A stretch of DNA of 64,000 bases from a virus, in IMG/VR virus record IMGVR_UViG_3300028837_001734, positions 1 through 64,000 of that record; one strand, 5' to 3'. Position numbers and translations under genes: made by a program. Positions 1 to 64,000 of this stretch are shown in pieces. Positions within the stretch are counted from its first letter, which is position 1. The number at the start of each line of letters is the position of its first letter. Under the pieces are notes generated by a model that did not search any database, was not told the origin of the DNA, and worked only from the letters and a program-made list of their open reading frames with translations.

Positions 1-7
1 GTTCTAT

Positions 8-664
8 ATGGATAGGGCAGAGACAATCATACGCAGACGCCACATTTACGAAGCAGATCTAGTATGCACAACAGACGGAGGTTGCGACGACCAATGGAAA
101 CAACAGTTCGGTGTTGACCATATAACCCTGAGACAAGGATTGCATGCGCCAGACCGCGTCTGGGTCGAGCCATATATAAGCAATTTCGACATTATTTTCG
201 TAGGCAGTGTGTACAACGATTATAGGAAACGGTTAGTATCATTCTTGTCATCAATATATGGTAATCGTTTCCGCGTTTTTGGTGGATCGGAGAAGTCACA
301 AGACCAGGTCCGTGGATTGGATCTCAATAAGTTGGTCCAATCTGTAAAGATTGTTGTTGGAGACTCCTTGCCTGGACACAACTATTGGAGCAACCGATTG
401 TACGAAATACGCGGTCGCGGCGGATTCTTATTGCATCCAGAAACATTTGGGATGGACGAGGAATTTGAGATAGGAAAGGAATTGGTAGTGTTCCCTAGAC
501 ATGCTATGGATGGACTAAGACAGCTTATAGATTATTATGTAGACCATGATGATGAACGAGAACAGATAAGAAGATGTGGCTTCGAAAGATGTCCGACTTA
601 TGATGATAGAGTGGCGGTATTATTATCCCACATCAACGATGTATTGGAGGCGAAACAATCATGA
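8..664 (+). CDS. CgeB-like GT-B glycosyltransferase (Glyco_trans_1_2), probably 5'-truncated by the window edge
   Basis: DIIFVGS...YWSNRLYEIRGRGGFLLHP...EREQIRRCGFER pattern typical of the CgeB/Glyco_trans_1_2 C-terminal domain. Confidence 0.75.
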   Translation: MDRAETIIRRRHIYEADLVCTTDGGCDDQWKQQFGVDHITLRQGLHAPDRVWVEPYISNFDIIFVGSVYNDYRKRLVSFLSSIYGNRFRVFGGSEKSQDQVRGLDLNKLVQSVKIVVGDSLPGHNYWSNRLYEIRGRGGFLLHPETFGMDEEFEIGKELVVFPRHAMDGLRQLIDYYVDHDDEREQIRRCGFERCPTYDDRVAVLLSHINDVLEAKQS

Positions 665-1593
665 AAATACGTACGACAATGATTCACCAAGCTATACCTC
701 TGAGAATGGATGCACTACTTAGAACCCTGATCCGAAGAGGACACACAATCGCTAACGATGATACCGCGGATGTCTGGTTTGTTGATTGTATATGGCCACA
801 TAAGATATATCCTGCGACCATTGATCAGATGCTGTCTTTCGGTGGAAAAATAGTTCTGGTATCTTTGGGTGACCTAAATATATTCAATATTGATGGGCTA
901 CCAGACGAACTTATACAAAAAGTATCGGCGTTCGCAAAAATACAATGGGACAATGACACATCTATATACGACAGTAGAATTATTGGAAAAAGTGTCACAA
1001 TACACCCATTCCTGGTTAGCCATCTACCACAACCTACGACCAAGAAGCATAGAGTATGTTTTCTTGGGTTACCAACAGGTGCTGAGAATGCTGAAGATAA
1101 TTTGAGAATACGTGCATGCCGGATCCTCAAGAAACAGCCATGGTTCATTGGTGGTATCGTAGGCCAAGAAGGTGGAGCAACACCCAGAGATATCAGCGGC
1201 ATAGAAGTCGGTGAACTATCTAGGAATATGTATCTTAGGTCCATCAATAGATCTCTTATCTCACTATGCATGCCTGGCAATAGTCCATTGACATATAGGT
1301 TATTTGAGAGCCTGGGAGTATGTTCTGCTGTCATTTCATGTCGTTTAGATTCAGTCAGATGGTTAAACAGGATGAATCCAAATGAACATTATCTATTAGT
1401 AAAAGATGATCTATCGGATCTATTGGAAGTATGTGAAAGAGCAGTAACAGAACCACAAGATACAGTCGAAATAGCCAAAACCGGCCATGATTTATACCAA
1501 CAATATTATTCTATCATGCCCGATCGTGGTTTGACAGATCATATGTCATATGATATATGTTGTCAATTCGGTGAGTGTGGTATACATTTCTAG
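661..1593 (+). CDS. GT-B glycosyltransferase, GT90/Glyco_trans_1_2-like
   Basis: SLCMPGNSPLTYRLFESL and NEHYLLVKDDLSDL...IAKTG motifs; ATGA overlap with the upstream gene. Confidence 0.65.
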   Translation: MKIRTTMIHQAIPLRMDALLRTLIRRGHTIANDDTADVWFVDCIWPHKIYPATIDQMLSFGGKIVLVSLGDLNIFNIDGLPDELIQKVSAFAKIQWDNDTSIYDSRIIGKSVTIHPFLVSHLPQPTTKKHRVCFLGLPTGAENAEDNLRIRACRILKKQPWFIGGIVGQEGGATPRDISGIEVGELSRNMYLRSINRSLISLCMPGNSPLTYRLFESLGVCSAVISCRLDSVRWLNRMNPNEHYLLVKDDLSDLLEVCERAVTEPQDTVEIAKTGHDLYQQYYSIMPDRGLTDHMSYDICCQFGECGIHF

Positions 1594-1602
1594 GAGATAA
1601 GG

Positions 1603-2386
1603 ATGAAAATAGGAATGCATATGGCTCATCCAGCTACTACCGATAGGTTAACAGAGCTGATCAGAACATTGGTCAAATATGATCATCATGTTGTGCCGTA
1701 CGATGGTCAAGAAGTGGATATTTTGATCGCTGGTGCATTACCACCGCATGAACATACTGACCGTCATATAGATAAAATGTCATCACACAATGGCCCACTT
1801 TTACTGTCTAGCCTCAATCAATATTCACCCAATTAAGTCAAAGAAAAAACATATCAGTTTTCATGGATTGGCTACTGGACCATTCGACAACAACATAAGA
1901 ATAATGGTGTGTAGGAAATTAAGGTCACAACCGTGGTTCAGAGGTGGGATAGTAGGTGATGCTCCTGGAGCAAGGCCGAAAGATTGGGCTGATGTAGCTA
2001 CGCAGGGTTTACCACATAGCATATTCTTGAGCGCAATTAATGAATCACGTGGTGCTTTGACGCTGCCTGGATACAATCCATTAACATACAGACTGTTTGA
2101 GGCAATGGCTGCCAAATCTGTAGCCATTACGTGTCGTCTGGAAAGTATGAGATGGCTGAACCGTTTGGATCCTGATGTTCATTATGTAAAGTTCAATGAT
2201 GATTTATCGGATTTAGTGGAGAAACGTCAACGGGTTATCGACGACGAACGATATGCTTCGAAGATAGCAGCCGCAGGACACAAAATATATCAGGATTATT
2301 ACAGACTTAACGGAGATGGTACTCTGTCTGATGCTATGTGGTCCGATATCAAAGCACAATTCGAGAAAATCGGTATAACTTTGTGA
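1603..2386 (+). pseudogene. Paralog of the 661..1593 glycosyltransferase, broken into ORFs 1603..1836 and 1790..2386
   Basis: Both halves align to 661..1593 (PLTYRLFE, HY..DDLSDL); about 50 aa are missing at the frame change near 1815-1830; true pseudogene or assembly deletion. Confidence 0.6.
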
Positions 2387-2417
2387 ACAATAATAATTGT
2401 TTGAGGTATAATATGGT

Positions 2418-4262
2418 ATGATAGAATTTGCTCATTGTCAATGCAAAGTAAAAGTTGGTGAATTCAACATCAATAAAATCCCCCTTGATTGTCCTGCTGT
2501 CTGGAAGCTTGTCTCGTGTGGACATACTGTCGGTATATTCCAGCTTGAAAAAAAGTTGGGACAAGATTGGGCAAAGAAAGTACGTCCAGACGATCTTGAA
2601 GCATTAGCGGCATTAACAGCATTGTTGCGTCCTGGACCATTGGAAGCAGGAATGACACAGGACTACGTAGAGATCAAAGCTGGTGTCAGCAAGCCATCCT
2701 ATATCCATCAATTATTGGAGCCAATTCTGTCTCCTACCTATGGGTGTTTGGTTTACCAAGAACAAGCAATACGTATCGCAACGGACCTAGCCGGATTTAG
2801 TCCAGAAAATGCTGACGAACTACGTAAAGCTATTGGTAAGAAAAAACCAGAGTTAATGGCAAGGATAAAGAATAAGTTTATCGATGGATGCGAAAAACAC
2901 CAGAATATACCAAAGGGTATGGCTGAAGAAATTTTTGGGTGGATTGAAAAGTGTCAAAGATATAGTTTTAATAAATCTCATGCTATATGTTATGGTATGA
3001 TAGCATATCAAACAGCTTGGGTGAAATGTCATTTCCCACAAGAATTTTTTACCAGTTACCTAACTTATTCGGCTTACAAGAGGGATCCAAAAGAAGAGAT
3101 ATACAAATTAGTCCAAGACGCTAGACTATTTGGTATCAGGATTTTGCCTCCAGATATTAGAAGGAACAATATCCACTTCGCTATGGTCCCTGATCAAGAT
3201 AATGGCGTAGCTTTTGGACTGTCTCACATTCGTGGTGTGGGTCAATCTGCCATACAAAAAATTATTGCAGCAGTTTCTGATGGCCAATCTACTTCTGGTC
3301 TGGTTACATGGGGTGATTTTGTAGCTGCAGTCCCAGATTTGCACAGAAATGTTGGCATTGCATTGATCAAATCTGGTGCATGTGATTGTTATCAAATGGA
3401 ACGAGCTACGATGGTACAAGAATTGGAAGTAATTCTTGGAACGACCATACGTGATGATGATGGTAAGAAGGTGGAAGTCAAGGGACTTACGAAAAGAGAA
3501 AAAGAATATTTCTTCAGAAGGTTGTCTGATGGGTTATCGACCAGAGAAGTTCTTCTCGAAATGGGGCAAACTCCAGAAGAGAGACCAAAATCTATATCAC
3601 AGATGAAAAAATCAGAATTAGTTGTAGCAGCAAAGAATTTCCTTAATTCAATGGACACTATAGAATCAGGTATTCTTGATGATGATAGTATATTTGTCCA
3701 TACATCACAATCAGAAAAAGATGGATGGCTAGAAGACTTGTCTAAAAGAACAAAAATAAATATTGTGGCCATACTCAGAGCCAATGGCTACAAAGAGAAT
3801 ATCCAAAAGCCTCCTTGTTCGAGCGAAGCCAGACGTCAAAAGGTAATGGAAAAGGCTGATATATTAGATACTGAATTATTTGATAATAATAAAGCTAAAG
3901 CTGCGGCAGAAAAGCATTTTCTAGGTATTGCTTTATCATGTTCTGAAGCTGATGATGCAGATGATTCTAATGCTACTCATACATGTCTTGATATTGCCAG
4001 GGCTAATAATGACGAAACTATAATTACATGTGTTATAATAGACAATGTCAAACATACAAAAACAAAACGTGGGAGGAATCCTGGATCTCCTATGTGTTTT
4101 TTGACTATATCTGATTCTACATATTCTATTGATCATGCCGTAGTCTTTCCAGATACATATATGAAATTGAAGGGATTGTGTAAAGAAGATCTAATTTGTA
4201 TGGTATATGGACATAAAAAAAATGGGAGTTTTATCGTACAAGATATTCAAAAATTAATTTGA
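2418..4262 (+). CDS. dnaE: DNA polymerase III alpha, C-terminal portion only (finger, HhH, OB domains)
   Basis: GIFQLE, ALLRPGP, LVYQEQ, ADELRKAIGKKK, YSFNKSHA, FGLSHIRGVG and a C-terminal OB fold; PHP and catalytic palm absent. Confidence 0.9.
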   Translation: MIEFAHCQCKVKVGEFNINKIPLDCPAVWKLVSCGHTVGIFQLEKKLGQDWAKKVRPDDLEALAALTALLRPGPLEAGMTQDYVEIKAGVSKPSYIHQLLEPILSPTYGCLVYQEQAIRIATDLAGFSPENADELRKAIGKKKPELMARIKNKFIDGCEKHQNIPKGMAEEIFGWIEKCQRYSFNKSHAICYGMIAYQTAWVKCHFPQEFFTSYLTYSAYKRDPKEEIYKLVQDARLFGIRILPPDIRRNNIHFAMVPDQDNGVAFGLSHIRGVGQSAIQKIIAAVSDGQSTSGLVTWGDFVAAVPDLHRNVGIALIKSGACDCYQMERATMVQELEVILGTTIRDDDGKKVEVKGLTKREKEYFFRRLSDGLSTREVLLEMGQTPEERPKSISQMKKSELVVAAKNFLNSMDTIESGILDDDSIFVHTSQSEKDGWLEDLSKRTKINIVAILRANGYKENIQKPPCSSEARRQKVMEKADILDTELFDNNKAKAAAEKHFLGIALSCSEADDADDSNATHTCLDIARANNDETIITCVIIDNVKHTKTKRGRNPGSPMCFLTISDSTYSIDHAVVFPDTYMKLKGLCKEDLICMVYGHKKNGSFIVQDIQKLI

Positions 4263-4322
4263 ACAGTCGTGATAGATAGACGTATAATATAAAAGATGAA
4301 CTATGTTTTTTAATTAAGGAGA

Positions 4323-4751
4323 TTGGAAATGGGAGCATTAGGATTTTTTGGTGTTGGTGTAGCTGTGGCTGATCCGGAATTAAAATATGTTGGTCAGTCC
4401 AATACTGCAGTTTGTACTGTTAACTTGGCTTTTAATAGATCATTTCAAGATCGTGATAAGAAATGGCAAAAGGAAACTTGTTATATGAGGGCTCAGGTGT
4501 GGGGTGCTAGAGCAGAAAAGATGTCTGAAATTGTTTCGAAAGGACAACCAGTTTACGTAACAGGTTACATTAAGCAAGAGACTTGGGAAAAGGACGACGT
4601 AAAAAGAACTAATTATAAACTTAGTATATCTGATTTTCATCCTTGTGAACGATTTACTAATGGGAAATCTACAGGCGGTGCTACAAATCAAGAGCAACAG
4701 TCCCCAACAGATATCCCACAAACGGTCCCAAATGATGATATCCCATTTTGA
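4323..4751 (+). CDS. ssb: Single-stranded DNA-binding protein
   Basis: DPELKY...LAFNR...WG..AE...KGQPVYVTG OB fold and acidic DDIPF tail. Confidence 0.92.
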   Translation: MEMGALGFFGVGVAVADPELKYVGQSNTAVCTVNLAFNRSFQDRDKKWQKETCYMRAQVWGARAEKMSEIVSKGQPVYVTGYIKQETWEKDDVKRTNYKLSISDFHPCERFTNGKSTGGATNQEQQSPTDIPQTVPNDDIPF

Positions 4752-4760
4752 GCAACATAT

Positions 4761-5357
4761 ATGAAGAGGGATACGTCATTTGATCAATATATTCAAGCAA
4801 TGGCAGTTAGGCTATCTGGTAGATTTGATACTAGATTATCCGATACTGCCGATTATAAACAAATTGGTCATCTTAAACTTTTAGAATTACAACAATTATG
4901 GCAATTACGTAATATCAAAGGTAATTTCCGTGCGTATGCAATTAAAGCAATAGCACGAGCCATGAGAAATGAAGCCATTAAATCTATAGGAACAGTTTAT
5001 GCACCTCGTAATGTGAAAAAATTAGTAGCTAAAATTCAATTTTTATTAAATTGTGGTTTTTCTAACTCAGAAATTAAAAATAAATTAGATATATCCGATA
5101 TTAAATGGAATGAGTTACAAATTATTATTAGAGATGTTGTCTCATGGAATATATTACTCGAAGAACCATATTGTGAAACTGACCCTTATTTAGTTTTTGA
5201 CGACATAATGTCTAGTGGATTGACTGAAACAGACTGTGTGTTAATAGATGCACATCTAGAAGGCGACGTATGTTCAACGTCACTAAACCGTAAACAAAGA
5301 TGGTCTACTAGAAAAAATATGAGACCTAAGTTAATAAGGAATGGATATGGGATCTAA
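4761..5357 (+). CDS. Phage sigma-70-like factor
   Basis: Region-2-like DYKQIGHLKLLE...FRAYAIKAIARAMRNE followed by an HTH-like segment. Confidence 0.7.
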   Translation: MKRDTSFDQYIQAMAVRLSGRFDTRLSDTADYKQIGHLKLLELQQLWQLRNIKGNFRAYAIKAIARAMRNEAIKSIGTVYAPRNVKKLVAKIQFLLNCGFSNSEIKNKLDISDIKWNELQIIIRDVVSWNILLEEPYCETDPYLVFDDIMSSGLTETDCVLIDAHLEGDVCSTSLNRKQRWSTRKNMRPKLIRNGYGI

Positions 5358-8121
5358 TAGAAAACGCAGAATACTTTTCACTGGTGAAGCCTCATTTTTA
5401 GCTACAGGATTTAGTACTTATTGGAATGAAGTTTTACGTAGAATATATCCTACAGGTGAATTTGAAATAGCCGAATTAGGTAGTTATGCCCATGATGATG
5501 ATCCACGCTGTCAACAAGTGCCATGGAAATTTTACCCAGTAGGTCCAGCCCGTAGTGACCATGAAGCTATGCAAAGATATATGCCAGGTCCAGGCTCTAC
5601 TAATCAATTTGGTGAATGGCGTTTTAATGATATATGCTTAGATTTTCAACCAGATATTGTGTGTGGTATACGTGACTGGTGGATGGATGAGTTTATTTTA
5701 AGATCACCGTTACGACATAACTTCAAATTTATTTGGATGCCCACTATAGATGGGGAACCACAACGAGAATTATGGCTTGACTCGTATAAGCAATGCGATT
5801 ATATATTAACATATTCAGAATATGGGATGAGACTATTAAAAAAGACAGGACGTAGAGATACTCCATTAGTAACTGTCGCATCACCAGGTGCTGATTTAGA
5901 AATGTTTAAACCTGTACCCAATAAAAGAGAACACAAACAGAAAATGGGTATAGATCCTAATTCTATTATAATTGGTACAGTGATGAGAAACCAAAAAAGA
6001 AAATTATATTACGATTTAATAGAAGCATTTTCAAAATGGTTGCATCGTTCTAAAACCAAAGGTCATACAAAATTGACCAAAGAAACCTTTTTATATTTGC
6101 ATACGAGTTATCCTGATGTTGGATATGATATAGGTAAGGCTATTAGAGATTTCGGTGTAGGCAATAAAGTTATTATGACATATCTTTGTGGTAATTGTAA
6201 CACTGCATATCCAGCATTATTTTCTGGTGATATGGCTATATGTCGCAGATGTAATAAATTAGCTGCTCATCCACCTAACGCAAATCATTCATGTCCTAGG
6301 AATGTATTAGCAGATATAATGAATGCTTTTGACTTATATGTACAATATTCTATATGTTTGCATCCAGAAACTCCCATTATGACATCTAATGGATGGGAGA
6401 ATATTGGTGATATAAATGTTGGTGATCAAGTTATAGGCAAAGATGGTGAATTGCATCGTGTTTATAAAACAATGCGCAATCCGTCCAATACTTGTTATGA
6501 TGTAACAGTGAAAAGTAGGCCATGGTCTATAACAGCTACGGATAACCATCCTTGGTTAGTTGTCAGTACCGAATTCAATGCCCAAAGCACTTCTGTAACT
6601 GGTTCGAACGGAAGTATTGAAAGTATTGTCAATAGAGAACGATACCACAAAAATCGTGGAACTCAATGTCCTAAGTTAAAATTTACTTACAAAAGAACCG
6701 ATGAACTTAATCCTGGAGATTTATTAGCTAGTCGTATACCAAATGACCATCAATTTACACCGAAACATAATCTTCCATTTTTGACAGATACTAATACAGC
6801 AAATAATCCTTCATCATGGGATGAAGATATGGCGTATTATCTGGGATTATTTGCTGCAGGAGATGGTATTAATCTTGATCATATTAAAACAATAGCTCAG
6901 AGAATGGGTAATGAAGTAAGGACGAGATTGTATAATGATCGTGATGCTTTTGATGCAGATATAAATTGTAAAGAGTTCATGTGGGAATTACGAGATACTC
7001 TATATCACAAAGACAAAACTAAACAATTACCAATTGGATGCCATTTGTGGTCAAGGAAATTGCAGGAAAGATTAGTAGCAGGGTTACTTGCGGGAGATGG
7101 ATATCAAAAAAATGAACATCTTAACGTATACTGCACAACATCAATTCATATAGCTAAAATGTTGTGTCCATTACTAGAGAGACTTGGTTTGTATTATTGT
7201 TGCCATATTCAGTATCGAGATGGCAAACTTCCGATGTATCGTTTCGAAATCCGCACTGATGGACAACGTAAATCCCATGAAACATTATATCATAATGGTT
7301 TTGTTTTAACCGAAGTTGCATCCTCTAATATAAGCAATTTTGATGGTGAAGTGGTAAATATAGACGTAGAAGATGATCACCATTACGTAACACTTGAAGG
7401 ATTACAGCACAACTGTGAGGGTTGGGGTATGCCTCTCACAGAAGCTCAAGCATGCGGTGTACCAACTATGGCTGTACGATATTCTGCTATGGAAGATCAT
7501 TTACAAAATCCAACCTCCATACCAATTGAAGTAGAAAGATTTTTCTGGGAAGCCATTATCGAGACAGAACAAAAAAGAGCTTTGCCAAATAACATAGATT
7601 TTATCAACAAATTAGAACGATTCATTAAATTACCCGAAGATATTAGAATAGGGAAAACTCAACAAACACGACAATATATAGAAGAAATGGTTGAGACATA
7701 TAAGCAACCTGGGAAAATGAGACGTCGTGGTTGGGAACGTACTGCTGCAATATGGACTCAAGTAATTAGAGATTGTAACATTTCAGACCCATTAACTACA
7801 TGGCAATGTCCAACTGCTAGAATAAGAAAGCCAAATATGATACCACCCAGTAACAATATGAATAATGTGGAATTTGTAAACTGGGTAATAGGTCAGATTT
7901 GGGGTCGTAAAGATATGTTACGCACGCATTTTGCAGGTGAATGGTTAAAAGCTTTGAACAGTGGATCTAGAACCCAAGGAGACAAACGTACTCCATTCGA
8001 TAGACAACAATTGGTAAATCATTTTATGACATTAGTTAACCAGAATAACGAAATAGAACAACATAGAATAGCTTTGTTGAATGGTCCTAAAATTGAACAT
8101 ACAAATGTAACGGTGATATAA
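5341..8121 (+). CDS. GT4-like glycosyltransferase containing an intein
   Basis: TGFSTY, RNQKRK, FDLYVQYSI|intein|CEGWGMPLTEAQACGVP (E-x7-E GT4 motif). Confidence 0.85.
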   Translation: MDMGSNRKRRILFTGEASFLATGFSTYWNEVLRRIYPTGEFEIAELGSYAHDDDPRCQQVPWKFYPVGPARSDHEAMQRYMPGPGSTNQFGEWRFNDICLDFQPDIVCGIRDWWMDEFILRSPLRHNFKFIWMPTIDGEPQRELWLDSYKQCDYILTYSEYGMRLLKKTGRRDTPLVTVASPGADLEMFKPVPNKREHKQKMGIDPNSIIIGTVMRNQKRKLYYDLIEAFSKWLHRSKTKGHTKLTKETFLYLHTSYPDVGYDIGKAIRDFGVGNKVIMTYLCGNCNTAYPALFSGDMAICRRCNKLAAHPPNANHSCPRNVLADIMNAFDLYVQYSICLHPETPIMTSNGWENIGDINVGDQVIGKDGELHRVYKTMRNPSNTCYDVTVKSRPWSITATDNHPWLVVSTEFNAQSTSVTGSNGSIESIVNRERYHKNRGTQCPKLKFTYKRTDELNPGDLLASRIPNDHQFTPKHNLPFLTDTNTANNPSSWDEDMAYYLGLFAAGDGINLDHIKTIAQRMGNEVRTRLYNDRDAFDADINCKEFMWELRDTLYHKDKTKQLPIGCHLWSRKLQERLVAGLLAGDGYQKNEHLNVYCTTSIHIAKMLCPLLERLGLYYCCHIQYRDGKLPMYRFEIRTDGQRKSHETLYHNGFVLTEVASSNISNFDGEVVNIDVEDDHHYVTLEGLQHNCEGWGMPLTEAQACGVPTMAVRYSAMEDHLQNPTSIPIEVERFFWEAIIETEQKRALPNNIDFINKLERFIKLPEDIRIGKTQQTRQYIEEMVETYKQPGKMRRRGWERTAAIWTQVIRDCNISDPLTTWQCPTARIRKPNMIPPSNNMNNVEFVNWVIGQIWGRKDMLRTHFAGEWLKALNSGSRTQGDKRTPFDRQQLVNHFMTLVNQNNEIEQHRIALLNGPKIEHTNVTVI
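6355..7413 (+). mobile_element. Intein with a degenerate LAGLIDADG endonuclease
   Basis: Starts CLHPETPI, block B TDNHP, LGLFAAGDG and GLLAGDG motifs, ends QHN followed by +1 Cys. Confidence 0.9.
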
Positions 8122-9320
8122 TGAAAGTAGTATATATTTCTGTATATAGAGATGGAACTGGTTATGCCAATGCAGCTATTCATAACATGCTAGCTTTAGA
8201 AGCTGGCGGGGTAGATGTAGTTGCACGTGCCATTAGTTTGTCACAATCTAAAAATCATGAATTAGCGAAGACTGTACAACATTTAGAAGATAAAACTACT
8301 ACTAATATTGATGTAGTTATGCAACATATTCTACCACATATGTTTGAATATAAAACCGGTGTGAAAAACATAGGACTTTTTGATTGGGAAACTACACATT
8401 TTAAGAGATCAAACTGGCCACACTGTTGCAATATGATGGATGAAATATGGGTACCATCATTGCAAAATAGACAAGCAACTATTGATAGCAGAGTCACGGT
8501 ACCAATTAAAATATTGCCGCATGCATGTAATATACAAAGATTCAATAAATCTACGCAATCTTTAAATATACCAGATTTTAAAAATAAATGTGTTTTTTAT
8601 ACCATTGGAGAAATGACTAGACGAAAAAATATTGTTGCGACCATTAGGGCATTCTACACCGCCTTTAGCAAGAGAGATGATGTTATATTAGTCATTAAAA
8701 CTAACGTACCTAAAAAAAATCCAAAGCAATCTCTAGATATACTAAGAAAAACTATTGAAGATATCAGACAATCTGTACATACTTATGTAAGATATCCATA
8801 TTATCCACCTATTGCTTGTATGACTAATTTCCTTTCTGATATAGAATTAGACAGATTACATCAATCATGCGATGTCTTTGTATCACCAAGTCACGGAGAA
8901 GCATGGGGTATACCAGCACATGATGCTATGGGATTTGGTAATCCAGTAATCTTAAGTAATTGGGGATCTTTCCCTGAATTAATGAATGAAGAAGCTGAAA
9001 GATTTTGGATGCCGCAAGTACAAAAATTTGCACATCCAGGTAAAGTAGATTGTGGTTGGTTAATAGAAGGTCAACTTACACCATGCTTTGGCCATGTAGA
9101 TAGCTTTCCAGACCTATATACCGGAGATGAATACTGGTTTGATCCAGACATACAACATCTTGTCCAATGTATGCGACAAGCATATATAGAGTGGCAAAAC
9201 GAAACATTAACATATCGTGGTCAAGCAGCTAAAAATCGTGCCATACAATTTAGTTACCAAAAAATTGGTTTGACAGTCCAACAACTTCTCTGTAATAATC
9301 GAACAGAAGGAGACAAATAA
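8121..9320 (+). CDS. GT4-like glycosyltransferase
   Basis: TGYANA, WET, RKN, DVFVSPSHGEAWGIPAHDAMGFG. Confidence 0.85.
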   Translation: MKVVYISVYRDGTGYANAAIHNMLALEAGGVDVVARAISLSQSKNHELAKTVQHLEDKTTTNIDVVMQHILPHMFEYKTGVKNIGLFDWETTHFKRSNWPHCCNMMDEIWVPSLQNRQATIDSRVTVPIKILPHACNIQRFNKSTQSLNIPDFKNKCVFYTIGEMTRRKNIVATIRAFYTAFSKRDDVILVIKTNVPKKNPKQSLDILRKTIEDIRQSVHTYVRYPYYPPIACMTNFLSDIELDRLHQSCDVFVSPSHGEAWGIPAHDAMGFGNPVILSNWGSFPELMNEEAERFWMPQVQKFAHPGKVDCGWLIEGQLTPCFGHVDSFPDLYTGDEYWFDPDIQHLVQCMRQAYIEWQNETLTYRGQAAKNRAIQFSYQKIGLTVQQLLCNNRTEGDK

Positions 9321-10345
9321 TGCCATCAGTTCTTTCTGCTGTACTCTCTAGCATAAATAGATCACCAGAACACCCATTAAACATACTATATTCAAACAAC
9401 CATGAAGCATACAGCGCGACTCTAGCGAAAACTGGTCACAATTTTTATATGCTACAACATCCAAAATTTCATCCATGGGATGCAAAGGAAAGACCGCTCC
9501 CTCCAAATTTTACGTTATTACAGGGACAAGATATCCAACAACAACTCAAAGTAGATATTTCATTTGATCTTGTTATATCACAAAATAGAGTTGATCATTA
9601 TCCAATTATGTCTCAGATAGCAGCACAGTTAAACTGCCCATTATTACAAATGTCACATACATTACCTTGGCCCGATTGGAACGAAGAAACAATCGAGCGA
9701 GTAGGACACTTATCTGCTGATCATGATATTTTTGTCTCTGATTTTTCTACCAATGCATGGTTCCATGACTCTACTGATCCAAATGTCCAGATTATTCATC
9801 ATGGTATGGATACCGATTATTGGAATGGATGGATTGGCGGTGATGGCAAAGTAATGACAGCAGTGTGGGACTATATCCGTAGAGATCGTATCTGTGGATT
9901 CTCTTTGTGGAAAGAAGTAACAGAAGGCTTACAAGTTAATCCATGGGGTGATACTCCAGGCTTATCGAAAGTAGCAGATGGCCCAGATCATTTATTGAAC
10001 TTATATAGAAATGCTTCTGTTTTCCTCAATACTACACTTTGGTCATCTTGCCCATTTTCGCTATTAGAAGCTATGTCAGTTGGATGTCCCATTGTTACTA
10101 CTGCTACTACAATGATGCCAGAATTCATAGAAGATGGTGTTAATGGTTTTATTACTAATGATCCTATTACTATGAAAAACAGATTACGAGAATTAATTAA
10201 CAATCAAAATTTAGCAAAACAGATAGGCGATGCTGGTCGTCAAACGATAATTGAACAATTTGGGCAACAAAGATTCATAGATGAATGGAATGAAGCATTT
10301 TGGAAAGTAGCCAAAAGTCCAACAAGTAGGTGGATTGGGAGATAA
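9320..10345 (+). CDS. GT4-like glycosyltransferase
   Basis: IIHHGMD, PFSLLEAMSVGCPIVTT...IEDGVNGF. Confidence 0.85.
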   Translation: MPSVLSAVLSSINRSPEHPLNILYSNNHEAYSATLAKTGHNFYMLQHPKFHPWDAKERPLPPNFTLLQGQDIQQQLKVDISFDLVISQNRVDHYPIMSQIAAQLNCPLLQMSHTLPWPDWNEETIERVGHLSADHDIFVSDFSTNAWFHDSTDPNVQIIHHGMDTDYWNGWIGGDGKVMTAVWDYIRRDRICGFSLWKEVTEGLQVNPWGDTPGLSKVADGPDHLLNLYRNASVFLNTTLWSSCPFSLLEAMSVGCPIVTTATTMMPEFIEDGVNGFITNDPITMKNRLRELINNQNLAKQIGDAGRQTIIEQFGQQRFIDEWNEAFWKVAKSPTSRWIGR

Positions 10346-10348
10346 ATA

Positions 10349-10822
10349 ATGAAATTAAATTTAGGATGTGGAAATGATATAAGAACAGACTATCTTAATA
10401 TAGATTGTCAACCTGTACCTGGTAATGTTCCTCAAGATATTTATAAACAAGGATATATCCAATCATTAGATTGGATTGTTGAAAATGGAACTATCGAAGA
10501 AATAATTGCACTTGATTGTATAGAATATTTGGTAATATCAGATGTTAAAAATACAATTTTGAATTGGACTAAAAAACTAAAACCTGGTGGGACTATAAAA
10601 ATCCTAATGCCAGATTGTTTTGCTATTGCTGTAGCATTTGGGCAAGGACAGTTTAGTATTACCGATTTTTTACAAATGATGTACGGTACACAAAAGGATG
10701 GAGATAGCAGACAATCCGCACTTGACTCCCAGTCATTGTATGATATACTACATGAAGCTGGTTTAACAATCACTAAGAAGAGATTTGAAGGTGTTGCTAT
10801 ATATGTGGAGGCCGTCAAATGA
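10349..10822 (+). CDS. SAM-dependent methyltransferase (glycan-locus type)
   Basis: KLNLGCG...YLNID...LKPGG. Confidence 0.8.
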   Translation: MKLNLGCGNDIRTDYLNIDCQPVPGNVPQDIYKQGYIQSLDWIVENGTIEEIIALDCIEYLVISDVKNTILNWTKKLKPGGTIKILMPDCFAIAVAFGQGQFSITDFLQMMYGTQKDGDSRQSALDSQSLYDILHEAGLTITKKRFEGVAIYVEAVK

Positions 10823-11610
10823 TTGCCACAAATTGTATGACCTGCTGTTTTTTTAATAAATATAAAATGCAAGGCACTGGGTGTATAGCTGGTCAATTTT
10901 GTGTTACAAATAATGATAAGACCTGGGCACCAGGTTGTTGTAGAATGTCTCGGAGTAAACAATGGGCTAAGATAACATCGAACAATGATTTAATAAAGGC
11001 AGCCAGAGAAGAAATATCCTTAAGATTCTCCTTGTTGGTTCTGTTCAATGAACATATTCATACGTTAGAAGATTTACAATTGACAATAGGAACACTGTGG
11101 TATCAGGGATGGGCAACTGAAATAATTGTTGCAGATACAACAGGCTCAAAAAATAGACATGGCTTGTCTACAAATGTTTTTAAATCACATACAAATAAAC
11201 GAAAAATAAATGATGATATACCACCACTATTTTTAGATATCAGTTCAGATACAGAATCTCCAGATAAGATGGAAGAGACAGTACGACGTATATCTCAAAA
11301 AATACATGATAAGCTCTTCATGGTTATACCTGCAGGACAAAAATGTTTCAATATATTATATCTGTGGAAACATATCAAATTACTACAAACAAGAGTCTTA
11401 ATGTGGAAACTTCCTATATGGGTAGGAGATACACCAGTTTCAGAAATAAATACTCCATATGGTTTATATCTAACAGAACCATATAAAACTGTCATACAAA
11501 AAAATAACGATAAATCCTTTCGCAAACAATTAGCGATAGAAGAAGAAGAAACTGGTATTGAATTATCTCTGACTTGTACTGAATGTGGACTCACTAATAA
11601 GGTAGATTGA
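10819..11610 (+). CDS. Hypothetical protein, Cys-rich N-terminus and possible degenerate GT-A domain
   Basis: FSLLVLF...EIIVAD pattern; located within the GT operon. Confidence 0.4.
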   Translation: MIATNCMTCCFFNKYKMQGTGCIAGQFCVTNNDKTWAPGCCRMSRSKQWAKITSNNDLIKAAREEISLRFSLLVLFNEHIHTLEDLQLTIGTLWYQGWATEIIVADTTGSKNRHGLSTNVFKSHTNKRKINDDIPPLFLDISSDTESPDKMEETVRRISQKIHDKLFMVIPAGQKCFNILYLWKHIKLLQTRVLMWKLPIWVGDTPVSEINTPYGLYLTEPYKTVIQKNNDKSFRKQLAIEEEETGIELSLTCTECGLTNKVD

Positions 11611-11613
11611 TTC

Positions 11614-12378
11614 ATGCAAGATAAAGAAAAGGTAACAGTCGTTGTAGTTACTCAAAACAATGCAAGTACTATTAAACGAGCAATACAATCAGTTGTTAAT
11701 GGATTACGTCCAGCAGATAAAGTTATTATAGGTGATAATGATAGCAAAGATGGTACATATGAAATACTATGTAATTTATTGGGTGCAGAAAAAGTAACCA
11801 TCGATGGACAAACAGGATTACCACCTGAATTTCGTGGTCAGTTCAATAATATACCAATCCATATTTTTAAACATAGAGAAACTACTAATAGTACCATACT
11901 AAATACAGCTATAAAAATGACACTTAGTGAAACTAGTATTTTTGCTTTTATGGATCCCACAAGCTGGTATGCAGGAGATAAAATTACGCAAGCTATAGCA
12001 GTATTTAATCAATATCCATCCGTAGCTTGTGTCGTAAGTGACTGCGATTTACATCATAAAGATGGTAGAGAAGAACGATTATTTAGACCATCATTTGATA
12101 TGCAACGTATGTTACATGGTTTTCATTATGATAACAATTTCATATTACGTGCACAAATTTTCCCAAAAATAAAAAGTGCATTTAATCCACAAATATCGAC
12201 TTTAGCAGAATATGAATTTTTATTGAGAGTATGCGAAGTTGGCCTAATATATCATATACCAGCACCATTGCATCATAATATCGAACAAGATATTGATATT
12301 AATAAAAGACAAGAAGCAGAAAATAAGATACGTGCTTTTACCATAGAAAGAAGAAAGCGACAAAATCCAAATGGCTAA
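11614..12378 (+). CDS. GT2 family glycosyltransferase
   Basis: VTVVVVTQN...IKRAIQSV...IIGDNDSKDGT. Confidence 0.8.
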   Translation: MQDKEKVTVVVVTQNNASTIKRAIQSVVNGLRPADKVIIGDNDSKDGTYEILCNLLGAEKVTIDGQTGLPPEFRGQFNNIPIHIFKHRETTNSTILNTAIKMTLSETSIFAFMDPTSWYAGDKITQAIAVFNQYPSVACVVSDCDLHHKDGREERLFRPSFDMQRMLHGFHYDNNFILRAQIFPKIKSAFNPQISTLAEYEFLLRVCEVGLIYHIPAPLHHNIEQDIDINKRQEAENKIRAFTIERRKRQNPNG

Positions 12379-12964
12379 AAAAAGTAAAAATCCAAATCAT
12401 ACTAAGGCTATCAACAGAAAAAAAATAGCATCAGAAGAAATGGCTCAACTTGGCCTTACACTAGATGATAACATAATGACCATAGGATTTATATTTGAAC
12501 ACTTAGGAATATCCCATTTGACATATCTTGGATTTTTATCGTTGAATCAATTATGTAGAGATTTTACTGGTATAGATATTACTTTTTTTTCACAACATCA
12601 AAGTATCCCATGTGTAAAATTATTATGTCCTGTTTTTAATACGAGTGATTTGGCTAGATGGCAAAAACACCCATTAGTAGCAACAAATATTTTAACATGC
12701 TTAGATGCTTTAGATACAAATGCATCAACTATCTACCATTATGCATTTGATCCAGAATTTATCAATGCATCACATTTACCGTCTAGCGATTTACATAAAA
12801 CATTTTGTGACCCAAGAGTAAAAGTGATAGCAAGACATGAAAATCATAGATCACTGATAGAAACAGAATTTGGAATTAAAATATGTGATACGATTGTTCC
12901 CGATTGTGATGCAGTCACATTAGTCAAACTTATTGTAACGGAGGAAAAAAATGCCCAACAATAA
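12371..12964 (+). CDS. Hypothetical protein, possible single GT-B domain
   Basis: Continuous ORF in the GT operon; weak Rossmann-like pattern. Confidence 0.4.
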   Translation: MAKKSKNPNHTKAINRKKIASEEMAQLGLTLDDNIMTIGFIFEHLGISHLTYLGFLSLNQLCRDFTGIDITFFSQHQSIPCVKLLCPVFNTSDLARWQKHPLVATNILTCLDALDTNASTIYHYAFDPEFINASHLPSSDLHKTFCDPRVKVIARHENHRSLIETEFGIKICDTIVPDCDAVTLVKLIVTEEKNAQQ

Positions 12965-13940
12965 CACATCCCCAACCCGAATGGGGAAAAAAGATTTAAT
13001 AGCAGCATTACGAGAAGAAGGGTTTGAAGAAGCTAGTTTGAAAGATGGAGATGGTAATTTCTTGAAAAGACCTATGTTAATAACAAAGTTACAAGAGCAT
13101 AGAGATGGTCAAGAAGCTATTTCTGCGTTATCTCAAGTCGAAGAAAATGATGAAGATATTGGTGTTGCTATTGTACAGCCAGACACAAATAATAAAGAGG
13201 ATGATACTATAAATCAACAATCTCTTGATTCTCCAATCATTGATTCATTAGAAGACATCAATGACGATGAGACAAATGTTATGGAGGAGACGATAGATCC
13301 TAGTAGTCCTGGTTGGACTCAATATGTACTTGGTCAATTTTTAGAAGATGAGGTTGACGGAACTAATCCACGTGTAGAAGGATTGCGTCGTGTTGCAGGC
13401 AAATTAGTTGGAGAATTGGTAGAAGAAGGATGTGATTTGGAAGCCGTACCAACACAAGACAATAATTTCCGTGCATGTACTAAAGCGTGGGGTGTTTTTA
13501 TTACACCGAACGGATTGACCAAAAGATTTGAAGCATTAGCTGATGCAAGTTCTGATAACTGTGTAGAAGATTTCGCAACATATTTGGTGGCTATGGCAGA
13601 CACAAGAGCTAAGGGTAGAATGTTCCGCAATGCATTACATTTGCGCAGAGTTGTATCTGCTGAAGAAGTAAGCAAAACAGTAGCAACAGCTAAAGATATC
13701 CAGAGCGGTGGGCCGATACATGAAGGTCAAATTAGTATGATACGGCTTATAGCAGGTAGACTTGGGGTCTCTATTATTAAATTACTTGATAGTATGGCAA
13801 TCCCATATAAGCTAGATGATAATAGCGGTGATGTTAATTTGAAAACTTTGCAATATACTGATGCCGTATTGGCAGCTAAGAGATTAAGTGAACTTAGAAA
13901 CAGTGATTGTATCCCAAATGATATAAAGGAAGGAGAATAA
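12951..13940 (+). CDS. Putative Rad52/Sak-like single-strand annealing protein
   Basis: EALADAS...AMADTRAKGRMFRNALHL resembles the A-x-T-R-A-x-G-R motif of Rad52/22-like SSAPs. Confidence 0.5.
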   Translation: MPNNNTSPTRMGKKDLIAALREEGFEEASLKDGDGNFLKRPMLITKLQEHRDGQEAISALSQVEENDEDIGVAIVQPDTNNKEDDTINQQSLDSPIIDSLEDINDDETNVMEETIDPSSPGWTQYVLGQFLEDEVDGTNPRVEGLRRVAGKLVGELVEEGCDLEAVPTQDNNFRACTKAWGVFITPNGLTKRFEALADASSDNCVEDFATYLVAMADTRAKGRMFRNALHLRRVVSAEEVSKTVATAKDIQSGGPIHEGQISMIRLIAGRLGVSIIKLLDSMAIPYKLDDNSGDVNLKTLQYTDAVLAAKRLSELRNSDCIPNDIKEGE

Positions 13941-13941
13941 A

Positions 13942-14418
13942 ATGAGCACTGAATATCCTGAAGCATATACAATATATAGGGCTAGAACAGATGGCAATGG
14001 TGTAGCTTCTCAGTGGAGTATAGGATCTAAAAGGAATTGTGTTTTTCTAGAAATGTCTAGCCAGAAAGGCAAAAATGACAAAGGTAATGCTATATTTGAT
14101 TGGGATAATAAGATTAGTTTTAAATTAGGTGATTCTGATATTGGAGAAATCTTAGCTGTTTTGATAGGTCGCCAAGAAGGGGTAGGTCCATTTGACATAG
14201 GTAGAGGTAAGCATAAGGGATTATTTCATTCTAATCAAAGTGGTAATGCAGTTCTGTATTTTAGTAGAGACAAATCAGGCAGTCATTTTAATATCTGTTT
14301 AAGTGTCAAAAAGGGGAATGAGCCTATTAGAGTACAGCACACAATCACAAATGGAGAAGCTTGTTTGATCAGTACACTATTGCGTCGTGCTATAGAAATA
14401 ATGTATAAATGGGACTAA
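13942..14418 (+). CDS. Putative Whirly-fold ssDNA-binding protein
   Basis: VFLEMS...FDWDNKISFKLGDSDIGEILAVL...LFH resembles the Whirly YDW.K..F.L...EIG motif. Confidence 0.5.
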   Translation: MSTEYPEAYTIYRARTDGNGVASQWSIGSKRNCVFLEMSSQKGKNDKGNAIFDWDNKISFKLGDSDIGEILAVLIGRQEGVGPFDIGRGKHKGLFHSNQSGNAVLYFSRDKSGSHFNICLSVKKGNEPIRVQHTITNGEACLISTLLRRAIEIMYKWD

Positions 14419-14765
14419 CCGCTATTAGATTGACGATCTTTCTCCATACGTTCCATAAGCGCTTTTAAGACTTGTACATCGGTACGTAGATTACCGACAG
14501 TAGTATTAAGATTCGCAATATTTTCTTGTAATTGAGTCATGTGAGCCGCTATGATCTTCGCATAGCGGTTCATTTCCTTTTCAGTATTGTCTGCATAATT
14601 TGAATTAGCCAATTTAATGCTATCAATATCAGAAGTATGTTTGATTAGAGCGTCTCTGACATGTTGTCTTTCGGCTCCCATAGAAAATGCTGTACCAGCA
14701 ATACCGCTAATAATACCTATGACTAGACCAATCATACCATAAGCAGTTTGTTGTTTTTTAGTCAT
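14415..14765 (-). CDS. Membrane-anchored coiled-coil protein (holin/lysis-associated candidate)
   Basis: N-terminal TM helix IGLVIGIISGIAGTAF followed by heptad repeats. Confidence 0.45.
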   Translation of the reverse strand: MTKKQQTAYGMIGLVIGIISGIAGTAFSMGAERQHVRDALIKHTSDIDSIKLANSNYADNTEKEMNRYAKIIAAHMTQLQENIANLNTTVGNLRTDVQVLKALMERMEKDRQSNSG

Positions 14766-14766
14766 T

Positions 14767-15084
14767 TTATCCCCCTAATTCTATTTGTTCTAACAAATCT
14801 CGTTGCCAATTATCTCGGGTAATGACCAAAACTTTTAACCCGTATTTTCTATAAAAAGCCTTTTTTCTCTCTAACTTATCATCTGTCCTAACTTCCATTA
14901 AACCATCATATTCAATCCATAAGTCATATTCTGGTAAATAAAAATCAGATATACTACGACTAGGTTTAGGTAATCGCTTATGTGATTCATATTGTATATC
15001 ATTAGTTAAAAGCCAATCTGCTACTTCAGCTTCAGATCGAGAATCATAAAGCTCACCATCTAAACCTATTGCCTTTTGCCACAT
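14767..15084 (-). CDS. PD-(D/E)XK endonuclease
   Basis: DSRSEAEVADWL...DFYLP...IEYDG. Confidence 0.7.
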   Translation of the reverse strand: MWQKAIGLDGELYDSRSEAEVADWLLTNDIQYESHKRLPKPSRSISDFYLPEYDLWIEYDGLMEVRTDDKLERKKAFYRKYGLKVLVITRDNWQRDLLEQIELGG

Positions 15085-15092
15085 AAATCACC

Positions 15093-15139
15093 AAAAAAAA
15101 GAGAGGGCTATCCGCGTCGGGTCACGGAACGCCCCCCTC
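15093..15139 (-). terminator. Intrinsic terminator
   Basis: On - strand a GAGGGGGGC...GCCCTCTC hairpin followed by a U-run, just after the 15160 stop. Confidence 0.65.
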
Positions 15140-15159
15140 AATCCCTAATCTCTTGTCAT

Positions 15160-15798
15160 TTACAGATATTCAAGTTGGACGTATAATCCGAATGCTTCCT
15201 TCGAACCGATACTAAGTGGCGTTGCTGAAAGACCACAATACCAATCATGTCGTGTCTCTGTTGTATCTGTCCCTGATGGCGACAATCCACCACTACCTGC
15301 ACTACTTAATAGTGGGACAGTAACTCCAGATCCAGATGGAGCTATCCAACCGCTATGACTACCTGGTGCTTCCGCAGTACCACTAGAGCTAACCCCAGAA
15401 CCTCCATTGCAAATCTGAACAACCTGAGTAGTAACACCAGTCGCGCCATTAGTAATAGTAGTCCTGTCGAAAATACGTAATTCACAATTCTGAGTCTTCA
15501 CAGCACTGTCGAAAGTAAATCTAATATTCAGTGTACCTGAATTAATCGCAACCGCAGATGGTTCTACTGCCGTATCACCATTAACAATAACACCAGATGT
15601 TACTGTATCGTATTTACAATTTGTTGCCTGTGGACCTTCTACACTACCATCACTCGCACTGATAAAAGTTGTATCTTGATACTCCCCGACTTGAACCGAA
15701 GTTGCAAATGCTGCACCGAAAAATCCTAAACCAGACGAGTTAAGATCAGTCCAGGTTCCACCACCTTCTCCTGCATAAAAATTAATTTCTGCTGCCAT
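15160..15798 (-). CDS. Putative virion structural protein, Ser-Gly rich
   Basis: Strong RBS; beta-rich composition; paralog of 15866..16501 (TRHDWY...LEYL). Confidence 0.6.
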   Translation of the reverse strand: MAAEINFYAGEGGGTWTDLNSSGLGFFGAAFATSVQVGEYQDTTFISASDGSVEGPQATNCKYDTVTSGVIVNGDTAVEPSAVAINSGTLNIRFTFDSAVKTQNCELRIFDRTTITNGATGVTTQVVQICNGGSGVSSSGTAEAPGSHSGWIAPSGSGVTVPLLSSAGSGGLSPSGTDTTETRHDWYCGLSATPLSIGSKEAFGLYVQLEYL

Positions 15799-15845
15799 AT
15801 CTTACACCTCCTTTCATTCAACTTAAAACACATATATCCAATATA

Positions 15846-15855
15846 TTATACACCA
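15846..15855 (-). promoter_or_regulatory. Putative late promoter TGGTGTATAA
   Basis: GTGTATAA core recurs just upstream of many - strand genes. Confidence 0.6.
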
Positions 15856-15865
15856 ATACTAATAA

Positions 15866-16501
15866 TTACAAATATTCCAATTCTACTGTAACACCAAATT
15901 GTTTATCTCCTAATTGTGTTGGTGTACAGCTCATGGCAACATACCAATCATGTCTAGTGCTCAATTCTTCAAATCCACCCTGTCTAACACCATTCAAACC
16001 CGGCGAATCCACCAAAGTGATGTAATTTGACCCAGAGGCACTAAGATCAGACCACTCAGAATCAGTATAAGAACTTTCGACAGTCTGTAATTGACTAGGA
16101 TGTCGTATTTCTGCTGCTTTAAATGTTAAATTTTCCGCTGGTCGTTCTTTATTGGAAGTTGTACCAGTAAAGGTACCATCACAAATCCACAATCTAACAC
16201 GCTGACAATAAATAGCACTCCCATGGGAAAAACGTATATTGGCTGTAGCTAATTCATTTGGTAAATTACTCAAAAGGAGACCTGAACCTTCTTGGCCATG
16301 TATTACACCAGACACGTCATTATATTTATTATTATTACATTCCCACCCTTGCACAGTACCACTTGAATTAGTAACAAATGTATGACCTTGATATTCACCA
16401 ATGACAACTGGATCATCAAATCCATTATCACCATAGAATCCTAAGCCAGAACTTGTACTAACTAAAGTATCCTCACCAGCATACAAATTTCTTGTAGCCA
16501 T
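15866..16501 (-). CDS. Putative virion structural protein, paralog of 15160..15798
   Basis: Shared SSGLGF.G, GEYQ..TF, NIRF, TRHDWY, LEYL. Confidence 0.6.
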   Translation of the reverse strand: MATRNLYAGEDTLVSTSSGLGFYGDNGFDDPVVIGEYQGHTFVTNSSGTVQGWECNNNKYNDVSGVIHGQEGSGLLLSNLPNELATANIRFSHGSAIYCQRVRLWICDGTFTGTTSNKERPAENLTFKAAEIRHPSQLQTVESSYTDSEWSDLSASGSNYITLVDSPGLNGVRQGGFEELSTRHDWYVAMSCTPTQLGDKQFGVTVELEYL

Positions 16502-16517
16502 AACTTCCTCCTATTAC

Positions 16518-16526
16518 TTATACACA
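16518..16526 (-). promoter_or_regulatory. Putative late promoter TGTGTATAA
   Basis: Same motif, 17 nt upstream of the 16501 start and its GAGG RBS. Confidence 0.55.
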
Positions 16527-18293
16527 TTAGATCGATATTTCATGAGTTATTGGATCCATATTGCTGCCAGTAATAGTAAAAGAAATTATAATATTTGGCG
16601 TTACAATTTGACTAATTCCACCAGGGCTATTAATATAACCTACAAACTGATTACCAATTGGATAATGAGTATGTGTATCTAAGACAAAAATGATACCAGA
16701 TAATACGAGATGTGTATGGGTATATGGTAAACTTAGTCTCTGATCATGTGTCGTTGTGTTCATATGTGCTCTATGACGATTATTGACTATGAGCCTCATT
16801 CTCAGAGTATTGCAACCAACACCGAGCGTATATGTTTTATTGAACTCATATATCAAATCACTACGATCCGGTATTGGAAAACCAGTATGATTAGTCCCAC
16901 CAACAGTCTCCTGATCTTCTAATTCTTCTGATTCAAATACACCATCTGGTTGATGAAGACCAACCCCTAACCACGTTCTATCAAAACATTTCTGATTATC
17001 TAGACTCATGTCTAAAATAACCTTTTTTCTTAAATATTCTGTAGGATTATGTACAGTACTAATAACAATGCCAGGATCATCTTGAGCACTATTATAACGG
17101 ACATCTCTCTGTAATCTTAACGCTTCTGGATTAGAAAGCGGAGTTTTAATGGTGACAGTACCAGCAACATTAACAGTCCCGGCTTCACCATTTTCAGCAT
17201 CAGGTATATCTGTAATATTCAATATTGTATCACTAATAAGATATGATCCATAATTATAACCTTTTGTCGGTATCGATGGAATAATATATCCACCATTTTG
17301 CTGCATGGCACCAGCGGTCATATTAACATGATATTCACCACCGACAGTTTGTACCGGTATTAAATTAACAACAGAATTAAGTTCCGTTAATGATCTGTAT
17401 TCATTTTGATCTCCGATAGTACCATCATGGTATGCATTGTCTCCATTTAAAGAGTTAAGTGCCTCTAATGCAGATAAAACTGTACATTTATGAACAAATG
17501 TGCCCCATTCATCAAAATTAGAAGCTAATGTTTGTGGATGACCATCTGGTCCAGTGTCTGGAAAGAATCCACTGTCTAATCTAGCATATAACGTAAAATT
17601 CTCTGCACTAACAAGATCAAAATCTATCTCTGCTTTAGTAGCAAGATCTTGAGCAGCAATGCTCAATGAAGCTATTAAAACTCTCAGAGCCTGTGGCATA
17701 CCAATATATGAAAATATTAATTTATTAGCAAAAAGTTGACTCATTTGATCTACTGTCACGCCGTTGAATGTTGGATAATGATAAGTATTTTGAACCCGAC
17801 CAGTATTTGAATTAACCGTAGGAGTATTAAGCCAATCACTAGGAATTTCAGATAATAATGGATAAATATCAGACATGCCAAAATAAACAGTATTACCCTC
17901 TAAATCCATCATCGGTATAGATATATCTACTGCTGGAGTAATAGTCCCAGGATCATCAAGACCTGCATGAACCAATAATAATAATGCTATACCATATGAC
18001 ATCCTAGAAAATGTATCAATAATTCCAAGAAGATGTCCAGGATGATTATATTCTATACCTGGATTACCAACCCCAAGACCATCGTATGTCGTAGATACTG
18101 TATAAGGATTAACAGTAATATCCCTATACTCATAGGGATCAAAACCAATTGACGGAGCAGATAATGTAGTCGGATTAGGATATAGAGGACCCTGTATACC
18201 ACCACATAAATATCCTCTTTGAGTAATAAAGCCTTGATATCCCTGAGCATAAAGACTAACCAGTTTATTTTCCTCTATAATACCGATAGCCAT
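16527..18293 (-). CDS. Hypothetical tail/baseplate-region protein
   Basis: 588 aa ORF with GGAG RBS, downstream of tail genes. Confidence 0.45.
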   Translation of the reverse strand: MAIGIIEENKLVSLYAQGYQGFITQRGYLCGGIQGPLYPNPTTLSAPSIGFDPYEYRDITVNPYTVSTTYDGLGVGNPGIEYNHPGHLLGIIDTFSRMSYGIALLLLVHAGLDDPGTITPAVDISIPMMDLEGNTVYFGMSDIYPLLSEIPSDWLNTPTVNSNTGRVQNTYHYPTFNGVTVDQMSQLFANKLIFSYIGMPQALRVLIASLSIAAQDLATKAEIDFDLVSAENFTLYARLDSGFFPDTGPDGHPQTLASNFDEWGTFVHKCTVLSALEALNSLNGDNAYHDGTIGDQNEYRSLTELNSVVNLIPVQTVGGEYHVNMTAGAMQQNGGYIIPSIPTKGYNYGSYLISDTILNITDIPDAENGEAGTVNVAGTVTIKTPLSNPEALRLQRDVRYNSAQDDPGIVISTVHNPTEYLRKKVILDMSLDNQKCFDRTWLGVGLHQPDGVFESEELEDQETVGGTNHTGFPIPDRSDLIYEFNKTYTLGVGCNTLRMRLIVNNRHRAHMNTTTHDQRLSLPYTHTHLVLSGIIFVLDTHTHYPIGNQFVGYINSPGGISQIVTPNIIISFTITGSNMDPITHEISI

Positions 18294-18304
18294 TTAATAT
18301 CTCC

Positions 18305-20722
18305 TTATGTCTCTATTGGAGGTGGTGAAAACGTCTGTGGAGTTTGTTCGATATATGCAGTAAACGGTCCATGCTCACTTTCACTAAAAATTTTCACTGT
18401 AACCTTAGTATCAACTTGTAATAAACCAGGACTATTAAGTGGTTCAGCCAAATTACGAATACGCGGCCATTCTGGTACACCAAAAACAGGATGAGCAGCG
18501 AAAGTATGTGGATCTATATCTACATGACTTAATCTTCTCACGGTATAAAACGGTCCACCATCCCTACTCACTATAATACCCATTCCACCTGTTGGCGTCT
18601 CAAGAGACCATCTCATAAATGGATCCATTATTGAATGTGGTTCATCTGGTGGTCTATCTTCAATATCTGTTAAAGCTTCATCTATTATCTCTTCAAGTGC
18701 ATCCCGAACATCTTCTTCAATTATTTCTCTTTCCGGAATTGGATAAGGATCTGGCGGTACGTATTGTGGATGCTCCAATTCTCGCGCGTCTTCTATTTCC
18801 TGTTCTTCTCTAATCCTTTGATTTTGCCTTCTAAAAAGTCCCAATTCTTTTGTATATAAATTCATTACATATCTAGTCGTAATACCATTAGGACCATATC
18901 TGACAAATACTTCTGTTACACTACCACCAGTACCTATGGCTTGACCTATATTAACACGTGGTATATCTGCTACTTCAAGCTGACCAGTATTTATAATAGA
19001 TATAGATGGCAAAACATCTATCCTTTTGTTCGCCGCTTCTTCTAATGCAGTCATTGCTTCTGCATGAGACATATCTCGTGTCCCAAACATCCATGGAACC
19101 AATGTAGAATCAACATTAACTTCACATCTGCCTGGTAGTGGAGTTACACTAGGATGTAAATCGGAATTCGTCCAAGGACCATAATTATTCAATTTATCCA
19201 TCAATGGAATCCACGCTCTATCTATCTTTTCATGAGGTATAGTTCCACTAATATTAACAGCTCCTTCGATTAACTCATAACGGATTAGAGGTGTCGGCAT
19301 AGTAATAACAACATATTGATCATGTTGTTCTAACGTACATTGCATATATGCATCATCATCAAGTTGAATAAAATTACTAGTCGATTTAACTCTATCATCC
19401 CATACAATATTGTTTACACTTTCCGGTGGATCACCAACAGTGAATAAGTTTGGTAATCTGACAAATGGCCCCCATCTTCCGTCTGGCGATGTCATTTTTA
19501 ATAATGTTTCCGGTGGAAATTGCGTGGATCCCTGTGGATAATTAATACCTTCCCACCAACCACCATCAACAACTTCAGGATAATGTGCGGAATTGCCAGA
19601 CGCAGAAAGTGTACTAGTAGATACAGTACAATAGAATTTACGACCCCAATATTCGTCTATATAAGCTTCAAGAACTAATAATTGGTCTCTAGGTAATTTT
19701 CCATCATGAACACCATTTCGAACGTCTTGCATATATGCCAATGAAACTGGCATACGAACTCCAGGTGGATCGTCCGGCATCTGATAGGCTGGTGAGGATA
19801 AAGGCACACCAGAAGTGTCAAAACCCCAAAATGGACTAATGCTACTTTCAATAATAGGCATTAATTTTTGACGTATTCCACCCCAAAGTATCTTATTTGT
19901 AACGACATCATTATTCTCATATCCATCCTTACGCATAATGACTCTATCGCCATGTAGAGCTGCTAATTCATCCATTTCTAATCTATTTGGATTCTCAATA
20001 CCATCGACCCGCCTAATAGCTTTGACTACAATAACTACAGTATCATCAGTATCACTTTTCCTATGAGATTCTACCCACCATTCTGCACCTATTGCGTTAC
20101 AAAATTCTGTAATAGCGGATGTAACAGATCGAACTTCGCCCTGAATAGCATAATCAGATGCAGTATCTCCCGCTGTTGTTGTCAATTCTTCCAACTCACT
20201 CAAATCAACTTCAAAAGTATCATTACCATAAGATAGTGTGGCCTCTTCGAGACGGTTTATAATTGTAGCAAAAGTAAGTCCACCTCCTACATTCATATTA
20301 ATACTTGCCGTAGGATCTGGTCCTCCATCATCTACTGTAATAGTAGATATAGTATTACTACCACCTAATGATGCCATTAAGTTTGGATCTGGTGTATAGA
20401 CGTTAAGAAGTTGAGCAGTATCAAGGACAGTGCGGCAATCAGTTAATCTGACAACATAGATTCCAGTACCTTGTTGATCAATTGTAGTTTTTTCCCATGA
20501 TTGTACAATCCCTAACAAATCTAACGAACCGAAATCTACTTCTTGAACAGATTTTACATCAGTTTGACCAAGAGTAAAAGTTCCAACTGTTTCTTCAACG
20601 ACAGTAACTGTAAATACAATAGGTTGACTATTAAAACCCATTTGTACAGTTATATTTTTCATTGGACAACCAAATACACTAGTCTGTCTTGCTCCAGATA
20701 TATCATCATAAATTATCGACAT
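18305..20722 (-). CDS. Putative tail tip/baseplate hub protein
   Basis: 805 aa beta-rich protein in the post-tape-measure position. Confidence 0.5.
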   Translation of the reverse strand: MSIIYDDISGARQTSVFGCPMKNITVQMGFNSQPIVFTVTVVEETVGTFTLGQTDVKSVQEVDFGSLDLLGIVQSWEKTTIDQQGTGIYVVRLTDCRTVLDTAQLLNVYTPDPNLMASLGGSNTISTITVDDGGPDPTASINMNVGGGLTFATIINRLEEATLSYGNDTFEVDLSELEELTTTAGDTASDYAIQGEVRSVTSAITEFCNAIGAEWWVESHRKSDTDDTVVIVVKAIRRVDGIENPNRLEMDELAALHGDRVIMRKDGYENNDVVTNKILWGGIRQKLMPIIESSISPFWGFDTSGVPLSSPAYQMPDDPPGVRMPVSLAYMQDVRNGVHDGKLPRDQLLVLEAYIDEYWGRKFYCTVSTSTLSASGNSAHYPEVVDGGWWEGINYPQGSTQFPPETLLKMTSPDGRWGPFVRLPNLFTVGDPPESVNNIVWDDRVKSTSNFIQLDDDAYMQCTLEQHDQYVVITMPTPLIRYELIEGAVNISGTIPHEKIDRAWIPLMDKLNNYGPWTNSDLHPSVTPLPGRCEVNVDSTLVPWMFGTRDMSHAEAMTALEEAANKRIDVLPSISIINTGQLEVADIPRVNIGQAIGTGGSVTEVFVRYGPNGITTRYVMNLYTKELGLFRRQNQRIREEQEIEDARELEHPQYVPPDPYPIPEREIIEEDVRDALEEIIDEALTDIEDRPPDEPHSIMDPFMRWSLETPTGGMGIIVSRDGGPFYTVRRLSHVDIDPHTFAAHPVFGVPEWPRIRNLAEPLNSPGLLQVDTKVTVKIFSESEHGPFTAYIEQTPQTFSPPPIET

Positions 20723-20724
20723 TC

Positions 20725-22431
20725 CTATGCCTCCGTTACAACGTGAGTCCTAACACGATTGTATTTTCCATTTGTTGAATTCCATGTTTCTCTGTCACCT
20801 TCAAGAAGATACGATGCTAAAATACTACCAGCAGTATTCATTGCGGAAACAACAGTCGCACTTACCGGTTTAGTAGTATGACCTTCTGAACTATAACTAA
20901 CAGTAATAATCTGTGCAGTTTGAGTATTCATATCTTGGACAATTGGTCCAGTTGCACGTCCTGGAATAACTAACTTTGCACTAATATCTTGTGGATATGT
21001 CGTATCAACAGTAATAACTGTACTATTTGCAGCAGTATCATTCCAAGTCCAAGATACTCTAGCTGTACCACGAGTTTCGTTAATCGCAGTAGTTTTTGAT
21101 ATATGATCTGAAGTAAAAGTAACACCTGTCGGTATTTGAGTACCAGCTAAAGATATAGCCAACGTATATGCTGCTGCGTCAGTGGGTATATTATCTTTAG
21201 CATTAGTTAATCTTTCTTCTTTAGTTTCTCCTTGTCCTTCTATATCTGTAGTTAAAGTGAGTGTATTGATACCATCTGTTGAATTGTATCCTATAGTAAC
21301 TTCATTAGTCTGAGTATAATCAGCTTCTTCACCTGCTGACCATTGATATGAAAAGGTAACAATGCCATCTTTTGTATTGACAGTAATGTCCTTATTGGTA
21401 GGTGCAGTTGGCAGTGTATAAGAACCCAAAAAGGCCGACAGCATTGTCGTAGTTTCTGTTCTAGCAGTTGCGTTACTTGGAACAGCAGCTTTAGCTTGAG
21501 AAGTAGCAGATGGTCCACCAGTTCTTTCTTGTTCACGTAAACCATAAATAGTACCATCATATGTAACATCTATAGATTCATTCTCTGTATTAGTAATGAC
21601 CTTAAATGATTTTTCTGTATAGGTAGTAGCAACTACTCCTGGACCTGCTTGTCTGATAATCCATGTTTCAGTGATAGCATAACTACCATCATTTTCAGCA
21701 ATATTGGTACTTTTAGTATAACTACCATTAACCCAATTGGTGAAACCAGTTGCATATTGAACAAAATCACTATCTGGTATTCCAGCAACTCTAGCATCAC
21801 ACCAAAGTTTAGCATTAGTTATCCCACGAATTTCTGCTCCAGTATCGGGATGATATGTAGTAACGCCCTTTGCACTGGTTACATGAGATATTTCATAAAC
21901 TACACCATTATGCCCATGTATCTCATTGATTTGCCATTGTTCAGAAACATCTTGTATACCTGAAGCCTCAAAAACATCTTCATCATTTAGGCCAATAAGT
22001 TCATTAGCTTCTAATTCAATAGTATATGGGCACTGAGTTACCCATTGTCCTTCCGGAAAACTAATATTAACAATACGCGGTCTACACTTAATAGGAGATG
22101 CTGCGCCAGCATACCATTCTAATATCTTACCATCATCTTGAAATAACCATCGTATTGCTTCTTGCTTCCTTTGTAACCTAACAAATGATGTATTTTCATC
22201 TACGTATATATCATCTGGAGGATATGCACTCAACTCCCAAAATGCATTAGTTGGATCTCCAAGCGTATAGTCACCACTTGGCGAACCCCTATATGGAAGT
22301 AAGGTGCCTGTTAACGTTAGTTCGTATATTACACCATGTTTGCCACCTTCACCATCAGAATTGTAGACTTTGTTAATAGTAACCAATGGTGCTGGGATTA
22401 TTTTTTTACTATCATATACTAAACTAGCCAT
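20725..22431 (-). CDS. Putative distal tail/baseplate protein
   Basis: Thr-rich beta protein with internal repeated units, downstream of tape measure. Confidence 0.5.
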   Translation of the reverse strand: MASLVYDSKKIIPAPLVTINKVYNSDGEGGKHGVIYELTLTGTLLPYRGSPSGDYTLGDPTNAFWELSAYPPDDIYVDENTSFVRLQRKQEAIRWLFQDDGKILEWYAGAASPIKCRPRIVNISFPEGQWVTQCPYTIELEANELIGLNDEDVFEASGIQDVSEQWQINEIHGHNGVVYEISHVTSAKGVTTYHPDTGAEIRGITNAKLWCDARVAGIPDSDFVQYATGFTNWVNGSYTKSTNIAENDGSYAITETWIIRQAGPGVVATTYTEKSFKVITNTENESIDVTYDGTIYGLREQERTGGPSATSQAKAAVPSNATARTETTTMLSAFLGSYTLPTAPTNKDITVNTKDGIVTFSYQWSAGEEADYTQTNEVTIGYNSTDGINTLTLTTDIEGQGETKEERLTNAKDNIPTDAAAYTLAISLAGTQIPTGVTFTSDHISKTTAINETRGTARVSWTWNDTAANSTVITVDTTYPQDISAKLVIPGRATGPIVQDMNTQTAQIITVSYSSEGHTTKPVSATVVSAMNTAGSILASYLLEGDRETWNSTNGKYNRVRTHVVTEA

Positions 22432-22442
22432 CCAAACACCTC

Positions 22443-25400
22443 CTAATATCCATGTATGTAAAGATTACCTGTAATATTATACACAAAAACATCACTCTGC
22501 AAAAACAGATTTATCCCACTGGTAATAATACCGGATATGCCACACATATAAAGGGAAATTGAATCCGTTATTTCTCCAAATAAACCTTCTATAAATAAGT
22601 TCCCTGATGCTGAAAATTCAATAGGAGCATATCCAGACATATATAATGTACTAGTCCCGAACAAACCTGGCGTACATTTCATAAATAATGGCCAACTATC
22701 TTCAAGTGGATAATATCCAGTAGAACTTGGATCATCCGCGATGTTCGCTACAAATAATGGGGAAGAACCTGTTACTAAAGGACCATGAGGAGAATCACCG
22801 CTAGCATGAGCATAGGTATATAACGTACATGATCCAGTAGTTGTAAAATCAGCAGCTAAGAATAGTGACCATGATTCTTCGGTAGTTAGATTTCCAGATT
22901 GAGCTTTAAGGAACATATCCCACGAATCAGTACCACCAGCAGTATATGGATAATCAGCTTCTGAAGCATGTACTACCACTATGGATGTCTCGACCATATA
23001 TATATAAATCAATTGGTGGTTTAAACGCACCAGCCCCTATATAGAGATCTGCTGATCCAGACATTGGTAATGGGCCGACCATATATAATGTACCAGATAG
23101 ACTAGTAGATTCATGTCCTTCTGGTAAAATTAATGGAAGGCCAGACGGATGAGAGCCACTGCTATTAAATGGTTCATGTGCCTCCATCCATAAGTCTACA
23201 CCAGATGACCATGGTTCTATAGTTTTTAAGAATAAATCTGAGCTACCTGATTCAAGTATTGGTGGTAGGATAAAGAGATCAACAGTCCCAGATTTAATTA
23301 ATGGTACAAATAAATATAATGTAACGCCACTAGGATAGTCTGGTTCATCTAAGACATTATAAGATTCGTGACCGACTATGGACAAATCAATTTCACCAGT
23401 ATGACTTCCTACTGATCCAGACATAAATAAACTAACTTGTCCACTTTCTGTTGTAGCAAATGCCTTAAAACTATCCCAATAACCTATGATTCTAAAAGCG
23501 TGTTCTGCTGGCTGAAAAGAATGGTACAATTGACCAGAGTTAGCCAAAGTCATATTTGTATTTATCCTGACCATATCTGCGCCAAGATCTGCTGCAGCTA
23601 AAGTGGTTTCTCTTAAATTAATATATCTATCGGTAGAACTTCCCTCTTCCCTCACACCCATATAGCGATCAGCATTATGTCGTCTATTTTCTAAGACTAT
23701 TTCTGATACAGAACCTTGACCACCTCCACCAGTAAAATCTATAGTTTCCCATACACCGTTGCCTGTCACATCTCCTATTTCTGCTACAGACTCATGATAT
23801 GTACCTGGTGTATAAGTCCAAATACCTATGATTCTATATACTATATTATCAGATTCTTCAGCATAAACCTGAATTGTACCATTAGCACCACTAGTATTTA
23901 CTGTCATAGTAACATGGTCTTGGGCAGCATCAGAAAATCCACTAGCTTTGCAAATATCATGATAACGATTTAGAGATGAACCTACTTCTCTGACACCAGC
24001 AGTTGTTTTAACAGAACCACTTACGGTAGATATAACCATCTCAACTACTGTATCAGCGTAATCCGTACCTAAATTATAGTTTTCCCAAGAGCTATCTGTT
24101 GATATAGTGAAAGATTCTAAAACGTCTTCATAAGTAGCACCAGTCCAATAACCAGCGACTATAAAACTAACTTTGCTTTCATTCTCAGCATAAACTTGTA
24201 TTTTACCATCAGAATCAACTGGTACCAACATACTGATAGCTTCAAAGCCACCAAACAGAGCGTCATGTAAAAACAAAATTCTATCAATGCTTGAACTAGT
24301 AGAGCGAACACCACCAGAATATGGTAAATTAGTTGTATCGTTGGTTATTATGATTTCTGCAACAATCGGTCTACTAGGAGTAGATGGAGGACAATCATTA
24401 TAGCTTAGCGTTTTATCTTCCCATACTCCTGGGGAACTTGCAAATAATTCGGCTGACCAACTTTCTATATAATGAATATATGGATTTAATCCGAATATAA
24501 ATAAATCAATACTATCATTAGCTGCATATGGATACGGTGCTTCAAGAAAATCATACCAATATCCAGCAACAACGAAATCTGGATTGTCACTTACGTCTTG
24601 CGCATAATATTCAGTTTCACCATTAGAATCTATGATAGTATGAAAACCGAACCATGTCGGACCAGGAGTAGTCCCATCTGTTTCCGATTCAGCGACATTT
24701 ACAACACGATCTAAAGACGATGATGTCTGACGAACACCAAGTTCCTCTTCTGAAGAAGCAAAATTTTGACCAAGTAATATTTGACATACACTCTGAGATG
24801 GTATGCCAGATGCGCCAGCATCAAAAGTTTCCCAGGTCATATCTATACTGGGTGGACCAAAATCTATGTTCGTTCCAGAAAAACTACCAGGAGGTGCAGA
24901 AAAATAACCTAATAATATAAAACTAAGATCGCCACTGCTTTCAGAGTAAACGTCAATGGCTGCTGTATTACCACTAGTTGCCGTCCACAATGACAGGAAT
25001 GCCGCGTAATCTTCATATCCAGGAAGATGATCAGGCCCATCTGTTATCTCAGATTCTTTTAGTCTGAAGGTTCTATCGGTAGAATTTCCACTTGGTCGAA
25101 CACCGCCAAGAAGACCGGAACCCCAGTTAATATTAACCATTCCAATTTCTGCGATTTGACCACTGCCGACATTATATTGATCTAATGCATAACTAGACCA
25201 ACTACCTTCTGTGGGAGCGTTAAATTCATCAAATCTCTCATTATATTCACAACCCATCCAATAGCCGACTATATCAAAGAGGACTTCATTATATCTATCA
25301 CAATAATACTGAATCCAACCACTTGAGTCAACCTGAACGTGCATGGTAATACCTTGACTACCACCACCTTCAGCTTCACTGATTGAAACCCGTCTATCTA

Positions 25401-25596
25401 AAGTTCCAGAAGTAGCACGAACACCACCTTCCTGACCACCTACTTGATCGGTTGTACGTACAACTATTTCTGCTACAGCACTGGCTGGTACATTATGATT
25501 GGTACCTACATCATACCAATTCCACTGATTATCTTCAGAATAATCAGAAGCAGATGTCCATGATCCAAAAATTTCTATATATTGTCGGTTAGCCAT
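22443..25596 (-). CDS. Tail-associated fibre-like protein with four ~130-aa repeats and 14-aa SG-LYI-G repeats; frameshifted near 22975 (ORFs 22954..25596 and 22443..23030)
   Basis: Repeats of W...AEI...GVR..S..DR...GYW; the same SG..DLFI repeats continue across the frame change. Confidence 0.55.
22477..22485 (-). promoter_or_regulatory. Putative late promoter TGTGTATAA
   Basis: Motif about 46 nt upstream of the 22431 start, inside the end of the preceding ORF. Confidence 0.45.
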
Positions 25597-25606
25597 TTAG
25601 TACCAC

Positions 25607-28600
25607 CTATGCTAAACCTTCAAAAACACCAGCCATTTCTGTACTTCCTGATCGACGAGCTAATTCATTCAATAAAACTCTGATTTCTTCCTGCACAACT
25701 CTTGTAGCAACTGCCTCAAATTCAGCAGTAAATTGTTCAGCAGCATCAGCTACACCCTGGACATCGACTTTAATTTCACTCATTGTCTGAACGTCTATTC
25801 CAACACCTTCCTCCATAGCATCAGCCACCTGTGTCATACCCTTATTAAGCTCATCCATACCTTCCTTGGTTTGCGAAGCAACTTCAGTGTTAGCAGCAAG
25901 TGCATCGGTAGTCTCGGTTAAACCTTCTATTTCTATAGGTTTAACTTCCTCTTGTGCTTCTTCTTCCTGCTTTTGTTGTTCTTGAATTGCCTCTTTAACC
26001 CCATCAACTTTTTCACCCAATGCCAATATGGCATCAGTAGTTATACCACCACCACTAACATCACCACCACTACCATCACCAGCAGCCTCTTGCTGTGCGG
26101 CCTGAGCTTCTTTTTGTACATCAATTATCGCTTGGAGTTGAGAAGCACCATCCTGAAAATTTTGACTAGCTAATAGAATATCCTGACCGCCTGTTATGAT
26201 ATCGCTAGATGCAACACCGATAGTGTCCGTAGAAACTCTCATAGTATCTGCAGCTATTTTGGTATCATTTGCTGCTTGTCCTATTTGAGTTGCAGAAGCC
26301 TCTATATTTTCAAAGACTCGTGGGGCAGCAGGTTCTGCTACTTCCGGTTGTCTGATCTGAGAGGATATACTTTCTAATGTGTTGACTAAATCAATCGGTA
26401 ACTGTTCTGCTGCCCGTTGTGGATCTGTTAAAATATCAGGTTGTTGTATAACTTGCATAAGAGATTTTGCCAATTCATCTGGAGTCAGATATTTAGCGCC
26501 AAGATAGTCAATTTCTGGCGCATCAGTAGCTTCGCTCATCTCTTGCAATTTTTTAGCAGCAATCTGAGTAATCTCCTGTAAATCATTCATAGAAAGACCA
26601 GCATCTTTGACAGCCTGCGGAACATCATACAGAGAATTAGTCAATGCTTCAAAAGCTGCTACCTGTTTTTGCTCTTCTTCGGCTAAACCAAGAGTAGGAC
26701 TATACATTCTTTGTTCGCTAACAATATAATCTCTTACAGTGTCAGCTAATACACCCATAGACGTTTCAATATTAGCACCCAATACTGCGGATTGTGCTAA
26801 TCCTCTGTCAAATTGTGGTTTCCGTGGTTCCGTTAAATCTTTAATAGCACTTTTATCAACACCACCTAAACCACGTTCAATATCTGCGGGAGTTAAAGCT
26901 GCAGTCCATACTTTAACAGCATCGCTACTTTCACGAAGTGCTTTAGCAAAAATCATTGCTGGTTCTTCAAAAACCTGACCGACATCAAGAGCTACAGATG
27001 CTTCTATTTTTTGTCTACTTCTATTAAGCATCTCAGCCATTTGATCAAATTCTCTTTCTGTTCTTTCAGCATTTTTGGCAATCCAAGTTATATCTACATC
27101 TTCTCCACCAAGTTCTTTTGTATATTCTTCTTGTATTCTTCTTAATGATTCAGGAGCTTTTTCAATAACCTTTTCAAAAAGTTCCATAGCATGCTGTAAT
27201 CTCAAAACTTCTACACCTGTTTCTGCCGTAGCCTTTTCTAACCCTTCTTCCACAGGAATAAGACCTCGTCGTTGCTCAGATAATCTACGAGATTGTTCCC
27301 CAAATTTTCTAAATTGTACATCATATTGAGAAAGCAAATTTTCAGCAATACTAGTATCTCTTGCTAAATTTACCATAGCACGATCAAATTTACTAACAGA
27401 ACCAAGTGTAAATGGAGTACCTAGTGGGCTTACCGCTTCAGTAACGAAGGAATCAATTTCATTGCCAGTATTCTTATAAGCCTTTTGAAAACTTCTGCTG
27501 ATAGTAGAACCTAGTTCTGCAGTCCTAACATCTACATCAGCAGCCAACGTGAAACCTTCAAGACGAAGTTTAATCTGTTGACTTTGTGCATCTAGCCATT
27601 GTTTGTAGACTTTTATAGCTGCATCAGTAAATGGAGTTTGTTGACCTAATACAGATTTCAAAGCTTCTGCAATTCTCTCTTCTTTTGGTACCAAATTCCC
27701 GCTAGAATCTATAATAGCTGTTTGTAGATTTGTTCCAAGAGTTGCCGCAGCGACTCTGAAAGCTTCTATTGCCTGTGGTGGTATTTTGTCTGGATACTCA
27801 TCTATAAATTTCGCTATATATTCATCCATTATCTCTATAGGACTTACTTTAATATCTTCTAACTTAGCAAAGTCTGCAGATGCTGCTTCACTTTTTATAA
27901 GAGATTGGAAAAACAAATCAAGAGCATCCCCAACTTGTGCCAAATTAGTAGTAGCACCTGCTATATCTTCGAACTGACTAAGATCCAAAACTTCACCTAT
28001 TCTCCCTGCTCTAGCTAATTCCTCTATAGCAGAAAGATCCCACTCAGTATCAAAACTTGGAAGACCTATATCACCACCAACAGTTTGACTTATTGCATCA
28101 AAAGTATCAACATTAGTTTGTATAGAAGCCGCTGCTCTAGAAACAGCTTCACTTAAAGTTTCTAATTCCCCAGATAAACGAACAGGTACATGAATTTTAG
28201 AAATATCATCAGTTACCTTTTCTGCAGCAGTAGCTAGACGATCAAGCTCACTAGGTATACCTGCAGCGGGAATTTGCTTGGCTATTTCTCTTAAACCACC
28301 AGCCATTTTAATTATGACATCAGTAAATAAATTAGCGGCATATGTAGGATCTTCCACATCCTTAAATAAATCTGCAATTCCAATATCAACCAGACCAGCT
28401 TCTAATCCAGCAACGCCAAATTGTTCTATAGCTGCTGCCATGATTTGATTAAAACGTTCTGGATTAGCACCAATCATCGTTTCTATCATTTCACGAGCAC
28501 GGCCCTCATCAATAATAGGACCAGTAAAAACACCAGCAAAGTCAAGATCAAAAATCTTACTAATTTTAGTACCGACACGACCCCAAAAACTTTCATCAAG

Positions 28601-30709
28601 AACACCTGCGGCACCTTGAATATCTTTTATAAATGCATCACTAAAATCATTAATAGCATTACTAAGACCACCAGCTTCATCAACGTCAATTGGAGTAAGT
28701 TCTATACTCTTAACTCTTTCAATCATTGCATCTTCAATTTGCTTGATATCAAAATCTACAGCTTTTTTACCTGCATAAGCCAATGCACCAAAAGCAGCAG
28801 TTACACCGGCAGCAGCAAGACCAACCGGTCCAAGGAAACCAGCTAAAGAAGCGAACAATCCTTGAAGACTTTTACCAGAAATTAACGCCGCAGCTCCGAC
28901 GATTACAACAGCAGCCTTAGCGAATTCTGCAGCCATAATACCAGCAGAACCACCAGTCTCTTCAAACTTAGTACTAAGAGCATCAGCAGCAACAAATAAC
29001 CCAGTCAAAGCAGCCATTTGTGCTATTTGATTACCAGCTACTGCTTTAGCCCCACCAGCCAATCTAGCACCAGCTCCAGCCGCAGCAGCCTGACCAACAC
29101 CTAAACCAACTCCACCGCCAAGTCTATTTTGTACTCGTTGTCTTGCTGAAACACCAGCCGCACCACCTGCACCAGCACCAAGACCACCAGTTAAACCAGC
29201 CATTAATTGTGGCAAACCAACCGTTGATGCAGTAAGAAACGCCATAGCCTTACCAACACCAGTAGCAGCCAAAGCCAAAGCTTTCATACCAGCAGTGAAT
29301 CCAATAACGGCAGTCAAAGCAGGAATAACAGGTTTAATGAAATCCAACATTGTAACAAAAGCATGACCAGCTTGTGTTGCACTTTGAATAAGAGGAATAA
29401 ACAATGGTTCAGCCAATGTTTGCACTAACCTATTAAATTCCTGTCCAAGAATATTTAATTGAGCTTGTAGACCAGATAAACCTTCTTCTGCCACCCTTCC
29501 AAATTCACCAGCAGAATCACCAGCAGTGATTAATGCATTATCAAGCGTGTCTATATTGGTGGACAATGCAGCAAGACGACTAAATTGTCTTCTACCACCC
29601 AATTGAGTAAGAATAGCAACTCTATCTTGAACATTAGTTATATCTTTTAATGCATCAGCTATTCTCCTAAAACCTTCTATTGCACCAACAAACTGACCTT
29701 CTTCAACAAGTTTAATACCTTTGCCTGTTAGAAAATCAATAATTTTAGGATCAGCCAGACGAGAAGAAATAGTCTTGAAGAACGTACCAACCGTAGAAGC
29801 ACTTTCTCTTGTAGCTTGTCTAACAGTTGTAAAAGCAGCAGCAAATTCCCTAAAAGTACCACCAATAGCTTCAAAAGCAGCACCACCACGAGCAACACCA
29901 ATAGCAATATCCTCGGCAGAAGCTGCATATTTATTGGATAAAGCCGTCATTACATCGAGTATCTCTTCTGTTTTTAAACCCTCTTTATTAAACTGGTTAA
30001 TAGCTGCAATGGTACCCTCAACTGCAGTGCTAACATTCTCAAACGAAGGAGTTAATGGAACTTTAGCTAATGCCCCCAACGCTTCATTAAGTTGCTCTCC
30101 ACGGAAACCAGCCTGAGCCATAGTTTTACTAATACCAGCCAATTCTGATGCTGATGTACCAGTAGCAGTAGAAAGATTTAAAATGGTATCCCTAAGACCA
30201 GAGACTTCATCTGTAGTCTGACCCATAATCTGTCGTAGTTTAAGGATAGCCCCATCGAATTCGATAACAGCAGCAGTAGCCTTACTAAGACCACCAAGAG
30301 CAGCAAATGGAACAACGGTAGCAGTTAAGAATGCAGCATATCGTTTAGCAGCCAAACCAACTGAATGACCAAAGTCATCTGCAGCTTTAGCTCCTCTTCT
30401 TTGAGCACCGGCAGCTTGATTAACAGCAGAAGAAGCTTTTTTAGAAGTAGCAGCTAATTTTGTATTAGCTTTGGATACCTTTTCAATAGCCGCAGCTTGG
30501 GTAGTAGCAGCAACAGCGACATTTTTCGCAGCAGATACGGCTGCTCCAGCACTACCGGCAGCAGCAACACCACCAACTGCACCAGCAACCCCACCAGCTC
30601 CACCAACACTAGCAGAACCGATCGCACTAGTGATAGCAGTTTGGACTTGTTTAAGACCAACTATATCTTTAATACGAAGATTGACATCTAATACAAACGG
30701 TGCAGCCAC
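25607..30709 (-). CDS. Tail tape measure protein (TP901-like core)
   Basis: 1700 aa Ala/Gly-rich helical protein; EFD...ILNLSTATGTSASEL...AQAG...TRES...GTFFKTI. Confidence 0.9.
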   Translation of the reverse strand: MAAPFVLDVNLRIKDIVGLKQVQTAITSAIGSASVGGAGGVAGAVGGVAAAGSAGAAVSAAKNVAVAATTQAAAIEKVSKANTKLAATSKKASSAVNQAAGAQRRGAKAADDFGHSVGLAAKRYAAFLTATVVPFAALGGLSKATAAVIEFDGAILKLRQIMGQTTDEVSGLRDTILNLSTATGTSASELAGISKTMAQAGFRGEQLNEALGALAKVPLTPSFENVSTAVEGTIAAINQFNKEGLKTEEILDVMTALSNKYAASAEDIAIGVARGGAAFEAIGGTFREFAAAFTTVRQATRESASTVGTFFKTISSRLADPKIIDFLTGKGIKLVEEGQFVGAIEGFRRIADALKDITNVQDRVAILTQLGGRRQFSRLAALSTNIDTLDNALITAGDSAGEFGRVAEEGLSGLQAQLNILGQEFNRLVQTLAEPLFIPLIQSATQAGHAFVTMLDFIKPVIPALTAVIGFTAGMKALALAATGVGKAMAFLTASTVGLPQLMAGLTGGLGAGAGGAAGVSARQRVQNRLGGGVGLGVGQAAAAGAGARLAGGAKAVAGNQIAQMAALTGLFVAADALSTKFEETGGSAGIMAAEFAKAAVVIVGAAALISGKSLQGLFASLAGFLGPVGLAAAGVTAAFGALAYAGKKAVDFDIKQIEDAMIERVKSIELTPIDVDEAGGLSNAINDFSDAFIKDIQGAAGVLDESFWGRVGTKISKIFDLDFAGVFTGPIIDEGRAREMIETMIGANPERFNQIMAAAIEQFGVAGLEAGLVDIGIADLFKDVEDPTYAANLFTDVIIKMAGGLREIAKQIPAAGIPSELDRLATAAEKVTDDISKIHVPVRLSGELETLSEAVSRAAASIQTNVDTFDAISQTVGGDIGLPSFDTEWDLSAIEELARAGRIGEVLDLSQFEDIAGATTNLAQVGDALDLFFQSLIKSEAASADFAKLEDIKVSPIEIMDEYIAKFIDEYPDKIPPQAIEAFRVAAATLGTNLQTAIIDSSGNLVPKEERIAEALKSVLGQQTPFTDAAIKVYKQWLDAQSQQIKLRLEGFTLAADVDVRTAELGSTISRSFQKAYKNTGNEIDSFVTEAVSPLGTPFTLGSVSKFDRAMVNLARDTSIAENLLSQYDVQFRKFGEQSRRLSEQRRGLIPVEEGLEKATAETGVEVLRLQHAMELFEKVIEKAPESLRRIQEEYTKELGGEDVDITWIAKNAERTEREFDQMAEMLNRSRQKIEASVALDVGQVFEEPAMIFAKALRESSDAVKVWTAALTPADIERGLGGVDKSAIKDLTEPRKPQFDRGLAQSAVLGANIETSMGVLADTVRDYIVSEQRMYSPTLGLAEEEQKQVAAFEALTNSLYDVPQAVKDAGLSMNDLQEITQIAAKKLQEMSEATDAPEIDYLGAKYLTPDELAKSLMQVIQQPDILTDPQRAAEQLPIDLVNTLESISSQIRQPEVAEPAAPRVFENIEASATQIGQAANDTKIAADTMRVSTDTIGVASSDIITGGQDILLASQNFQDGASQLQAIIDVQKEAQAAQQEAAGDGSGGDVSGGGITTDAILALGEKVDGVKEAIQEQQKQEEEAQEEVKPIEIEGLTETTDALAANTEVASQTKEGMDELNKGMTQVADAMEEGVGIDVQTMSEIKVDVQGVADAAEQFTAEFEAVATRVVQEEIRVLLNELARRSGSTEMAGVFEGLA

Positions 30710-30722
30710 TTAGATCACGCTC

Positions 30723-31640
30723 CTATTTTTCCACCTTCTTCTTAACCCTTTTTCTGGTAGTTGTCTTTTTTGTTTTCTTTCGTTTAGCAATAGATATCTC
30801 ACCAATCCCAGCGACAACAACTGATTCACCAGTCTCATCATCTATAAATGGTTTAGCCATTTCTATTAATAGATTGCCTTTTTCATCAATAGCTCTACCA
30901 TGAGCGTCCACCATTTGACCACGTTGATCTAGGTAAACACCATCTTCATTGACAGATCTACCATTTTTATCTACAAACTCTCCTTTGTTATTAACAAACC
31001 TACCCTCATCATCAATCAAACCAGCTTCTTTAAGCCATCTCATCTCAAACATACTGATCTGTATATTTTCTTCAACATTGTAAACTATATTAGCTAATTC
31101 CTTAGCACCAGCCACAACAGCTTCTTCTGTCTGGCGATTAATATAGTCATCATGACCTCTAAGATATTGTGCACCAGTCTCAGCATTGACTAAACATTTG
31201 GTTAATAAAAATTCAAACCGAAAATTTTCTGCCTGAGCCTCAACAGTAGCAGAATCAAATTGTTGTCTTTTCTCATGGAGATCAAGAATAGCACGTCTTT
31301 TTTCTGACATTTCAATAGCTAATTGACGTGCTTCAGATATCTTCATTCCACCCTTTTTGAGTTGCAATTCTGCTGCACGGATTTCTAGGGATAGTGCTTC
31401 AACTTTTAAATTATCTCTCATTGTCCATATACCAGTTTTAGATAAATAATTTTCCAGTTCTGCTCGCAATAACAATCTCTGATCTGGAGATTCAGCTCCT
31501 TTCCTTATTAAAACAGATACTTTTAAATTATATGCTAAATTAGCATCTTGATTTAATCTATTAGTTGGTTTTATGATAGCTAATTTTATAGGCTTACCAT
31601 CTTTGTCAATAGTGTCAAAAGTTTTCCTATTACCATCCAT
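30723..31640 (-). CDS. Putative tail assembly chaperone with short G-x-x-x-D-x-x-G repeats and a basic C-terminus
   Basis: Immediately upstream of tape measure; helical. Confidence 0.5.
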   Translation of the reverse strand: MDGNRKTFDTIDKDGKPIKLAIIKPTNRLNQDANLAYNLKVSVLIRKGAESPDQRLLLRAELENYLSKTGIWTMRDNLKVEALSLEIRAAELQLKKGGMKISEARQLAIEMSEKRRAILDLHEKRQQFDSATVEAQAENFRFEFLLTKCLVNAETGAQYLRGHDDYINRQTEEAVVAGAKELANIVYNVEENIQISMFEMRWLKEAGLIDDEGRFVNNKGEFVDKNGRSVNEDGVYLDQRGQMVDAHGRAIDEKGNLLIEMAKPFIDDETGESVVVAGIGEISIAKRKKTKKTTTRKRVKKKVEK

Positions 31641-31996
31641 TATTTTCCTCCCAATTCAAATTTATATCCTTCAAAATTGATACTATGCAGATCAATTTCC
31701 ATGACCAAAGCACGTGATTGAGTATTACCTTTATCTAAAATGTGCTTTCTAACCTGTTCCCATCTTTGTCTATTAGCCAATTGTGCTGGCGTTAATTCTC
31801 CATCGGGTAATCCATGTCCCCAAACATCTAAACCAAATACATTTTCAAATTCTGCTAGCGCAGATATAAAACATGTCCTAAACTTTTTGGTAGCTATTTT
31901 CTTTAGACGTTCTTTCGAATCATGTGCAATACGACTTTTGGATTCCTGTCTCGATGCATTACGAAGTTGCACTAATTTACGTTCAGTATCACTCAT
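31640..31996 (-). CDS. Hypothetical phage protein
   Basis: ORF in the tail operon. Confidence 0.5.
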   Translation of the reverse strand: MSDTERKLVQLRNASRQESKSRIAHDSKERLKKIATKKFRTCFISALAEFENVFGLDVWGHGLPDGELTPAQLANRQRWEQVRKHILDKGNTQSRALVMEIDLHSINFEGYKFELGGK

Positions 31997-32004
31997 GACA
32001 TTCC

Positions 32005-33090
32005 CTATCTTTGGTTAATACTTTTAACGTGAGTTTTTCTCATGTCCATAAATTGTGATTTCATTTCCCTTTGGGAATCTGGCATATTTTGTTCTGCGAC
32101 ATTGCCATGTTTTTGTAATAGTTGTTGTTTTGCACGTATCTTAGCTCTGCTAGTTGGATCATTCATATCATACACTTTTTTAGCACCATCTTGATCAGAC
32201 ATAACAAAAACCTCATTACGACCGTTCTTTTTACCTTTTGGTAAATCTTGTATTTTTTGAGATTTATCTTTAATCTTTTCACCTTGACGAATAAACCAAG
32301 AATCCAATAAATCATCATCATTAATAATATCTTCCGATGGTCTCTCATAAGCAGAATAAACGGAATCGTATAGAGAAGACCAATGAGCTAATTCTCTTTG
32401 ATTATAAGACCAAGATACAATAGAACCATCGAATAATACTCCATTATGTTTAGCCGTATCCCAATAAACTCTCCATTGTTGTGATCGGGCAAGTTCTCTG
32501 ATAACAGAAGTAGCTATTCTAGACCTATAGAAATATATCTCACACAATTGCATTATTAAATTACTATTATCACCTTGCTCAAATTCTGCTTCAGTTGGCC
32601 AAAGCAATTCTCCATCTAATTTCTCTGTTATTCGTCCTACGGTGAAACGTTGTTGATGAAGAATAGCATTAGCTTCTGCGCTTATTTGTGTCAAATTATT
32701 TCTACGAGATAATCTTTCTATTAAAGCTTTTTCTGCATTGCGAAGCATTTTTCTAGCTTGTTCTAATTTCGTTGTATTAAATACAAAATCCAATAATCCA
32801 CGACGTATTGTGTGAATATCTTGTTTAAGCCCTTCGATTTCAAATTCTAATTGTTCACTCCATTGACCAAGATTAATCAAACTACAAATAACATCATTCT
32901 CTGATAATAATCCTAAAAGAATACCATAATCATATTGAGTGTCATAAATAGATGCTGCACGGACTTGCTCATCTGGTGTGGGAGGACGCAAAAAGAGTTG
33001 AATCAATTGGCCATCCTGTATGTTTATAGTTGCTAAAATTTTATTACAACTTATCTTAGCGATAAGTCGCTCCTTTTCAGCCATATTCAT
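32005..33090 (-). CDS. Putative tail-assembly-associated helical protein
   Basis: Long ORF; start moved to MNMAE at 33090 because the ORF-track start overlaps the promoter. Confidence 0.5.
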   Translation of the reverse strand: MNMAEKERLIAKISCNKILATINIQDGQLIQLFLRPPTPDEQVRAASIYDTQYDYGILLGLLSENDVICSLINLGQWSEQLEFEIEGLKQDIHTIRRGLLDFVFNTTKLEQARKMLRNAEKALIERLSRRNNLTQISAEANAILHQQRFTVGRITEKLDGELLWPTEAEFEQGDNSNLIMQLCEIYFYRSRIATSVIRELARSQQWRVYWDTAKHNGVLFDGSIVSWSYNQRELAHWSSLYDSVYSAYERPSEDIINDDDLLDSWFIRQGEKIKDKSQKIQDLPKGKKNGRNEVFVMSDQDGAKKVYDMNDPTSRAKIRAKQQLLQKHGNVAEQNMPDSQREMKSQFMDMRKTHVKSINQR

Positions 33091-33151
33091 AACATACCTT
33101 CCCAGTCCCAAAATCAAAGTGGTACTGACTATCCATATCCTATCCCTATCA

Positions 33152-33160
33152 TTATACACA
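33152..33160 (-). promoter_or_regulatory. Putative late promoter TGTGTATAA
   Basis: Motif directly after a terminator and upstream of 33090. Confidence 0.6.
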
Positions 33161-33168
33161 TTGTCAAT

Positions 33169-33198
33169 AAAAAGGCCGCAGGCATGAAGCCTACGGCC
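33169..33198 (-). terminator. Intrinsic terminator
   Basis: GGCCGTAGGC-TTCAT-GCCTGCGGCC then TTTTT. Confidence 0.8.
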
Positions 33199-33230
33199 AA
33201 GTAGAGGGAAGTAATGATGTCAGAAATTCA

Positions 33231-33785
33231 TTAGAAGTATCTTTGTTCCTTCAGATTTGTTGGCAGACATTCCACAATCGCCAAAAGTTCTACAGGAGTT
33301 GAACCGTTGACCCCAACAGCATCTTCAGCCTGGACAGACAGGGTTGTTCTCAGTGACCCACCCTTTGGAACCGAAACATATGTTGTATCCATAGCCACAC
33401 CAGTTGTGCTGACATAACCAGATTGCGAAGGAGCTTTGAATAGTAGTGTGTCAGTATTTGAAACAACACCAGACAAATTCACACTAACAACATTATCCCA
33501 GGCTGCAGTAGTTGGAGCAGCAGGAGAAGCGTCAACTTCATCAGAACTCTGTAGAGCGACTGTGAAATTAGAACCACCACCGTCGAAACCAGACCCAACC
33601 ACAGAAGTACTATGAACCTCAAATCCTATAACATCTACATTAAATGGACAATCTTTGCTGAAAAATGTCTCTGTGTCGGTCACTGCAGAACCAGATACAG
33701 CAGTAGCTGATAATGTTTTGTACACCTTAAATGTTTTCGGTGTCGGATTAAGATTTGCTCCAAAATTGTCGGTCACTAGAGTCAT
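33231..33785 (-). CDS. Putative virion structural/decoration protein
   Basis: Monocistronic (promoter and terminator), GGAGG RBS, S/T/V-rich. Confidence 0.5.
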   Translation of the reverse strand: MTLVTDNFGANLNPTPKTFKVYKTLSATAVSGSAVTDTETFFSKDCPFNVDVIGFEVHSTSVVGSGFDGGGSNFTVALQSSDEVDASPAAPTTAAWDNVVSVNLSGVVSNTDTLLFKAPSQSGYVSTTGVAMDTTYVSVPKGGSLRTTLSVQAEDAVGVNGSTPVELLAIVECLPTNLKEQRYF

Positions 33786-33866
33786 GGCGTTACCTCCATT
33801 AAAAGTAAGGCTGCAAAGATTCTAATCCTACGCAAGATTAAAGGCTAAGCAGATTCACCTAGAAGT

Positions 33867-33876
33867 TTATACACCA
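33867..33876 (-). promoter_or_regulatory. Putative late promoter TGGTGTATAA
   Basis: Intergenic motif upstream of 33785. Confidence 0.6.
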
Positions 33877-33924
33877 AAAAATGCCAGACGCATAAGATAT
33901 AATGAGATTTACTGCCTGATATGA

Positions 33925-34380
33925 TTAATTAGGGAAATTGATATGTGCAAATTCTCCAAAATATTGTTTAGCAGCCGAATCATATGCTTTTGCCGCATCC
34001 TGTTCTTGCAAAAAATATCCTAAATGTTTCTTCTTACCATTGATGCGGATGGCAGCGTGCCATTTGCTGTTATATTTATTAAAGCAGACACCCTTAAACC
34101 TAGAAGTTCTTTTTTGTGTTAGATGTAAGTTGGCCATATTTTGTGATCTAGTGGCTATCCTTAAATTACAACGACGATTATCACACCCGTTATTGTTAAT
34201 ATGATCAATTTCAAGCCCATTTGGATTATTCATTAAAAAACGATGCATGGATTGTTTTTTCCCATCAATTTTTGCCCATGCATAGCCGTTAGAGTAACAC
34301 CACGATCTAACAATCAAATTGCTGTAATCCATGTCGTCGACTATCGCAACTTTCCCTTGTGTTAATGGTATAGTTTGCAT
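33925..34380 (-). CDS. HNH-AP2 homing endonuclease
   Basis: MHRFLM...IDHINNNGCDNRRCNLR + SRFKGV...W.A.I...LGYF...AAKAYD. Confidence 0.9.
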   Translation of the reverse strand: MQTIPLTQGKVAIVDDMDYSNLIVRSWCYSNGYAWAKIDGKKQSMHRFLMNNPNGLEIDHINNNGCDNRRCNLRIATRSQNMANLHLTQKRTSRFKGVCFNKYNSKWHAAIRINGKKKHLGYFLQEQDAAKAYDSAAKQYFGEFAHINFPN

Positions 34381-34436
34381 AATAAAATTCGAGCCCTATT
34401 CCTGGAGAGCTACTCATCGCCATGCACTGTTCAAAT

Positions 34437-34510
34437 CAGGCCGGGCAGGACTCGAACCTGCAAGCATCCTGGATCAAAACCAGACGTTCTGCCAATTGAA
34501 CTACCAGCCC
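34437..34510 (-). tRNA. tRNA-Gln(TTG)
   Basis: Cloverleaf GGGCTGG...TCTGG-TT-TTG-AT-CCAGG...GCAGG-TTCGAGT-CCTGC-CCGGCCT-G; CCA not encoded. Confidence 0.85.
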
Positions 34511-34541
34511 ACTGCAAAGTCATTTTTTATAGGATTCTAGT

Positions 34542-34799
34542 TTACTCTGCGTCTATTTTTAGACCAAGATTTCGAGCAATCTCGATAATCGCCTGACGGA
34601 AATCTTTGGTACGACCAGCCTTTATATCTTCCATGCTTTTTTCCAACAGATGTAAACTCTGTCTCATTTCTTCGTCTTGCATAAATTTCTCAAGACAATC
34701 TACACATCTGGTAGCTTCATATGGTTTTCTACCTGGACAATCAATTCCGGATCTTTTACGACATTCAAAACAAAGAATTCCAGTTTCTTTCTCTATCAT
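34542..34799 (-). CDS. Small hypothetical protein with CxxC pairs and an antitoxin-like SMEDIKAGRT segment
   Basis: ORF; weak motif resemblance. Confidence 0.4.
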   Translation of the reverse strand: MIEKETGILCFECRKRSGIDCPGRKPYEATRCVDCLEKFMQDEEMRQSLHLLEKSMEDIKAGRTKDFRQAIIEIARNLGLKIDAE

Positions 34800-35023
34800 A
34801 AGATTTCCAATTCCTCTAATTCTATTTTATCTAGGGCCAACTGTGTATTGATAACTATTGCCATAGCCTGTATTGCTCCTCTGTCTATATCAATATTAAT
34901 ATCGCCATCGACCAATCTACGAGCCTGGTCACTCATATTTGCACCAATACCCCAAGCGTCTTTCAGTTTCTTTAAGTAATCATCCCTATGTTTTATTAAC
35001 AGTACCTTATTTTTTATATCCAT
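34796..35023 (-). CDS. Hypothetical protein
   Basis: ORF with AGGA RBS, overlapping the next gene. Confidence 0.5.
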   Translation of the reverse strand: MDIKNKVLLIKHRDDYLKKLKDAWGIGANMSDQARRLVDGDINIDIDRGAIQAMAIVINTQLALDKIELEELEIL

Positions 35024-35041
35024 TGTGTTATCCTATTTTAA

Positions 35042-35112
35042 TACCAACGACAGGAATCGAACCTGTACTTCCTGGTCCACAGCCAAGCGTTCTTCCGTTA
35101 AACTACGTCGGC
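35042..35112 (-). tRNA. tRNA-His(GTG)
   Basis: GCCGACG...CTTGG-CT-GTG-GA-CCAGG...ACAGG-TTCGATT-CCTGT-CGTTGGT-A. Confidence 0.85.
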
Positions 35113-35349
35113 TTCTGTTATCAAAGCTTCTAATGTCTCAAGAGTAGCACGAGAAACAACAACCATTGGGCCTTTCCCATGAGTATAATCAGCGGCAGTC
35201 AATAAACCACGAACTACGTCTCTCATAGCTTCTGCAGATTCGTGCATTTTACAAAATGTCAAGAAATCAAAACCATCACTGGTAAAACCACAGTGACATC
35301 CACAATCTTTTTCGTGTGTAATTTCAATGCTCATCACCGCCTCTTCCAA
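35098..35349 (-). CDS. Hypothetical protein
   Basis: ORF in a run of overlapping small genes. Confidence 0.45.
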   Translation of the reverse strand: MEEAVMSIEITHEKDCGCHCGFTSDGFDFLTFCKMHESAEAMRDVVRGLLTAADYTHGKGPMVVVSRATLETLEALITEADVV

Positions 35350-35602
35350 CTACTAATACATCATTTTTACCTAGCGAACAAATAGAGTGAGCACCGTTTT
35401 CATGTAGTGTCCACAAATGAATCACCCTATTATTAGTAGGACATGGTATAGTAAACCAACTCCTACCATTAAGGATCGCATGTGTCTTTTCTAAACATTG
35501 CAATCTCTTTATCTGGAATTCCTGATCTTTGATGATTTTTTGTGCCCATTTAGGTAGTTTTTTTACATCGTGCATCAGTCGCTCACACAAAATTCTGGAC
35601 AA
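35324..35602 (-). CDS. Hypothetical protein
   Basis: ORF with a KLPKWAQ motif seen in small phage proteins. Confidence 0.5.
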   Translation of the reverse strand: MSRILCERLMHDVKKLPKWAQKIIKDQEFQIKRLQCLEKTHAILNGRSWFTIPCPTNNRVIHLWTLHENGAHSICSLGKNDVLVVGRGGDEH

Positions 35603-36051
35603 TCAAATCTCATTTCCAAACCATACATCTTCATGTGTAGCTTACCTCTGACACCACGTTCTAGTAATACTTCTATGAAGCTGTCATCACCATCTGGGTA
35701 CACCATAGAATCATACATAAGATTAGCGGCTAGCCTGACTTCAGCATGATGATCGAAACAAATAATCTTTGGTCTTCGTCCGTACTTTTCATGGAACTTT
35801 AATATCATCCTCTGTATTGTATGTCTGATGTTGGCACGACCGAATCTACGGAGCAATGATTCATCTTCTCTCATTACCTGAGCAGCTATATGTTGTTGAC
35901 GATCAAAATTATCCATAGCCTTTTGCATATCTTGTCCTACTGCCTCCCAATCCTTATAAGCCAATGGACAAATATCATACACGCATTCACATTCTTTACC
36001 ACAATCTTCACATTGCTGAAATTCTCGTTTTCCTAATTCATTTTCGCACAT
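35575..36051 (-). CDS. Hypothetical protein with an N-terminal CxxC
   Basis: ORF with GGAG RBS. Confidence 0.45.
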   Translation of the reverse strand: MCENELGKREFQQCEDCGKECECVYDICPLAYKDWEAVGQDMQKAMDNFDRQQHIAAQVMREDESLLRRFGRANIRHTIQRMILKFHEKYGRRPKIICFDHHAEVRLAANLMYDSMVYPDGDDSFIEVLLERGVRGKLHMKMYGLEMRFDCPEFCVSD

Positions 36052-36187
36052 AAATCTACTCCTTAGGAAACTTCCGTGGTTTCGGACAATTTCTAATTTT
36101 CATCTTCTTTTCCCCAGTAAAAAGAGTCAAGATAGGCATCGATAATCCATACTAAAACTAATGGTCCAAAACCAATAACCCATACCA

Positions 36188-36481
36188 TCATTCTGTAACT
36201 CTACTAATACCATCCTTAGTTTTTATCTTAGCAACTCTAAATCCTAAAATCCTATCATCTTGTTCGTTCATGAGCATCTGGATAACATTTTCCCTATCAC
36301 TAACAAGACCATTCAATAAGCCTATTAACCTTAATCTACCATCCATCGTAACTTGAACTGTAGGATGATCAATCATTTCTTGATCTGCGTGAATAGAAAT
36401 ATTAAGCAACATCTTATTAACAGTTTCTTCATCCTGATCTAATGCACTATTCAGAAAAGCTACCACTTGATTCATTGTCAT
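36188..36481 (-). CDS. Hypothetical protein
   Basis: ORF, GGAG RBS before MTMNQ. Confidence 0.5.
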   Translation of the reverse strand: MTMNQVVAFLNSALDQDEETVNKMLLNISIHADQEMIDHPTVQVTMDGRLRLIGLLNGLVSDRENVIQMLMNEQDDRILGFRVAKIKTKDGISRVTE

Positions 36482-36507
36482 TTTAAGAACTCCCAATAAT
36501 TTCAGTT

Positions 36508-36681
36508 TCAATAAAGCGTTTCCTCTTCTAATCCTATATCTAAAGCTATCCTTCTAGCTAATAAATCAGCACCTTTACAACCTCCTTCTATAATTATAGC
36601 ATCTTTCGGAAGTCTACGCAACCTATCTTCGATGGTTTTTATGTTTAACCACCTTCTGTCACCACAAACAATTACTTTCAT
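36508..36681 (-). pseudogene. Truncated YspA/SLOG (DUF2493-like) protein
   Basis: MKVIVCGDR...IIEGGCKGADLLA; stops before the usual W...G.AAGP.RN segment. Confidence 0.65.
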
Positions 36682-36694
36682 ATTAATTCCACAC

Positions 36695-36770
36695 CTGTCT
36701 CTTATACACATCTCCGAGCCCACGAGACTAGGCATGATCTCGTATGCCGTCTTCTGCTTGAAAAAAAAAA
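36695..36770 (+). other. Illumina Nextera read-through adapter (assembly artefact)
   Basis: CTGTCTCTTATACACATCTCCGAGCCCACGAGAC-TAGGCATG (index)-ATCTCGTATGCCGTCTTCTGCTTG-A10. Confidence 0.99.
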
Positions 36771-36814
36771 GGTACACAATCTCCACATCTAGGTCTCAAC
36801 GAATCATCCTTATC

Positions 36815-37054
36815 TATCCCTTTGCAAAAACAACCAAGCACTTTGCCTTTCAATTTTGCTATTCGTGCAGCAAATTCTGGATCAGTCCGCAATCTATCAT
36901 AAAAATGTATATAATATAAATCTAGAACCTCGTCACGATTACCATTTCGTCCAATTATAAATGGATTCCCAAAATAACCATCCTGTCCATTACCAGCTCT
37001 CCCTATATACACATCATATTTATCATGTTTAATATTTACAACAGTAGTTTTCAT
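36815..37054 (-). CDS. DUF4326-like protein, C-terminus corrupted by the adapter
   Basis: YDVYIGR...FGNPF...LKGKVLGCFCK. Confidence 0.8.
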
Positions 37055-37305
37055 GTATCAATCCTCTCATGAATATCAAATGTTATACCATCATAAGTGG
37101 CGCTGTAAATGCCATAGTGAGGACCAACCTTATCTACGCATACCTTCAAAACTTGTATAGCTTCCTTCAACGAATCACAAGTACCATAAAAAACAATCTT
37201 TTCTGGACCAGGTAATTTTCCATCATTACGGTTGACCATTACAAGATATACCTTTTGTGTCGTGCTATTCATCATTATACTCCACATCAAGTTCCAGGAT
37301 ATCAT
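37051..37305 (-). CDS. Hypothetical protein
   Basis: ORF in an overlapping gene run. Confidence 0.45.
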   Translation of the reverse strand: MISWNLMWSIMMNSTTQKVYLVMVNRNDGKLPGPEKIVFYGTCDSLKEAIQVLKVCVDKVGPHYGIYSATYDGITFDIHERIDT

Positions 37306-37519
37306 CTGCTATGTGAGCCAAAAAATCAGGAGCATCTGTATTAGGGCCATCTCTCTGTACGACAGACTCACCATCAAATGCTTCATGATGGAAAAACCAC
37401 TTAACAACAGCTTCAAAAAGATCTTCTCTGGTCTCAGGATCATCTTTATAAGTTACTTCACCGAAATCTGTTTTTTTACGACGAATCACTATATTACTCC
37501 TATATTCAGAAATTTTCAC
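37265..37519 (-). CDS. Hypothetical protein
   Basis: ORF in an overlapping gene run. Confidence 0.45.
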   Translation of the reverse strand: MKISEYRSNIVIRRKKTDFGEVTYKDDPETREDLFEAVVKWFFHHEAFDGESVVQRDGPNTDAPDFLAHIADDILELDVEYNDE

Positions 37520-37733
37520 ATCTATCTTGCCATATTATATTACGAACTACATCTTTTAATTGTGACATAACCAATATACGATGTTGTCTCATAGAATTAT
37601 TTAGATCCTCCTCTAATCCCATCAATAGTCCGTGTTCATTTCTGAGATATTCTGCGATATATGATACAACTACCGATACTTCTTCTTCCGAAGGGTTTTC
37701 TGGTCCCATACAAGGCATAGTCCGATACTCCAA
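37506..37733 (-). CDS. Hypothetical protein
   Basis: ORF. Confidence 0.45.
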   Translation of the reverse strand: MEYRTMPCMGPENPSEEEVSVVVSYIAEYLRNEHGLLMGLEEDLNNSMRQHRILVMSQLKDVVRNIIWQDRCENF

Positions 37734-37734
37734 T

Positions 37735-37868
37735 AAAAAAGCCCGCAGTTTCCTACGGGCGAGATCTACTCCAATTTTCTGGAACTAGACCTAACCCGCA
37801 TCACCTCTCGGTGCGGCATTTGGATTAGGTTGATTAAGCTGATGCTTATACATTCCAGAAACCTCCAA
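37735..37868 (-). ncRNA. Candidate small structured RNA with its own promoter and terminator
   Basis: TGTGTATAA at 37874-37882; stems TTTCTGGAA/TTCCAGAAA, ACCTAA/TTAGGT, CACC-GAGA-GGTG; terminator GCCCGTAG-GAAA-CTGCGGGC-T6. Confidence 0.5.
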
Positions 37869-38132
37869 AAATGTTATACACAAAGTTAAGAATTTCTATT
37901 GCGAATTACTGATGTTAAAACAAAAATAATTCCACAAGCAAAACCAATACCACATAATACAACAGATGTAGTAGAAAAACCACAACAAGCAAGTAAACTA
38001 TACATTTTACCTCCCTAGAATATCAATAATCCAACTAGAACCAAAATGATAATTAGTAGACCAACAACAACTGGCCAACCAGCAGCAATCATAAATACTA
38101 TATTATCCCACAAGTCATACATATAACATCAC

Positions 38133-39152
38133 CTAAAATACTACGATCTCTGTAGATCCAAGCAAGAACTGAATCAATCTACCCATCCCCAAACCAAAAC
38201 CACTTCTAATTAAAGTATTATGACTACGGCATCCTCTTTTGTCATCTGAGGAAAGGTTTAAATAAGATACAAAGGGAGCCCAACTAGCTTGCTCGACTTT
38301 TGTATTAACTACACCACCATTAGTTTGATCAGCACGAATTTTCGTCATCTGCTGAAACATTAAACTTTCTCTTAATTTAATACTAAGAGTTCTATAATCT
38401 TCTTCCCGTCTCGATCCGCCGAAAGTTTCACCAGCCCAAGGTAAAAGCAAATCAACACAATCGACAGTAAATCTATTTTCATTATATTCCTCAATAGGCA
38501 TATTTGCTTTTAATGGTTCACGACAAGTACGATACATATTGAAAAACTTGATGGATTCTGGATAATGCGTGACCTGAACAGGACCTTCAAATAGAACACA
38601 TATCATTTCTTCAACATTAGAAGTAAAATCATCACCCCAATTGATAGAAACACCACGGTTACTCAACATTTCAACTACTTCTGTATAAGTGATGATCTTA
38701 GCTGGACTATCCAAAAAACCCTCAAGTCTCCGTCGATGTTCCGTACTAATACAATCTGATTGTAAAGCCGTACTAATCGCAGCATTTAGAATTTTCTGTT
38801 GGAATAAAAGTAAAGCCTTTAAGTCAAAATTTAAAGATTCAAATTCAAGCAATGCAAATTCAGCCAGATGACGTCCATCACCAGCCTTAGGTTCATTTCG
38901 ATAACTACGTCCCAAAGTCCAGACACCAGGAAGACCATGTTGTAAAATTTCTGCTTCCATCAATAACTGATCTGTTTGTGATAGATATGCTAATTGTGGA
39001 GTATTCTGCAAAATAAAAGCTGTTGGTACATTTTCACACGCCCCAGTACCACCAGTAATTTTATTATAATATGATTCCACCACATCGCTATCATACATAA
39101 CAGCTCTAATCTTATCTAATACGTCAGCCTTAAGTTTAATCAATTCCTTCAT
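38133..39152 (-). CDS. AsnRS/AspRS-related class II aaRS catalytic-domain protein (archaeal-type asparagine synthetase-like)
   Basis: TGACEN, YLSQTDQL, SYRNE...RHLAEF.LLEFE, GETFGGSRRE, SGFGLGMGRL; no anticodon-binding OB domain. Confidence 0.8.
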   Translation of the reverse strand: MKELIKLKADVLDKIRAVMYDSDVVESYYNKITGGTGACENVPTAFILQNTPQLAYLSQTDQLLMEAEILQHGLPGVWTLGRSYRNEPKAGDGRHLAEFALLEFESLNFDLKALLLFQQKILNAAISTALQSDCISTEHRRRLEGFLDSPAKIITYTEVVEMLSNRGVSINWGDDFTSNVEEMICVLFEGPVQVTHYPESIKFFNMYRTCREPLKANMPIEEYNENRFTVDCVDLLLPWAGETFGGSRREEDYRTLSIKLRESLMFQQMTKIRADQTNGGVVNTKVEQASWAPFVSYLNLSSDDKRGCRSHNTLIRSGFGLGMGRLIQFLLGSTEIVVF

Positions 39153-39491
39153 TTATTTATCCTTTTTCATGTGTTTAAATTGCTCAATTTGCTTGAGTCT
39201 ATCCTCAGCCTGTTTCCTCGACGAATAACATCCCAACTTCTTTCCGGTCTTGCTATAAATACAAAATGGTTTACTATCAGGACCATCTTTACGAATTACA
39301 GCATCAGTTTTTAAAGCTTCTAATAATTCTTCATTCCAATCTGTCACTGAACGTTCACCCCTTTTCAAAATTTCTTCTTTATCAAGATAATATTTATATG
39401 GCGTATTTCCTTTTCTCCTGCGTTTTCTGCGTGTTTGACTTTTATTAGTGCGAGTACTCATGTGATACCAACTCAGTCCAACAGCAGCCAC
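39153..39491 (-). CDS. Basic hypothetical phage protein
   Basis: FCIYSKTGKKLGCYSSRKQAEDRL segment typical of small phage domains. Confidence 0.5.
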   Translation of the reverse strand: MAAVGLSWYHMSTRTNKSQTRRKRRRKGNTPYKYYLDKEEILKRGERSVTDWNEELLEALKTDAVIRKDGPDSKPFCIYSKTGKKLGCYSSRKQAEDRLKQIEQFKHMKKDK

Positions 39492-39499
39492 TATACGAA

Positions 39500-39745
39500 T
39501 TAATAGGACACCTCAGCAGTCTTGGCCCAATCATCCCATTCATCAATATCTACTTGTTTTCGAATCGGTTCAGGTTCTACTATAGTACCTAATGGCTGAT
39601 CAACTATTACTTCATAAAATACTTGACTCATTGAAACATCTAAAACAAATCTACGTTCGATACCCCATTCGGAGTCATTCCTGACGAATTTAGAATACGT
39701 ACAACCCATTTCGGGTGTTAACATTATTCCAAAGCCCCTTCCCAT
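39500..39745 (-). CDS. Hypothetical protein
   Basis: ORF. Confidence 0.4.
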   Translation of the reverse strand: MGRGFGIMLTPEMGCTYSKFVRNDSEWGIERRFVLDVSMSQVFYEVIVDQPLGTIVEPEPIRKQVDIDEWDDWAKTAEVSY

Positions 39746-39966
39746 CCGTGTAAAAGCTTATCATTATTATCAAAAAATAATTCACCACATACATCCATAT
39801 TTCCTGAACATGCAGATAAATCCCACCCATATATATTAGTTAATAAATCACAGCCAGGTAGAATAAATAAACATAACAATATAATTATCCATATTGGGAC
39901 CATAAATTTAATAACCGTTTGCCAAGAATTATTTTGATAACGATAGTCTCTCATAATTATCCCCAT
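39724..39966 (-). CDS. Putative small lipoprotein/membrane protein
   Basis: Hydrophobic stretch ending in an LPGC lipobox-like motif. Confidence 0.45.
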   Translation of the reverse strand: MGIIMRDYRYQNNSWQTVIKFMVPIWIIILLCLFILPGCDLLTNIYGWDLSACSGNMDVCGELFFDNNDKLLHGWEGALE

Positions 39967-40163
39967 CCACTACCAGATGCTCTTTTCCGAGCACTAGGAG
40001 GTTTCTTTAAAGGAGGAAAACGTCTATAAATTTCACGTGCTTTCAATTTATCAAGTTCTCTATGCCATGCTTCTTCTCTTGCTGGAGTCCAGGCATTAGG
40101 ACTACCAATAGAATCTAAAATAGTTTCATCAGGTTTTGACAATCCATCCTTGTTTCTACTCAT
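39957..40163 (-). CDS. Hypothetical protein
   Basis: Likely start MSRNK after AGGAAGGA; the upstream part of the ORF-track call is tRNA-Thr. Confidence 0.4.
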   Translation of the reverse strand: MSRNKDGLSKPDETILDSIGSPNAWTPAREEAWHRELDKLKAREIYRRFPPLKKPPSARKRASGSGWG

Positions 40164-40184
40164 CTCATAATTTTCCTTCCTAAG

Positions 40185-40258
40185 AGCCGCGAGAGGGATT
40201 CGAACCCTCGACATTTGGTTTACAAAACCAACGCTCTGTCCAACTGAGCTATCACGGC
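40185..40258 (-). tRNA. tRNA-Thr(TGT)
   Basis: GCCGTGA-TA-GCTC...GAGC-G-TTGGT-TT-TGT-AA-ACCAA...GAGGG-TTCGAAT-CCCTC-TCGCGGC. Confidence 0.9.
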
Positions 40259-40476
40259 TGCTGAGATAAAAGGCGATCCACAACTACTTTCATAGTAGGA
40301 TCTAAATCTGAATAATAGCAACCTTTTACCCATCTGCCATGAACAAAAGCGGCATAGCATACAGTAGCTACTTCTATATCTTTAGGTGTTTTACCGTCAA
40401 CATCTACATCAAGCCAATAATTAGAAGTAACACTATTAGTAGTTTTGTTACAATTCATACATCTAGCCAGTGGCAT
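40252..40476 (-). CDS. Small Cys-containing hypothetical protein
   Basis: ORF with AGG RBS. Confidence 0.45.
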   Translation of the reverse strand: MPLARCMNCNKTTNSVTSNYWLDVDVDGKTPKDIEVATVCYAAFVHGRWVKGCYYSDLDPTMKVVVDRLLSQQP

Positions 40477-40482
40477 ATTAAC

Positions 40483-41007
40483 CTACTTTCTATCACAAAC
40501 ACAATTCTCCTCAGATTTCGGAACAATAGTTATTTGGAGATCATTCTCATCCCAATTAACATTATTAGTCCTGCACACTAATACATCAGTCGCTTTATCA
40601 ACAAGAGCTTTACATCCATTATTAATTTGCACTTCCTCTAATGCGACAATAACAGGATGCTTTTTGGTACATTCTGCAAGATATTTTTTCCAAATAGCAG
40701 TACGGCATGGTTTATCAAGATCACTAACCCATAATGCATCTCTAAGAGCTATCTTTCTACCAAGAGATTTGGAAAAAGTATCAATAGGATGACAAATAGC
40801 AAGACCATAACCAACTATTTCATCATCAACAAAGACCCCAGCAATTGTACATTGTCTAATCCATGATACATCTTGATCATCAATATAATCGAGGACTTCA
40901 CAAGCTAAATGATTTACATCTATAGCATCTAGTAAAGTTTCTTTATTAAATCGACCATGCTCAAATCTAATTGCAATATTCTTAGATGAAAATTCCAATT
41001 TTAACAT
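40483..41007 (-). CDS. Hypothetical phage protein
   Basis: G.A.CHP.D.F.K..GRKIAL motif common in phage proteins. Confidence 0.55.
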   Translation of the reverse strand: MLKLEFSSKNIAIRFEHGRFNKETLLDAIDVNHLACEVLDYIDDQDVSWIRQCTIAGVFVDDEIVGYGLAICHPIDTFSKSLGRKIALRDALWVSDLDKPCRTAIWKKYLAECTKKHPVIVALEEVQINNGCKALVDKATDVLVCRTNNVNWDENDLQITIVPKSEENCVCDRK

Positions 41008-41046
41008 TAGTATACCTCTCTAATTCAACAGATCCTATCAAAACAC

Positions 41047-41182
41047 TGACGAGTATCGGATTCGAACCAACAGTCCTCTTTAATTTCCCCTAGGTCCAAC
41101 ACAATCGGGGTCGGTGGTATAGGACACCCCACCAAGCTCACTCCAGTGATACACTCCCTAACAACTAGTGCTTTCCTCGTCC
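41047..41182 (-). ncRNA. tRNA-like RNA with expanded D and variable regions
   Basis: Acceptor-like GACGAG/CTCGTC and T-arm TGTTGG-TTCGAAT-CCGATA enclosing extra hairpins; 2-3 nt downstream of tRNA-CAT. Confidence 0.55.
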
Positions 41183-41184
41183 AA

Positions 41185-41255
41185 TAGCCGGGGGTGGAGT
41201 CGAACCACCAGTTACGGTTTATGAGACCGTCGTGTTGCCGTTACACTACCCCGCA
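41185..41255 (-). tRNA. tRNA with CAT anticodon (Met/fMet/Ile2 unresolved)
   Basis: ACGGT-CT-CAT-AA-ACCGT, GGTGG-TTCGACT-CCACC; mismatches at 1:72 and 4:69. Confidence 0.8.
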
Positions 41256-41259
41256 AACT

Positions 41260-41410
41260 AACGCCGCTGAGTTGACAACGACGTCGTTGCTTTTTCCACA
41301 CATGGTGAATAAGCTCAATCCCGATGCGTCCAACGGGAACCCTGTCAGGTAGGGCCACCCCCTGTCGTACCCATTTATAATGACTGGTCCAGATAGGGTA
41401 AAGCGTCGGT
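41260..41410 (-). ncRNA. Candidate multi-hairpin ncRNA upstream of tRNA-CAT
   Basis: GC-rich intergenic stretch with five consecutive hairpins closed by CGCT/AGCG. Confidence 0.45.
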
Positions 41411-41422
41411 CATTCCGTAAAG

Positions 41423-41713
41423 TCAAACTTCTACATCTCCAGATATTTGACATTTCTTGTCCTCATATTCTGCCATGACTCTTCTTCTAAATTCTGCTTG
41501 TGCTTCTGCCAAAGCAGAGGAAACAACTGCCATTCTAGCATATGATCTAACACCACCAGCTTCTTGTGTTGTTAGAATAATCGCCAGACGAAAAAGCACA
41601 TAGTTTAATTCTCCAGACAACTCGTCATTATCTCTTCTAGTATTCAATATATGACCCAAGTTGTCAACTAAATTATCGTACTTTTCTCGTTCCTTTTTTG
41701 GTATATACGGCAT
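41423..41713 (-). CDS. Conserved-looking small phage protein (MPYI...GELNY...EF.RR...YED.K...GDV)
   Basis: Motif pattern recognised; function unknown. Confidence 0.6.
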   Translation of the reverse strand: MPYIPKKEREKYDNLVDNLGHILNTRRDNDELSGELNYVLFRLAIILTTQEAGGVRSYARMAVVSSALAEAQAEFRRRVMAEYEDKKCQISGDVEV

Positions 41714-41730
41714 TTCGCATCAAATCCAAT

Positions 41731-43785
41731 CTAGCTTTTAGACAGATAACGATTCCCTACAACTTTTAATTGAACACGCCCAAGTCGACGTTCGGTACGT
41801 TCATGTATTGGCTTGATAACTACCCCTTCTCGATAATGCTCTGCAGAAGATATGGAGCTATCCCCATCTGCGAACTCAATAATCTTGTCTTTGTCAAAAG
41901 GTCCACGATAAACAAGTGGAACCCACGGGATACCTGCCGCCAATTTGCGGGCTTCGTCGTGATCAAGCCATCTGTTTCCTTCTAAGATATCAAAAGCAGC
42001 AAACCAAACAACGCCATTTGGTGCTCCATATTTAAGATTCTGGACCTGCCCATAAACTTCACCATAAACGACAAGATCCTGATTATGTCTGCACCAACTT
42101 TCTAGTGCTGTATTATTCGCAAGAGCTTTCCACCATAAATTCTGTGGATCCTGTTTTTTCCAATGCTTACGAGATCCAGCAAACATCTTATCATTTATAC
42201 ACATAAATCTTGAGTTACAATTATGTATTAATACACCATTAGCAAAATAATTATGCGTACCAGTTTCTAAATCGTATCTTTGTCTATTTTCTGATATACG
42301 ATCAATAGAAGTGATGGTTTGATCGACATATACAGATTTATATGAATTGTCTTTTGAGGGCATCCATCCGTCATGACCACGATAACGTTCTGGAAGTTTA
42401 TATTGCATAACCTGTGGAATATACGGTGCGATTATCAGAAACAACTTTTCAGCATCATTGGAATTAAGCCTCAGTCTCCAGCCTGACGAATTGTATTTGA
42501 TGGCATGTATATCGAATTTGACCAAAGCCAATACTAGATTATCCACACTAAATTCAGAAAATCCATTCGTCGCAAATACAACCCTGTCTTCTTGGTCCTC
42601 GTGATGACACAAACTACCATCATCCATATACCAAAATGCTAAAGCTATTGGAGTCAATTTTGGCACAATCGATGTCGGAACCTCCTTGTGCCCGTCTACA
42701 AACCAATCGTTGAAAAGATCTTTGATAAATGCGCTAGAAACAGTTCTACTTCTGGTCATCAGTGTTCCATATCCACTTATATGGTCTGTCTGTCTGTTAC
42801 CGCACATTGTTCCTAGCGCTTGTTCCGTATATAGTAGATATTCTTCGTGATCTTTTTTATGACTGAATTTAATGAAACCAGAAGAATCATTGCAGTCATA
42901 ACTACCATCACCAAGCATCTTACCAATTAAGACCTGTTCCTGTATTGGTGTTAGTTCTAACTCTGATCTTACCAGCCTAATAGTATCACCAACTGCCAGA
43001 TGTTTAGCTTCAAGAAAACCGTTGTCAGAGTCTCCAAAATCAGTTTGTGTGACCACAAAAACTTTATGATTAGGAGTACATTTTAACGAGCCAAAATAAC
43101 TGCCTCGTCCAGCTCTGTGTCTATCAAACGTAATTTTCAACCATTCGTTACCTAAACCATTTTTATAAACACGTTTTACACTGGTAGATACAATACTGTT
43201 AGAAGTAAAATCATATCCTAAAACTTCTCCATCATAATCTGAATCAACCAATTCTTGTATTCGTTGTCTCTGACCGTTCGGCAACGAAATTCGTGCCTGA
43301 GATTGTACACATCCATGAATTTTTTCAGTAACAATTACTTCTTCGCCGTCTTTGAACAAACGAGCATATTTTCTGAAATTCAGAACATCATATGTTGGAA
43401 AGAATCCCTTTGGGGCAACAACATTATCGCCACCAGTGCTAAAATGTCCGTGTACTTGTGGTTCGTAATGAGTCACACCAAGTGCTTCCATACAGTCATC
43501 ACCGATCTTGGCTCCACCCGGTGCTGGCACCAATAGCCCCATGGACCATTCTCCCCTGAGTTTCTTTACTTTAATTCTGTAATGTCCTTTTAGAAAAGCA
43601 AATGTCTTTGTTTCCGGGACAACACTGTCTGGTGGGATGTAAACGGCAAGATCTCCATCTCGCCAATCTGCTGTACGGACAGCACACTGAAAATCACCAA
43701 CATCAACAAGACTAAGTGAATTAGCATTTGGATGAGATCTTAACTTGATCGCTACTACATCGCAAGTGTGTTCTGCTACTTTCAT
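41731..43785 (-). CDS. ATP-dependent RNA ligase (Rnl2/DRB0094 family) containing an intein
   Basis: HPNAN.L, VYIPPDS, TEKIHG|intein|CNSR, YGEVYG, AFDI, REGVVIKP, QLKVV. Confidence 0.88.
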   Translation of the reverse strand: MKVAEHTCDVVAIKLRSHPNANSLSLVDVGDFQCAVRTADWRDGDLAVYIPPDSVVPETKTFAFLKGHYRIKVKKLRGEWSMGLLVPAPGGAKIGDDCMEALGVTHYEPQVHGHFSTGGDNVVAPKGFFPTYDVLNFRKYARLFKDGEEVIVTEKIHGCVQSQARISLPNGQRQRIQELVDSDYDGEVLGYDFTSNSIVSTSVKRVYKNGLGNEWLKITFDRHRAGRGSYFGSLKCTPNHKVFVVTQTDFGDSDNGFLEAKHLAVGDTIRLVRSELELTPIQEQVLIGKMLGDGSYDCNDSSGFIKFSHKKDHEEYLLYTEQALGTMCGNRQTDHISGYGTLMTRSRTVSSAFIKDLFNDWFVDGHKEVPTSIVPKLTPIALAFWYMDDGSLCHHEDQEDRVVFATNGFSEFSVDNLVLALVKFDIHAIKYNSSGWRLRLNSNDAEKLFLIIAPYIPQVMQYKLPERYRGHDGWMPSKDNSYKSVYVDQTITSIDRISENRQRYDLETGTHNYFANGVLIHNCNSRFMCINDKMFAGSRKHWKKQDPQNLWWKALANNTALESWCRHNQDLVVYGEVYGQVQNLKYGAPNGVVWFAAFDILEGNRWLDHDEARKLAAGIPWVPLVYRGPFDKDKIIEFADGDSSISSAEHYREGVVIKPIHERTERRLGRVQLKVVGNRYLSKS
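42220..43311 (-). mobile_element. Intein with a LAGLIDADG endonuclease
   Basis: CVQSQARI...CTPNH...GKMLGDG...FWYMDDG...YDLETGTHNYFANGVLIHN, +1 Cys; inserted right after the catalytic KIHG motif. Confidence 0.92.
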
Positions 43786-44084
43786 TATTCTTGATCTCCA
43801 TTATTACATTTAAGATCACCGGCATCACCTTTTTTCTTCCTTTTAATAATATCATCAATTTCCTTACTTATACTATGAGGAGATTCAGGAATGATATTTG
43901 GTGAAGATAATTGTTGGGATAATATAGTAACCGGAGGATGTTGTATCTCCTCGATAACAACAATCAATCCGTGTATAAGATCACACAATGCAGCACAAGT
44001 AACTTTATGATGTTTCGTACCAATGTTTTGTTTAATAGATGTTAATTTATTTCTAAGTATACCTGTATCCATTATTGACTCCAA
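43785..44084 (-). CDS. Hypothetical protein
   Basis: ORF abutting the ligase start. Confidence 0.45.
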   Translation of the reverse strand: MESIMDTGILRNKLTSIKQNIGTKHHKVTCAALCDLIHGLIVVIEEIQHPPVTILSQQLSSPNIIPESPHSISKEIDDIIKRKKKGDAGDLKCNNGDQE

Positions 44085-44467
44085 TCATAGTCTTTGTTGG
44101 TCTCAGTAAAGCTTTCTATTAACGTAGTCCCATCCTGATATTTAGTAAAGACACACAAACCTTTTGTATAGCCCAAAAAAAGATCTATTATTTCTTCGGA
44201 CATGAAGGGTATATTTAACAATTTACATGCGCAATTAACCAAAATTATATCAGCAGGTATTATCGCACCAACTCTTTTTAAAGATGGAACTAATGACACA
44301 TATACTGATGATCCAAAACCAATTTCGCTGACAGATACTAATACAGCAAATAATCCTTCATCATGGATTGTTCTTCTAACAAATTTATCACATGCGAGAT
44401 CAAAACTAGGAGCGTCTATAATCTCTTTACGTGGACCTGCTTCTAAATAATACTTTGCCATCTTCAT
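44072..44467 (-). CDS. Hypothetical protein
   Basis: ORF overlapping both neighbours. Confidence 0.5.
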   Translation of the reverse strand: MKMAKYYLEAGPRKEIIDAPSFDLACDKFVRRTIHDEGLFAVLVSVSEIGFGSSVYVSLVPSLKRVGAIIPADIILVNCACKLLNIPFMSEEIIDLFLGYTKGLCVFTKYQDGTTLIESFTETNKDYDWSQ

Positions 44468-45002
44468 TCTTCGCCATAATACCTATATATGGAAAATTAC
44501 GATATAATCCATTATAGTCAAGACCATAGCCAACGACAAATTCATTTTCTATATCAAAACCAACACATTGGATACTTATGTTGTCTGGCGATTTCCCAGA
44601 TTTCCTTAGTAACACAGCAGTGGTTAAACTTTCTGGATACGACCACGAAATATATTCCTGTACAAACCTGATGGTCTGACCACTATCAAAAATATCATCG
44701 ATCAATAAAACGTGCCTATCATGAAGTTTAGTGGTGGGTGTCATTAAAAGCTTAAGATCTTGCGGTGTTACTGACTTGCCTGGATAGCTAGATACCCTAA
44801 CAAAATCCAATTCCATTCTTAGATTGAGATGACGTATCAAGTCGGCCAAAAATAATGTTGCACCAGAAAGTACCCCAATAACCACCAGTGGTTCAGTTGA
44901 ATGATGAACAGAATTAACAGTCCATTTATAACGATCCGTTAACTCAACTCCCATTTCGACAATACGATTTTGTATTTGTTTTTCTGTCAGAAGTATTCTC
45001 AT
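44427..45002 (-). CDS. hpt: Hypoxanthine phosphoribosyltransferase
   Basis: IGVLSGATLFLADL, SSY, VLLIDDIFDSGQT, FVVGYGLDY...YRN.PYI. Confidence 0.93.
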   Translation of the reverse strand: MRILLTEKQIQNRIVEMGVELTDRYKWTVNSVHHSTEPLVVIGVLSGATLFLADLIRHLNLRMELDFVRVSSYPGKSVTPQDLKLLMTPTTKLHDRHVLLIDDIFDSGQTIRFVQEYISWSYPESLTTAVLLRKSGKSPDNISIQCVGFDIENEFVVGYGLDYNGLYRNFPYIGIMAKNEDGKVLFRSRST

Positions 45003-45005
45003 AAT

Positions 45006-45209
45006 TCATATTTCGTATTGTTCGGGATACAGAAATATCCATATACCAGGTTTGGGATTTGTCCATATAACATCAAAACCATTAGGCCCGAAAAATTTTG
45101 CATGTAATGGTTTTTCTACCACTGTCTGTTGAGAGTCATAACGACTAGTTAAATAAGGATCTATTATAGTAATCTCATCGCCAGGATATGGTAAACACAA
45201 AACTATCAT
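45006..45209 (-). CDS. Hypothetical protein
   Basis: ORF with GGAG RBS. Confidence 0.4.
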   Translation of the reverse strand: MIVLCLPYPGDEITIIDPYLTSRYDSQQTVVEKPLHAKFFGPNGFDVIWTNPKPGIWIFLYPEQYEI

Positions 45210-45230
45210 ATATAATCTCCGTCAACTTGG

Positions 45231-45259
45231 AAAAATAACCGGCTTAACCCACCGGTTAT
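45231..45259 (-). terminator. Intrinsic terminator
   Basis: ATAACCGG...CCGGTTAT followed by TTTT. Confidence 0.7.
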
Positions 45260-45336
45260 GAGTGGCTCTATCACCTAAAAGAAAATGGAAAGGAGGTGAA
45301 GCGCAATGCGCGGCCACAGGGCTATGTACATTATAC

Positions 45337-45680
45337 TGGAGGTAGCGGCATCGAAGCCGCGTCCAGAAACAGCTCCCATAATATTTCTACGTGCGTAGTT
45401 GATTATTTGAATCTCGGAGCCACGAACGCAAATCAACATGCTTTCGTCTTTCCATATCTAACTGTTGTTTCGCTTCAATCTGGTTAGATAACAAATTGAA
45501 ACTAGCCTACAAATCATCGCCTAATAAAATAGTAGGCATCTTCTATTAGACGGGCTACTACGCAGCCATTGCTAACTGAACTTTGTCAGCTAAATTAAAT
45601 GCCAGTTGTTTTACGAGGCCAACTGACCACCTCGGCACGCAATACTATTTTCACTTGTCCTGTCGAAACCTTTTACCCCC
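45337..45680 (-). ncRNA. ssrA: tmRNA; tag reading frame ADKVQLAMAA* at 45590-45558
   Basis: 5' GGGGGTAAAAGGTTTCGAC, 3' GCGGCTTCGATGCCGCTACCTCCA with G3:U70; tag ends AA then TAG TAG; 344 nt. Confidence 0.93.
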
Positions 45681-45692
45681 ATAGTCAGACAA

Positions 45693-45899
45693 TCAATTAT
45701 CGGAAACCTGACTATCAATACCCGTAGCATGTCTCTCATGTGGATTATAAATGCGATCCTTCTGCACATGAACTTGACGATCACTCCGCTGGAAATACGG
45801 ACCTTGATTAGATGCACAACCACTACCAAGTACAACAACCGTGACAACAACAGCAGCACCCAGTAGCCCAATGATACCAAAACACTTCTTCAAATTCAT
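45693..45899 (-). CDS. Putative small lipoprotein
   Basis: MNLKK + hydrophobic stretch + LGSGC lipobox; GGAG RBS. Confidence 0.55.
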   Translation of the reverse strand: MNLKKCFGIIGLLGAAVVVTVVVLGSGCASNQGPYFQRSDRQVHVQKDRIYNPHERHATGIDSQVSDN

Positions 45900-45994
45900 C
45901 TCATTTTCTCCAAAACAAAACATAATAAATCAATCAACATAAATATTATACGTTGTTCATCAAACAATGGCCAAACAAAAAAACAAAATTTATT

Positions 45995-46097
45995 AAAAAA
46001 AGCAGGGACCGTTATCGGCCCCTGCGCCCTAAAGTAGCGAACGACGCGCAAGGATGGCGTAAACTGTGACACCTGCTCAAACACTATCGTTCATCTA
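45995..46097 (-). ncRNA. Candidate small hairpin RNA with its own promoter and terminator
   Basis: TGGTGTATAAT at 46099-46109; stem TGAACGAT/GTCGTTCG, inner GGTGT/ACGCC; terminator GCAGGGGCC-GATAAC-GGTCCCTGC-T7. Confidence 0.5.
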
Positions 46098-46099
46098 TA

Positions 46100-47050
46100 T
46101 TATACACCAGACGTTGCCGATAATGGAGTAGGAATTACCGAAATTGATCCGGGCCAACGCAATCCACTACAAAGAGTTATACAATCGGTACCTTCGAAGG
46201 TACAACTTTTGATTTTACCTAAAGTTACCGATTGACTATCATCAATAAAAAATAGCCTGTCCCCAATAACTTCTCCACCAAAATAAGCAAAATTTTCCAT
46301 AACATTTTCAGGTATCTCATATACTGTATCAAAAAAAGACGCAGTTATACCAAATGGATAATGTAAACCACTACTTATGATTGTCTCAACATTCGAACCA
46401 TCGAGATCTGATTTTTTAATATAATGACCTTCTAAATCAGTCCAATAAATTTGTTCATTTGTCAAAACAAAATCATATGGATGTCTTAAATCACCAGATG
46501 ATGTCCTATCACCAGATAATAATATTTCTGGACCTGAACCATCAAAATTACATCTTATCAATTCCGCATTATATTGGCCACTAACACCTCTCCCTAAAAC
46601 GTATAATTTAGACTCAGCTACATCTATATCTAATGCAACTGGTTCGTGTAAACCACTAGCAATTTTTGTAACATCTGTACGAGTGGATGGAGTCTCTCCA
46701 CTTGGAATCTCTATTCCCATTGAATAAAGATTATGTTCTTCCATGTCGGTAAAAAATACTGTACCAGATTCCGAACTAACAGCTAATCCCCATGGGTGCA
46801 TAGTACCACTACATTCATAAATCTTTTCTTTATTATCTCCATGGCGGTCTAGCCTATTGACTTCAACCGTTCCTGATGCCGTAGTACGATCATCTATCCA
46901 ATATACTAATTCACCACTTGGATCATAAGCAATAGCATGCGAACTTACTAAATCATTTTGAATTATAATGGACCCACTAGTACATAACATACCTATATGT
47001 TGTAATTCAGTATCAACTTCATTATACCATAATCTATCTATTTCTGACAT
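46100..47050 (-). CDS. YWTD (LDL-receptor class B-like) beta-propeller protein
   Basis: VYWID, VFFTD, IYWTD, DLDGSN repeats; start set at MSEIDR. Confidence 0.75.
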   Translation of the reverse strand: MSEIDRLWYNEVDTELQHIGMLCTSGSIIIQNDLVSSHAIAYDPSGELVYWIDDRTTASGTVEVNRLDRHGDNKEKIYECSGTMHPWGLAVSSESGTVFFTDMEEHNLYSMGIEIPSGETPSTRTDVTKIASGLHEPVALDIDVAESKLYVLGRGVSGQYNAELIRCNFDGSGPEILLSGDRTSSGDLRHPYDFVLTNEQIYWTDLEGHYIKKSDLDGSNVETIISSGLHYPFGITASFFDTVYEIPENVMENFAYFGGEVIGDRLFFIDDSQSVTLGKIKSCTFEGTDCITLCSGLRWPGSISVIPTPLSATSGV

Positions 47051-47063
47051 TGAATCTGCCTTT

Positions 47064-48038
47064 CTATTCAATTCCATATTCACTATCTGGTGTTCGAATA
47101 ATGATAACAGCATGCACATCATCTAATCCACTCGCTAGTATAATATTTTCACTACCATCTAAATTACAACTTCTAACCAGATCATCTCCACCATCTTGTG
47201 TAAAAATTAATCTATTACCTATTAACTCACCAGCATATCCTATAAAGACATCAGGATTCACATCCTGAACATCATCCCAACCATCAATAGTAGCTATGGC
47301 CAAACCGTACGGTGCTGAATTAGATATACTAGATAATATTTCGACATTACTACCGTCTATATCTGCTCTACCAACTTCATCTGCACCAGGAGCGGTCCAA
47401 TATATTTTGCCATCATAAATGAGCATATCACATGGATCATCAGTTACACACCATCTGTTACTAGTGACCCATTCTCTGTTGGTACCATCAAAATCACGTT
47501 TTGATACTCTAAAACCCCATTTACCTTCTTCTACACTATATTGTTGTGTCATAACATATAACTTTAATGCCCTAACACCACTTGCGACAGTCATCGCAGA
47601 ATGTATTACACCAGTAGAATTATCAATTTCTATCATATCACTCTTATGACGCTCTGCAGCGCTACTACCACTTGGGATGTCAACACCAATAGAATATATA
47701 TATCCAGGTTTATCACCATTAACAAAAAACACCAATCCTGATTCCACACTAAGAGTCATAGCTTGTGGTTTTATATTTGGCCCTTCTCCATCAAACATTT
47801 CCTCTCTAGAACTACCCAATAAATTTATTCTTTCAATTGCATATTCGTCAGGATCACTCCAATAAATCTTTTCTTTAACATCATGATATGCAAAATTATA
47901 TGGATGATCGATATTGCCAGAAGTCATTGGCGTACATCCACTATTAGTACATAACACATCTTTATAAACCATTTGGCCTGATGTACCTAATGTTTGTTTA
48001 GTACCCAACCACAATTTATCCCACAAAACAGACGGCAT
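47064..48038 (-). CDS. YWTD beta-propeller protein, paralog of the downstream gene
   Basis: IYWSD, IYWTA, DIDGSN, CNLDGS; AAGGAG RBS before MPSVL. Confidence 0.75.
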   Translation of the reverse strand: MPSVLWDKLWLGTKQTLGTSGQMVYKDVLCTNSGCTPMTSGNIDHPYNFAYHDVKEKIYWSDPDEYAIERINLLGSSREEMFDGEGPNIKPQAMTLSVESGLVFFVNGDKPGYIYSIGVDIPSGSSAAERHKSDMIEIDNSTGVIHSAMTVASGVRALKLYVMTQQYSVEEGKWGFRVSKRDFDGTNREWVTSNRWCVTDDPCDMLIYDGKIYWTAPGADEVGRADIDGSNVEILSSISNSAPYGLAIATIDGWDDVQDVNPDVFIGYAGELIGNRLIFTQDGGDDLVRSCNLDGSENIILASGLDDVHAVIIIRTPDSEYGIE

Positions 48039-48056
48039 TGCGCTCTCCTTTCGTAT

Positions 48057-48103
48057 AAAAAAAACATGAGGCAGAAGAGGAACTAAGCTCATCTACCTCA
48101 CGT
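48057..48103 (-). terminator. Intrinsic terminator after the tail tube gene
   Basis: CGTGAGGTAG...CTGCCTCATG followed by a T-run. Confidence 0.6.
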
Positions 48104-48131
48104 CTTATTGCATCATCATCCTTCATAATTG

Positions 48132-49238
48132 TTATAATCCAGCAGGATCTTGTGGATGAGTAACACTTAAACTATTAAAGTTTGAATAATTATACGAGAC
48201 AGTGACATTGCCACCACCAGCATCACCACCACCATAGGTGACAGAAGCGAGCTTATTATTCGCACCAAGATTTAATAAAGTACCTTCTTCAACCCAGACT
48301 AAGATTTTCTGATCAGTCAAGTTGGTTCCACCAACAGGATCAGCAAGAGCATCAATTAAGTCTCCCTCAGAAGCAGTACTATCAATAACACATGTAACTT
48401 CAGTTGGGAATGAAACAAATCGATGATATGGGCCACGTCTACCTAATTCAAATAACTCTTCACGACCAAGATCTGTCGAGACTGTAACGGTTTGTAGGTG
48501 GGCAAGATATGCATCCCCAGAAACAATATTCCATCCACTAGCATCAATACCGTCAATCTCTGTAGGCCACAGACTTCCACTAGTACCAGTTACAGCACCA
48601 GTATCACTCATAGAACAACCAGAACCCATTAAAATATTCTCTCGACGAGCTACACCACCAGATGCAGTAACGGATAACGGAGCATCAGATCCATCGAAAA
48701 CAGATGGCAAGAAATGATCTAACCCACTTGCTGCCCACAGTTTATCATTACCAACCAAAGTTACATCTTCAGTAGAGTTACCGTCAACATTTAATGTATA
48801 TGTTAAAGCTGAAACATACATACCAGACATACCGACAGCCTGTACCGGAGTACCAGATGCATTTTCATTAGTATCGGGATAAATATTTAATGCTGTATAA
48901 CACCTTTCGTTAGATCTACCAACTAATGTGGCAGAAGCGGCACCTGGAGTTGCAAGATGATACAGAAGAGGATAACCATCGAGAACTTTTTGTGCGGTCA
49001 ATTCAATGTCAGGAATACCCTCTATATTCTCATAAAGTTCTAATTGACCTAATTCGAATACCTGTTCTAGATTAAAAGTAGTAGTTAAACCAACACTTTG
49101 CACACCGTGTGCAGTAACAAAACCAGACGGATGTGTTCCAGAACCAACATGAACCGCACCAGAATCAAGCGGACACAAAACACCATGCTCTGCAAAGCCT
49201 AAAGCCTGAACAGCGTAGAAAATCCTGTTATTTGGCAT
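48132..49238 (-). CDS. Major tail tube protein (putative)
   Basis: GVQSVG..TTFNLEQVFELGQLE.YE and duplicated REELFELG motif; own promoter and terminator; downstream of neck genes. Confidence 0.7.
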   Translation of the reverse strand: MPNNRIFYAVQALGFAEHGVLCPLDSGAVHVGSGTHPSGFVTAHGVQSVGLTTTFNLEQVFELGQLELYENIEGIPDIELTAQKVLDGYPLLYHLATPGAASATLVGRSNERCYTALNIYPDTNENASGTPVQAVGMSGMYVSALTYTLNVDGNSTEDVTLVGNDKLWAASGLDHFLPSVFDGSDAPLSVTASGGVARRENILMGSGCSMSDTGAVTGTSGSLWPTEIDGIDASGWNIVSGDAYLAHLQTVTVSTDLGREELFELGRRGPYHRFVSFPTEVTCVIDSTASEGDLIDALADPVGGTNLTDQKILVWVEEGTLLNLGANNKLASVTYGGGDAGGGNVTVSYNYSNFNSLSVTHPQDPAGL

Positions 49239-49278
49239 AGGTCACTCCCCTTTCTCAAAAGACTATCCAACCTTATTT

Positions 49279-49288
49279 TTATACACCA
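49279..49288 (-). promoter_or_regulatory. Putative late promoter TGGTGTATAA
   Basis: Intergenic, upstream of the tail tube gene. Confidence 0.6.
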
Positions 49289-49292
49289 AAAC

Positions 49293-50006
49293 TTATTTTT
49301 TATGAGGGCAAATACCACCATTCAAATATTTCCCCATATTACAATTCCAACATAATAATTGATAAAAATTTGGAAATCCATTATTAATAATATCTTTATA
49401 AATGCTTATACCACTGCCTCTTAATTTCCTATGCCTATTTCCATCATTGTTAATATGGTCAATATTTAGTAATAGTTCATTAGATTCTCCACAACAACTA
49501 CACTTATGCCCATAATGATTAAAAACCAATAATTTAATTCGTCTATTATCTTCTTTCCTCTTATGTTTCACCTTAGTCTGATAATGTTTTCTAGATTTGT
49601 CTAAACATTGATCACAAGTACGCAATCCCTCTTTGGGAATATTTTTACCACACTGTCCGCACAATCCCATACCATGCCGCTCTTCTGATATAGAAACAAA
49701 TTTATTATTGCGTTTATATCTACAATTATCACACTCTGTGTGCTGACCATCCGTTTGATCTCCACACACAACACATAAAAAATTATTTTTCGCTTTTAAT
49801 CTTCTATCACTTTGTGTTCTCTTTGCTTGTTGGCTACATATATCACACAATAAACTAGATCTATTACTTTTGCGATGACATTTAACACATAATCCCGCTT
49901 TCTTTCTGGCATTATAAAATTGTCTATAATATTCCCTACTACACTCAAGACATTTACGATCTTTATTAACAGATTCTCTTGTCCGACATTTGATGCATAA
50001 TCCCAT
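49293..50006 (-). CDS. HNH endonuclease with tandem CxxC zinc-binding repeats
   Basis: Four GLC..C...C..C units then HYG.KC.CCGE...IDHINNDG...QLLCWNCN. Confidence 0.8.
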   Translation of the reverse strand: MGLCIKCRTRESVNKDRKCLECSREYYRQFYNARKKAGLCVKCHRKSNRSSLLCDICSQQAKRTQSDRRLKAKNNFLCVVCGDQTDGQHTECDNCRYKRNNKFVSISEERHGMGLCGQCGKNIPKEGLRTCDQCLDKSRKHYQTKVKHKRKEDNRRIKLLVFNHYGHKCSCCGESNELLLNIDHINNDGNRHRKLRGSGISIYKDIINNGFPNFYQLLCWNCNMGKYLNGGICPHKK

Positions 50007-50028
50007 AATGTTTCTCCTTCCATGGGAC

Positions 50029-50037
50029 TTATACACA
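50029..50037 (-). promoter_or_regulatory. Putative late promoter TGTGTATAA
   Basis: Intergenic, upstream of the HNH gene RBS. Confidence 0.5.
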
Positions 50038-50042
50038 AAAAT

Positions 50043-50978
50043 CTATATATTTTCCATATCAATCTCCACCTTCCAAACTACCCTAGCCCGAAACAACTTA
50101 GAATTTAATGAATTAAGTTTAGTTGAATTACTATTAACATTTCTCAAACGTTTCCATGGATTACTCAATGTCATTTGAACCCAATTTGTTGTTCCATCAA
50201 CAATATCTCCGTATTCATCAAATGGAAACGTAATATTATTTAAATCAGCCATCCAAAATGTTTTCCTACTTTGATAATCAATCCAGTCCATTAATAAATT
50301 CCTATCCTGAGGATTATCAGCAAAAATATGAAAAATAATTATTCTAGTTTTAATTTGTCCACCACCCAATTGCATTCCCCGCTGGGAACCAGTAGTAACC
50401 TCTATGAAAACGCTTGGTAACCATATTTGATGTTCCCTTGAAGGAGTGCCAGACGTAGAAGCATCTGAAAGAAATTCCTCCACTGCGTCCATCATCAATA
50501 TGCGAAATTCAGGTTCATCAGCAAACCCAACATGGATTGATCGTCTCGTATATTCTGCTCGTATATCGTCTAATGTATTTTTCGGCTGATCGAAAATTAT
50601 CCTACCATTAAGATAATCTACATGAAATCCATAAACACCAGCGGAACCAGTCGGATGGAAAGTACCATCTAAATAAACACCAGAAACACGGAATGGATCT
50701 AGAGCACCGCTAACTCCAAGAGATGCACCACTTTCCCATACCCATTCACGTCCTGCGCCTTCCCAAACTTGACCAGATGCATATCTCTCATCATCTACAG
50801 GATGTAATCGAGCCTCATCTTCATCATACCAACTTTCGGAATTATATTCATAAACACCATATGCACCATTATTGACAAAATTCCAATCTAGGAACCATTT
50901 AAGATTGTACTGAAGCTGATCGGTTAATTCATAACCGCCGAAGCCACCAACATTTATGCCATTAAATGTAAGAGCCAT
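50043..50978 (-). CDS. Putative tail terminator/neck protein
   Basis: VDYLNGRIIF, LPSVFIEV...QLGGG...IFHIFA...DR; position before tail tube. Confidence 0.55.
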   Translation of the reverse strand: MALTFNGINVGGFGGYELTDQLQYNLKWFLDWNFVNNGAYGVYEYNSESWYDEDEARLHPVDDERYASGQVWEGAGREWVWESGASLGVSGALDPFRVSGVYLDGTFHPTGSAGVYGFHVDYLNGRIIFDQPKNTLDDIRAEYTRRSIHVGFADEPEFRILMMDAVEEFLSDASTSGTPSREHQIWLPSVFIEVTTGSQRGMQLGGGQIKTRIIIFHIFADNPQDRNLLMDWIDYQSRKTFWMADLNNITFPFDEYGDIVDGTTNWVQMTLSNPWKRLRNVNSNSTKLNSLNSKLFRARVVWKVEIDMENI

Positions 50979-51676
50979 TATACCACCTTCTTCATAACTA
51001 TTTGAGCAACTTCTGATGCAGTACGATCTCTACCAAGGGTATATTCTATGAAATTCTCTCCTAAATTACCCGCAATAATCGATGGTAAAACATACCCACC
51101 ATCACCACCAAGTTGTTCTAACGATACCATAATCGCTCTCCCACTACGCGAAACCTTTTGTATCCTAGCGTCTAGACTAGCATTTTCACCAGAAAAAACA
51201 ATATCATATGCTGCCTGACCTATATCTATTGTAGGATCCATCAAAAGCCATCTCATAACAGGGATAGTAATATTTGATGGAGAGGAAACATATTGTGCTC
51301 CAGGTAAAGCCAAATATGCTGCCCAATCCCTTTTTACAGCTTGTATTCTTAAAAAACCACGATTATATCTAATACCTATTTCAAAATGTACAGAACCTTT
51401 GATTAAATTTGCCATACCTTCTACTAATCCATGAGCTTGTGTATCTGTTAGTCCAAAGTGAGCAGGTAAATCTTCAGCACTTTGTCCTCGTAATGCTCTA
51501 GCAACTAAACTTAGATTAAATTTTGCTGACAATAAATTACCTACTTCATTACCTATAGTGCTAGCTCGCTGTTGGATACGATTAAGCCATAATTGCGAAG
51601 CTCCTTTAGAAACACCGACTTCTAATTGGCTTCTAAAAGCAGCAGTAGGAGTTAAATGAAAAGTTACTTTAGCCAT
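50978..51676 (-). CDS. Putative neck/tail-completion protein
   Basis: Position between head-closure and terminator genes; SRSGRAIMV, NFI motifs. Confidence 0.45.
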   Translation of the reverse strand: MAKVTFHLTPTAAFRSQLEVGVSKGASQLWLNRIQQRASTIGNEVGNLLSAKFNLSLVARALRGQSAEDLPAHFGLTDTQAHGLVEGMANLIKGSVHFEIGIRYNRGFLRIQAVKRDWAAYLALPGAQYVSSPSNITIPVMRWLLMDPTIDIGQAAYDIVFSGENASLDARIQKVSRSGRAIMVSLEQLGGDGGYVLPSIIAGNLGENFIEYTLGRDRTASEVAQIVMKKVV

Positions 51677-53468
51677 CAACAAGCTCCCAAAAACTAATAC
51701 AATATCTATCTTCCCTTAAACCGACAATAACAGGTTGTTTAATTAATCTCACTCTTAATTTAACCATACTCATAATATCATAATTAGATATTGCATATTG
51801 TGCACGAACTAAATCGTCAAAATTGTACAAATATGTCTTAAATCTAACAATATTTTTATGATCCATCACTGATATACCATAATCAGCGCTATCCTTAGCA
51901 TTCCATCTTATCAAACATCTAATACATTTTTGAACTGGTGTTTCTAAGAAACCTCTACCTTTACAATATGGACATTGACGTCCACGTGCAAACGGTCTAG
52001 GGCCACCAGGTCTATAGATATTTCTTGATCTACCACGTATCATATCAAATTGGCAATTTGTACAAGGACTCTTAGTTGGGGTAAACTCCAATAATACGCT
52101 TTTCCCAAGTTGATTGATTAACGCATCAATCCGCGACTGATATACATCTATAAGTTCATCAGTAATTTGTATAGCAGCTTCTGGGTCCAGCGTAGGACAA
52201 GCAAGAGCTGGAGGTGATAAAATACCATTAATAATTAAATTGAAATTATCATTACTAGTATCGTATCCAATAGAATATAAATTGCCTGATGCTATATATG
52301 ATTCATGTCCATTAATATATAATCCACCAGATTGGCTAAAGGCGACGACATCAACAAGATAAAACATACGGCTAGTACCATAACCACTGTTATCATCATC
52401 AGCATAAGTTATGCAACCAACAGTATTCTCACATTCTATAAATCCTCTATGAGATATATCTATATTACCACTATCCAGTACATATCCAGATAAACCGACG
52501 ATAGTAAATTCTGAATCAGAAATACTTCCCTGTGTTAATTTAAGTTGACCATTATCATTGTATACAATATTATAATTATCATCATCATAAGTTATAGCAG
52601 AAGCGCCATCAACCGCATTATTCTCGTATATCTGTGTATAATTGACGGTCTGTATATTGCCAAAACGTGTAAAATGAGTTACTTTACCTTTATAAGAATC
52701 AGTACTGTCAGACCATAAGAAAGCAAATTGACCAACCGTTTGAAGAGGTATCATATCTGTAAAATGAAAACCAATACCAATAAAAGAATTATTACCCTGT
52801 GGTATTATTGTGTCACCATTAATACTTAGTTGTCTAAGATAACTATGACTACCTCCTGCATAATAATAAGCTATAAAACAACGATCTGGAGATGCCCCGG
52901 ATTCAGATGCTATACAATTAAATTGAGCATCAGTTTTAATATTAGTAGTTTGGACAGCAGAAGAACTTGCAATAGTCGTACCAGTATAATTAATTACTAT
53001 ACCAGAAGTATAACTAACCTGCAAAAGCCTAGAGGATGCTAAAGATTCAATTACTGGATATCCGCCATCATTAGTATACACTGGGGAGTAACTACCACTC
53101 CAAAGCATCTGAGTGTCACCAAGTGTTAAAGTATTATCAGACACAGAAATTAATCCAACATATGGAACTGCATCATTTTCAGCACACCATGTAACTGCAA
53201 ATTTATCTGTATCATATTCACATATATCTATAGTACCTTGGTTCTGTTGTATAACAGCATTACCAGAAAAACTAGCAGCACTAATTAAAATGGGTGTTCC
53301 AAAATCTATATTAGTACCAAATCTAGTGCCAGCAACAGCATATAAAGGAGCATTTGCTTCATCAGTCTGATATAAAACAGCAATTGTATTCTGATCTGGA
53401 GAACAAGATCTTTGCGTTATTATGTTACCACTAACAAAGACATGTCCTGAACCTAAGTTTATTGCCAT
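51669..53468 (-). CDS. Beta-propeller-like N-terminus + SG repeats + Zn-binding head-closure-like C-terminal domain
   Basis: C-terminal ~175 aa (CTNC...GGPRPF..GRQCPYCKG...GLREDRYC.SFWE) is shared with 53483..57148. Confidence 0.55.
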   Translation of the reverse strand: MAINLGSGHVFVSGNIITQRSCSPDQNTIAVLYQTDEANAPLYAVAGTRFGTNIDFGTPILISAASFSGNAVIQQNQGTIDICEYDTDKFAVTWCAENDAVPYVGLISVSDNTLTLGDTQMLWSGSYSPVYTNDGGYPVIESLASSRLLQVSYTSGIVINYTGTTIASSSAVQTTNIKTDAQFNCIASESGASPDRCFIAYYYAGGSHSYLRQLSINGDTIIPQGNNSFIGIGFHFTDMIPLQTVGQFAFLWSDSTDSYKGKVTHFTRFGNIQTVNYTQIYENNAVDGASAITYDDDNYNIVYNDNGQLKLTQGSISDSEFTIVGLSGYVLDSGNIDISHRGFIECENTVGCITYADDDNSGYGTSRMFYLVDVVAFSQSGGLYINGHESYIASGNLYSIGYDTSNDNFNLIINGILSPPALACPTLDPEAAIQITDELIDVYQSRIDALINQLGKSVLLEFTPTKSPCTNCQFDMIRGRSRNIYRPGGPRPFARGRQCPYCKGRGFLETPVQKCIRCLIRWNAKDSADYGISVMDHKNIVRFKTYLYNFDDLVRAQYAISNYDIMSMVKLRVRLIKQPVIVGLREDRYCISFWELVDG

Positions 53469-53482
53469 AATTTATTCACCAC

Positions 53483-56400
53483 TTATATCAGTTCCCAGAA
53501 ACTAACACAATACCTATCTTCTCTTAAACCCATAGGTACTGGGTTTCTAATCTTACGCACCTCTAATTTAGTTAATCCCTCTATGTCACGATCAACTATT
53601 GCGCTATCAGCTCTCATGAGATCATCCATTTCTGTCAGATAAGTTTTTAACCGCACAATAGAATCAATTCTTTTAATTGATATTCCATAATTTTCAATCT
53701 CCCTTGGATGCCATTTTATTAAACATTTAATACATTTTTCAGATTGTGTTTCTATTATACCGATACCTTTACAATAAGGACACTGTCTACCAAGTTTAAA
53801 TGGCCGTGGTCCCCCTTGTTTATACACCCCAGTCGATCTTTTTCTACTGCCGTCCCAAGTACAGTTAGGACATGGAGATCGCTGCGGCTGAAATCTTAAA
53901 ATCACATTACGACTTAACTGATTAATTAAAGCATCCATATGAGATTGATAAACTGTAATGATGCTATCTGAAATTTGGATAGACGCTGCTGGACTTAAAA
54001 TAGGACAAGATATCCCAGTTTCCGGTATTTCAGCACCATTAATAACAAGAGTAATACTATCTACCCGTACGTGCTGATTAATAGCTAATGGAGCACTACC
54101 AGACTCAAAAATATGACCATAGATAAATAAATCATCATCACCAGAAGCTGGAATATGTCCATTAATAAATAAAGTAACGCTGTTACTATCTACTTCATAT
54201 CCATTGATAAATAAATCAACATCACCAGATGTTACGATATGACCCTCAATGAATAAATCGTTATCGCCAGACGCAATAGTGTAGCCGCCAATATATAAAT
54301 CTATCGATTGCGTATCAGTTCCAGCACCATATAAATATAAATCAATATCATCTGAAGTAGTAACGACACCGCCTATATAAAGATCAGCATCACCAGAAAT
54401 CTGGAGATAACCACCAATATATAGATTTATTTGATTAGTAGCAACATCTAAGCCACCAATAAATAAAGGTATTTCACCACTAATTGATTCATGACATAGA
54501 ATAAATAGATCTGTATCACCGGAGATAGAAGTATGACCATATAGATAAAGAGGAACATCACCAGAAATAGATTGATGACCAAAAATATAAAGATCCGTAT
54601 CATCAGAAGTTTGAATATAACCACCGATATATAAATCTATACCTGATACTTGTGTGTCAAGACCATAAATGTATAAATCCACTTCATCGGTGCTAATATC
54701 CAAACCACCGATATAAAGATCAATCTCTCCTGATATCGAAGTTTTTCCACCAAGATATAAATCTACGCCACTAGTCGAAGTATCCAATCCAGCAAGATAT
54801 AAATCAACCTGCCAAGACTGTTGTGTCTTGCCTCCCACGTATAAATCAATATCACCAGAGGTCGGTAGATGACCCCATATAAATAAATCGGCATCATCAT
54901 CTAATGTGTCATAACTACTAATATATAGATCTACATCTCCGGAAATAGATATATAACCACCTATATATAGTGATGTTGTATCATCCGATAGTTCTTGGTG
55001 ACCATGTATAAATATATCTGCCTGGCCAGAGATATTAGTATAACCACCAACATAAAGATTACATTCTCCAGAAGTAGTACCTTCAAAAATATCGCTATAT
55101 TGGCATAATGGTAACTCAAATACTGCGCCTAATAAATATAATTTTTCCAATTCTTGATTTGTAAAAGAACCACTGTTAGCCCATAGGGCTACTTCATCAA
55201 GATATTGTAATTCATCTGGATCCGCCCCTTCTGCCACCCAAAATGCAATCATAGCATATTCGCCGACAGAATCTGGTAGATCCGCTACTGTAGTGTCATA
55301 TGACTCAGACCATCCACTACCATTTATACTTGCTCTTGTAAACCAAGTACCACTGGCCTCAATATATTCCGCTTCCAAAACCATAAAGGTTGGATGTTGT
55401 CCAGACGGATAATATATATTAGGTGCAGGACAGCTAACACCAGATATCTGTAACCTCGAATGAATGTATGGAGAACTTGTTTCTATATCGTAAAATTTTG
55501 TACTCCACCCATTATCCGCTGTTATATCATTAGGAGCATCGCCATATCCTACGTAAACAACAGGATCACCAGGACTATCAGCATAAGCATTATTGAACCA
55601 GAAACATATAGTAAATTTAGTACAATCTTCTAAGCTACCATATCCTGTTTTGCCAATCCTAGATCCTTGATTAGACGTAGAATGATAGCCACTGACAATC
55701 AGACCTGAAACCGTTTCAAAAGATGGAACTCCATCCAGAACATCACCATAATCCGTCCATGGCGTATTTCTTTTAGTCTCCCATATATTATCTAACTTAT
55801 GATAGAATCTTACGTTTTGAGGCTGTAACATCCCTGTCACACATGAATCTACTTGCATATATAAATCTATACTGGCACCGGAAGAACTACCTGCTTGCAT
55901 AAATAAATCAATACCAGAAGATTCAACCAATGGTCCACAAATATAAAAATCAGTGTCATTAACCCACATGGTTCCTTCAGAACCAGTTATAACTAGATCA
56001 CAACTACCACTTGCATCAAGTGGACCTACTTGCACAATAACTGTATACGCTTCCCAACCACGACTATAAGCGACTGCAGCGCGTGAGGGATCGAGTAATT
56101 CTATGGCAGGATCATATATATTAGTAGAATCTATACTATCATATCTAAAGTAATCATTAATTTCTACAGCACCAGTAGCGCCTGGGGTTACAGTAGCTAT
56201 ATCTAAAATTAAGTATTTAGTAGTACCAGAAGTATAAACAAATGGAAAATGTGTCTCATCTATACCAGAACTAGGTGCATTACCAAAACCACACCATGTC
56301 AAAGGACCAGTAACACCAGATTGCATATTGACGGTATTACTGCCAGAAGCAACAGTACAATAATCAATATGAAGATCATTATCACCTTCATATGCAACGC

Positions 56401-57148
56401 AAAACCCGCTAGAATGTAAAGGGGTTGATGCCACCCAGTATGGGATATCACTAGCACTCATTGCAGTAGCTGAACCATACGTATGATCATCATTTATGAC
56501 AAATGACCTAGCATCGCCACCACCAATATTATAACCCTCAGAAAGAGTCATCTTCCCTTGATTTTCATCAAGAGTCTCAAAGCATATATTATAATAAGCA
56601 TACCCAGTAAGATTAAGAGTTCCACTCTCTGTGCAAGTTATAGTTGTATCACTTACATCAGCACCTATATGATATATTTTGTTCCTATTTCTCGCATATA
56701 CAAGAGCAAAATGTGCCCTAGTACCACCAGAAAAAGCAGTAACTTGAACATTATATGCTGTTGTGCCCAATGAATTAAAAGGTAATTTATATGCCGTATT
56801 AACAGTACATTTATCATCTGAAACTGTAATTACTCTAGCAAAAGCATCACCAGCACCAAAATGAGTACCAGCCTTATCAACACCAACTACTATAAAACTA
56901 CTTGGAGTTAAGCGAGCAGCATCTAAACCACCTAATTCACCATCACACCAATGTTCTATCGTACCACCAGTTAATTGTTCACCATACCCAGTACACGTAA
57001 CTATACGTGTATCACCGTATTTATACATGAAAGAATCAGCTTCCCAGACTATGGCATATTTATCTGGCGTAAGCTGTACTATCTCAAGTTCGTCTACGTC
57101 GACTCTAGCAGCAAATTTATATCTTTTAGTAGTGATTTGACCAGCCAT
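53483..57148 (-). CDS. Propeller-like + LamG-like + about 25 x 14-aa repeats + Zn-binding head-closure-like domain
   Basis: FTICFWF...DEVALW LamG-like motifs; SGxxDLYIGG repeats; shared C-terminal domain. Confidence 0.55.
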   Translation of the reverse strand: MAGQITTKRYKFAARVDVDELEIVQLTPDKYAIVWEADSFMYKYGDTRIVTCTGYGEQLTGGTIEHWCDGELGGLDAARLTPSSFIVVGVDKAGTHFGAGDAFARVITVSDDKCTVNTAYKLPFNSLGTTAYNVQVTAFSGGTRAHFALVYARNRNKIYHIGADVSDTTITCTESGTLNLTGYAYYNICFETLDENQGKMTLSEGYNIGGGDARSFVINDDHTYGSATAMSASDIPYWVASTPLHSSGFCVAYEGDNDLHIDYCTVASGSNTVNMQSGVTGPLTWCGFGNAPSSGIDETHFPFVYTSGTTKYLILDIATVTPGATGAVEINDYFRYDSIDSTNIYDPAIELLDPSRAAVAYSRGWEAYTVIVQVGPLDASGSCDLVITGSEGTMWVNDTDFYICGPLVESSGIDLFMQAGSSSGASIDLYMQVDSCVTGMLQPQNVRFYHKLDNIWETKRNTPWTDYGDVLDGVPSFETVSGLIVSGYHSTSNQGSRIGKTGYGSLEDCTKFTICFWFNNAYADSPGDPVVYVGYGDAPNDITADNGWSTKFYDIETSSPYIHSRLQISGVSCPAPNIYYPSGQHPTFMVLEAEYIEASGTWFTRASINGSGWSESYDTTVADLPDSVGEYAMIAFWVAEGADPDELQYLDEVALWANSGSFTNQELEKLYLLGAVFELPLCQYSDIFEGTTSGECNLYVGGYTNISGQADIFIHGHQELSDDTTSLYIGGYISISGDVDLYISSYDTLDDDADLFIWGHLPTSGDIDLYVGGKTQQSWQVDLYLAGLDTSTSGVDLYLGGKTSISGEIDLYIGGLDISTDEVDLYIYGLDTQVSGIDLYIGGYIQTSDDTDLYIFGHQSISGDVPLYLYGHTSISGDTDLFILCHESISGEIPLFIGGLDVATNQINLYIGGYLQISGDADLYIGGVVTTSDDIDLYLYGAGTDTQSIDLYIGGYTIASGDNDLFIEGHIVTSGDVDLFINGYEVDSNSVTLFINGHIPASGDDDLFIYGHIFESGSAPLAINQHVRVDSITLVINGAEIPETGISCPILSPAASIQISDSIITVYQSHMDALINQLSRNVILRFQPQRSPCPNCTWDGSRKRSTGVYKQGGPRPFKLGRQCPYCKGIGIIETQSEKCIKCLIKWHPREIENYGISIKRIDSIVRLKTYLTEMDDLMRADSAIVDRDIEGLTKLEVRKIRNPVPMGLREDRYCVSFWELI
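54035..55080 (-). repeat. Degenerate 42-bp coding tandem repeat (about 25 x xSGxxDL[YF]IxGxxx)
   Basis: Read directly from the translation: ISGDVDLYISSYDT, TSGDIDLYVGGKTQ, ISGEIDLYIGGLDI and others. Confidence 0.85.
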
Positions 57149-57151
57149 TAT

Positions 57152-57496
57152 TTACTCCTCATAATCACCCCTAATATATAAATACATAAAATATCCATCA
57201 ATAGCATAACCATAACCACCCTCTGAAGTGATCTCAATAGTTATATCTCCTGTCATGTTAGCATAGAAAGGTCGTTGACCATCAACGTGGAACCATTGAA
57301 CACCACTAATCGGAAAATAAACAGTATGTATAACATCTCCTTTGGGTCTCCATGTAATATAGTATCCATAATCATCCATAAAACGTACTGCCACTGAATC
57401 CGCTTCACACAATAATTCATAAGGTACCGTATATCCTTGTAATAATTTAATCTCAAAAAACCTATCACTATTATTATCTCTTATTGAAATAATCAT
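57152..57496 (-). CDS. Hypothetical protein, paralog of 57617..57892
   Basis: Shared VP.ELL.E...GYY..W...VYFP...V.W...DG. Confidence 0.55.
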   Translation of the reverse strand: MIISIRDNNSDRFFEIKLLQGYTVPYELLCEADSVAVRFMDDYGYYITWRPKGDVIHTVYFPISGVQWFHVDGQRPFYANMTGDITIEITSEGGYGYAIDGYFMYLYIRGDYEE

Positions 57497-57517
57497 TTTA
57501 GACCCCTTCTATGCAAC

Positions 57518-57562
57518 AAAAAAGGCGACATGCATTAAAGTAAGATACTGCATAATCGCCTT
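57518..57562 (-). terminator. Putative intrinsic terminator
   Basis: AAGGCGA..ATGCA...TGCAT.TCGCC followed by a T-run. Confidence 0.5.
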
Positions 57563-57616
57563 AATATCCAGATAGACAAATCTCAATACAATATTTTTTT
57601 ACAGCCACCTCCGATA

Positions 57617-57892
57617 TTAACCGCCTATACCACTGACAGTAACATTACCACTAACCTCAAAACTGGTACCAGGTATACCGTCAAAAGAATACCACATAAC
57701 ACTCTCACGAGGAAAATAGACAGATCTAGTTCCGTCCTCTTCTGTAGTCCATATTACATAATATCCATCAAAACCATGTGGCTGAATCAATAAATGCATA
57801 CATTCGCCTAGCAATTCATCTGGCACCTCAGCATCAGGCGCCATATGCACTTTCATATAATAATCCTGTTCATTGTTAATTACAATTAACAC
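57617..57892 (-). CDS. Hypothetical protein, paralog of 57152..57496
   Basis: GGAGG RBS, GTG start; shared motifs. Confidence 0.55.
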   Translation of the reverse strand: MLIVINNEQDYYMKVHMAPDAEVPDELLGECMHLLIQPHGFDGYYVIWTTEEDGTRSVYFPRESVMWYSFDGIPGTSFEVSGNVTVSGIGG

Positions 57893-57903
57893 AATACCCT
57901 CCG

Positions 57904-58368
57904 CTATGAGCGATCCCTCATGCCATTAACACCAATAGCAAACTGATCATAAAACCAACTAATAGTATCCAAACTAGAACCAGTAGGTGTTCTATATGGT
58001 CCTAGCACAGCACTACCAACACCGCCATCGACAGCACCAGTAGCTAACAATCGCCATTTTAACAATTCATAAGTTTTACATGGTCCTAACTCCAAAATAT
58101 CCCTATATCCACGAAAACTTACACTCGTATCGATAGCACTGTCCCCATCCCTAACCTTTATCCCTTGACCAAGAGCAGCTCTAAAATCACCCTGTGTTAG
58201 TATACAAGCAGCTTTTAATGGGACAAGAGCTTGAAATATAGGGTCTGACGAACCAGATACGGGATCAGGTGATATAGTAAGAGCACTTATATCATATGTA
58301 TATGTATATGCAAACGGTATTTCAGCATCCACAATTATACCTGCAGTGACAAGTACTCGCTGAATGAA
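57904..58368 (-). pseudogene. Head-tail adaptor-like protein, N-terminus apparently missing
   Basis: Frame reads IQRVLVTAGIIVDAEIPF...ISPDP...LKAAC...IKVRDG back to a TAA near 58369 with no clear start or RBS. Confidence 0.45.
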
Positions 58369-60485
58369 TTAGCAGTAGACCATCCCCACCTTAAAGTATC
58401 ACCTATTGCATAACATACATCGCTTGCCAAGGGTACTTCAACATTAACCCCATTAATAATATTCCAAACAGTAATAGTAGCACTAGTAGCAGCTATATCA
58501 AGTAGACCTATAATCTGTGGATCATAATCTTGTGTACGTAATAAGCGATCCATTGGATAACCAGACATATCTTGATATTGAGAATGAGCAGGACCTTCAA
58601 TATATAAATCAGCGCCAGACGTCCAAGGCAAGGGGCCAATAATCAATAAATCAATACCAGATGAAGCAGTTAAATAATTATAATTCTGATATTGGTTCAT
58701 TGGCTGAGTCTTACCATCAGCCAAATCTTCTAATATCGCAAGCTCTAAATCAGTGAATCTGGTATATGTACCACCCCACATGATCAGTTCATCAATCCAT
58801 TCATCATTGGTGGTATCTGCCATATTCATAGATGGATCACTTTGACCACTAACGATAGGTTGACTACCCTGATTCTGAACGCCCTGATTAACCCATCCAC
58901 TACCATCGACAGATGTCCTCAGATCCCAATTATCACTACCAGTATGTTCAAAGTCAAGTGCCAGAAAGTGATCATCTCCATCATTCATGGTAGCTATAAC
59001 CCCTGATACACCTGCGTCTTGCCATATCGCAGTTCCGCTACCTAAAGTGATACTAGATGGAGTAAGATTGATTTCATAATCTCTTTCAACAGTAAAAATT
59101 GATTCACCTGTTGTTATATTTTTAGCCCACATGGCTACTGTTACATGTTCACTCCCAGAAGCATCTGGATAAACAGATTCATCTGATGCTGTCAAATTAA
59201 ATCCAAAAGTTGGTGTACCACTAGCATAATATTGATCCCATATTGGTGCTGCCACTCGACGATTAACTTGATGGGCAAAAACCATCGTTGGGCTAATCAT
59301 CTTTGCACGCCCACCACCATAATAATCTGGATGGGCATAACGAACCAATTCGTTGCTAAGACTAATAGACATATCATCAATAGTAGCAACACAATATTTG
59401 CTATAACTTAATGCTGCACCATTATCATAATGGTTATAATCTATAAATATACTAGAATCATTTATTTTTGAACCATAAATACTATTAGTTGTCCAGTTAG
59501 GTGGAGGTGGAGAAACATTGGATCCTAAAGCAAACTGTACTAAAGCTCCTGAATTGAGAACACTGCCACTAACTTCCCAAACTTGAGCATAGCCACCTTT
59601 ATCAGCAGCACGATATAAAGCCATAAATTTATCGCCACTGACATGCACTAACTTACTGTGATAAACAGAAGAGTTTGGATCTAGACTAGGAAGAGTCATA
59701 TTGGTATCATATCCGCTAGATATAACAATCGAATTGCTACCATAATCTAGAGTCAAAAGATACATTTTTTGATCACTAAATAGAGCAACAGCATGAGTAT
59801 CATCTATGCCTTCAACAGCGTGACAATAATAATTACCTACTCCGCTGGTATTTGTAACACCACTAGAAATAGTATCGTTCTCAATAGTCAAAATACATGC
59901 TTGTCCATACGCTCCCATAACGATATGCCCACTCGGTATATTACCAGACATATCGCTCATAACACCAAACATAGCTTGTGTATAAATAGGACCATTACCA
60001 GCATTACAAGCATGATTATCAACAACTGTCAAAGTCTGACCTGAAACATTAACTATCTTTATAGTCTCTTTGCCAGCAGAACTCCATGCAGCAGTAAAAA
60101 CATGCCCAGTTTCAGCAACATCATCCCATGTCAATGGGAATATTAAGTTATGATTCTGAGTACCAATAATTGGTCCAAGATCACTCCAGTTAACAGTAGA
60201 ACCGCTAATATCACCAACGCGACCATAATAAGTACTAGCAACTATTTTCGTAGGTGTTACCGCGCACCAATCTTCGGTATAACAACCTGTCTGATTAAAG
60301 CCACTTTGTGGAGTACCAAATTCATAAGCTGCAACTGCCGCAGCAGAAGTACCTGCTAAATTTAATTTACCAACAACAAATGCAGATGATCCATTCCATG
60401 TCTGAGATTGTGTATCTTCCGTATAATCATCAAGTGCATGATAGAATACTACATTATCGTTGCGAATACAACCAGAAGCAGCCAT
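58335..60485 (-). CDS. LamG-like domain with an inserted propeller, SG repeats and a truncated C-terminal anchor domain
   Basis: NVVFYHALD...TVAMW...DELIMW; propeller homologous to 60858..63296. Confidence 0.55.
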   Translation of the reverse strand: MAASGCIRNDNVVFYHALDDYTEDTQSQTWNGSSAFVVGKLNLAGTSAAAVAAYEFGTPQSGFNQTGCYTEDWCAVTPTKIVASTYYGRVGDISGSTVNWSDLGPIIGTQNHNLIFPLTWDDVAETGHVFTAAWSSAGKETIKIVNVSGQTLTVVDNHACNAGNGPIYTQAMFGVMSDMSGNIPSGHIVMGAYGQACILTIENDTISSGVTNTSGVGNYYCHAVEGIDDTHAVALFSDQKMYLLTLDYGSNSIVISSGYDTNMTLPSLDPNSSVYHSKLVHVSGDKFMALYRAADKGGYAQVWEVSGSVLNSGALVQFALGSNVSPPPPNWTTNSIYGSKINDSSIFIDYNHYDNGAALSYSKYCVATIDDMSISLSNELVRYAHPDYYGGGRAKMISPTMVFAHQVNRRVAAPIWDQYYASGTPTFGFNLTASDESVYPDASGSEHVTVAMWAKNITTGESIFTVERDYEINLTPSSITLGSGTAIWQDAGVSGVIATMNDGDDHFLALDFEHTGSDNWDLRTSVDGSGWVNQGVQNQGSQPIVSGQSDPSMNMADTTNDEWIDELIMWGGTYTRFTDLELAILEDLADGKTQPMNQYQNYNYLTASSGIDLLIIGPLPWTSGADLYIEGPAHSQYQDMSGYPMDRLLRTQDYDPQIIGLLDIAATSATITVWNIINGVNVEVPLASDVCYAIGDTLRWGWSTANSFSEYLSLQV

Positions 60486-60502
60486 ATCTTACTCCTAACC
60501 TA

Positions 60503-60844
60503 TTACACCAAGTATGAAGATTGATTATTAAGAGATGGCATCCCGCCATCGATACTTCCCTTGGCAACTAATACAAAATCACCATCATCATTGTTAGTTC
60601 CATCAGACATTCGCCAATGAAATTGTTCTCTGCTAGCTGACAATATAGGAATACCACTTGTCGACCAAGTATATCTACCAGTAGAATCTATCTCTGTACA
60701 TCCACTAGCAGTCAGAGAAACGGCAACACCATCCTGCCATAATTGAATATTGACAGTCTGTCCACTAGGTAAAACTCCAACAATAGCTGGTGGAGATTCT
60801 GGACTAAAATCTAATTCTACTATGGATTGACTCAATAAACTCAT
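60503..60844 (-). CDS. Stand-alone ~110-aa beta-sandwich-like domain
   Basis: P.I.G...V.I..W...C..I...Y.WS pattern shared with neighbours. Confidence 0.5.
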   Translation of the reverse strand: MSLLSQSIVELDFSPESPPAIVGVLPSGQTVNIQLWQDGVAVSLTASGCTEIDSTGRYTWSTSGIPILSASREQFHWRMSDGTNNDDGDFVLVAKGSIDGGMPSLNNQSSYLV

Positions 60845-60857
60845 AACTTTGCCTCCA

Positions 60858-63296
60858 CTAATCTACATAACGAGGGAAATACATACCATGAGCATTAAAA
60901 GTAACATCCACATAATGTACTTCTGCGTTATCTCCAAGAAAACGAATTCTTAATCTATGTGCCACATATTCAGCAAATCTTGATCCATACAAACTTCGCA
61001 TCGACCAATACCAGAATTTTCCAAGCCCAAAATTAATACATCTGTTACCGGTAACACGTAGAATTTCCCCACTAGAGATATCCCAAACAGTAGCTGTTAC
61101 TATTGTCGGATTATTAGTAAATTTAGCACGAATAAATGGAAGACCATACCAGCCCCAGACACGTATATAACGATCAATGGGTATCCCAGTGGGCATAGTA
61201 TCATTAGTTTGTAAAGCCAGATATCTAGCTTCATGCTCAGTGGGAGAACCTGATAATTGGACTACTACACCAGACTCACTACCATCTAAGTGAGATTGTT
61301 GAATATGATCAGTACTAGCATTAATATCGCTCCAGTATAAACGACTAGCGATAGGATCAATAACAATCCCAAATGGATCAACTAAACCGTTATCTGAAGA
61401 TACAACAACTTGACAATCAGTCCCATCTTGATTAAACTTAGCTATTTCATCATTAGTTTGATCTACTGCAAATAATGATTTTTCCCATATTCCATAATAT
61501 TTTTGCGGCAACGTGTTAATAGCCAAATGGTCAAGTTTCTGCACTGGTTGTTGATATTCTAATAAACCAAAAGACCATTTCTTCACATTAGTATCAGGAG
61601 ATGGTTTATTTTTACCATTAGTTTGTAATGCTAAGATAGCCGATGGACTAATGGCAATAGCTGGAGTATTATGATCATAAAGACCAGAACACGCATATCG
61701 AACACATTCATCAGTCAGCGAGATATCAATACCATCAATAGAAGCAACTCTGTATTTGGAATAATGTAACGTTGTAGGAACAGTTCTTGAATGATAGTAC
61801 CCAATATAAACTTGTTCATCAAATAACTTACTAATATGCAAATGTGTTGTATTCCAGTTTGGTGTACCCTGTCCAAGGCTCACCTCAACAGCAGAACCTA
61901 TCTGAAAAATTTCAGCACCATTAACTTCTATAACTTGTACAACACAATTATCACCAGTAGCAATATAGGCAGCCAACACTTTATTATTACCAGCATATAC
62001 TAAACGAGAATGATATGTCCAAGAATTAGCATCAAGACTAAGTTCCATACCATCAAAGGAGTCTATAGTATCCTTGACAACAATAGTATCATCATCATAA
62101 TCCATTTCTAGAAGTCTAATTTTTTTATCGGTAGTCAATAATAAAGCTCTTCTGTCATCAATGCGTATAACATCAACAGAGTAAAATCCACTCGCAATAG
62201 TATGCGCAGTACCACTAGTCATTGTTTCGCCATCAATAGACATAATACAAGCTTTACCATAATCGGCCATTAGTATATGCCCAGTTGGAGAACCAGTTCC
62301 AAAAATATCTAAATTAGTACATCTAAGATGTCTCCATGATTTTAAAAAGAGACCAGAAACAACTGTATATCCAGAACTAGATGCATCAATAGATACCAAG
62401 TTAACACTTCCTTCGTTAACTTGCCCGCCATCTGCATATCCAAAAACATAACCTGATTGTATTGATTCATCCCACGTTAATGGTACAAGATCAGCTTTAT
62501 TTTGATTACACATAGGAACACCCATGTCTCCCCATGCAATAGTAGTATTTTCATCTACTTCATCTACTGGATCACTTAAATTACCTATCCTACCATAATA
62601 ATCCTGATATACTACAGTTGAATTACCAAGCATACAAAATGTAATACTCCCACCGTGCGTAGTTTGTGTAAATCCTGATACCTCAGTGGTAAACTCAAAA
62701 CCAGAAACAGCAGGATCATCACCTGCACTTATAACTGTTATAGTTTCTTGTCCAGTCCCATCTAAATTAGCGCAAATTAATGTTCCATCACCAGATCCAT
62801 TAAAATACATCTTTTTATCAGATGGTTTATGTGTTCCGCTATAATCAATATCGATAGCTAAAAACGGTAAATCATAATTAACAGCCGTAACTATCCCAGA
62901 TTTATTGTCACCATCAACATCACATCGCCAAATCTCATATTTCCCTGATACCTTAGTCGTATAATACAACTCAGCACCATTTTCTACATAAAATTCATTC
63001 TGGTCGATCGCTATAGCTAAAGCTAATGGATTAGTTAAACCACTAACAATAGTAGTTTCATTATCCCCATTTAAATCAGCCTTTTTAATAGTTCCGCTAG
63101 CATGCTCAATCCAAAAGACTTTTTCCAATCTATCACGATAAAAATTAGGTATTGTATCAATAACAACACCTCCATAAAGATTAGTGCCAGACACAGAAGC
63201 AATGGTCTCATGAACTCCGTCAGGAAGGCCCTTTCTAGTAACTGGATAACCAAATTTTTGTGACCAATAAATATAATCTTTATTAGCTACTGCCAT
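60858..63296 (-). CDS. YWTD propeller with a second inserted propeller and a C-terminal anchor domain
   Basis: IYWS, VFWIE, ANLDG, LYWSD; GGAGG RBS. Confidence 0.6.
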   Translation of the reverse strand: MAVANKDYIYWSQKFGYPVTRKGLPDGVHETIASVSGTNLYGGVVIDTIPNFYRDRLEKVFWIEHASGTIKKADLNGDNETTIVSGLTNPLALAIAIDQNEFYVENGAELYYTTKVSGKYEIWRCDVDGDNKSGIVTAVNYDLPFLAIDIDYSGTHKPSDKKMYFNGSGDGTLICANLDGTGQETITVISAGDDPAVSGFEFTTEVSGFTQTTHGGSITFCMLGNSTVVYQDYYGRIGNLSDPVDEVDENTTIAWGDMGVPMCNQNKADLVPLTWDESIQSGYVFGYADGGQVNEGSVNLVSIDASSSGYTVVSGLFLKSWRHLRCTNLDIFGTGSPTGHILMADYGKACIMSIDGETMTSGTAHTIASGFYSVDVIRIDDRRALLLTTDKKIRLLEMDYDDDTIVVKDTIDSFDGMELSLDANSWTYHSRLVYAGNNKVLAAYIATGDNCVVQVIEVNGAEIFQIGSAVEVSLGQGTPNWNTTHLHISKLFDEQVYIGYYHSRTVPTTLHYSKYRVASIDGIDISLTDECVRYACSGLYDHNTPAIAISPSAILALQTNGKNKPSPDTNVKKWSFGLLEYQQPVQKLDHLAINTLPQKYYGIWEKSLFAVDQTNDEIAKFNQDGTDCQVVVSSDNGLVDPFGIVIDPIASRLYWSDINASTDHIQQSHLDGSESGVVVQLSGSPTEHEARYLALQTNDTMPTGIPIDRYIRVWGWYGLPFIRAKFTNNPTIVTATVWDISSGEILRVTGNRCINFGLGKFWYWSMRSLYGSRFAEYVAHRLRIRFLGDNAEVHYVDVTFNAHGMYFPRYVD

Positions 63297-63305
63297 TCTT
63301 CCTCC

Positions 63306-63641
63306 TTACCCAACCAAAACAAAATTACGTATTTCTGTAAAAATTTGTATATACGCTATTTCATCTGTATCTGATTTCATTCGACAAAGAAAACGATATT
63401 TACCATTTTGGAAATCTGGTAAATATTTCATTTTCCATCCCCAATATTCATCCGGCATTTGAAAGCAATATTCATAATCTAAATCAATTAATACTTCGGT
63501 ATCCATATTCCAGATGGTTATCTCAACTTCATCTGGATTATCATCAAACTTAGCATATATAATCGGATCTGTTAAAGGAATGCCTAATCTAACATGATAC
63601 ATCTTTTGAAAATCGACACCAGTCGGCATAGATTCTGCCAT
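63306..63641 (-). CDS. Stand-alone domain homologous to the C-terminus of 60858..63296
   Basis: MPTG...P.I.AKF..NP..V....W. Confidence 0.55.
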   Translation of the reverse strand: MAESMPTGVDFQKMYHVRLGIPLTDPIIYAKFDDNPDEVEITIWNMDTEVLIDLDYEYCFQMPDEYWGWKMKYLPDFQNGKYRFLCRMKSDTDEIAYIQIFTEIRNFVLVG

Positions 63642-63650
63642 AATTCCTCC

Positions 63651-64000
63651 TTAACACAAAGATATTAATTTTGCTACAAAAGAAGAATCCATGAAAAATT
63701 TTCTAAATTCTTCCTCAGTATAACGAATAGCCACGGCAACATCACGAATTCTTAAAGGAAAATGAATATGTCTCAATCGTTTTGTAACAGTGGATGTATT
63801 CACACCAAGTAATCTTGCCACCTGAGAATTAGAAAGTCCCAAATTGTAAAGCTTAATAAAAATAGAATCAGGAAATATTTTATTAGCCTCTGATCTATCT
63901 CTTATCTTAACCCCAAGATTTTTCAACCGATGATACATAGTTGTTTCACTGCATCCGTCCATAATAGCAATTGCAGCACAACTCTGAAATTTATCTTGGT
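63651..64000 (-). CDS. Tandem HTH DNA-binding protein, 5'-truncated by the window edge
   Basis: CSETTMYHRLK and LSNSQVARLLGVNTSTVTKRL HTH motifs; frame open to the window end. Confidence 0.6.
   Translation of the reverse strand, partial: QDKFQSCAAIAIMDGCSETTMYHRLKNLGVKIRDRSEANKIFPDSIFIKLYNLGLSNSQVARLLGVNTSTVTKRLRHIHFPLRIRDVAVAIRYTEEEFRKFFMDSSFVAKLISLC

Follow-up and report, generated by a model that had tools for sequence, protein, structure and literature searches.

Glycan genes and a Ser-Gly bias in outer virion proteins, side by side in a phage genome

The 64,000-nucleotide window that we analyzed (positions 1 to 64,000 of the IMG/VR virus record IMGVR_UViG_3300028837_001734) comes from an uncultured, sediment-type phage. 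It carries a glycan-gene island and encodes virion proteins with an excess of the dipeptide Ser-Gly (SG). Both features are real, but nothing so far links one to the other. The reading that we favor, tentatively and at slightly under an even chance, is that SG reflects a structural habit of this lineage. Across the beta-rich outer modules of these phages (tube loops, blades of propellers and a two-strand repeat of 14 residues), the turns and short arcs that join strands would be spelled Ser-Gly where other proteins would use Asp-Gly or Asn-Gly, and duplication and exchange of the modules would then have spread the habit. On this reading SG would be no sequon, and the protein encoded by 661..1593 would not be its enzyme.

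Ser-Gly in the virion proteins

An earlier note on this DNA had counted SG by hand in ten ORFs. All ten counts were reproduced exactly, both in the enriched proteins (Table 1) and where SG is scarce: the tape measure protein, 20725..22431 (2 SG in 568 residues), 18305..20722 (4 in 805), part of DnaE (3 in 614) and an RNA ligase (3 in 684). Comparing observed with expected SG in each ORF, and SG with GS, rules out amino acid composition as the cause. Composition-keeping shuffles (2000 per protein) placed 8 of 67 ORFs at p<=0.003. Taken together, 12 structural proteins contain 165 SG versus 58.9 expected (O/E 2.80, z 13.8), making it the strongest of all dipeptides in the set; GS is not raised, and DG (0.86), NG (1.02) and TG (0.76) are not either. 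The remaining 94 ORFs have an SG O/E of 1.00 and a DG O/E of 1.61. Furthermore, SG-biased ORFs number 2 of 274 in five unrelated reference phages versus 8 of 47 in this phage (ORFs of at least 200 amino acids, Poisson p<0.01).

An artifact of composition, of a DNA motif or of one repeat family is almost certainly the wrong explanation. The SG-rich proteins are high in S and G, and a single repeat holds 16 SG in 53483..57148. However, the shuffles refute this explanation, as do the SG-coding hexamers, which are raised in frame 0 only (26.7 per 1000 positions, compared with 1.9 and 3.9 out of frame), and the 125 SG (47.0 expected) that persist without the repeat zones. The Ser of SG is coded by both Ser codon families. 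The SG bias is selected at the protein level.

The bias is not present in the tape measure protein, portal, terminase or enzymes of the phage, and the major capsid protein (MCP) has 2 SG where 2.0 are expected. These data support a bias that is strong, Ser-specific, orientation-specific and restricted to a subset of virion proteins. The description of the carriers as surface-type applies to the tube by its fold and weakly to a cement protein, and comes from gene position in the others. Similarly, the unrelated folds claimed for them reduce to about eight homology groups for the 12 proteins, although one representative per group still has an O/E of 1.8–4.4. The two small paralogs of 15160..16501 share 38% identity and have no family match and no Atlas lead. 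The two neck-region proteins share 45% identity over 287 C-terminal amino acids, and the two proteins adjoining the head genes share 35% over 381 amino acids, the second of them (60858..63296) being a further match to the YWTD propeller family (PF00058). About 24 copies of the 14-residue repeat lie in 53483..57148; 22954..25596 ends in this repeat, its C-terminus matching that zone, and similar repeats add SG in 22954..25596 and 58335..60485. The AF2 model of the tube matches the T5 and P74-26 tube chains (Foldseek E 1e-10 to 1e-7).

Table 1. Glycan-island genes, SG-rich virion proteins and an internal control in the window
Feature	Coordinates	Strand	Evidence
GT-B glycosyltransferase, C-terminal two thirds, cut by contig end	2..664	+	PF13524 E 1.2e-17; frame open to base 2
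GT-B-like protein, "GT90-like" in the earlier note	661..1593	+	PF13524 E 2.4e-3, below cut-off
Short PF13524 glycosyltransferase-like protein	1790..2386	+	PF13524 E 5e-8
Split DnaE, C-terminal half; island border, outside the pathway	2418..4262	+	DNA_pol3_finger E 9.7e-48, HHH_6
GT1-type glycosyltransferase with intein, island core gene	5341..8121	+	Hom_end_hint, Hint_2, Glycos_transf_1, each below Pfam cut-off
GT4 glycosyltransferase, core gene	8121..9320	+	PF00534 E 6.6e-14; in 11/11 relatives
GT4 glycosyltransferase	9320..10345	+	PF00534 E 5.2e-15, PF13692
Probable methyltransferase	10349..10822	+	PF13489 E 3.9e-4, below cut-off
Island protein without assignment	10819..11610	+	No sequence match in Pfam, NCBIfam, PDB
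GT2 (GT-A) glycosyltransferase, soluble	11614..12378	+	PF00535 E 5.9e-11; no membrane-like segment
Two island proteins without family match	12371..12964 + 12951..13940 (span 12371..13940)	+	
Two small SG-rich paralogs, tail-module end	15160..15798 + 15866..16501 (span 15160..16501)	-	10 SG in 212 aa (O/E 2.72); 5 SG (O/E 2.08)
SG-rich distal tail proteins	22443..23030 + 22954..25596 (span 22443..25596)	-	6 SG (O/E 2.68); 25 SG in 880 aa (O/E 2.35)
Tape measure protein, internal control	25607..30709	-	PF10145 E 1.2e-25; 8 SG in 1700 aa vs 9.1 expected, no excess
Two paralogous YWTD-type beta-propellers	46100..47122 + 47064..48092 (span 46100..48092)	-	PF00058 E 2.1e-11 and 5.8e-6; 14 SG vs 4 GS in 340 aa (SG O/E 4.41); 7 SG (O/E 2.41)
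Tail tube protein, duplicated tube domain, T5 pb6 / P74-26 type	48132..49238	-	AF2 pLDDT 78.9, pTM 0.81; 11 SG in 368 aa, O/E 2.9
Structural protein located between tube and neck; SG mildly in excess	50043..50978	-	5 SG, O/E 2.64, shuffle p 0.026
Two large neck-region proteins, common C-terminal domain	51669..53468 + 53483..57148 (span 51669..57148)	-	11 SG (O/E 2.35); 32 SG (O/E 2.82)
Two large SG-rich proteins adjoining head genes, common middle domain	58335..60485 + 60858..63296 (span 58335..63296)	-	21 SG in 716 aa (O/E 3.16); 18 SG (O/E 3.27)

Structural context and relatives

SG is located at strand-flanking turns and loops. A, V, T or S precedes it, T, S, V, I or L follows, and V, I or L stands two residues past the Gly; these strand-like flanks on both sides are consistent with a structural habit. 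The first four SG pairs of the 46100..47122 propeller alternate between spacings of 20–25 and 14–15 residues, which corresponds to a pair of fixed positions in each blade. Within the repeat of 14 residues, SG occupies the turn preceding a D-L-Y-I strand, and other copies have SD, TD, TN or SN at the same spot. AF2 models the repeat zone as entirely beta, the SG pairs lying in turns, and fold comparison of this model produced nothing significant (E 0.96 for TibA 4q1q, 0.13 for Ag43 4kh3). The only invariant residues in the repeats of 12 relatives are the L and G of LFIxG. Furthermore, three relatives (L098, L105 and L093) have TN, NN or TQ in place of SG although their genomes retain the island.

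The tube has a median SG O/E of 2.4 across 120 homologs, among which N, D, A, T or G can take the place of Ser at the SG sites. Nine of these sites align without many gaps, and at eight of the nine the conservation of Gly equals or exceeds that of Ser. Sites 128, 138, 193 and 234 are retained in homologs at 42–50% identity, in line with a structural habit. However, sites 26, 33 and 38 lie in a low-confidence loop of the AF2 model instead of a tight hairpin.

Gene content across relatives, all of which carry GTs, also argues for a structural habit and against a sequon. The SG index correlates neither with glycan-gene content (rho 0.08, p 0.82, n 11 whole relatives) nor with the PF13524 count (rho 0.15, p 0.54, n 19). 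In distant relatives whose island is syntenic, the genome-wide SG O/E is at baseline (1.18–1.20, compared with 1.03–1.27 in the reference phages). On the other hand, G019 is the sole relative free of the bias (SG index 0.99), and its glycan set is the smallest, with 4 of the 20 query genes.

The structural habit has further difficulties. Ser is not a favored residue before Gly in turn statistics, the usual ones being Asp and Asn, and the reference phages are rich in beta-type fibers yet show no SG excess. Structure by itself therefore leaves the choice of Ser unexplained. The bias also recurs in domain groups with no detectable homology to one another, and the depletion of TG next to the SG excess is the pattern expected of a Ser-only transferase. 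Some glycan genes, moreover, are located within the head module. Like the arcs of beta-solenoids and propellers, the phage places SG between strands at periodic positions; unlike their usual turns, it chooses Ser exclusively in many unrelated modules, for which fold is no explanation.

Asn-Gly and Asp-Gly deamidate or isomerize spontaneously, and long-lived outer virion proteins could avoid them by placing Ser-Gly at the same turn positions. DG falls from the other ORFs to the SG-rich set as SG rises, and Ser alternates with Asn at tube site 234 (63 versus 46 of 120 homologs), in agreement with such chemical durability. We nevertheless consider it improbable as the cause. There is no depletion of NG (1.02 versus 1.13 in the other ORFs), the pair that is most labile, and the S- and G-rich proteins of the reference phages, which have no SG excess, likewise show a DG O/E around 1 (0.91–1.32 across the four sets of two or more proteins; Stills contributes one protein, with 0 DG).

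The glycan island and its possible acceptors

The 8–9 GT-like genes and one methyltransferase of the earlier note were partly borne out: Pfam backs seven GT-like ORFs (8-664, 661-1593 [below cut-off], 1790-2386, 5341-8121, 8121-9320, 9320-10345 and 11614-12378) and one weak methyltransferase, and three ORFs have no match. They do form one large cluster, but the C-terminal half of DnaE and SSB interrupt it and the contig end cuts it. In one relative (G004) the homolog of the truncated first gene encodes 312 amino acids (71% identity over 214), and the N-terminal half of DnaE lies about 10 kb away, across the island. Homologs of 5341..8121 and 12951..13940 are present in 11 of 11 relatives, and 9320..10345 is in 10 of 11, with G019 as the sole absence. 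NCBIfam gives 8121..9320 generic GT4 matches only. Interspersed with the terminase, portal and capsid genes are genes for a GDP-mannose 4,6-dehydratase (GMD), one more GT and an FkbM methyltransferase. No island protein has a membrane-like segment. The genes establish that the phage has a glycan pathway and support its description as large, soluble, of nucleotide-sugar type and equipped with several methyltransferases. Together, the island and head-block enzymes should build a methylated, deoxyhexose-containing glycan in the cytoplasm. We infer this product and its acceptor, with virion proteins as the most plausible acceptor.

Phage-borne GT clusters are often assumed to remodel host envelope glycans. 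The island could act on LPS, capsule or a teichoic-type polymer, or make a free or lipid-linked glycan, and the SG bias would then be unrelated. Consistent with this, the main island lies between the two DnaE halves among replication genes, on the + strand and divergent from the structural genes; its content is exchangeable among relatives, and its GT4 and GT2 matches are generic polysaccharide enzymes. Such a role is nonetheless unlikely. The lack of membrane-like segments in island proteins, of a GtrA-type flippase in all five records searched (the contig and four complete relatives) and the location of the GMD, GT and FkbM genes in the head block argue against it. The neighborhood of replication genes could also suggest T4-like hypermodification of phage DNA, which we consider very improbable: the thymidylate-synthase/hydroxymethylase family (PF00303) is in none of the five records. 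Known DNA sugar additions need far fewer genes than this set of at least seven GTs, GMD and several methyltransferases.

The earlier note had nominated 661..1593 as a GT90-like initiating enzyme, and this was not supported. No PF05686 match (E<=1) was found in any of the five records. The sole GT90 hint comes from POGLUT2 (9w47_A), matched locally and weakly (E 0.0066 over 47 amino acids). Its Atlas structural neighbors are PF13524 clusters, in one of which 37% of the members carry PF05686. It resembles GT90/POGLUT enzymes in a GT-B fold of PF13524 type but lacks a match to their family, and the candidate acceptors are not EGF repeats. Among the 11 whole relatives, three have a homolog (SG index 1.37, 1.72 and 1.55), and those with the highest indices (2.41, 2.13 and 1.87) have none. 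The gene is thus missing where the bias is strongest, and its product is not a Pfam GT90; both speak against it as the enzyme behind the bias.

Ser-Gly as a glycosylation signal and known systems

In amended form, a sequon-like role is unlikely. Exposed SG Ser of outer virion proteins would be O-glycosylated in the cytoplasm by a core GT (5341..8121, 8121..9320 or 9320..10345, not 661..1593) that would recognize a strand-turn-strand shape instead of a linear sequon, like TibC on TibA; other island enzymes would extend and methylate the putative glycan into a coat. The rank and specificity of SG, its selection at the amino acid level, its recurrence across domain groups and its absence from the tape measure protein, portal, terminase, enzymes and reference phages are consistent with this role, as are the solubility of the island enzymes, the missing DNA-target hydroxymethylase, the sugar genes among head genes and the joint lack of the bias and of most glycan genes in G019. 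However, the index does not covary with glycan genes, island-bearing relatives swap SG for other pairs or stay at baseline, and there is no excess in the MCP, the exposed protein of highest abundance. The phage's own GTs contain 3 SG where 10.5 are expected, but this depletion is not repeated in G004 (23 versus 26.2).

The xylosyltransferase sequon of animal proteoglycans, a precedent raised in the earlier note, has a Ser-Gly core with acidic flanks. The phage sites have the core in common, but A, V, T or S before and T, S, V, I or L after replace the acidic context. Chlorovirus PBCV-1 has its own GMD, together with several soluble GTs and with methyltransferases for sugars; these enzymes act in the cytoplasm, and the glycans are N-linked to the major capsid protein. 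The phage has a similar enzyme set but an unbiased MCP.

The autotransporter heptosyltransferases TibC and AAH act in the cytoplasm on many Ser of TibA and AIDA-I, which are repetitive beta-strand proteins, and TibC heptosylates Ser, not Thr, of TibA, one mapped site being Ser-313 in N-S-G-G (PMC4358343). The resemblance is one of working principle, not of family: a BAHT-type GT9 enzyme was above cut-off in none of the five records. In mycobacteriophages, phage-encoded GTs O-glycosylate virions, with glycans at the C-termini of capsid and tube subunits (Freeman et al. 2023, as cited in PMC12619734). As there, ours is a tailed phage with its own GTs and with tube and capsid-associated proteins as candidate acceptors. 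In contrast, the final 40 residues of the MCP here include 1 S/T, and MCP and tube both lack an S/T-rich tail; the candidate sites are internal and number in the hundreds, and the gene set is far larger.

Ser-Gly excess in virion proteins

The excess of the Ser-Gly (SG) dipeptide in this phage is confirmed and unusual. The earlier note had made ten hand counts of SG and proposed comparing observed with expected SG in each ORF. All ten counts were exact on recount, and 8 of the 67 ORFs reached p ≤ 0.003 in the per-ORF comparison (2000 composition-preserving shuffles per protein). Pooling 12 proteins (6207 aa) gave 165 SG against 58.9 expected (observed/expected, O/E, 2.80; z 13.8; top dipeptide), a ratio inflated by selection because the set was chosen for its SG. 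The same proteins had values of 0.86 for DG, 1.02 for NG, 0.76 for TG and 0.91 for GG; the other 94 ORFs had an SG O/E of 1.00 and a DG O/E of 1.61. The shuffles and pooled dipeptide statistics together rule out composition as the cause.

The genome-wide SG O/E (1.70) also lies above the range (1.03-1.27) of T5, P23-45, Stills, T4 and SPO1. Poisson p values below 0.01 were found for 8 of 47 ORFs of at least 200 aa here versus 2 of 274 in these five reference phages, and the S+G-rich large proteins had an O/E of 2.53 versus 0.76-1.26. This comparison rules out a habit common to all phage fibre proteins. Ser codons within SG are TCN and AGY, as for any Ser, and SG-coding hexamers are raised in frame 0 only. 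Thus, the bias acts on the protein, and a DNA motif or codon effect is ruled out. Nor is a single repeat family responsible, for 125 SG remain against 47.0 expected once the repeat zones are removed.

The enriched proteins (see table) include the tail tube, for which Foldseek recovered the duplicated tail-tube fold of the T5 pb6 / P74-26 type. SG is not enriched in the tape measure (PF10145), the terminase, the hub-sized tail proteins, any of the enzymes or the ORF occupying the place of the portal gene (68297..70396), which matches no family. The major capsid protein (MCP), identified by its match to 6wkk (E 5.7e-7), has 2 SG versus 2.0 expected. The earlier claim that unrelated folds share the bias holds in a narrower form: the 12 proteins make up about eight homology groups, and one segment per group still gives an O/E of 1.8-4.4. 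For the protein at 15160..15798, the Atlas neighbours are unnamed viral clusters only.

Features of the contig and of related phages (bw, beyond the window)
Feature	Coordinates	Evidence and remarks
Tail tube	48132..49238	AF2 pLDDT 78.9; Foldseek T5, DT57C and P74-26 tube chains, E 1e-10 to 1e-7, probability 1.00
SG-enriched YWTD propellers	third propeller at start of 60858..63296	two proteins plus the third propeller
Other SG-enriched proteins		two neck-region giants with common C-terminus; two large proteins beside head genes; distal tail proteins; small paralogue pair
Cement-like protein	65189..65692 (bw)	SG O/E 2.84; 2.33-4.42 in 19/19 relatives
GT-like	8-664	PF13524; truncated by contig end; homologue in relative G004 has 312 aa
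GT-like	661-1593	PF13524, E 2.4e-3, below cut-off
GT-like	1790-2386	PF13524
GT1-type	5341-8121	weak GT1 match; carries Hint/intein
GT4	8121-9320	Pfam
GT4	9320-10345	Pfam
Methyltransferase, weak match	10349-10822	Pfam
GT2	11614-12378	Pfam
FkbM methyltransferase	67583..68251 (bw)	adjoins terminase, portal and capsid genes
GDP-mannose 4,6-dehydratase (GMD)	73100..74116 (bw)	among head genes; E 1.7e-115
PF13524 GT	74359..75489 (bw)	among head genes
Long terminases of relatives	G004 27069-30338; G016 123014-126265; G017 13106-16366	partial alignment to the terminase of this contig

Ser-Gly sites in turns, repeats and the tube

The position of SG in the models was read from DSSP and pLDDT. Its flanks are strand-like, with A/V/T/S before the dipeptide and V/I/L two residues past the Gly. 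The 163 SG sites carry A/V/S/T at -1 and T/S/L/V/D at +1, and D and E next to SG are not enriched. SG spacing in the YWTD-type propeller at 46100..47122 alternates between 20-25 and 14-15 residues over the first four pairs, which corresponds to two fixed places per blade.

We also identified a 14-residue unit, roughly D-L-Y-I-x-G-x-x-x-x-S-G-x-x, present in about 24 copies in the protein at 53483..57148 (residues 690-1030) and again at the C-terminus of that at 22954-25596. SG occupies 16 of the copies, and SD, TD, TN, SN and the like fill the others. AF2 modelling from an alignment of 13 repeat zones predicted a series of short beta-strands, an all-beta structure of moderate confidence (pLDDT 69.6, pTM 0.54) in which the turn leading into the D-L-Y-I strand holds SG. 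Solved structures yielded no significant fold match to the repeat (best, Ag43, E 0.13), which on the model may represent a hitherto undescribed fibre or solenoid fold. Across the repeat alignment, the L and G of 'LFIxG' alone are invariant; three loci of relatives (L098, L105 and L093) have TN, NN or TQ at the SG position.

The tail tube retains the bias widely (median SG O/E 2.4 over 120 homologues). Its sites 128, 138, 193 and 234 are kept at 42-50% identity, whereas sites 26, 33, 38, 171, 206, 220 and 240 are confined to the clade and fall within loops rich in indels, three of them in a low-confidence loop. At eight of the nine sites aligned without many gaps, the Gly column is conserved at least as well as the Ser column, and N, D, A, T and G alternate with the Ser. 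Our leading reading, held with slightly less than even confidence, is that SG is a structural turn in outer virion modules. Fold statistics do not account for the SG dipeptide rule.

Glycan genes and their candidate acceptor

The glycan island at 8-12964 contains seven GT-like ORFs by Pfam (five above their own cut-off), and one more lies beyond the window. Pfam has no match for three ORFs of the cluster, and a PDB sequence search returned nothing usable for 10819..11610, 12371..12964, 12951..13940, 4761..5357 or the cement protein. The C-terminal half of DnaE (2418-4262) and an SSB gene (4323-4751) break the cluster. In the complete genome of the relative G004, the island extends past the position of the contig end, up to the N-terminal half of DnaE (PHP and Pol III alpha domains; locus L035, 11234-13609), which is about 10 kb from the C-terminal half with the whole island between. 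The island therefore fills the gap of a split DnaE, and our contig holds the C-terminal half only because its end falls inside the island. The G004 island also encodes two methyltransferases, a PfkB sugar kinase, a radical-SAM/methyltransferase fusion and a GT2.

An intein lies within the GT gene at 5341-8121, where Hom_end_hint and Hint_2 match residues 338-429. Homologues of this GT are 528-558 aa long in G019 and G016 but reach 932-975 aa in G017 and G004; only some of the relatives therefore have the intein. At the island end, a Whirly-like protein (13942-14418; PF08536, E 2e-4, below cut-off) is possibly, by its sequence, a second single-strand DNA-binding protein beside the SSB.

The earlier interpretation stands in part: the phage does have a large pathway for making a methylated glycan, most plausibly with virion proteins as the acceptor. 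The initiating enzyme that the earlier note named was wrong. DNA glycosylation by the GTs is unlikely, because a ThyA-family hydroxymethylase (PF00303) was found in none of five records, four of them complete. Gtr-type seroconversion is also unlikely: the GtrA flippase (PF04138) is missing from all five records, and membrane-like segments, which were predicted in 14 of 106 ORFs, occur in none of the glycan set, island proteins included. The enzymes could instead act on a non-virion target such as a host envelope glycan. The GT4 and GT2 enzymes resemble generic families and the island sits among replication genes, in keeping with this alternative, which we judge improbable and which concerns the target of the enzymes rather than the cause of the SG bias.

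A depletion of SG in the phage's own GT and methyltransferase proteins (3 versus 10.5 expected, P 0.007) might have indicated 'sequon avoidance', but the G004 island has 23 versus 26.2 expected and this idea was rejected.

Ser-Gly and sugar genes across relatives

Apart from their co-occurrence in a single genome and one weak contrast, nothing supports a link from SG to sugar, and several comparative results go against it. No GT-free relative was found: PF00534 occurs in 15 of 15 records and PF13524 in 19 of 21, the two exceptions being 82% and 27% complete. Pooled SG O/E over 31 tube loci ranged from 0.94 to 2.65; it was unrelated to the PF13524 count (rho 0.15, p 0.54, n=19) and weakly related to GC content (rho 0.36, p 0.046). 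We also scored eleven whole relatives for 20 glycan genes and for an SG index, the SG O/E in S+G-rich large ORFs. The index (0.99-2.41) did not correlate with how many glycan homologues a genome holds (rho 0.08, p 0.82, n=11); the genomes are related, and thus their rows are not statistically independent. In the distant relatives G016 and G017 the island is syntenic, and their genome-wide SG O/E is 1.19-1.20, with two to three enriched proteins each.

The ORFs 5341..8121, 8121..9320 and 12951..13940 have homologues in all 11 relatives. The one relative without the bias, G019, keeps 4 of the 20 glycan genes and lacks 9320..10345, GMD, the methyltransferase and the GT2, in a genome that is only 82% complete. 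This contrast fits the sequon idea and proves nothing. SG-directed glycosylation of virion serines remains, in our estimate, rather doubtful.

The GT-like protein at 661..1593, which the earlier note had put forward as a GT90-like initiating enzyme, has homologues only in G004, G003 and G009 (index 1.37, 1.72 and 1.55) and is absent from G014, G008 and G011 (2.41, 2.13 and 1.87). Pfam does not support GT90 membership, as it gives PF13524 alone and PF05686 (GT90) was found in none of five records at E ≤ 1. Two hints of GT90 were seen: the protein aligns with POGLUT2 (9w47_A) over 47 residues (E 0.0066, 18.8 bits), and one of its Atlas neighbour clusters has PF05686 on 37% of members. With patchy homologues, none in the relatives with the strongest bias, and no PF05686 match, 661..1593 cannot be a general initiator. 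Neither this GT nor that at 74359..75489 had a tblastn match in cultured phages.

Known systems offer partial parallels. Phage-encoded GTs are present here as in mycobacteriophages, whose capsid and tube subunits are glycosylated at their C-termini according to a statement in PMC12619734 (citing Freeman et al., 2023). By that statement the two systems differ, for the MCP here has one S/T in its last 40 residues, and neither it nor the tube has an S/T-rich C-terminal tail; if the SG serines were glycosylated, the sites would be internal and number in the hundreds. The acidic flanks of G-S-G in the proteoglycan xylosylation sequon are not seen among the 163 SG sites. The nearest working analogy is TibC/AAH: TibC heptosylates Ser, not Thr, of TibA, including Ser-313 in N-S-G-G (PMC4358343). 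The GT9 domain of these BAHT enzymes (PF01075) is above cut-off in none of five records, with one sub-threshold match in G004. The BAHT acceptor is a beta-helix of short repeats with Ser at turns; the repeat model here, at its moderate pLDDT, places SG in turns of an all-beta structure and has no significant fold match. Among the titles and abstracts listed in a literature search, none dealt with an SG sequon on phage virions.

The Ser of SG turns and loops on outer virion proteins might be a shape-defined acceptor (a 'structural sequon') that a conserved, soluble GT-B core (5341..8121, 8121..9320 and 9320..10345) would load with a methylated, deoxyhexose-containing glycan before or during assembly, a proposal that we consider unlikely. 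If it were true, the device would occur in many uncultured aquatic phage groups, and particles in sediment and water would commonly wear a self-made sugar coat. If the SG serines carried sugar, the phage would build itself a dense glycan coat attached at hundreds of internal positions; a very large uncultured clade would share this device, which would matter for particle persistence, adsorption and recognition. Bare serines would leave an unusually strong, lineage-specific dipeptide rule in virion appendage proteins and a warning to sequon hunters.

The window covers the opening 64 kb of a virus contig of 90,160 bases that is 54% complete (CheckV); its uncultured relatives span 160-181 kb, and direct terminal repeats occur in several of them. 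When 12 kb and 14.5 kb of the window were compared with cultured phages by Megablast, no match was found; none of 20 structural proteins matched PHROGs, and tblastn showed no more than 26% identity between the large terminase and cultured phages. Thus, there is no close cultured phage. At E ≤ 0.001, 3650 of the 8000 candidates scored are relatives of the tube, and the clade carrying its gene is, as judged from these sequences, very large and uncultured. Two tube homologues at 80-83% identity (P0008 and P0035) bear the public labels of Heimdallarchaeota and Pacearchaeota MAGs; most likely they are phage contigs binned with archaeal genomes. DnaE and SSB of our contig are bacterial-type.

Within the RNA ligase gene (41731-43785) lies a further intein, which includes a LAGLIDADG endonuclease (Intein_splicing E 2.8e-14; LAGLIDADG_2 E 7.6e-23). 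The large terminase of the contig (70458-72620, beyond the window) has 720 aa, and those of three relatives, which align only partially, have 1083-1089 aa. From their length and alignment, these longer terminases probably carry an insertion, for example an intein.
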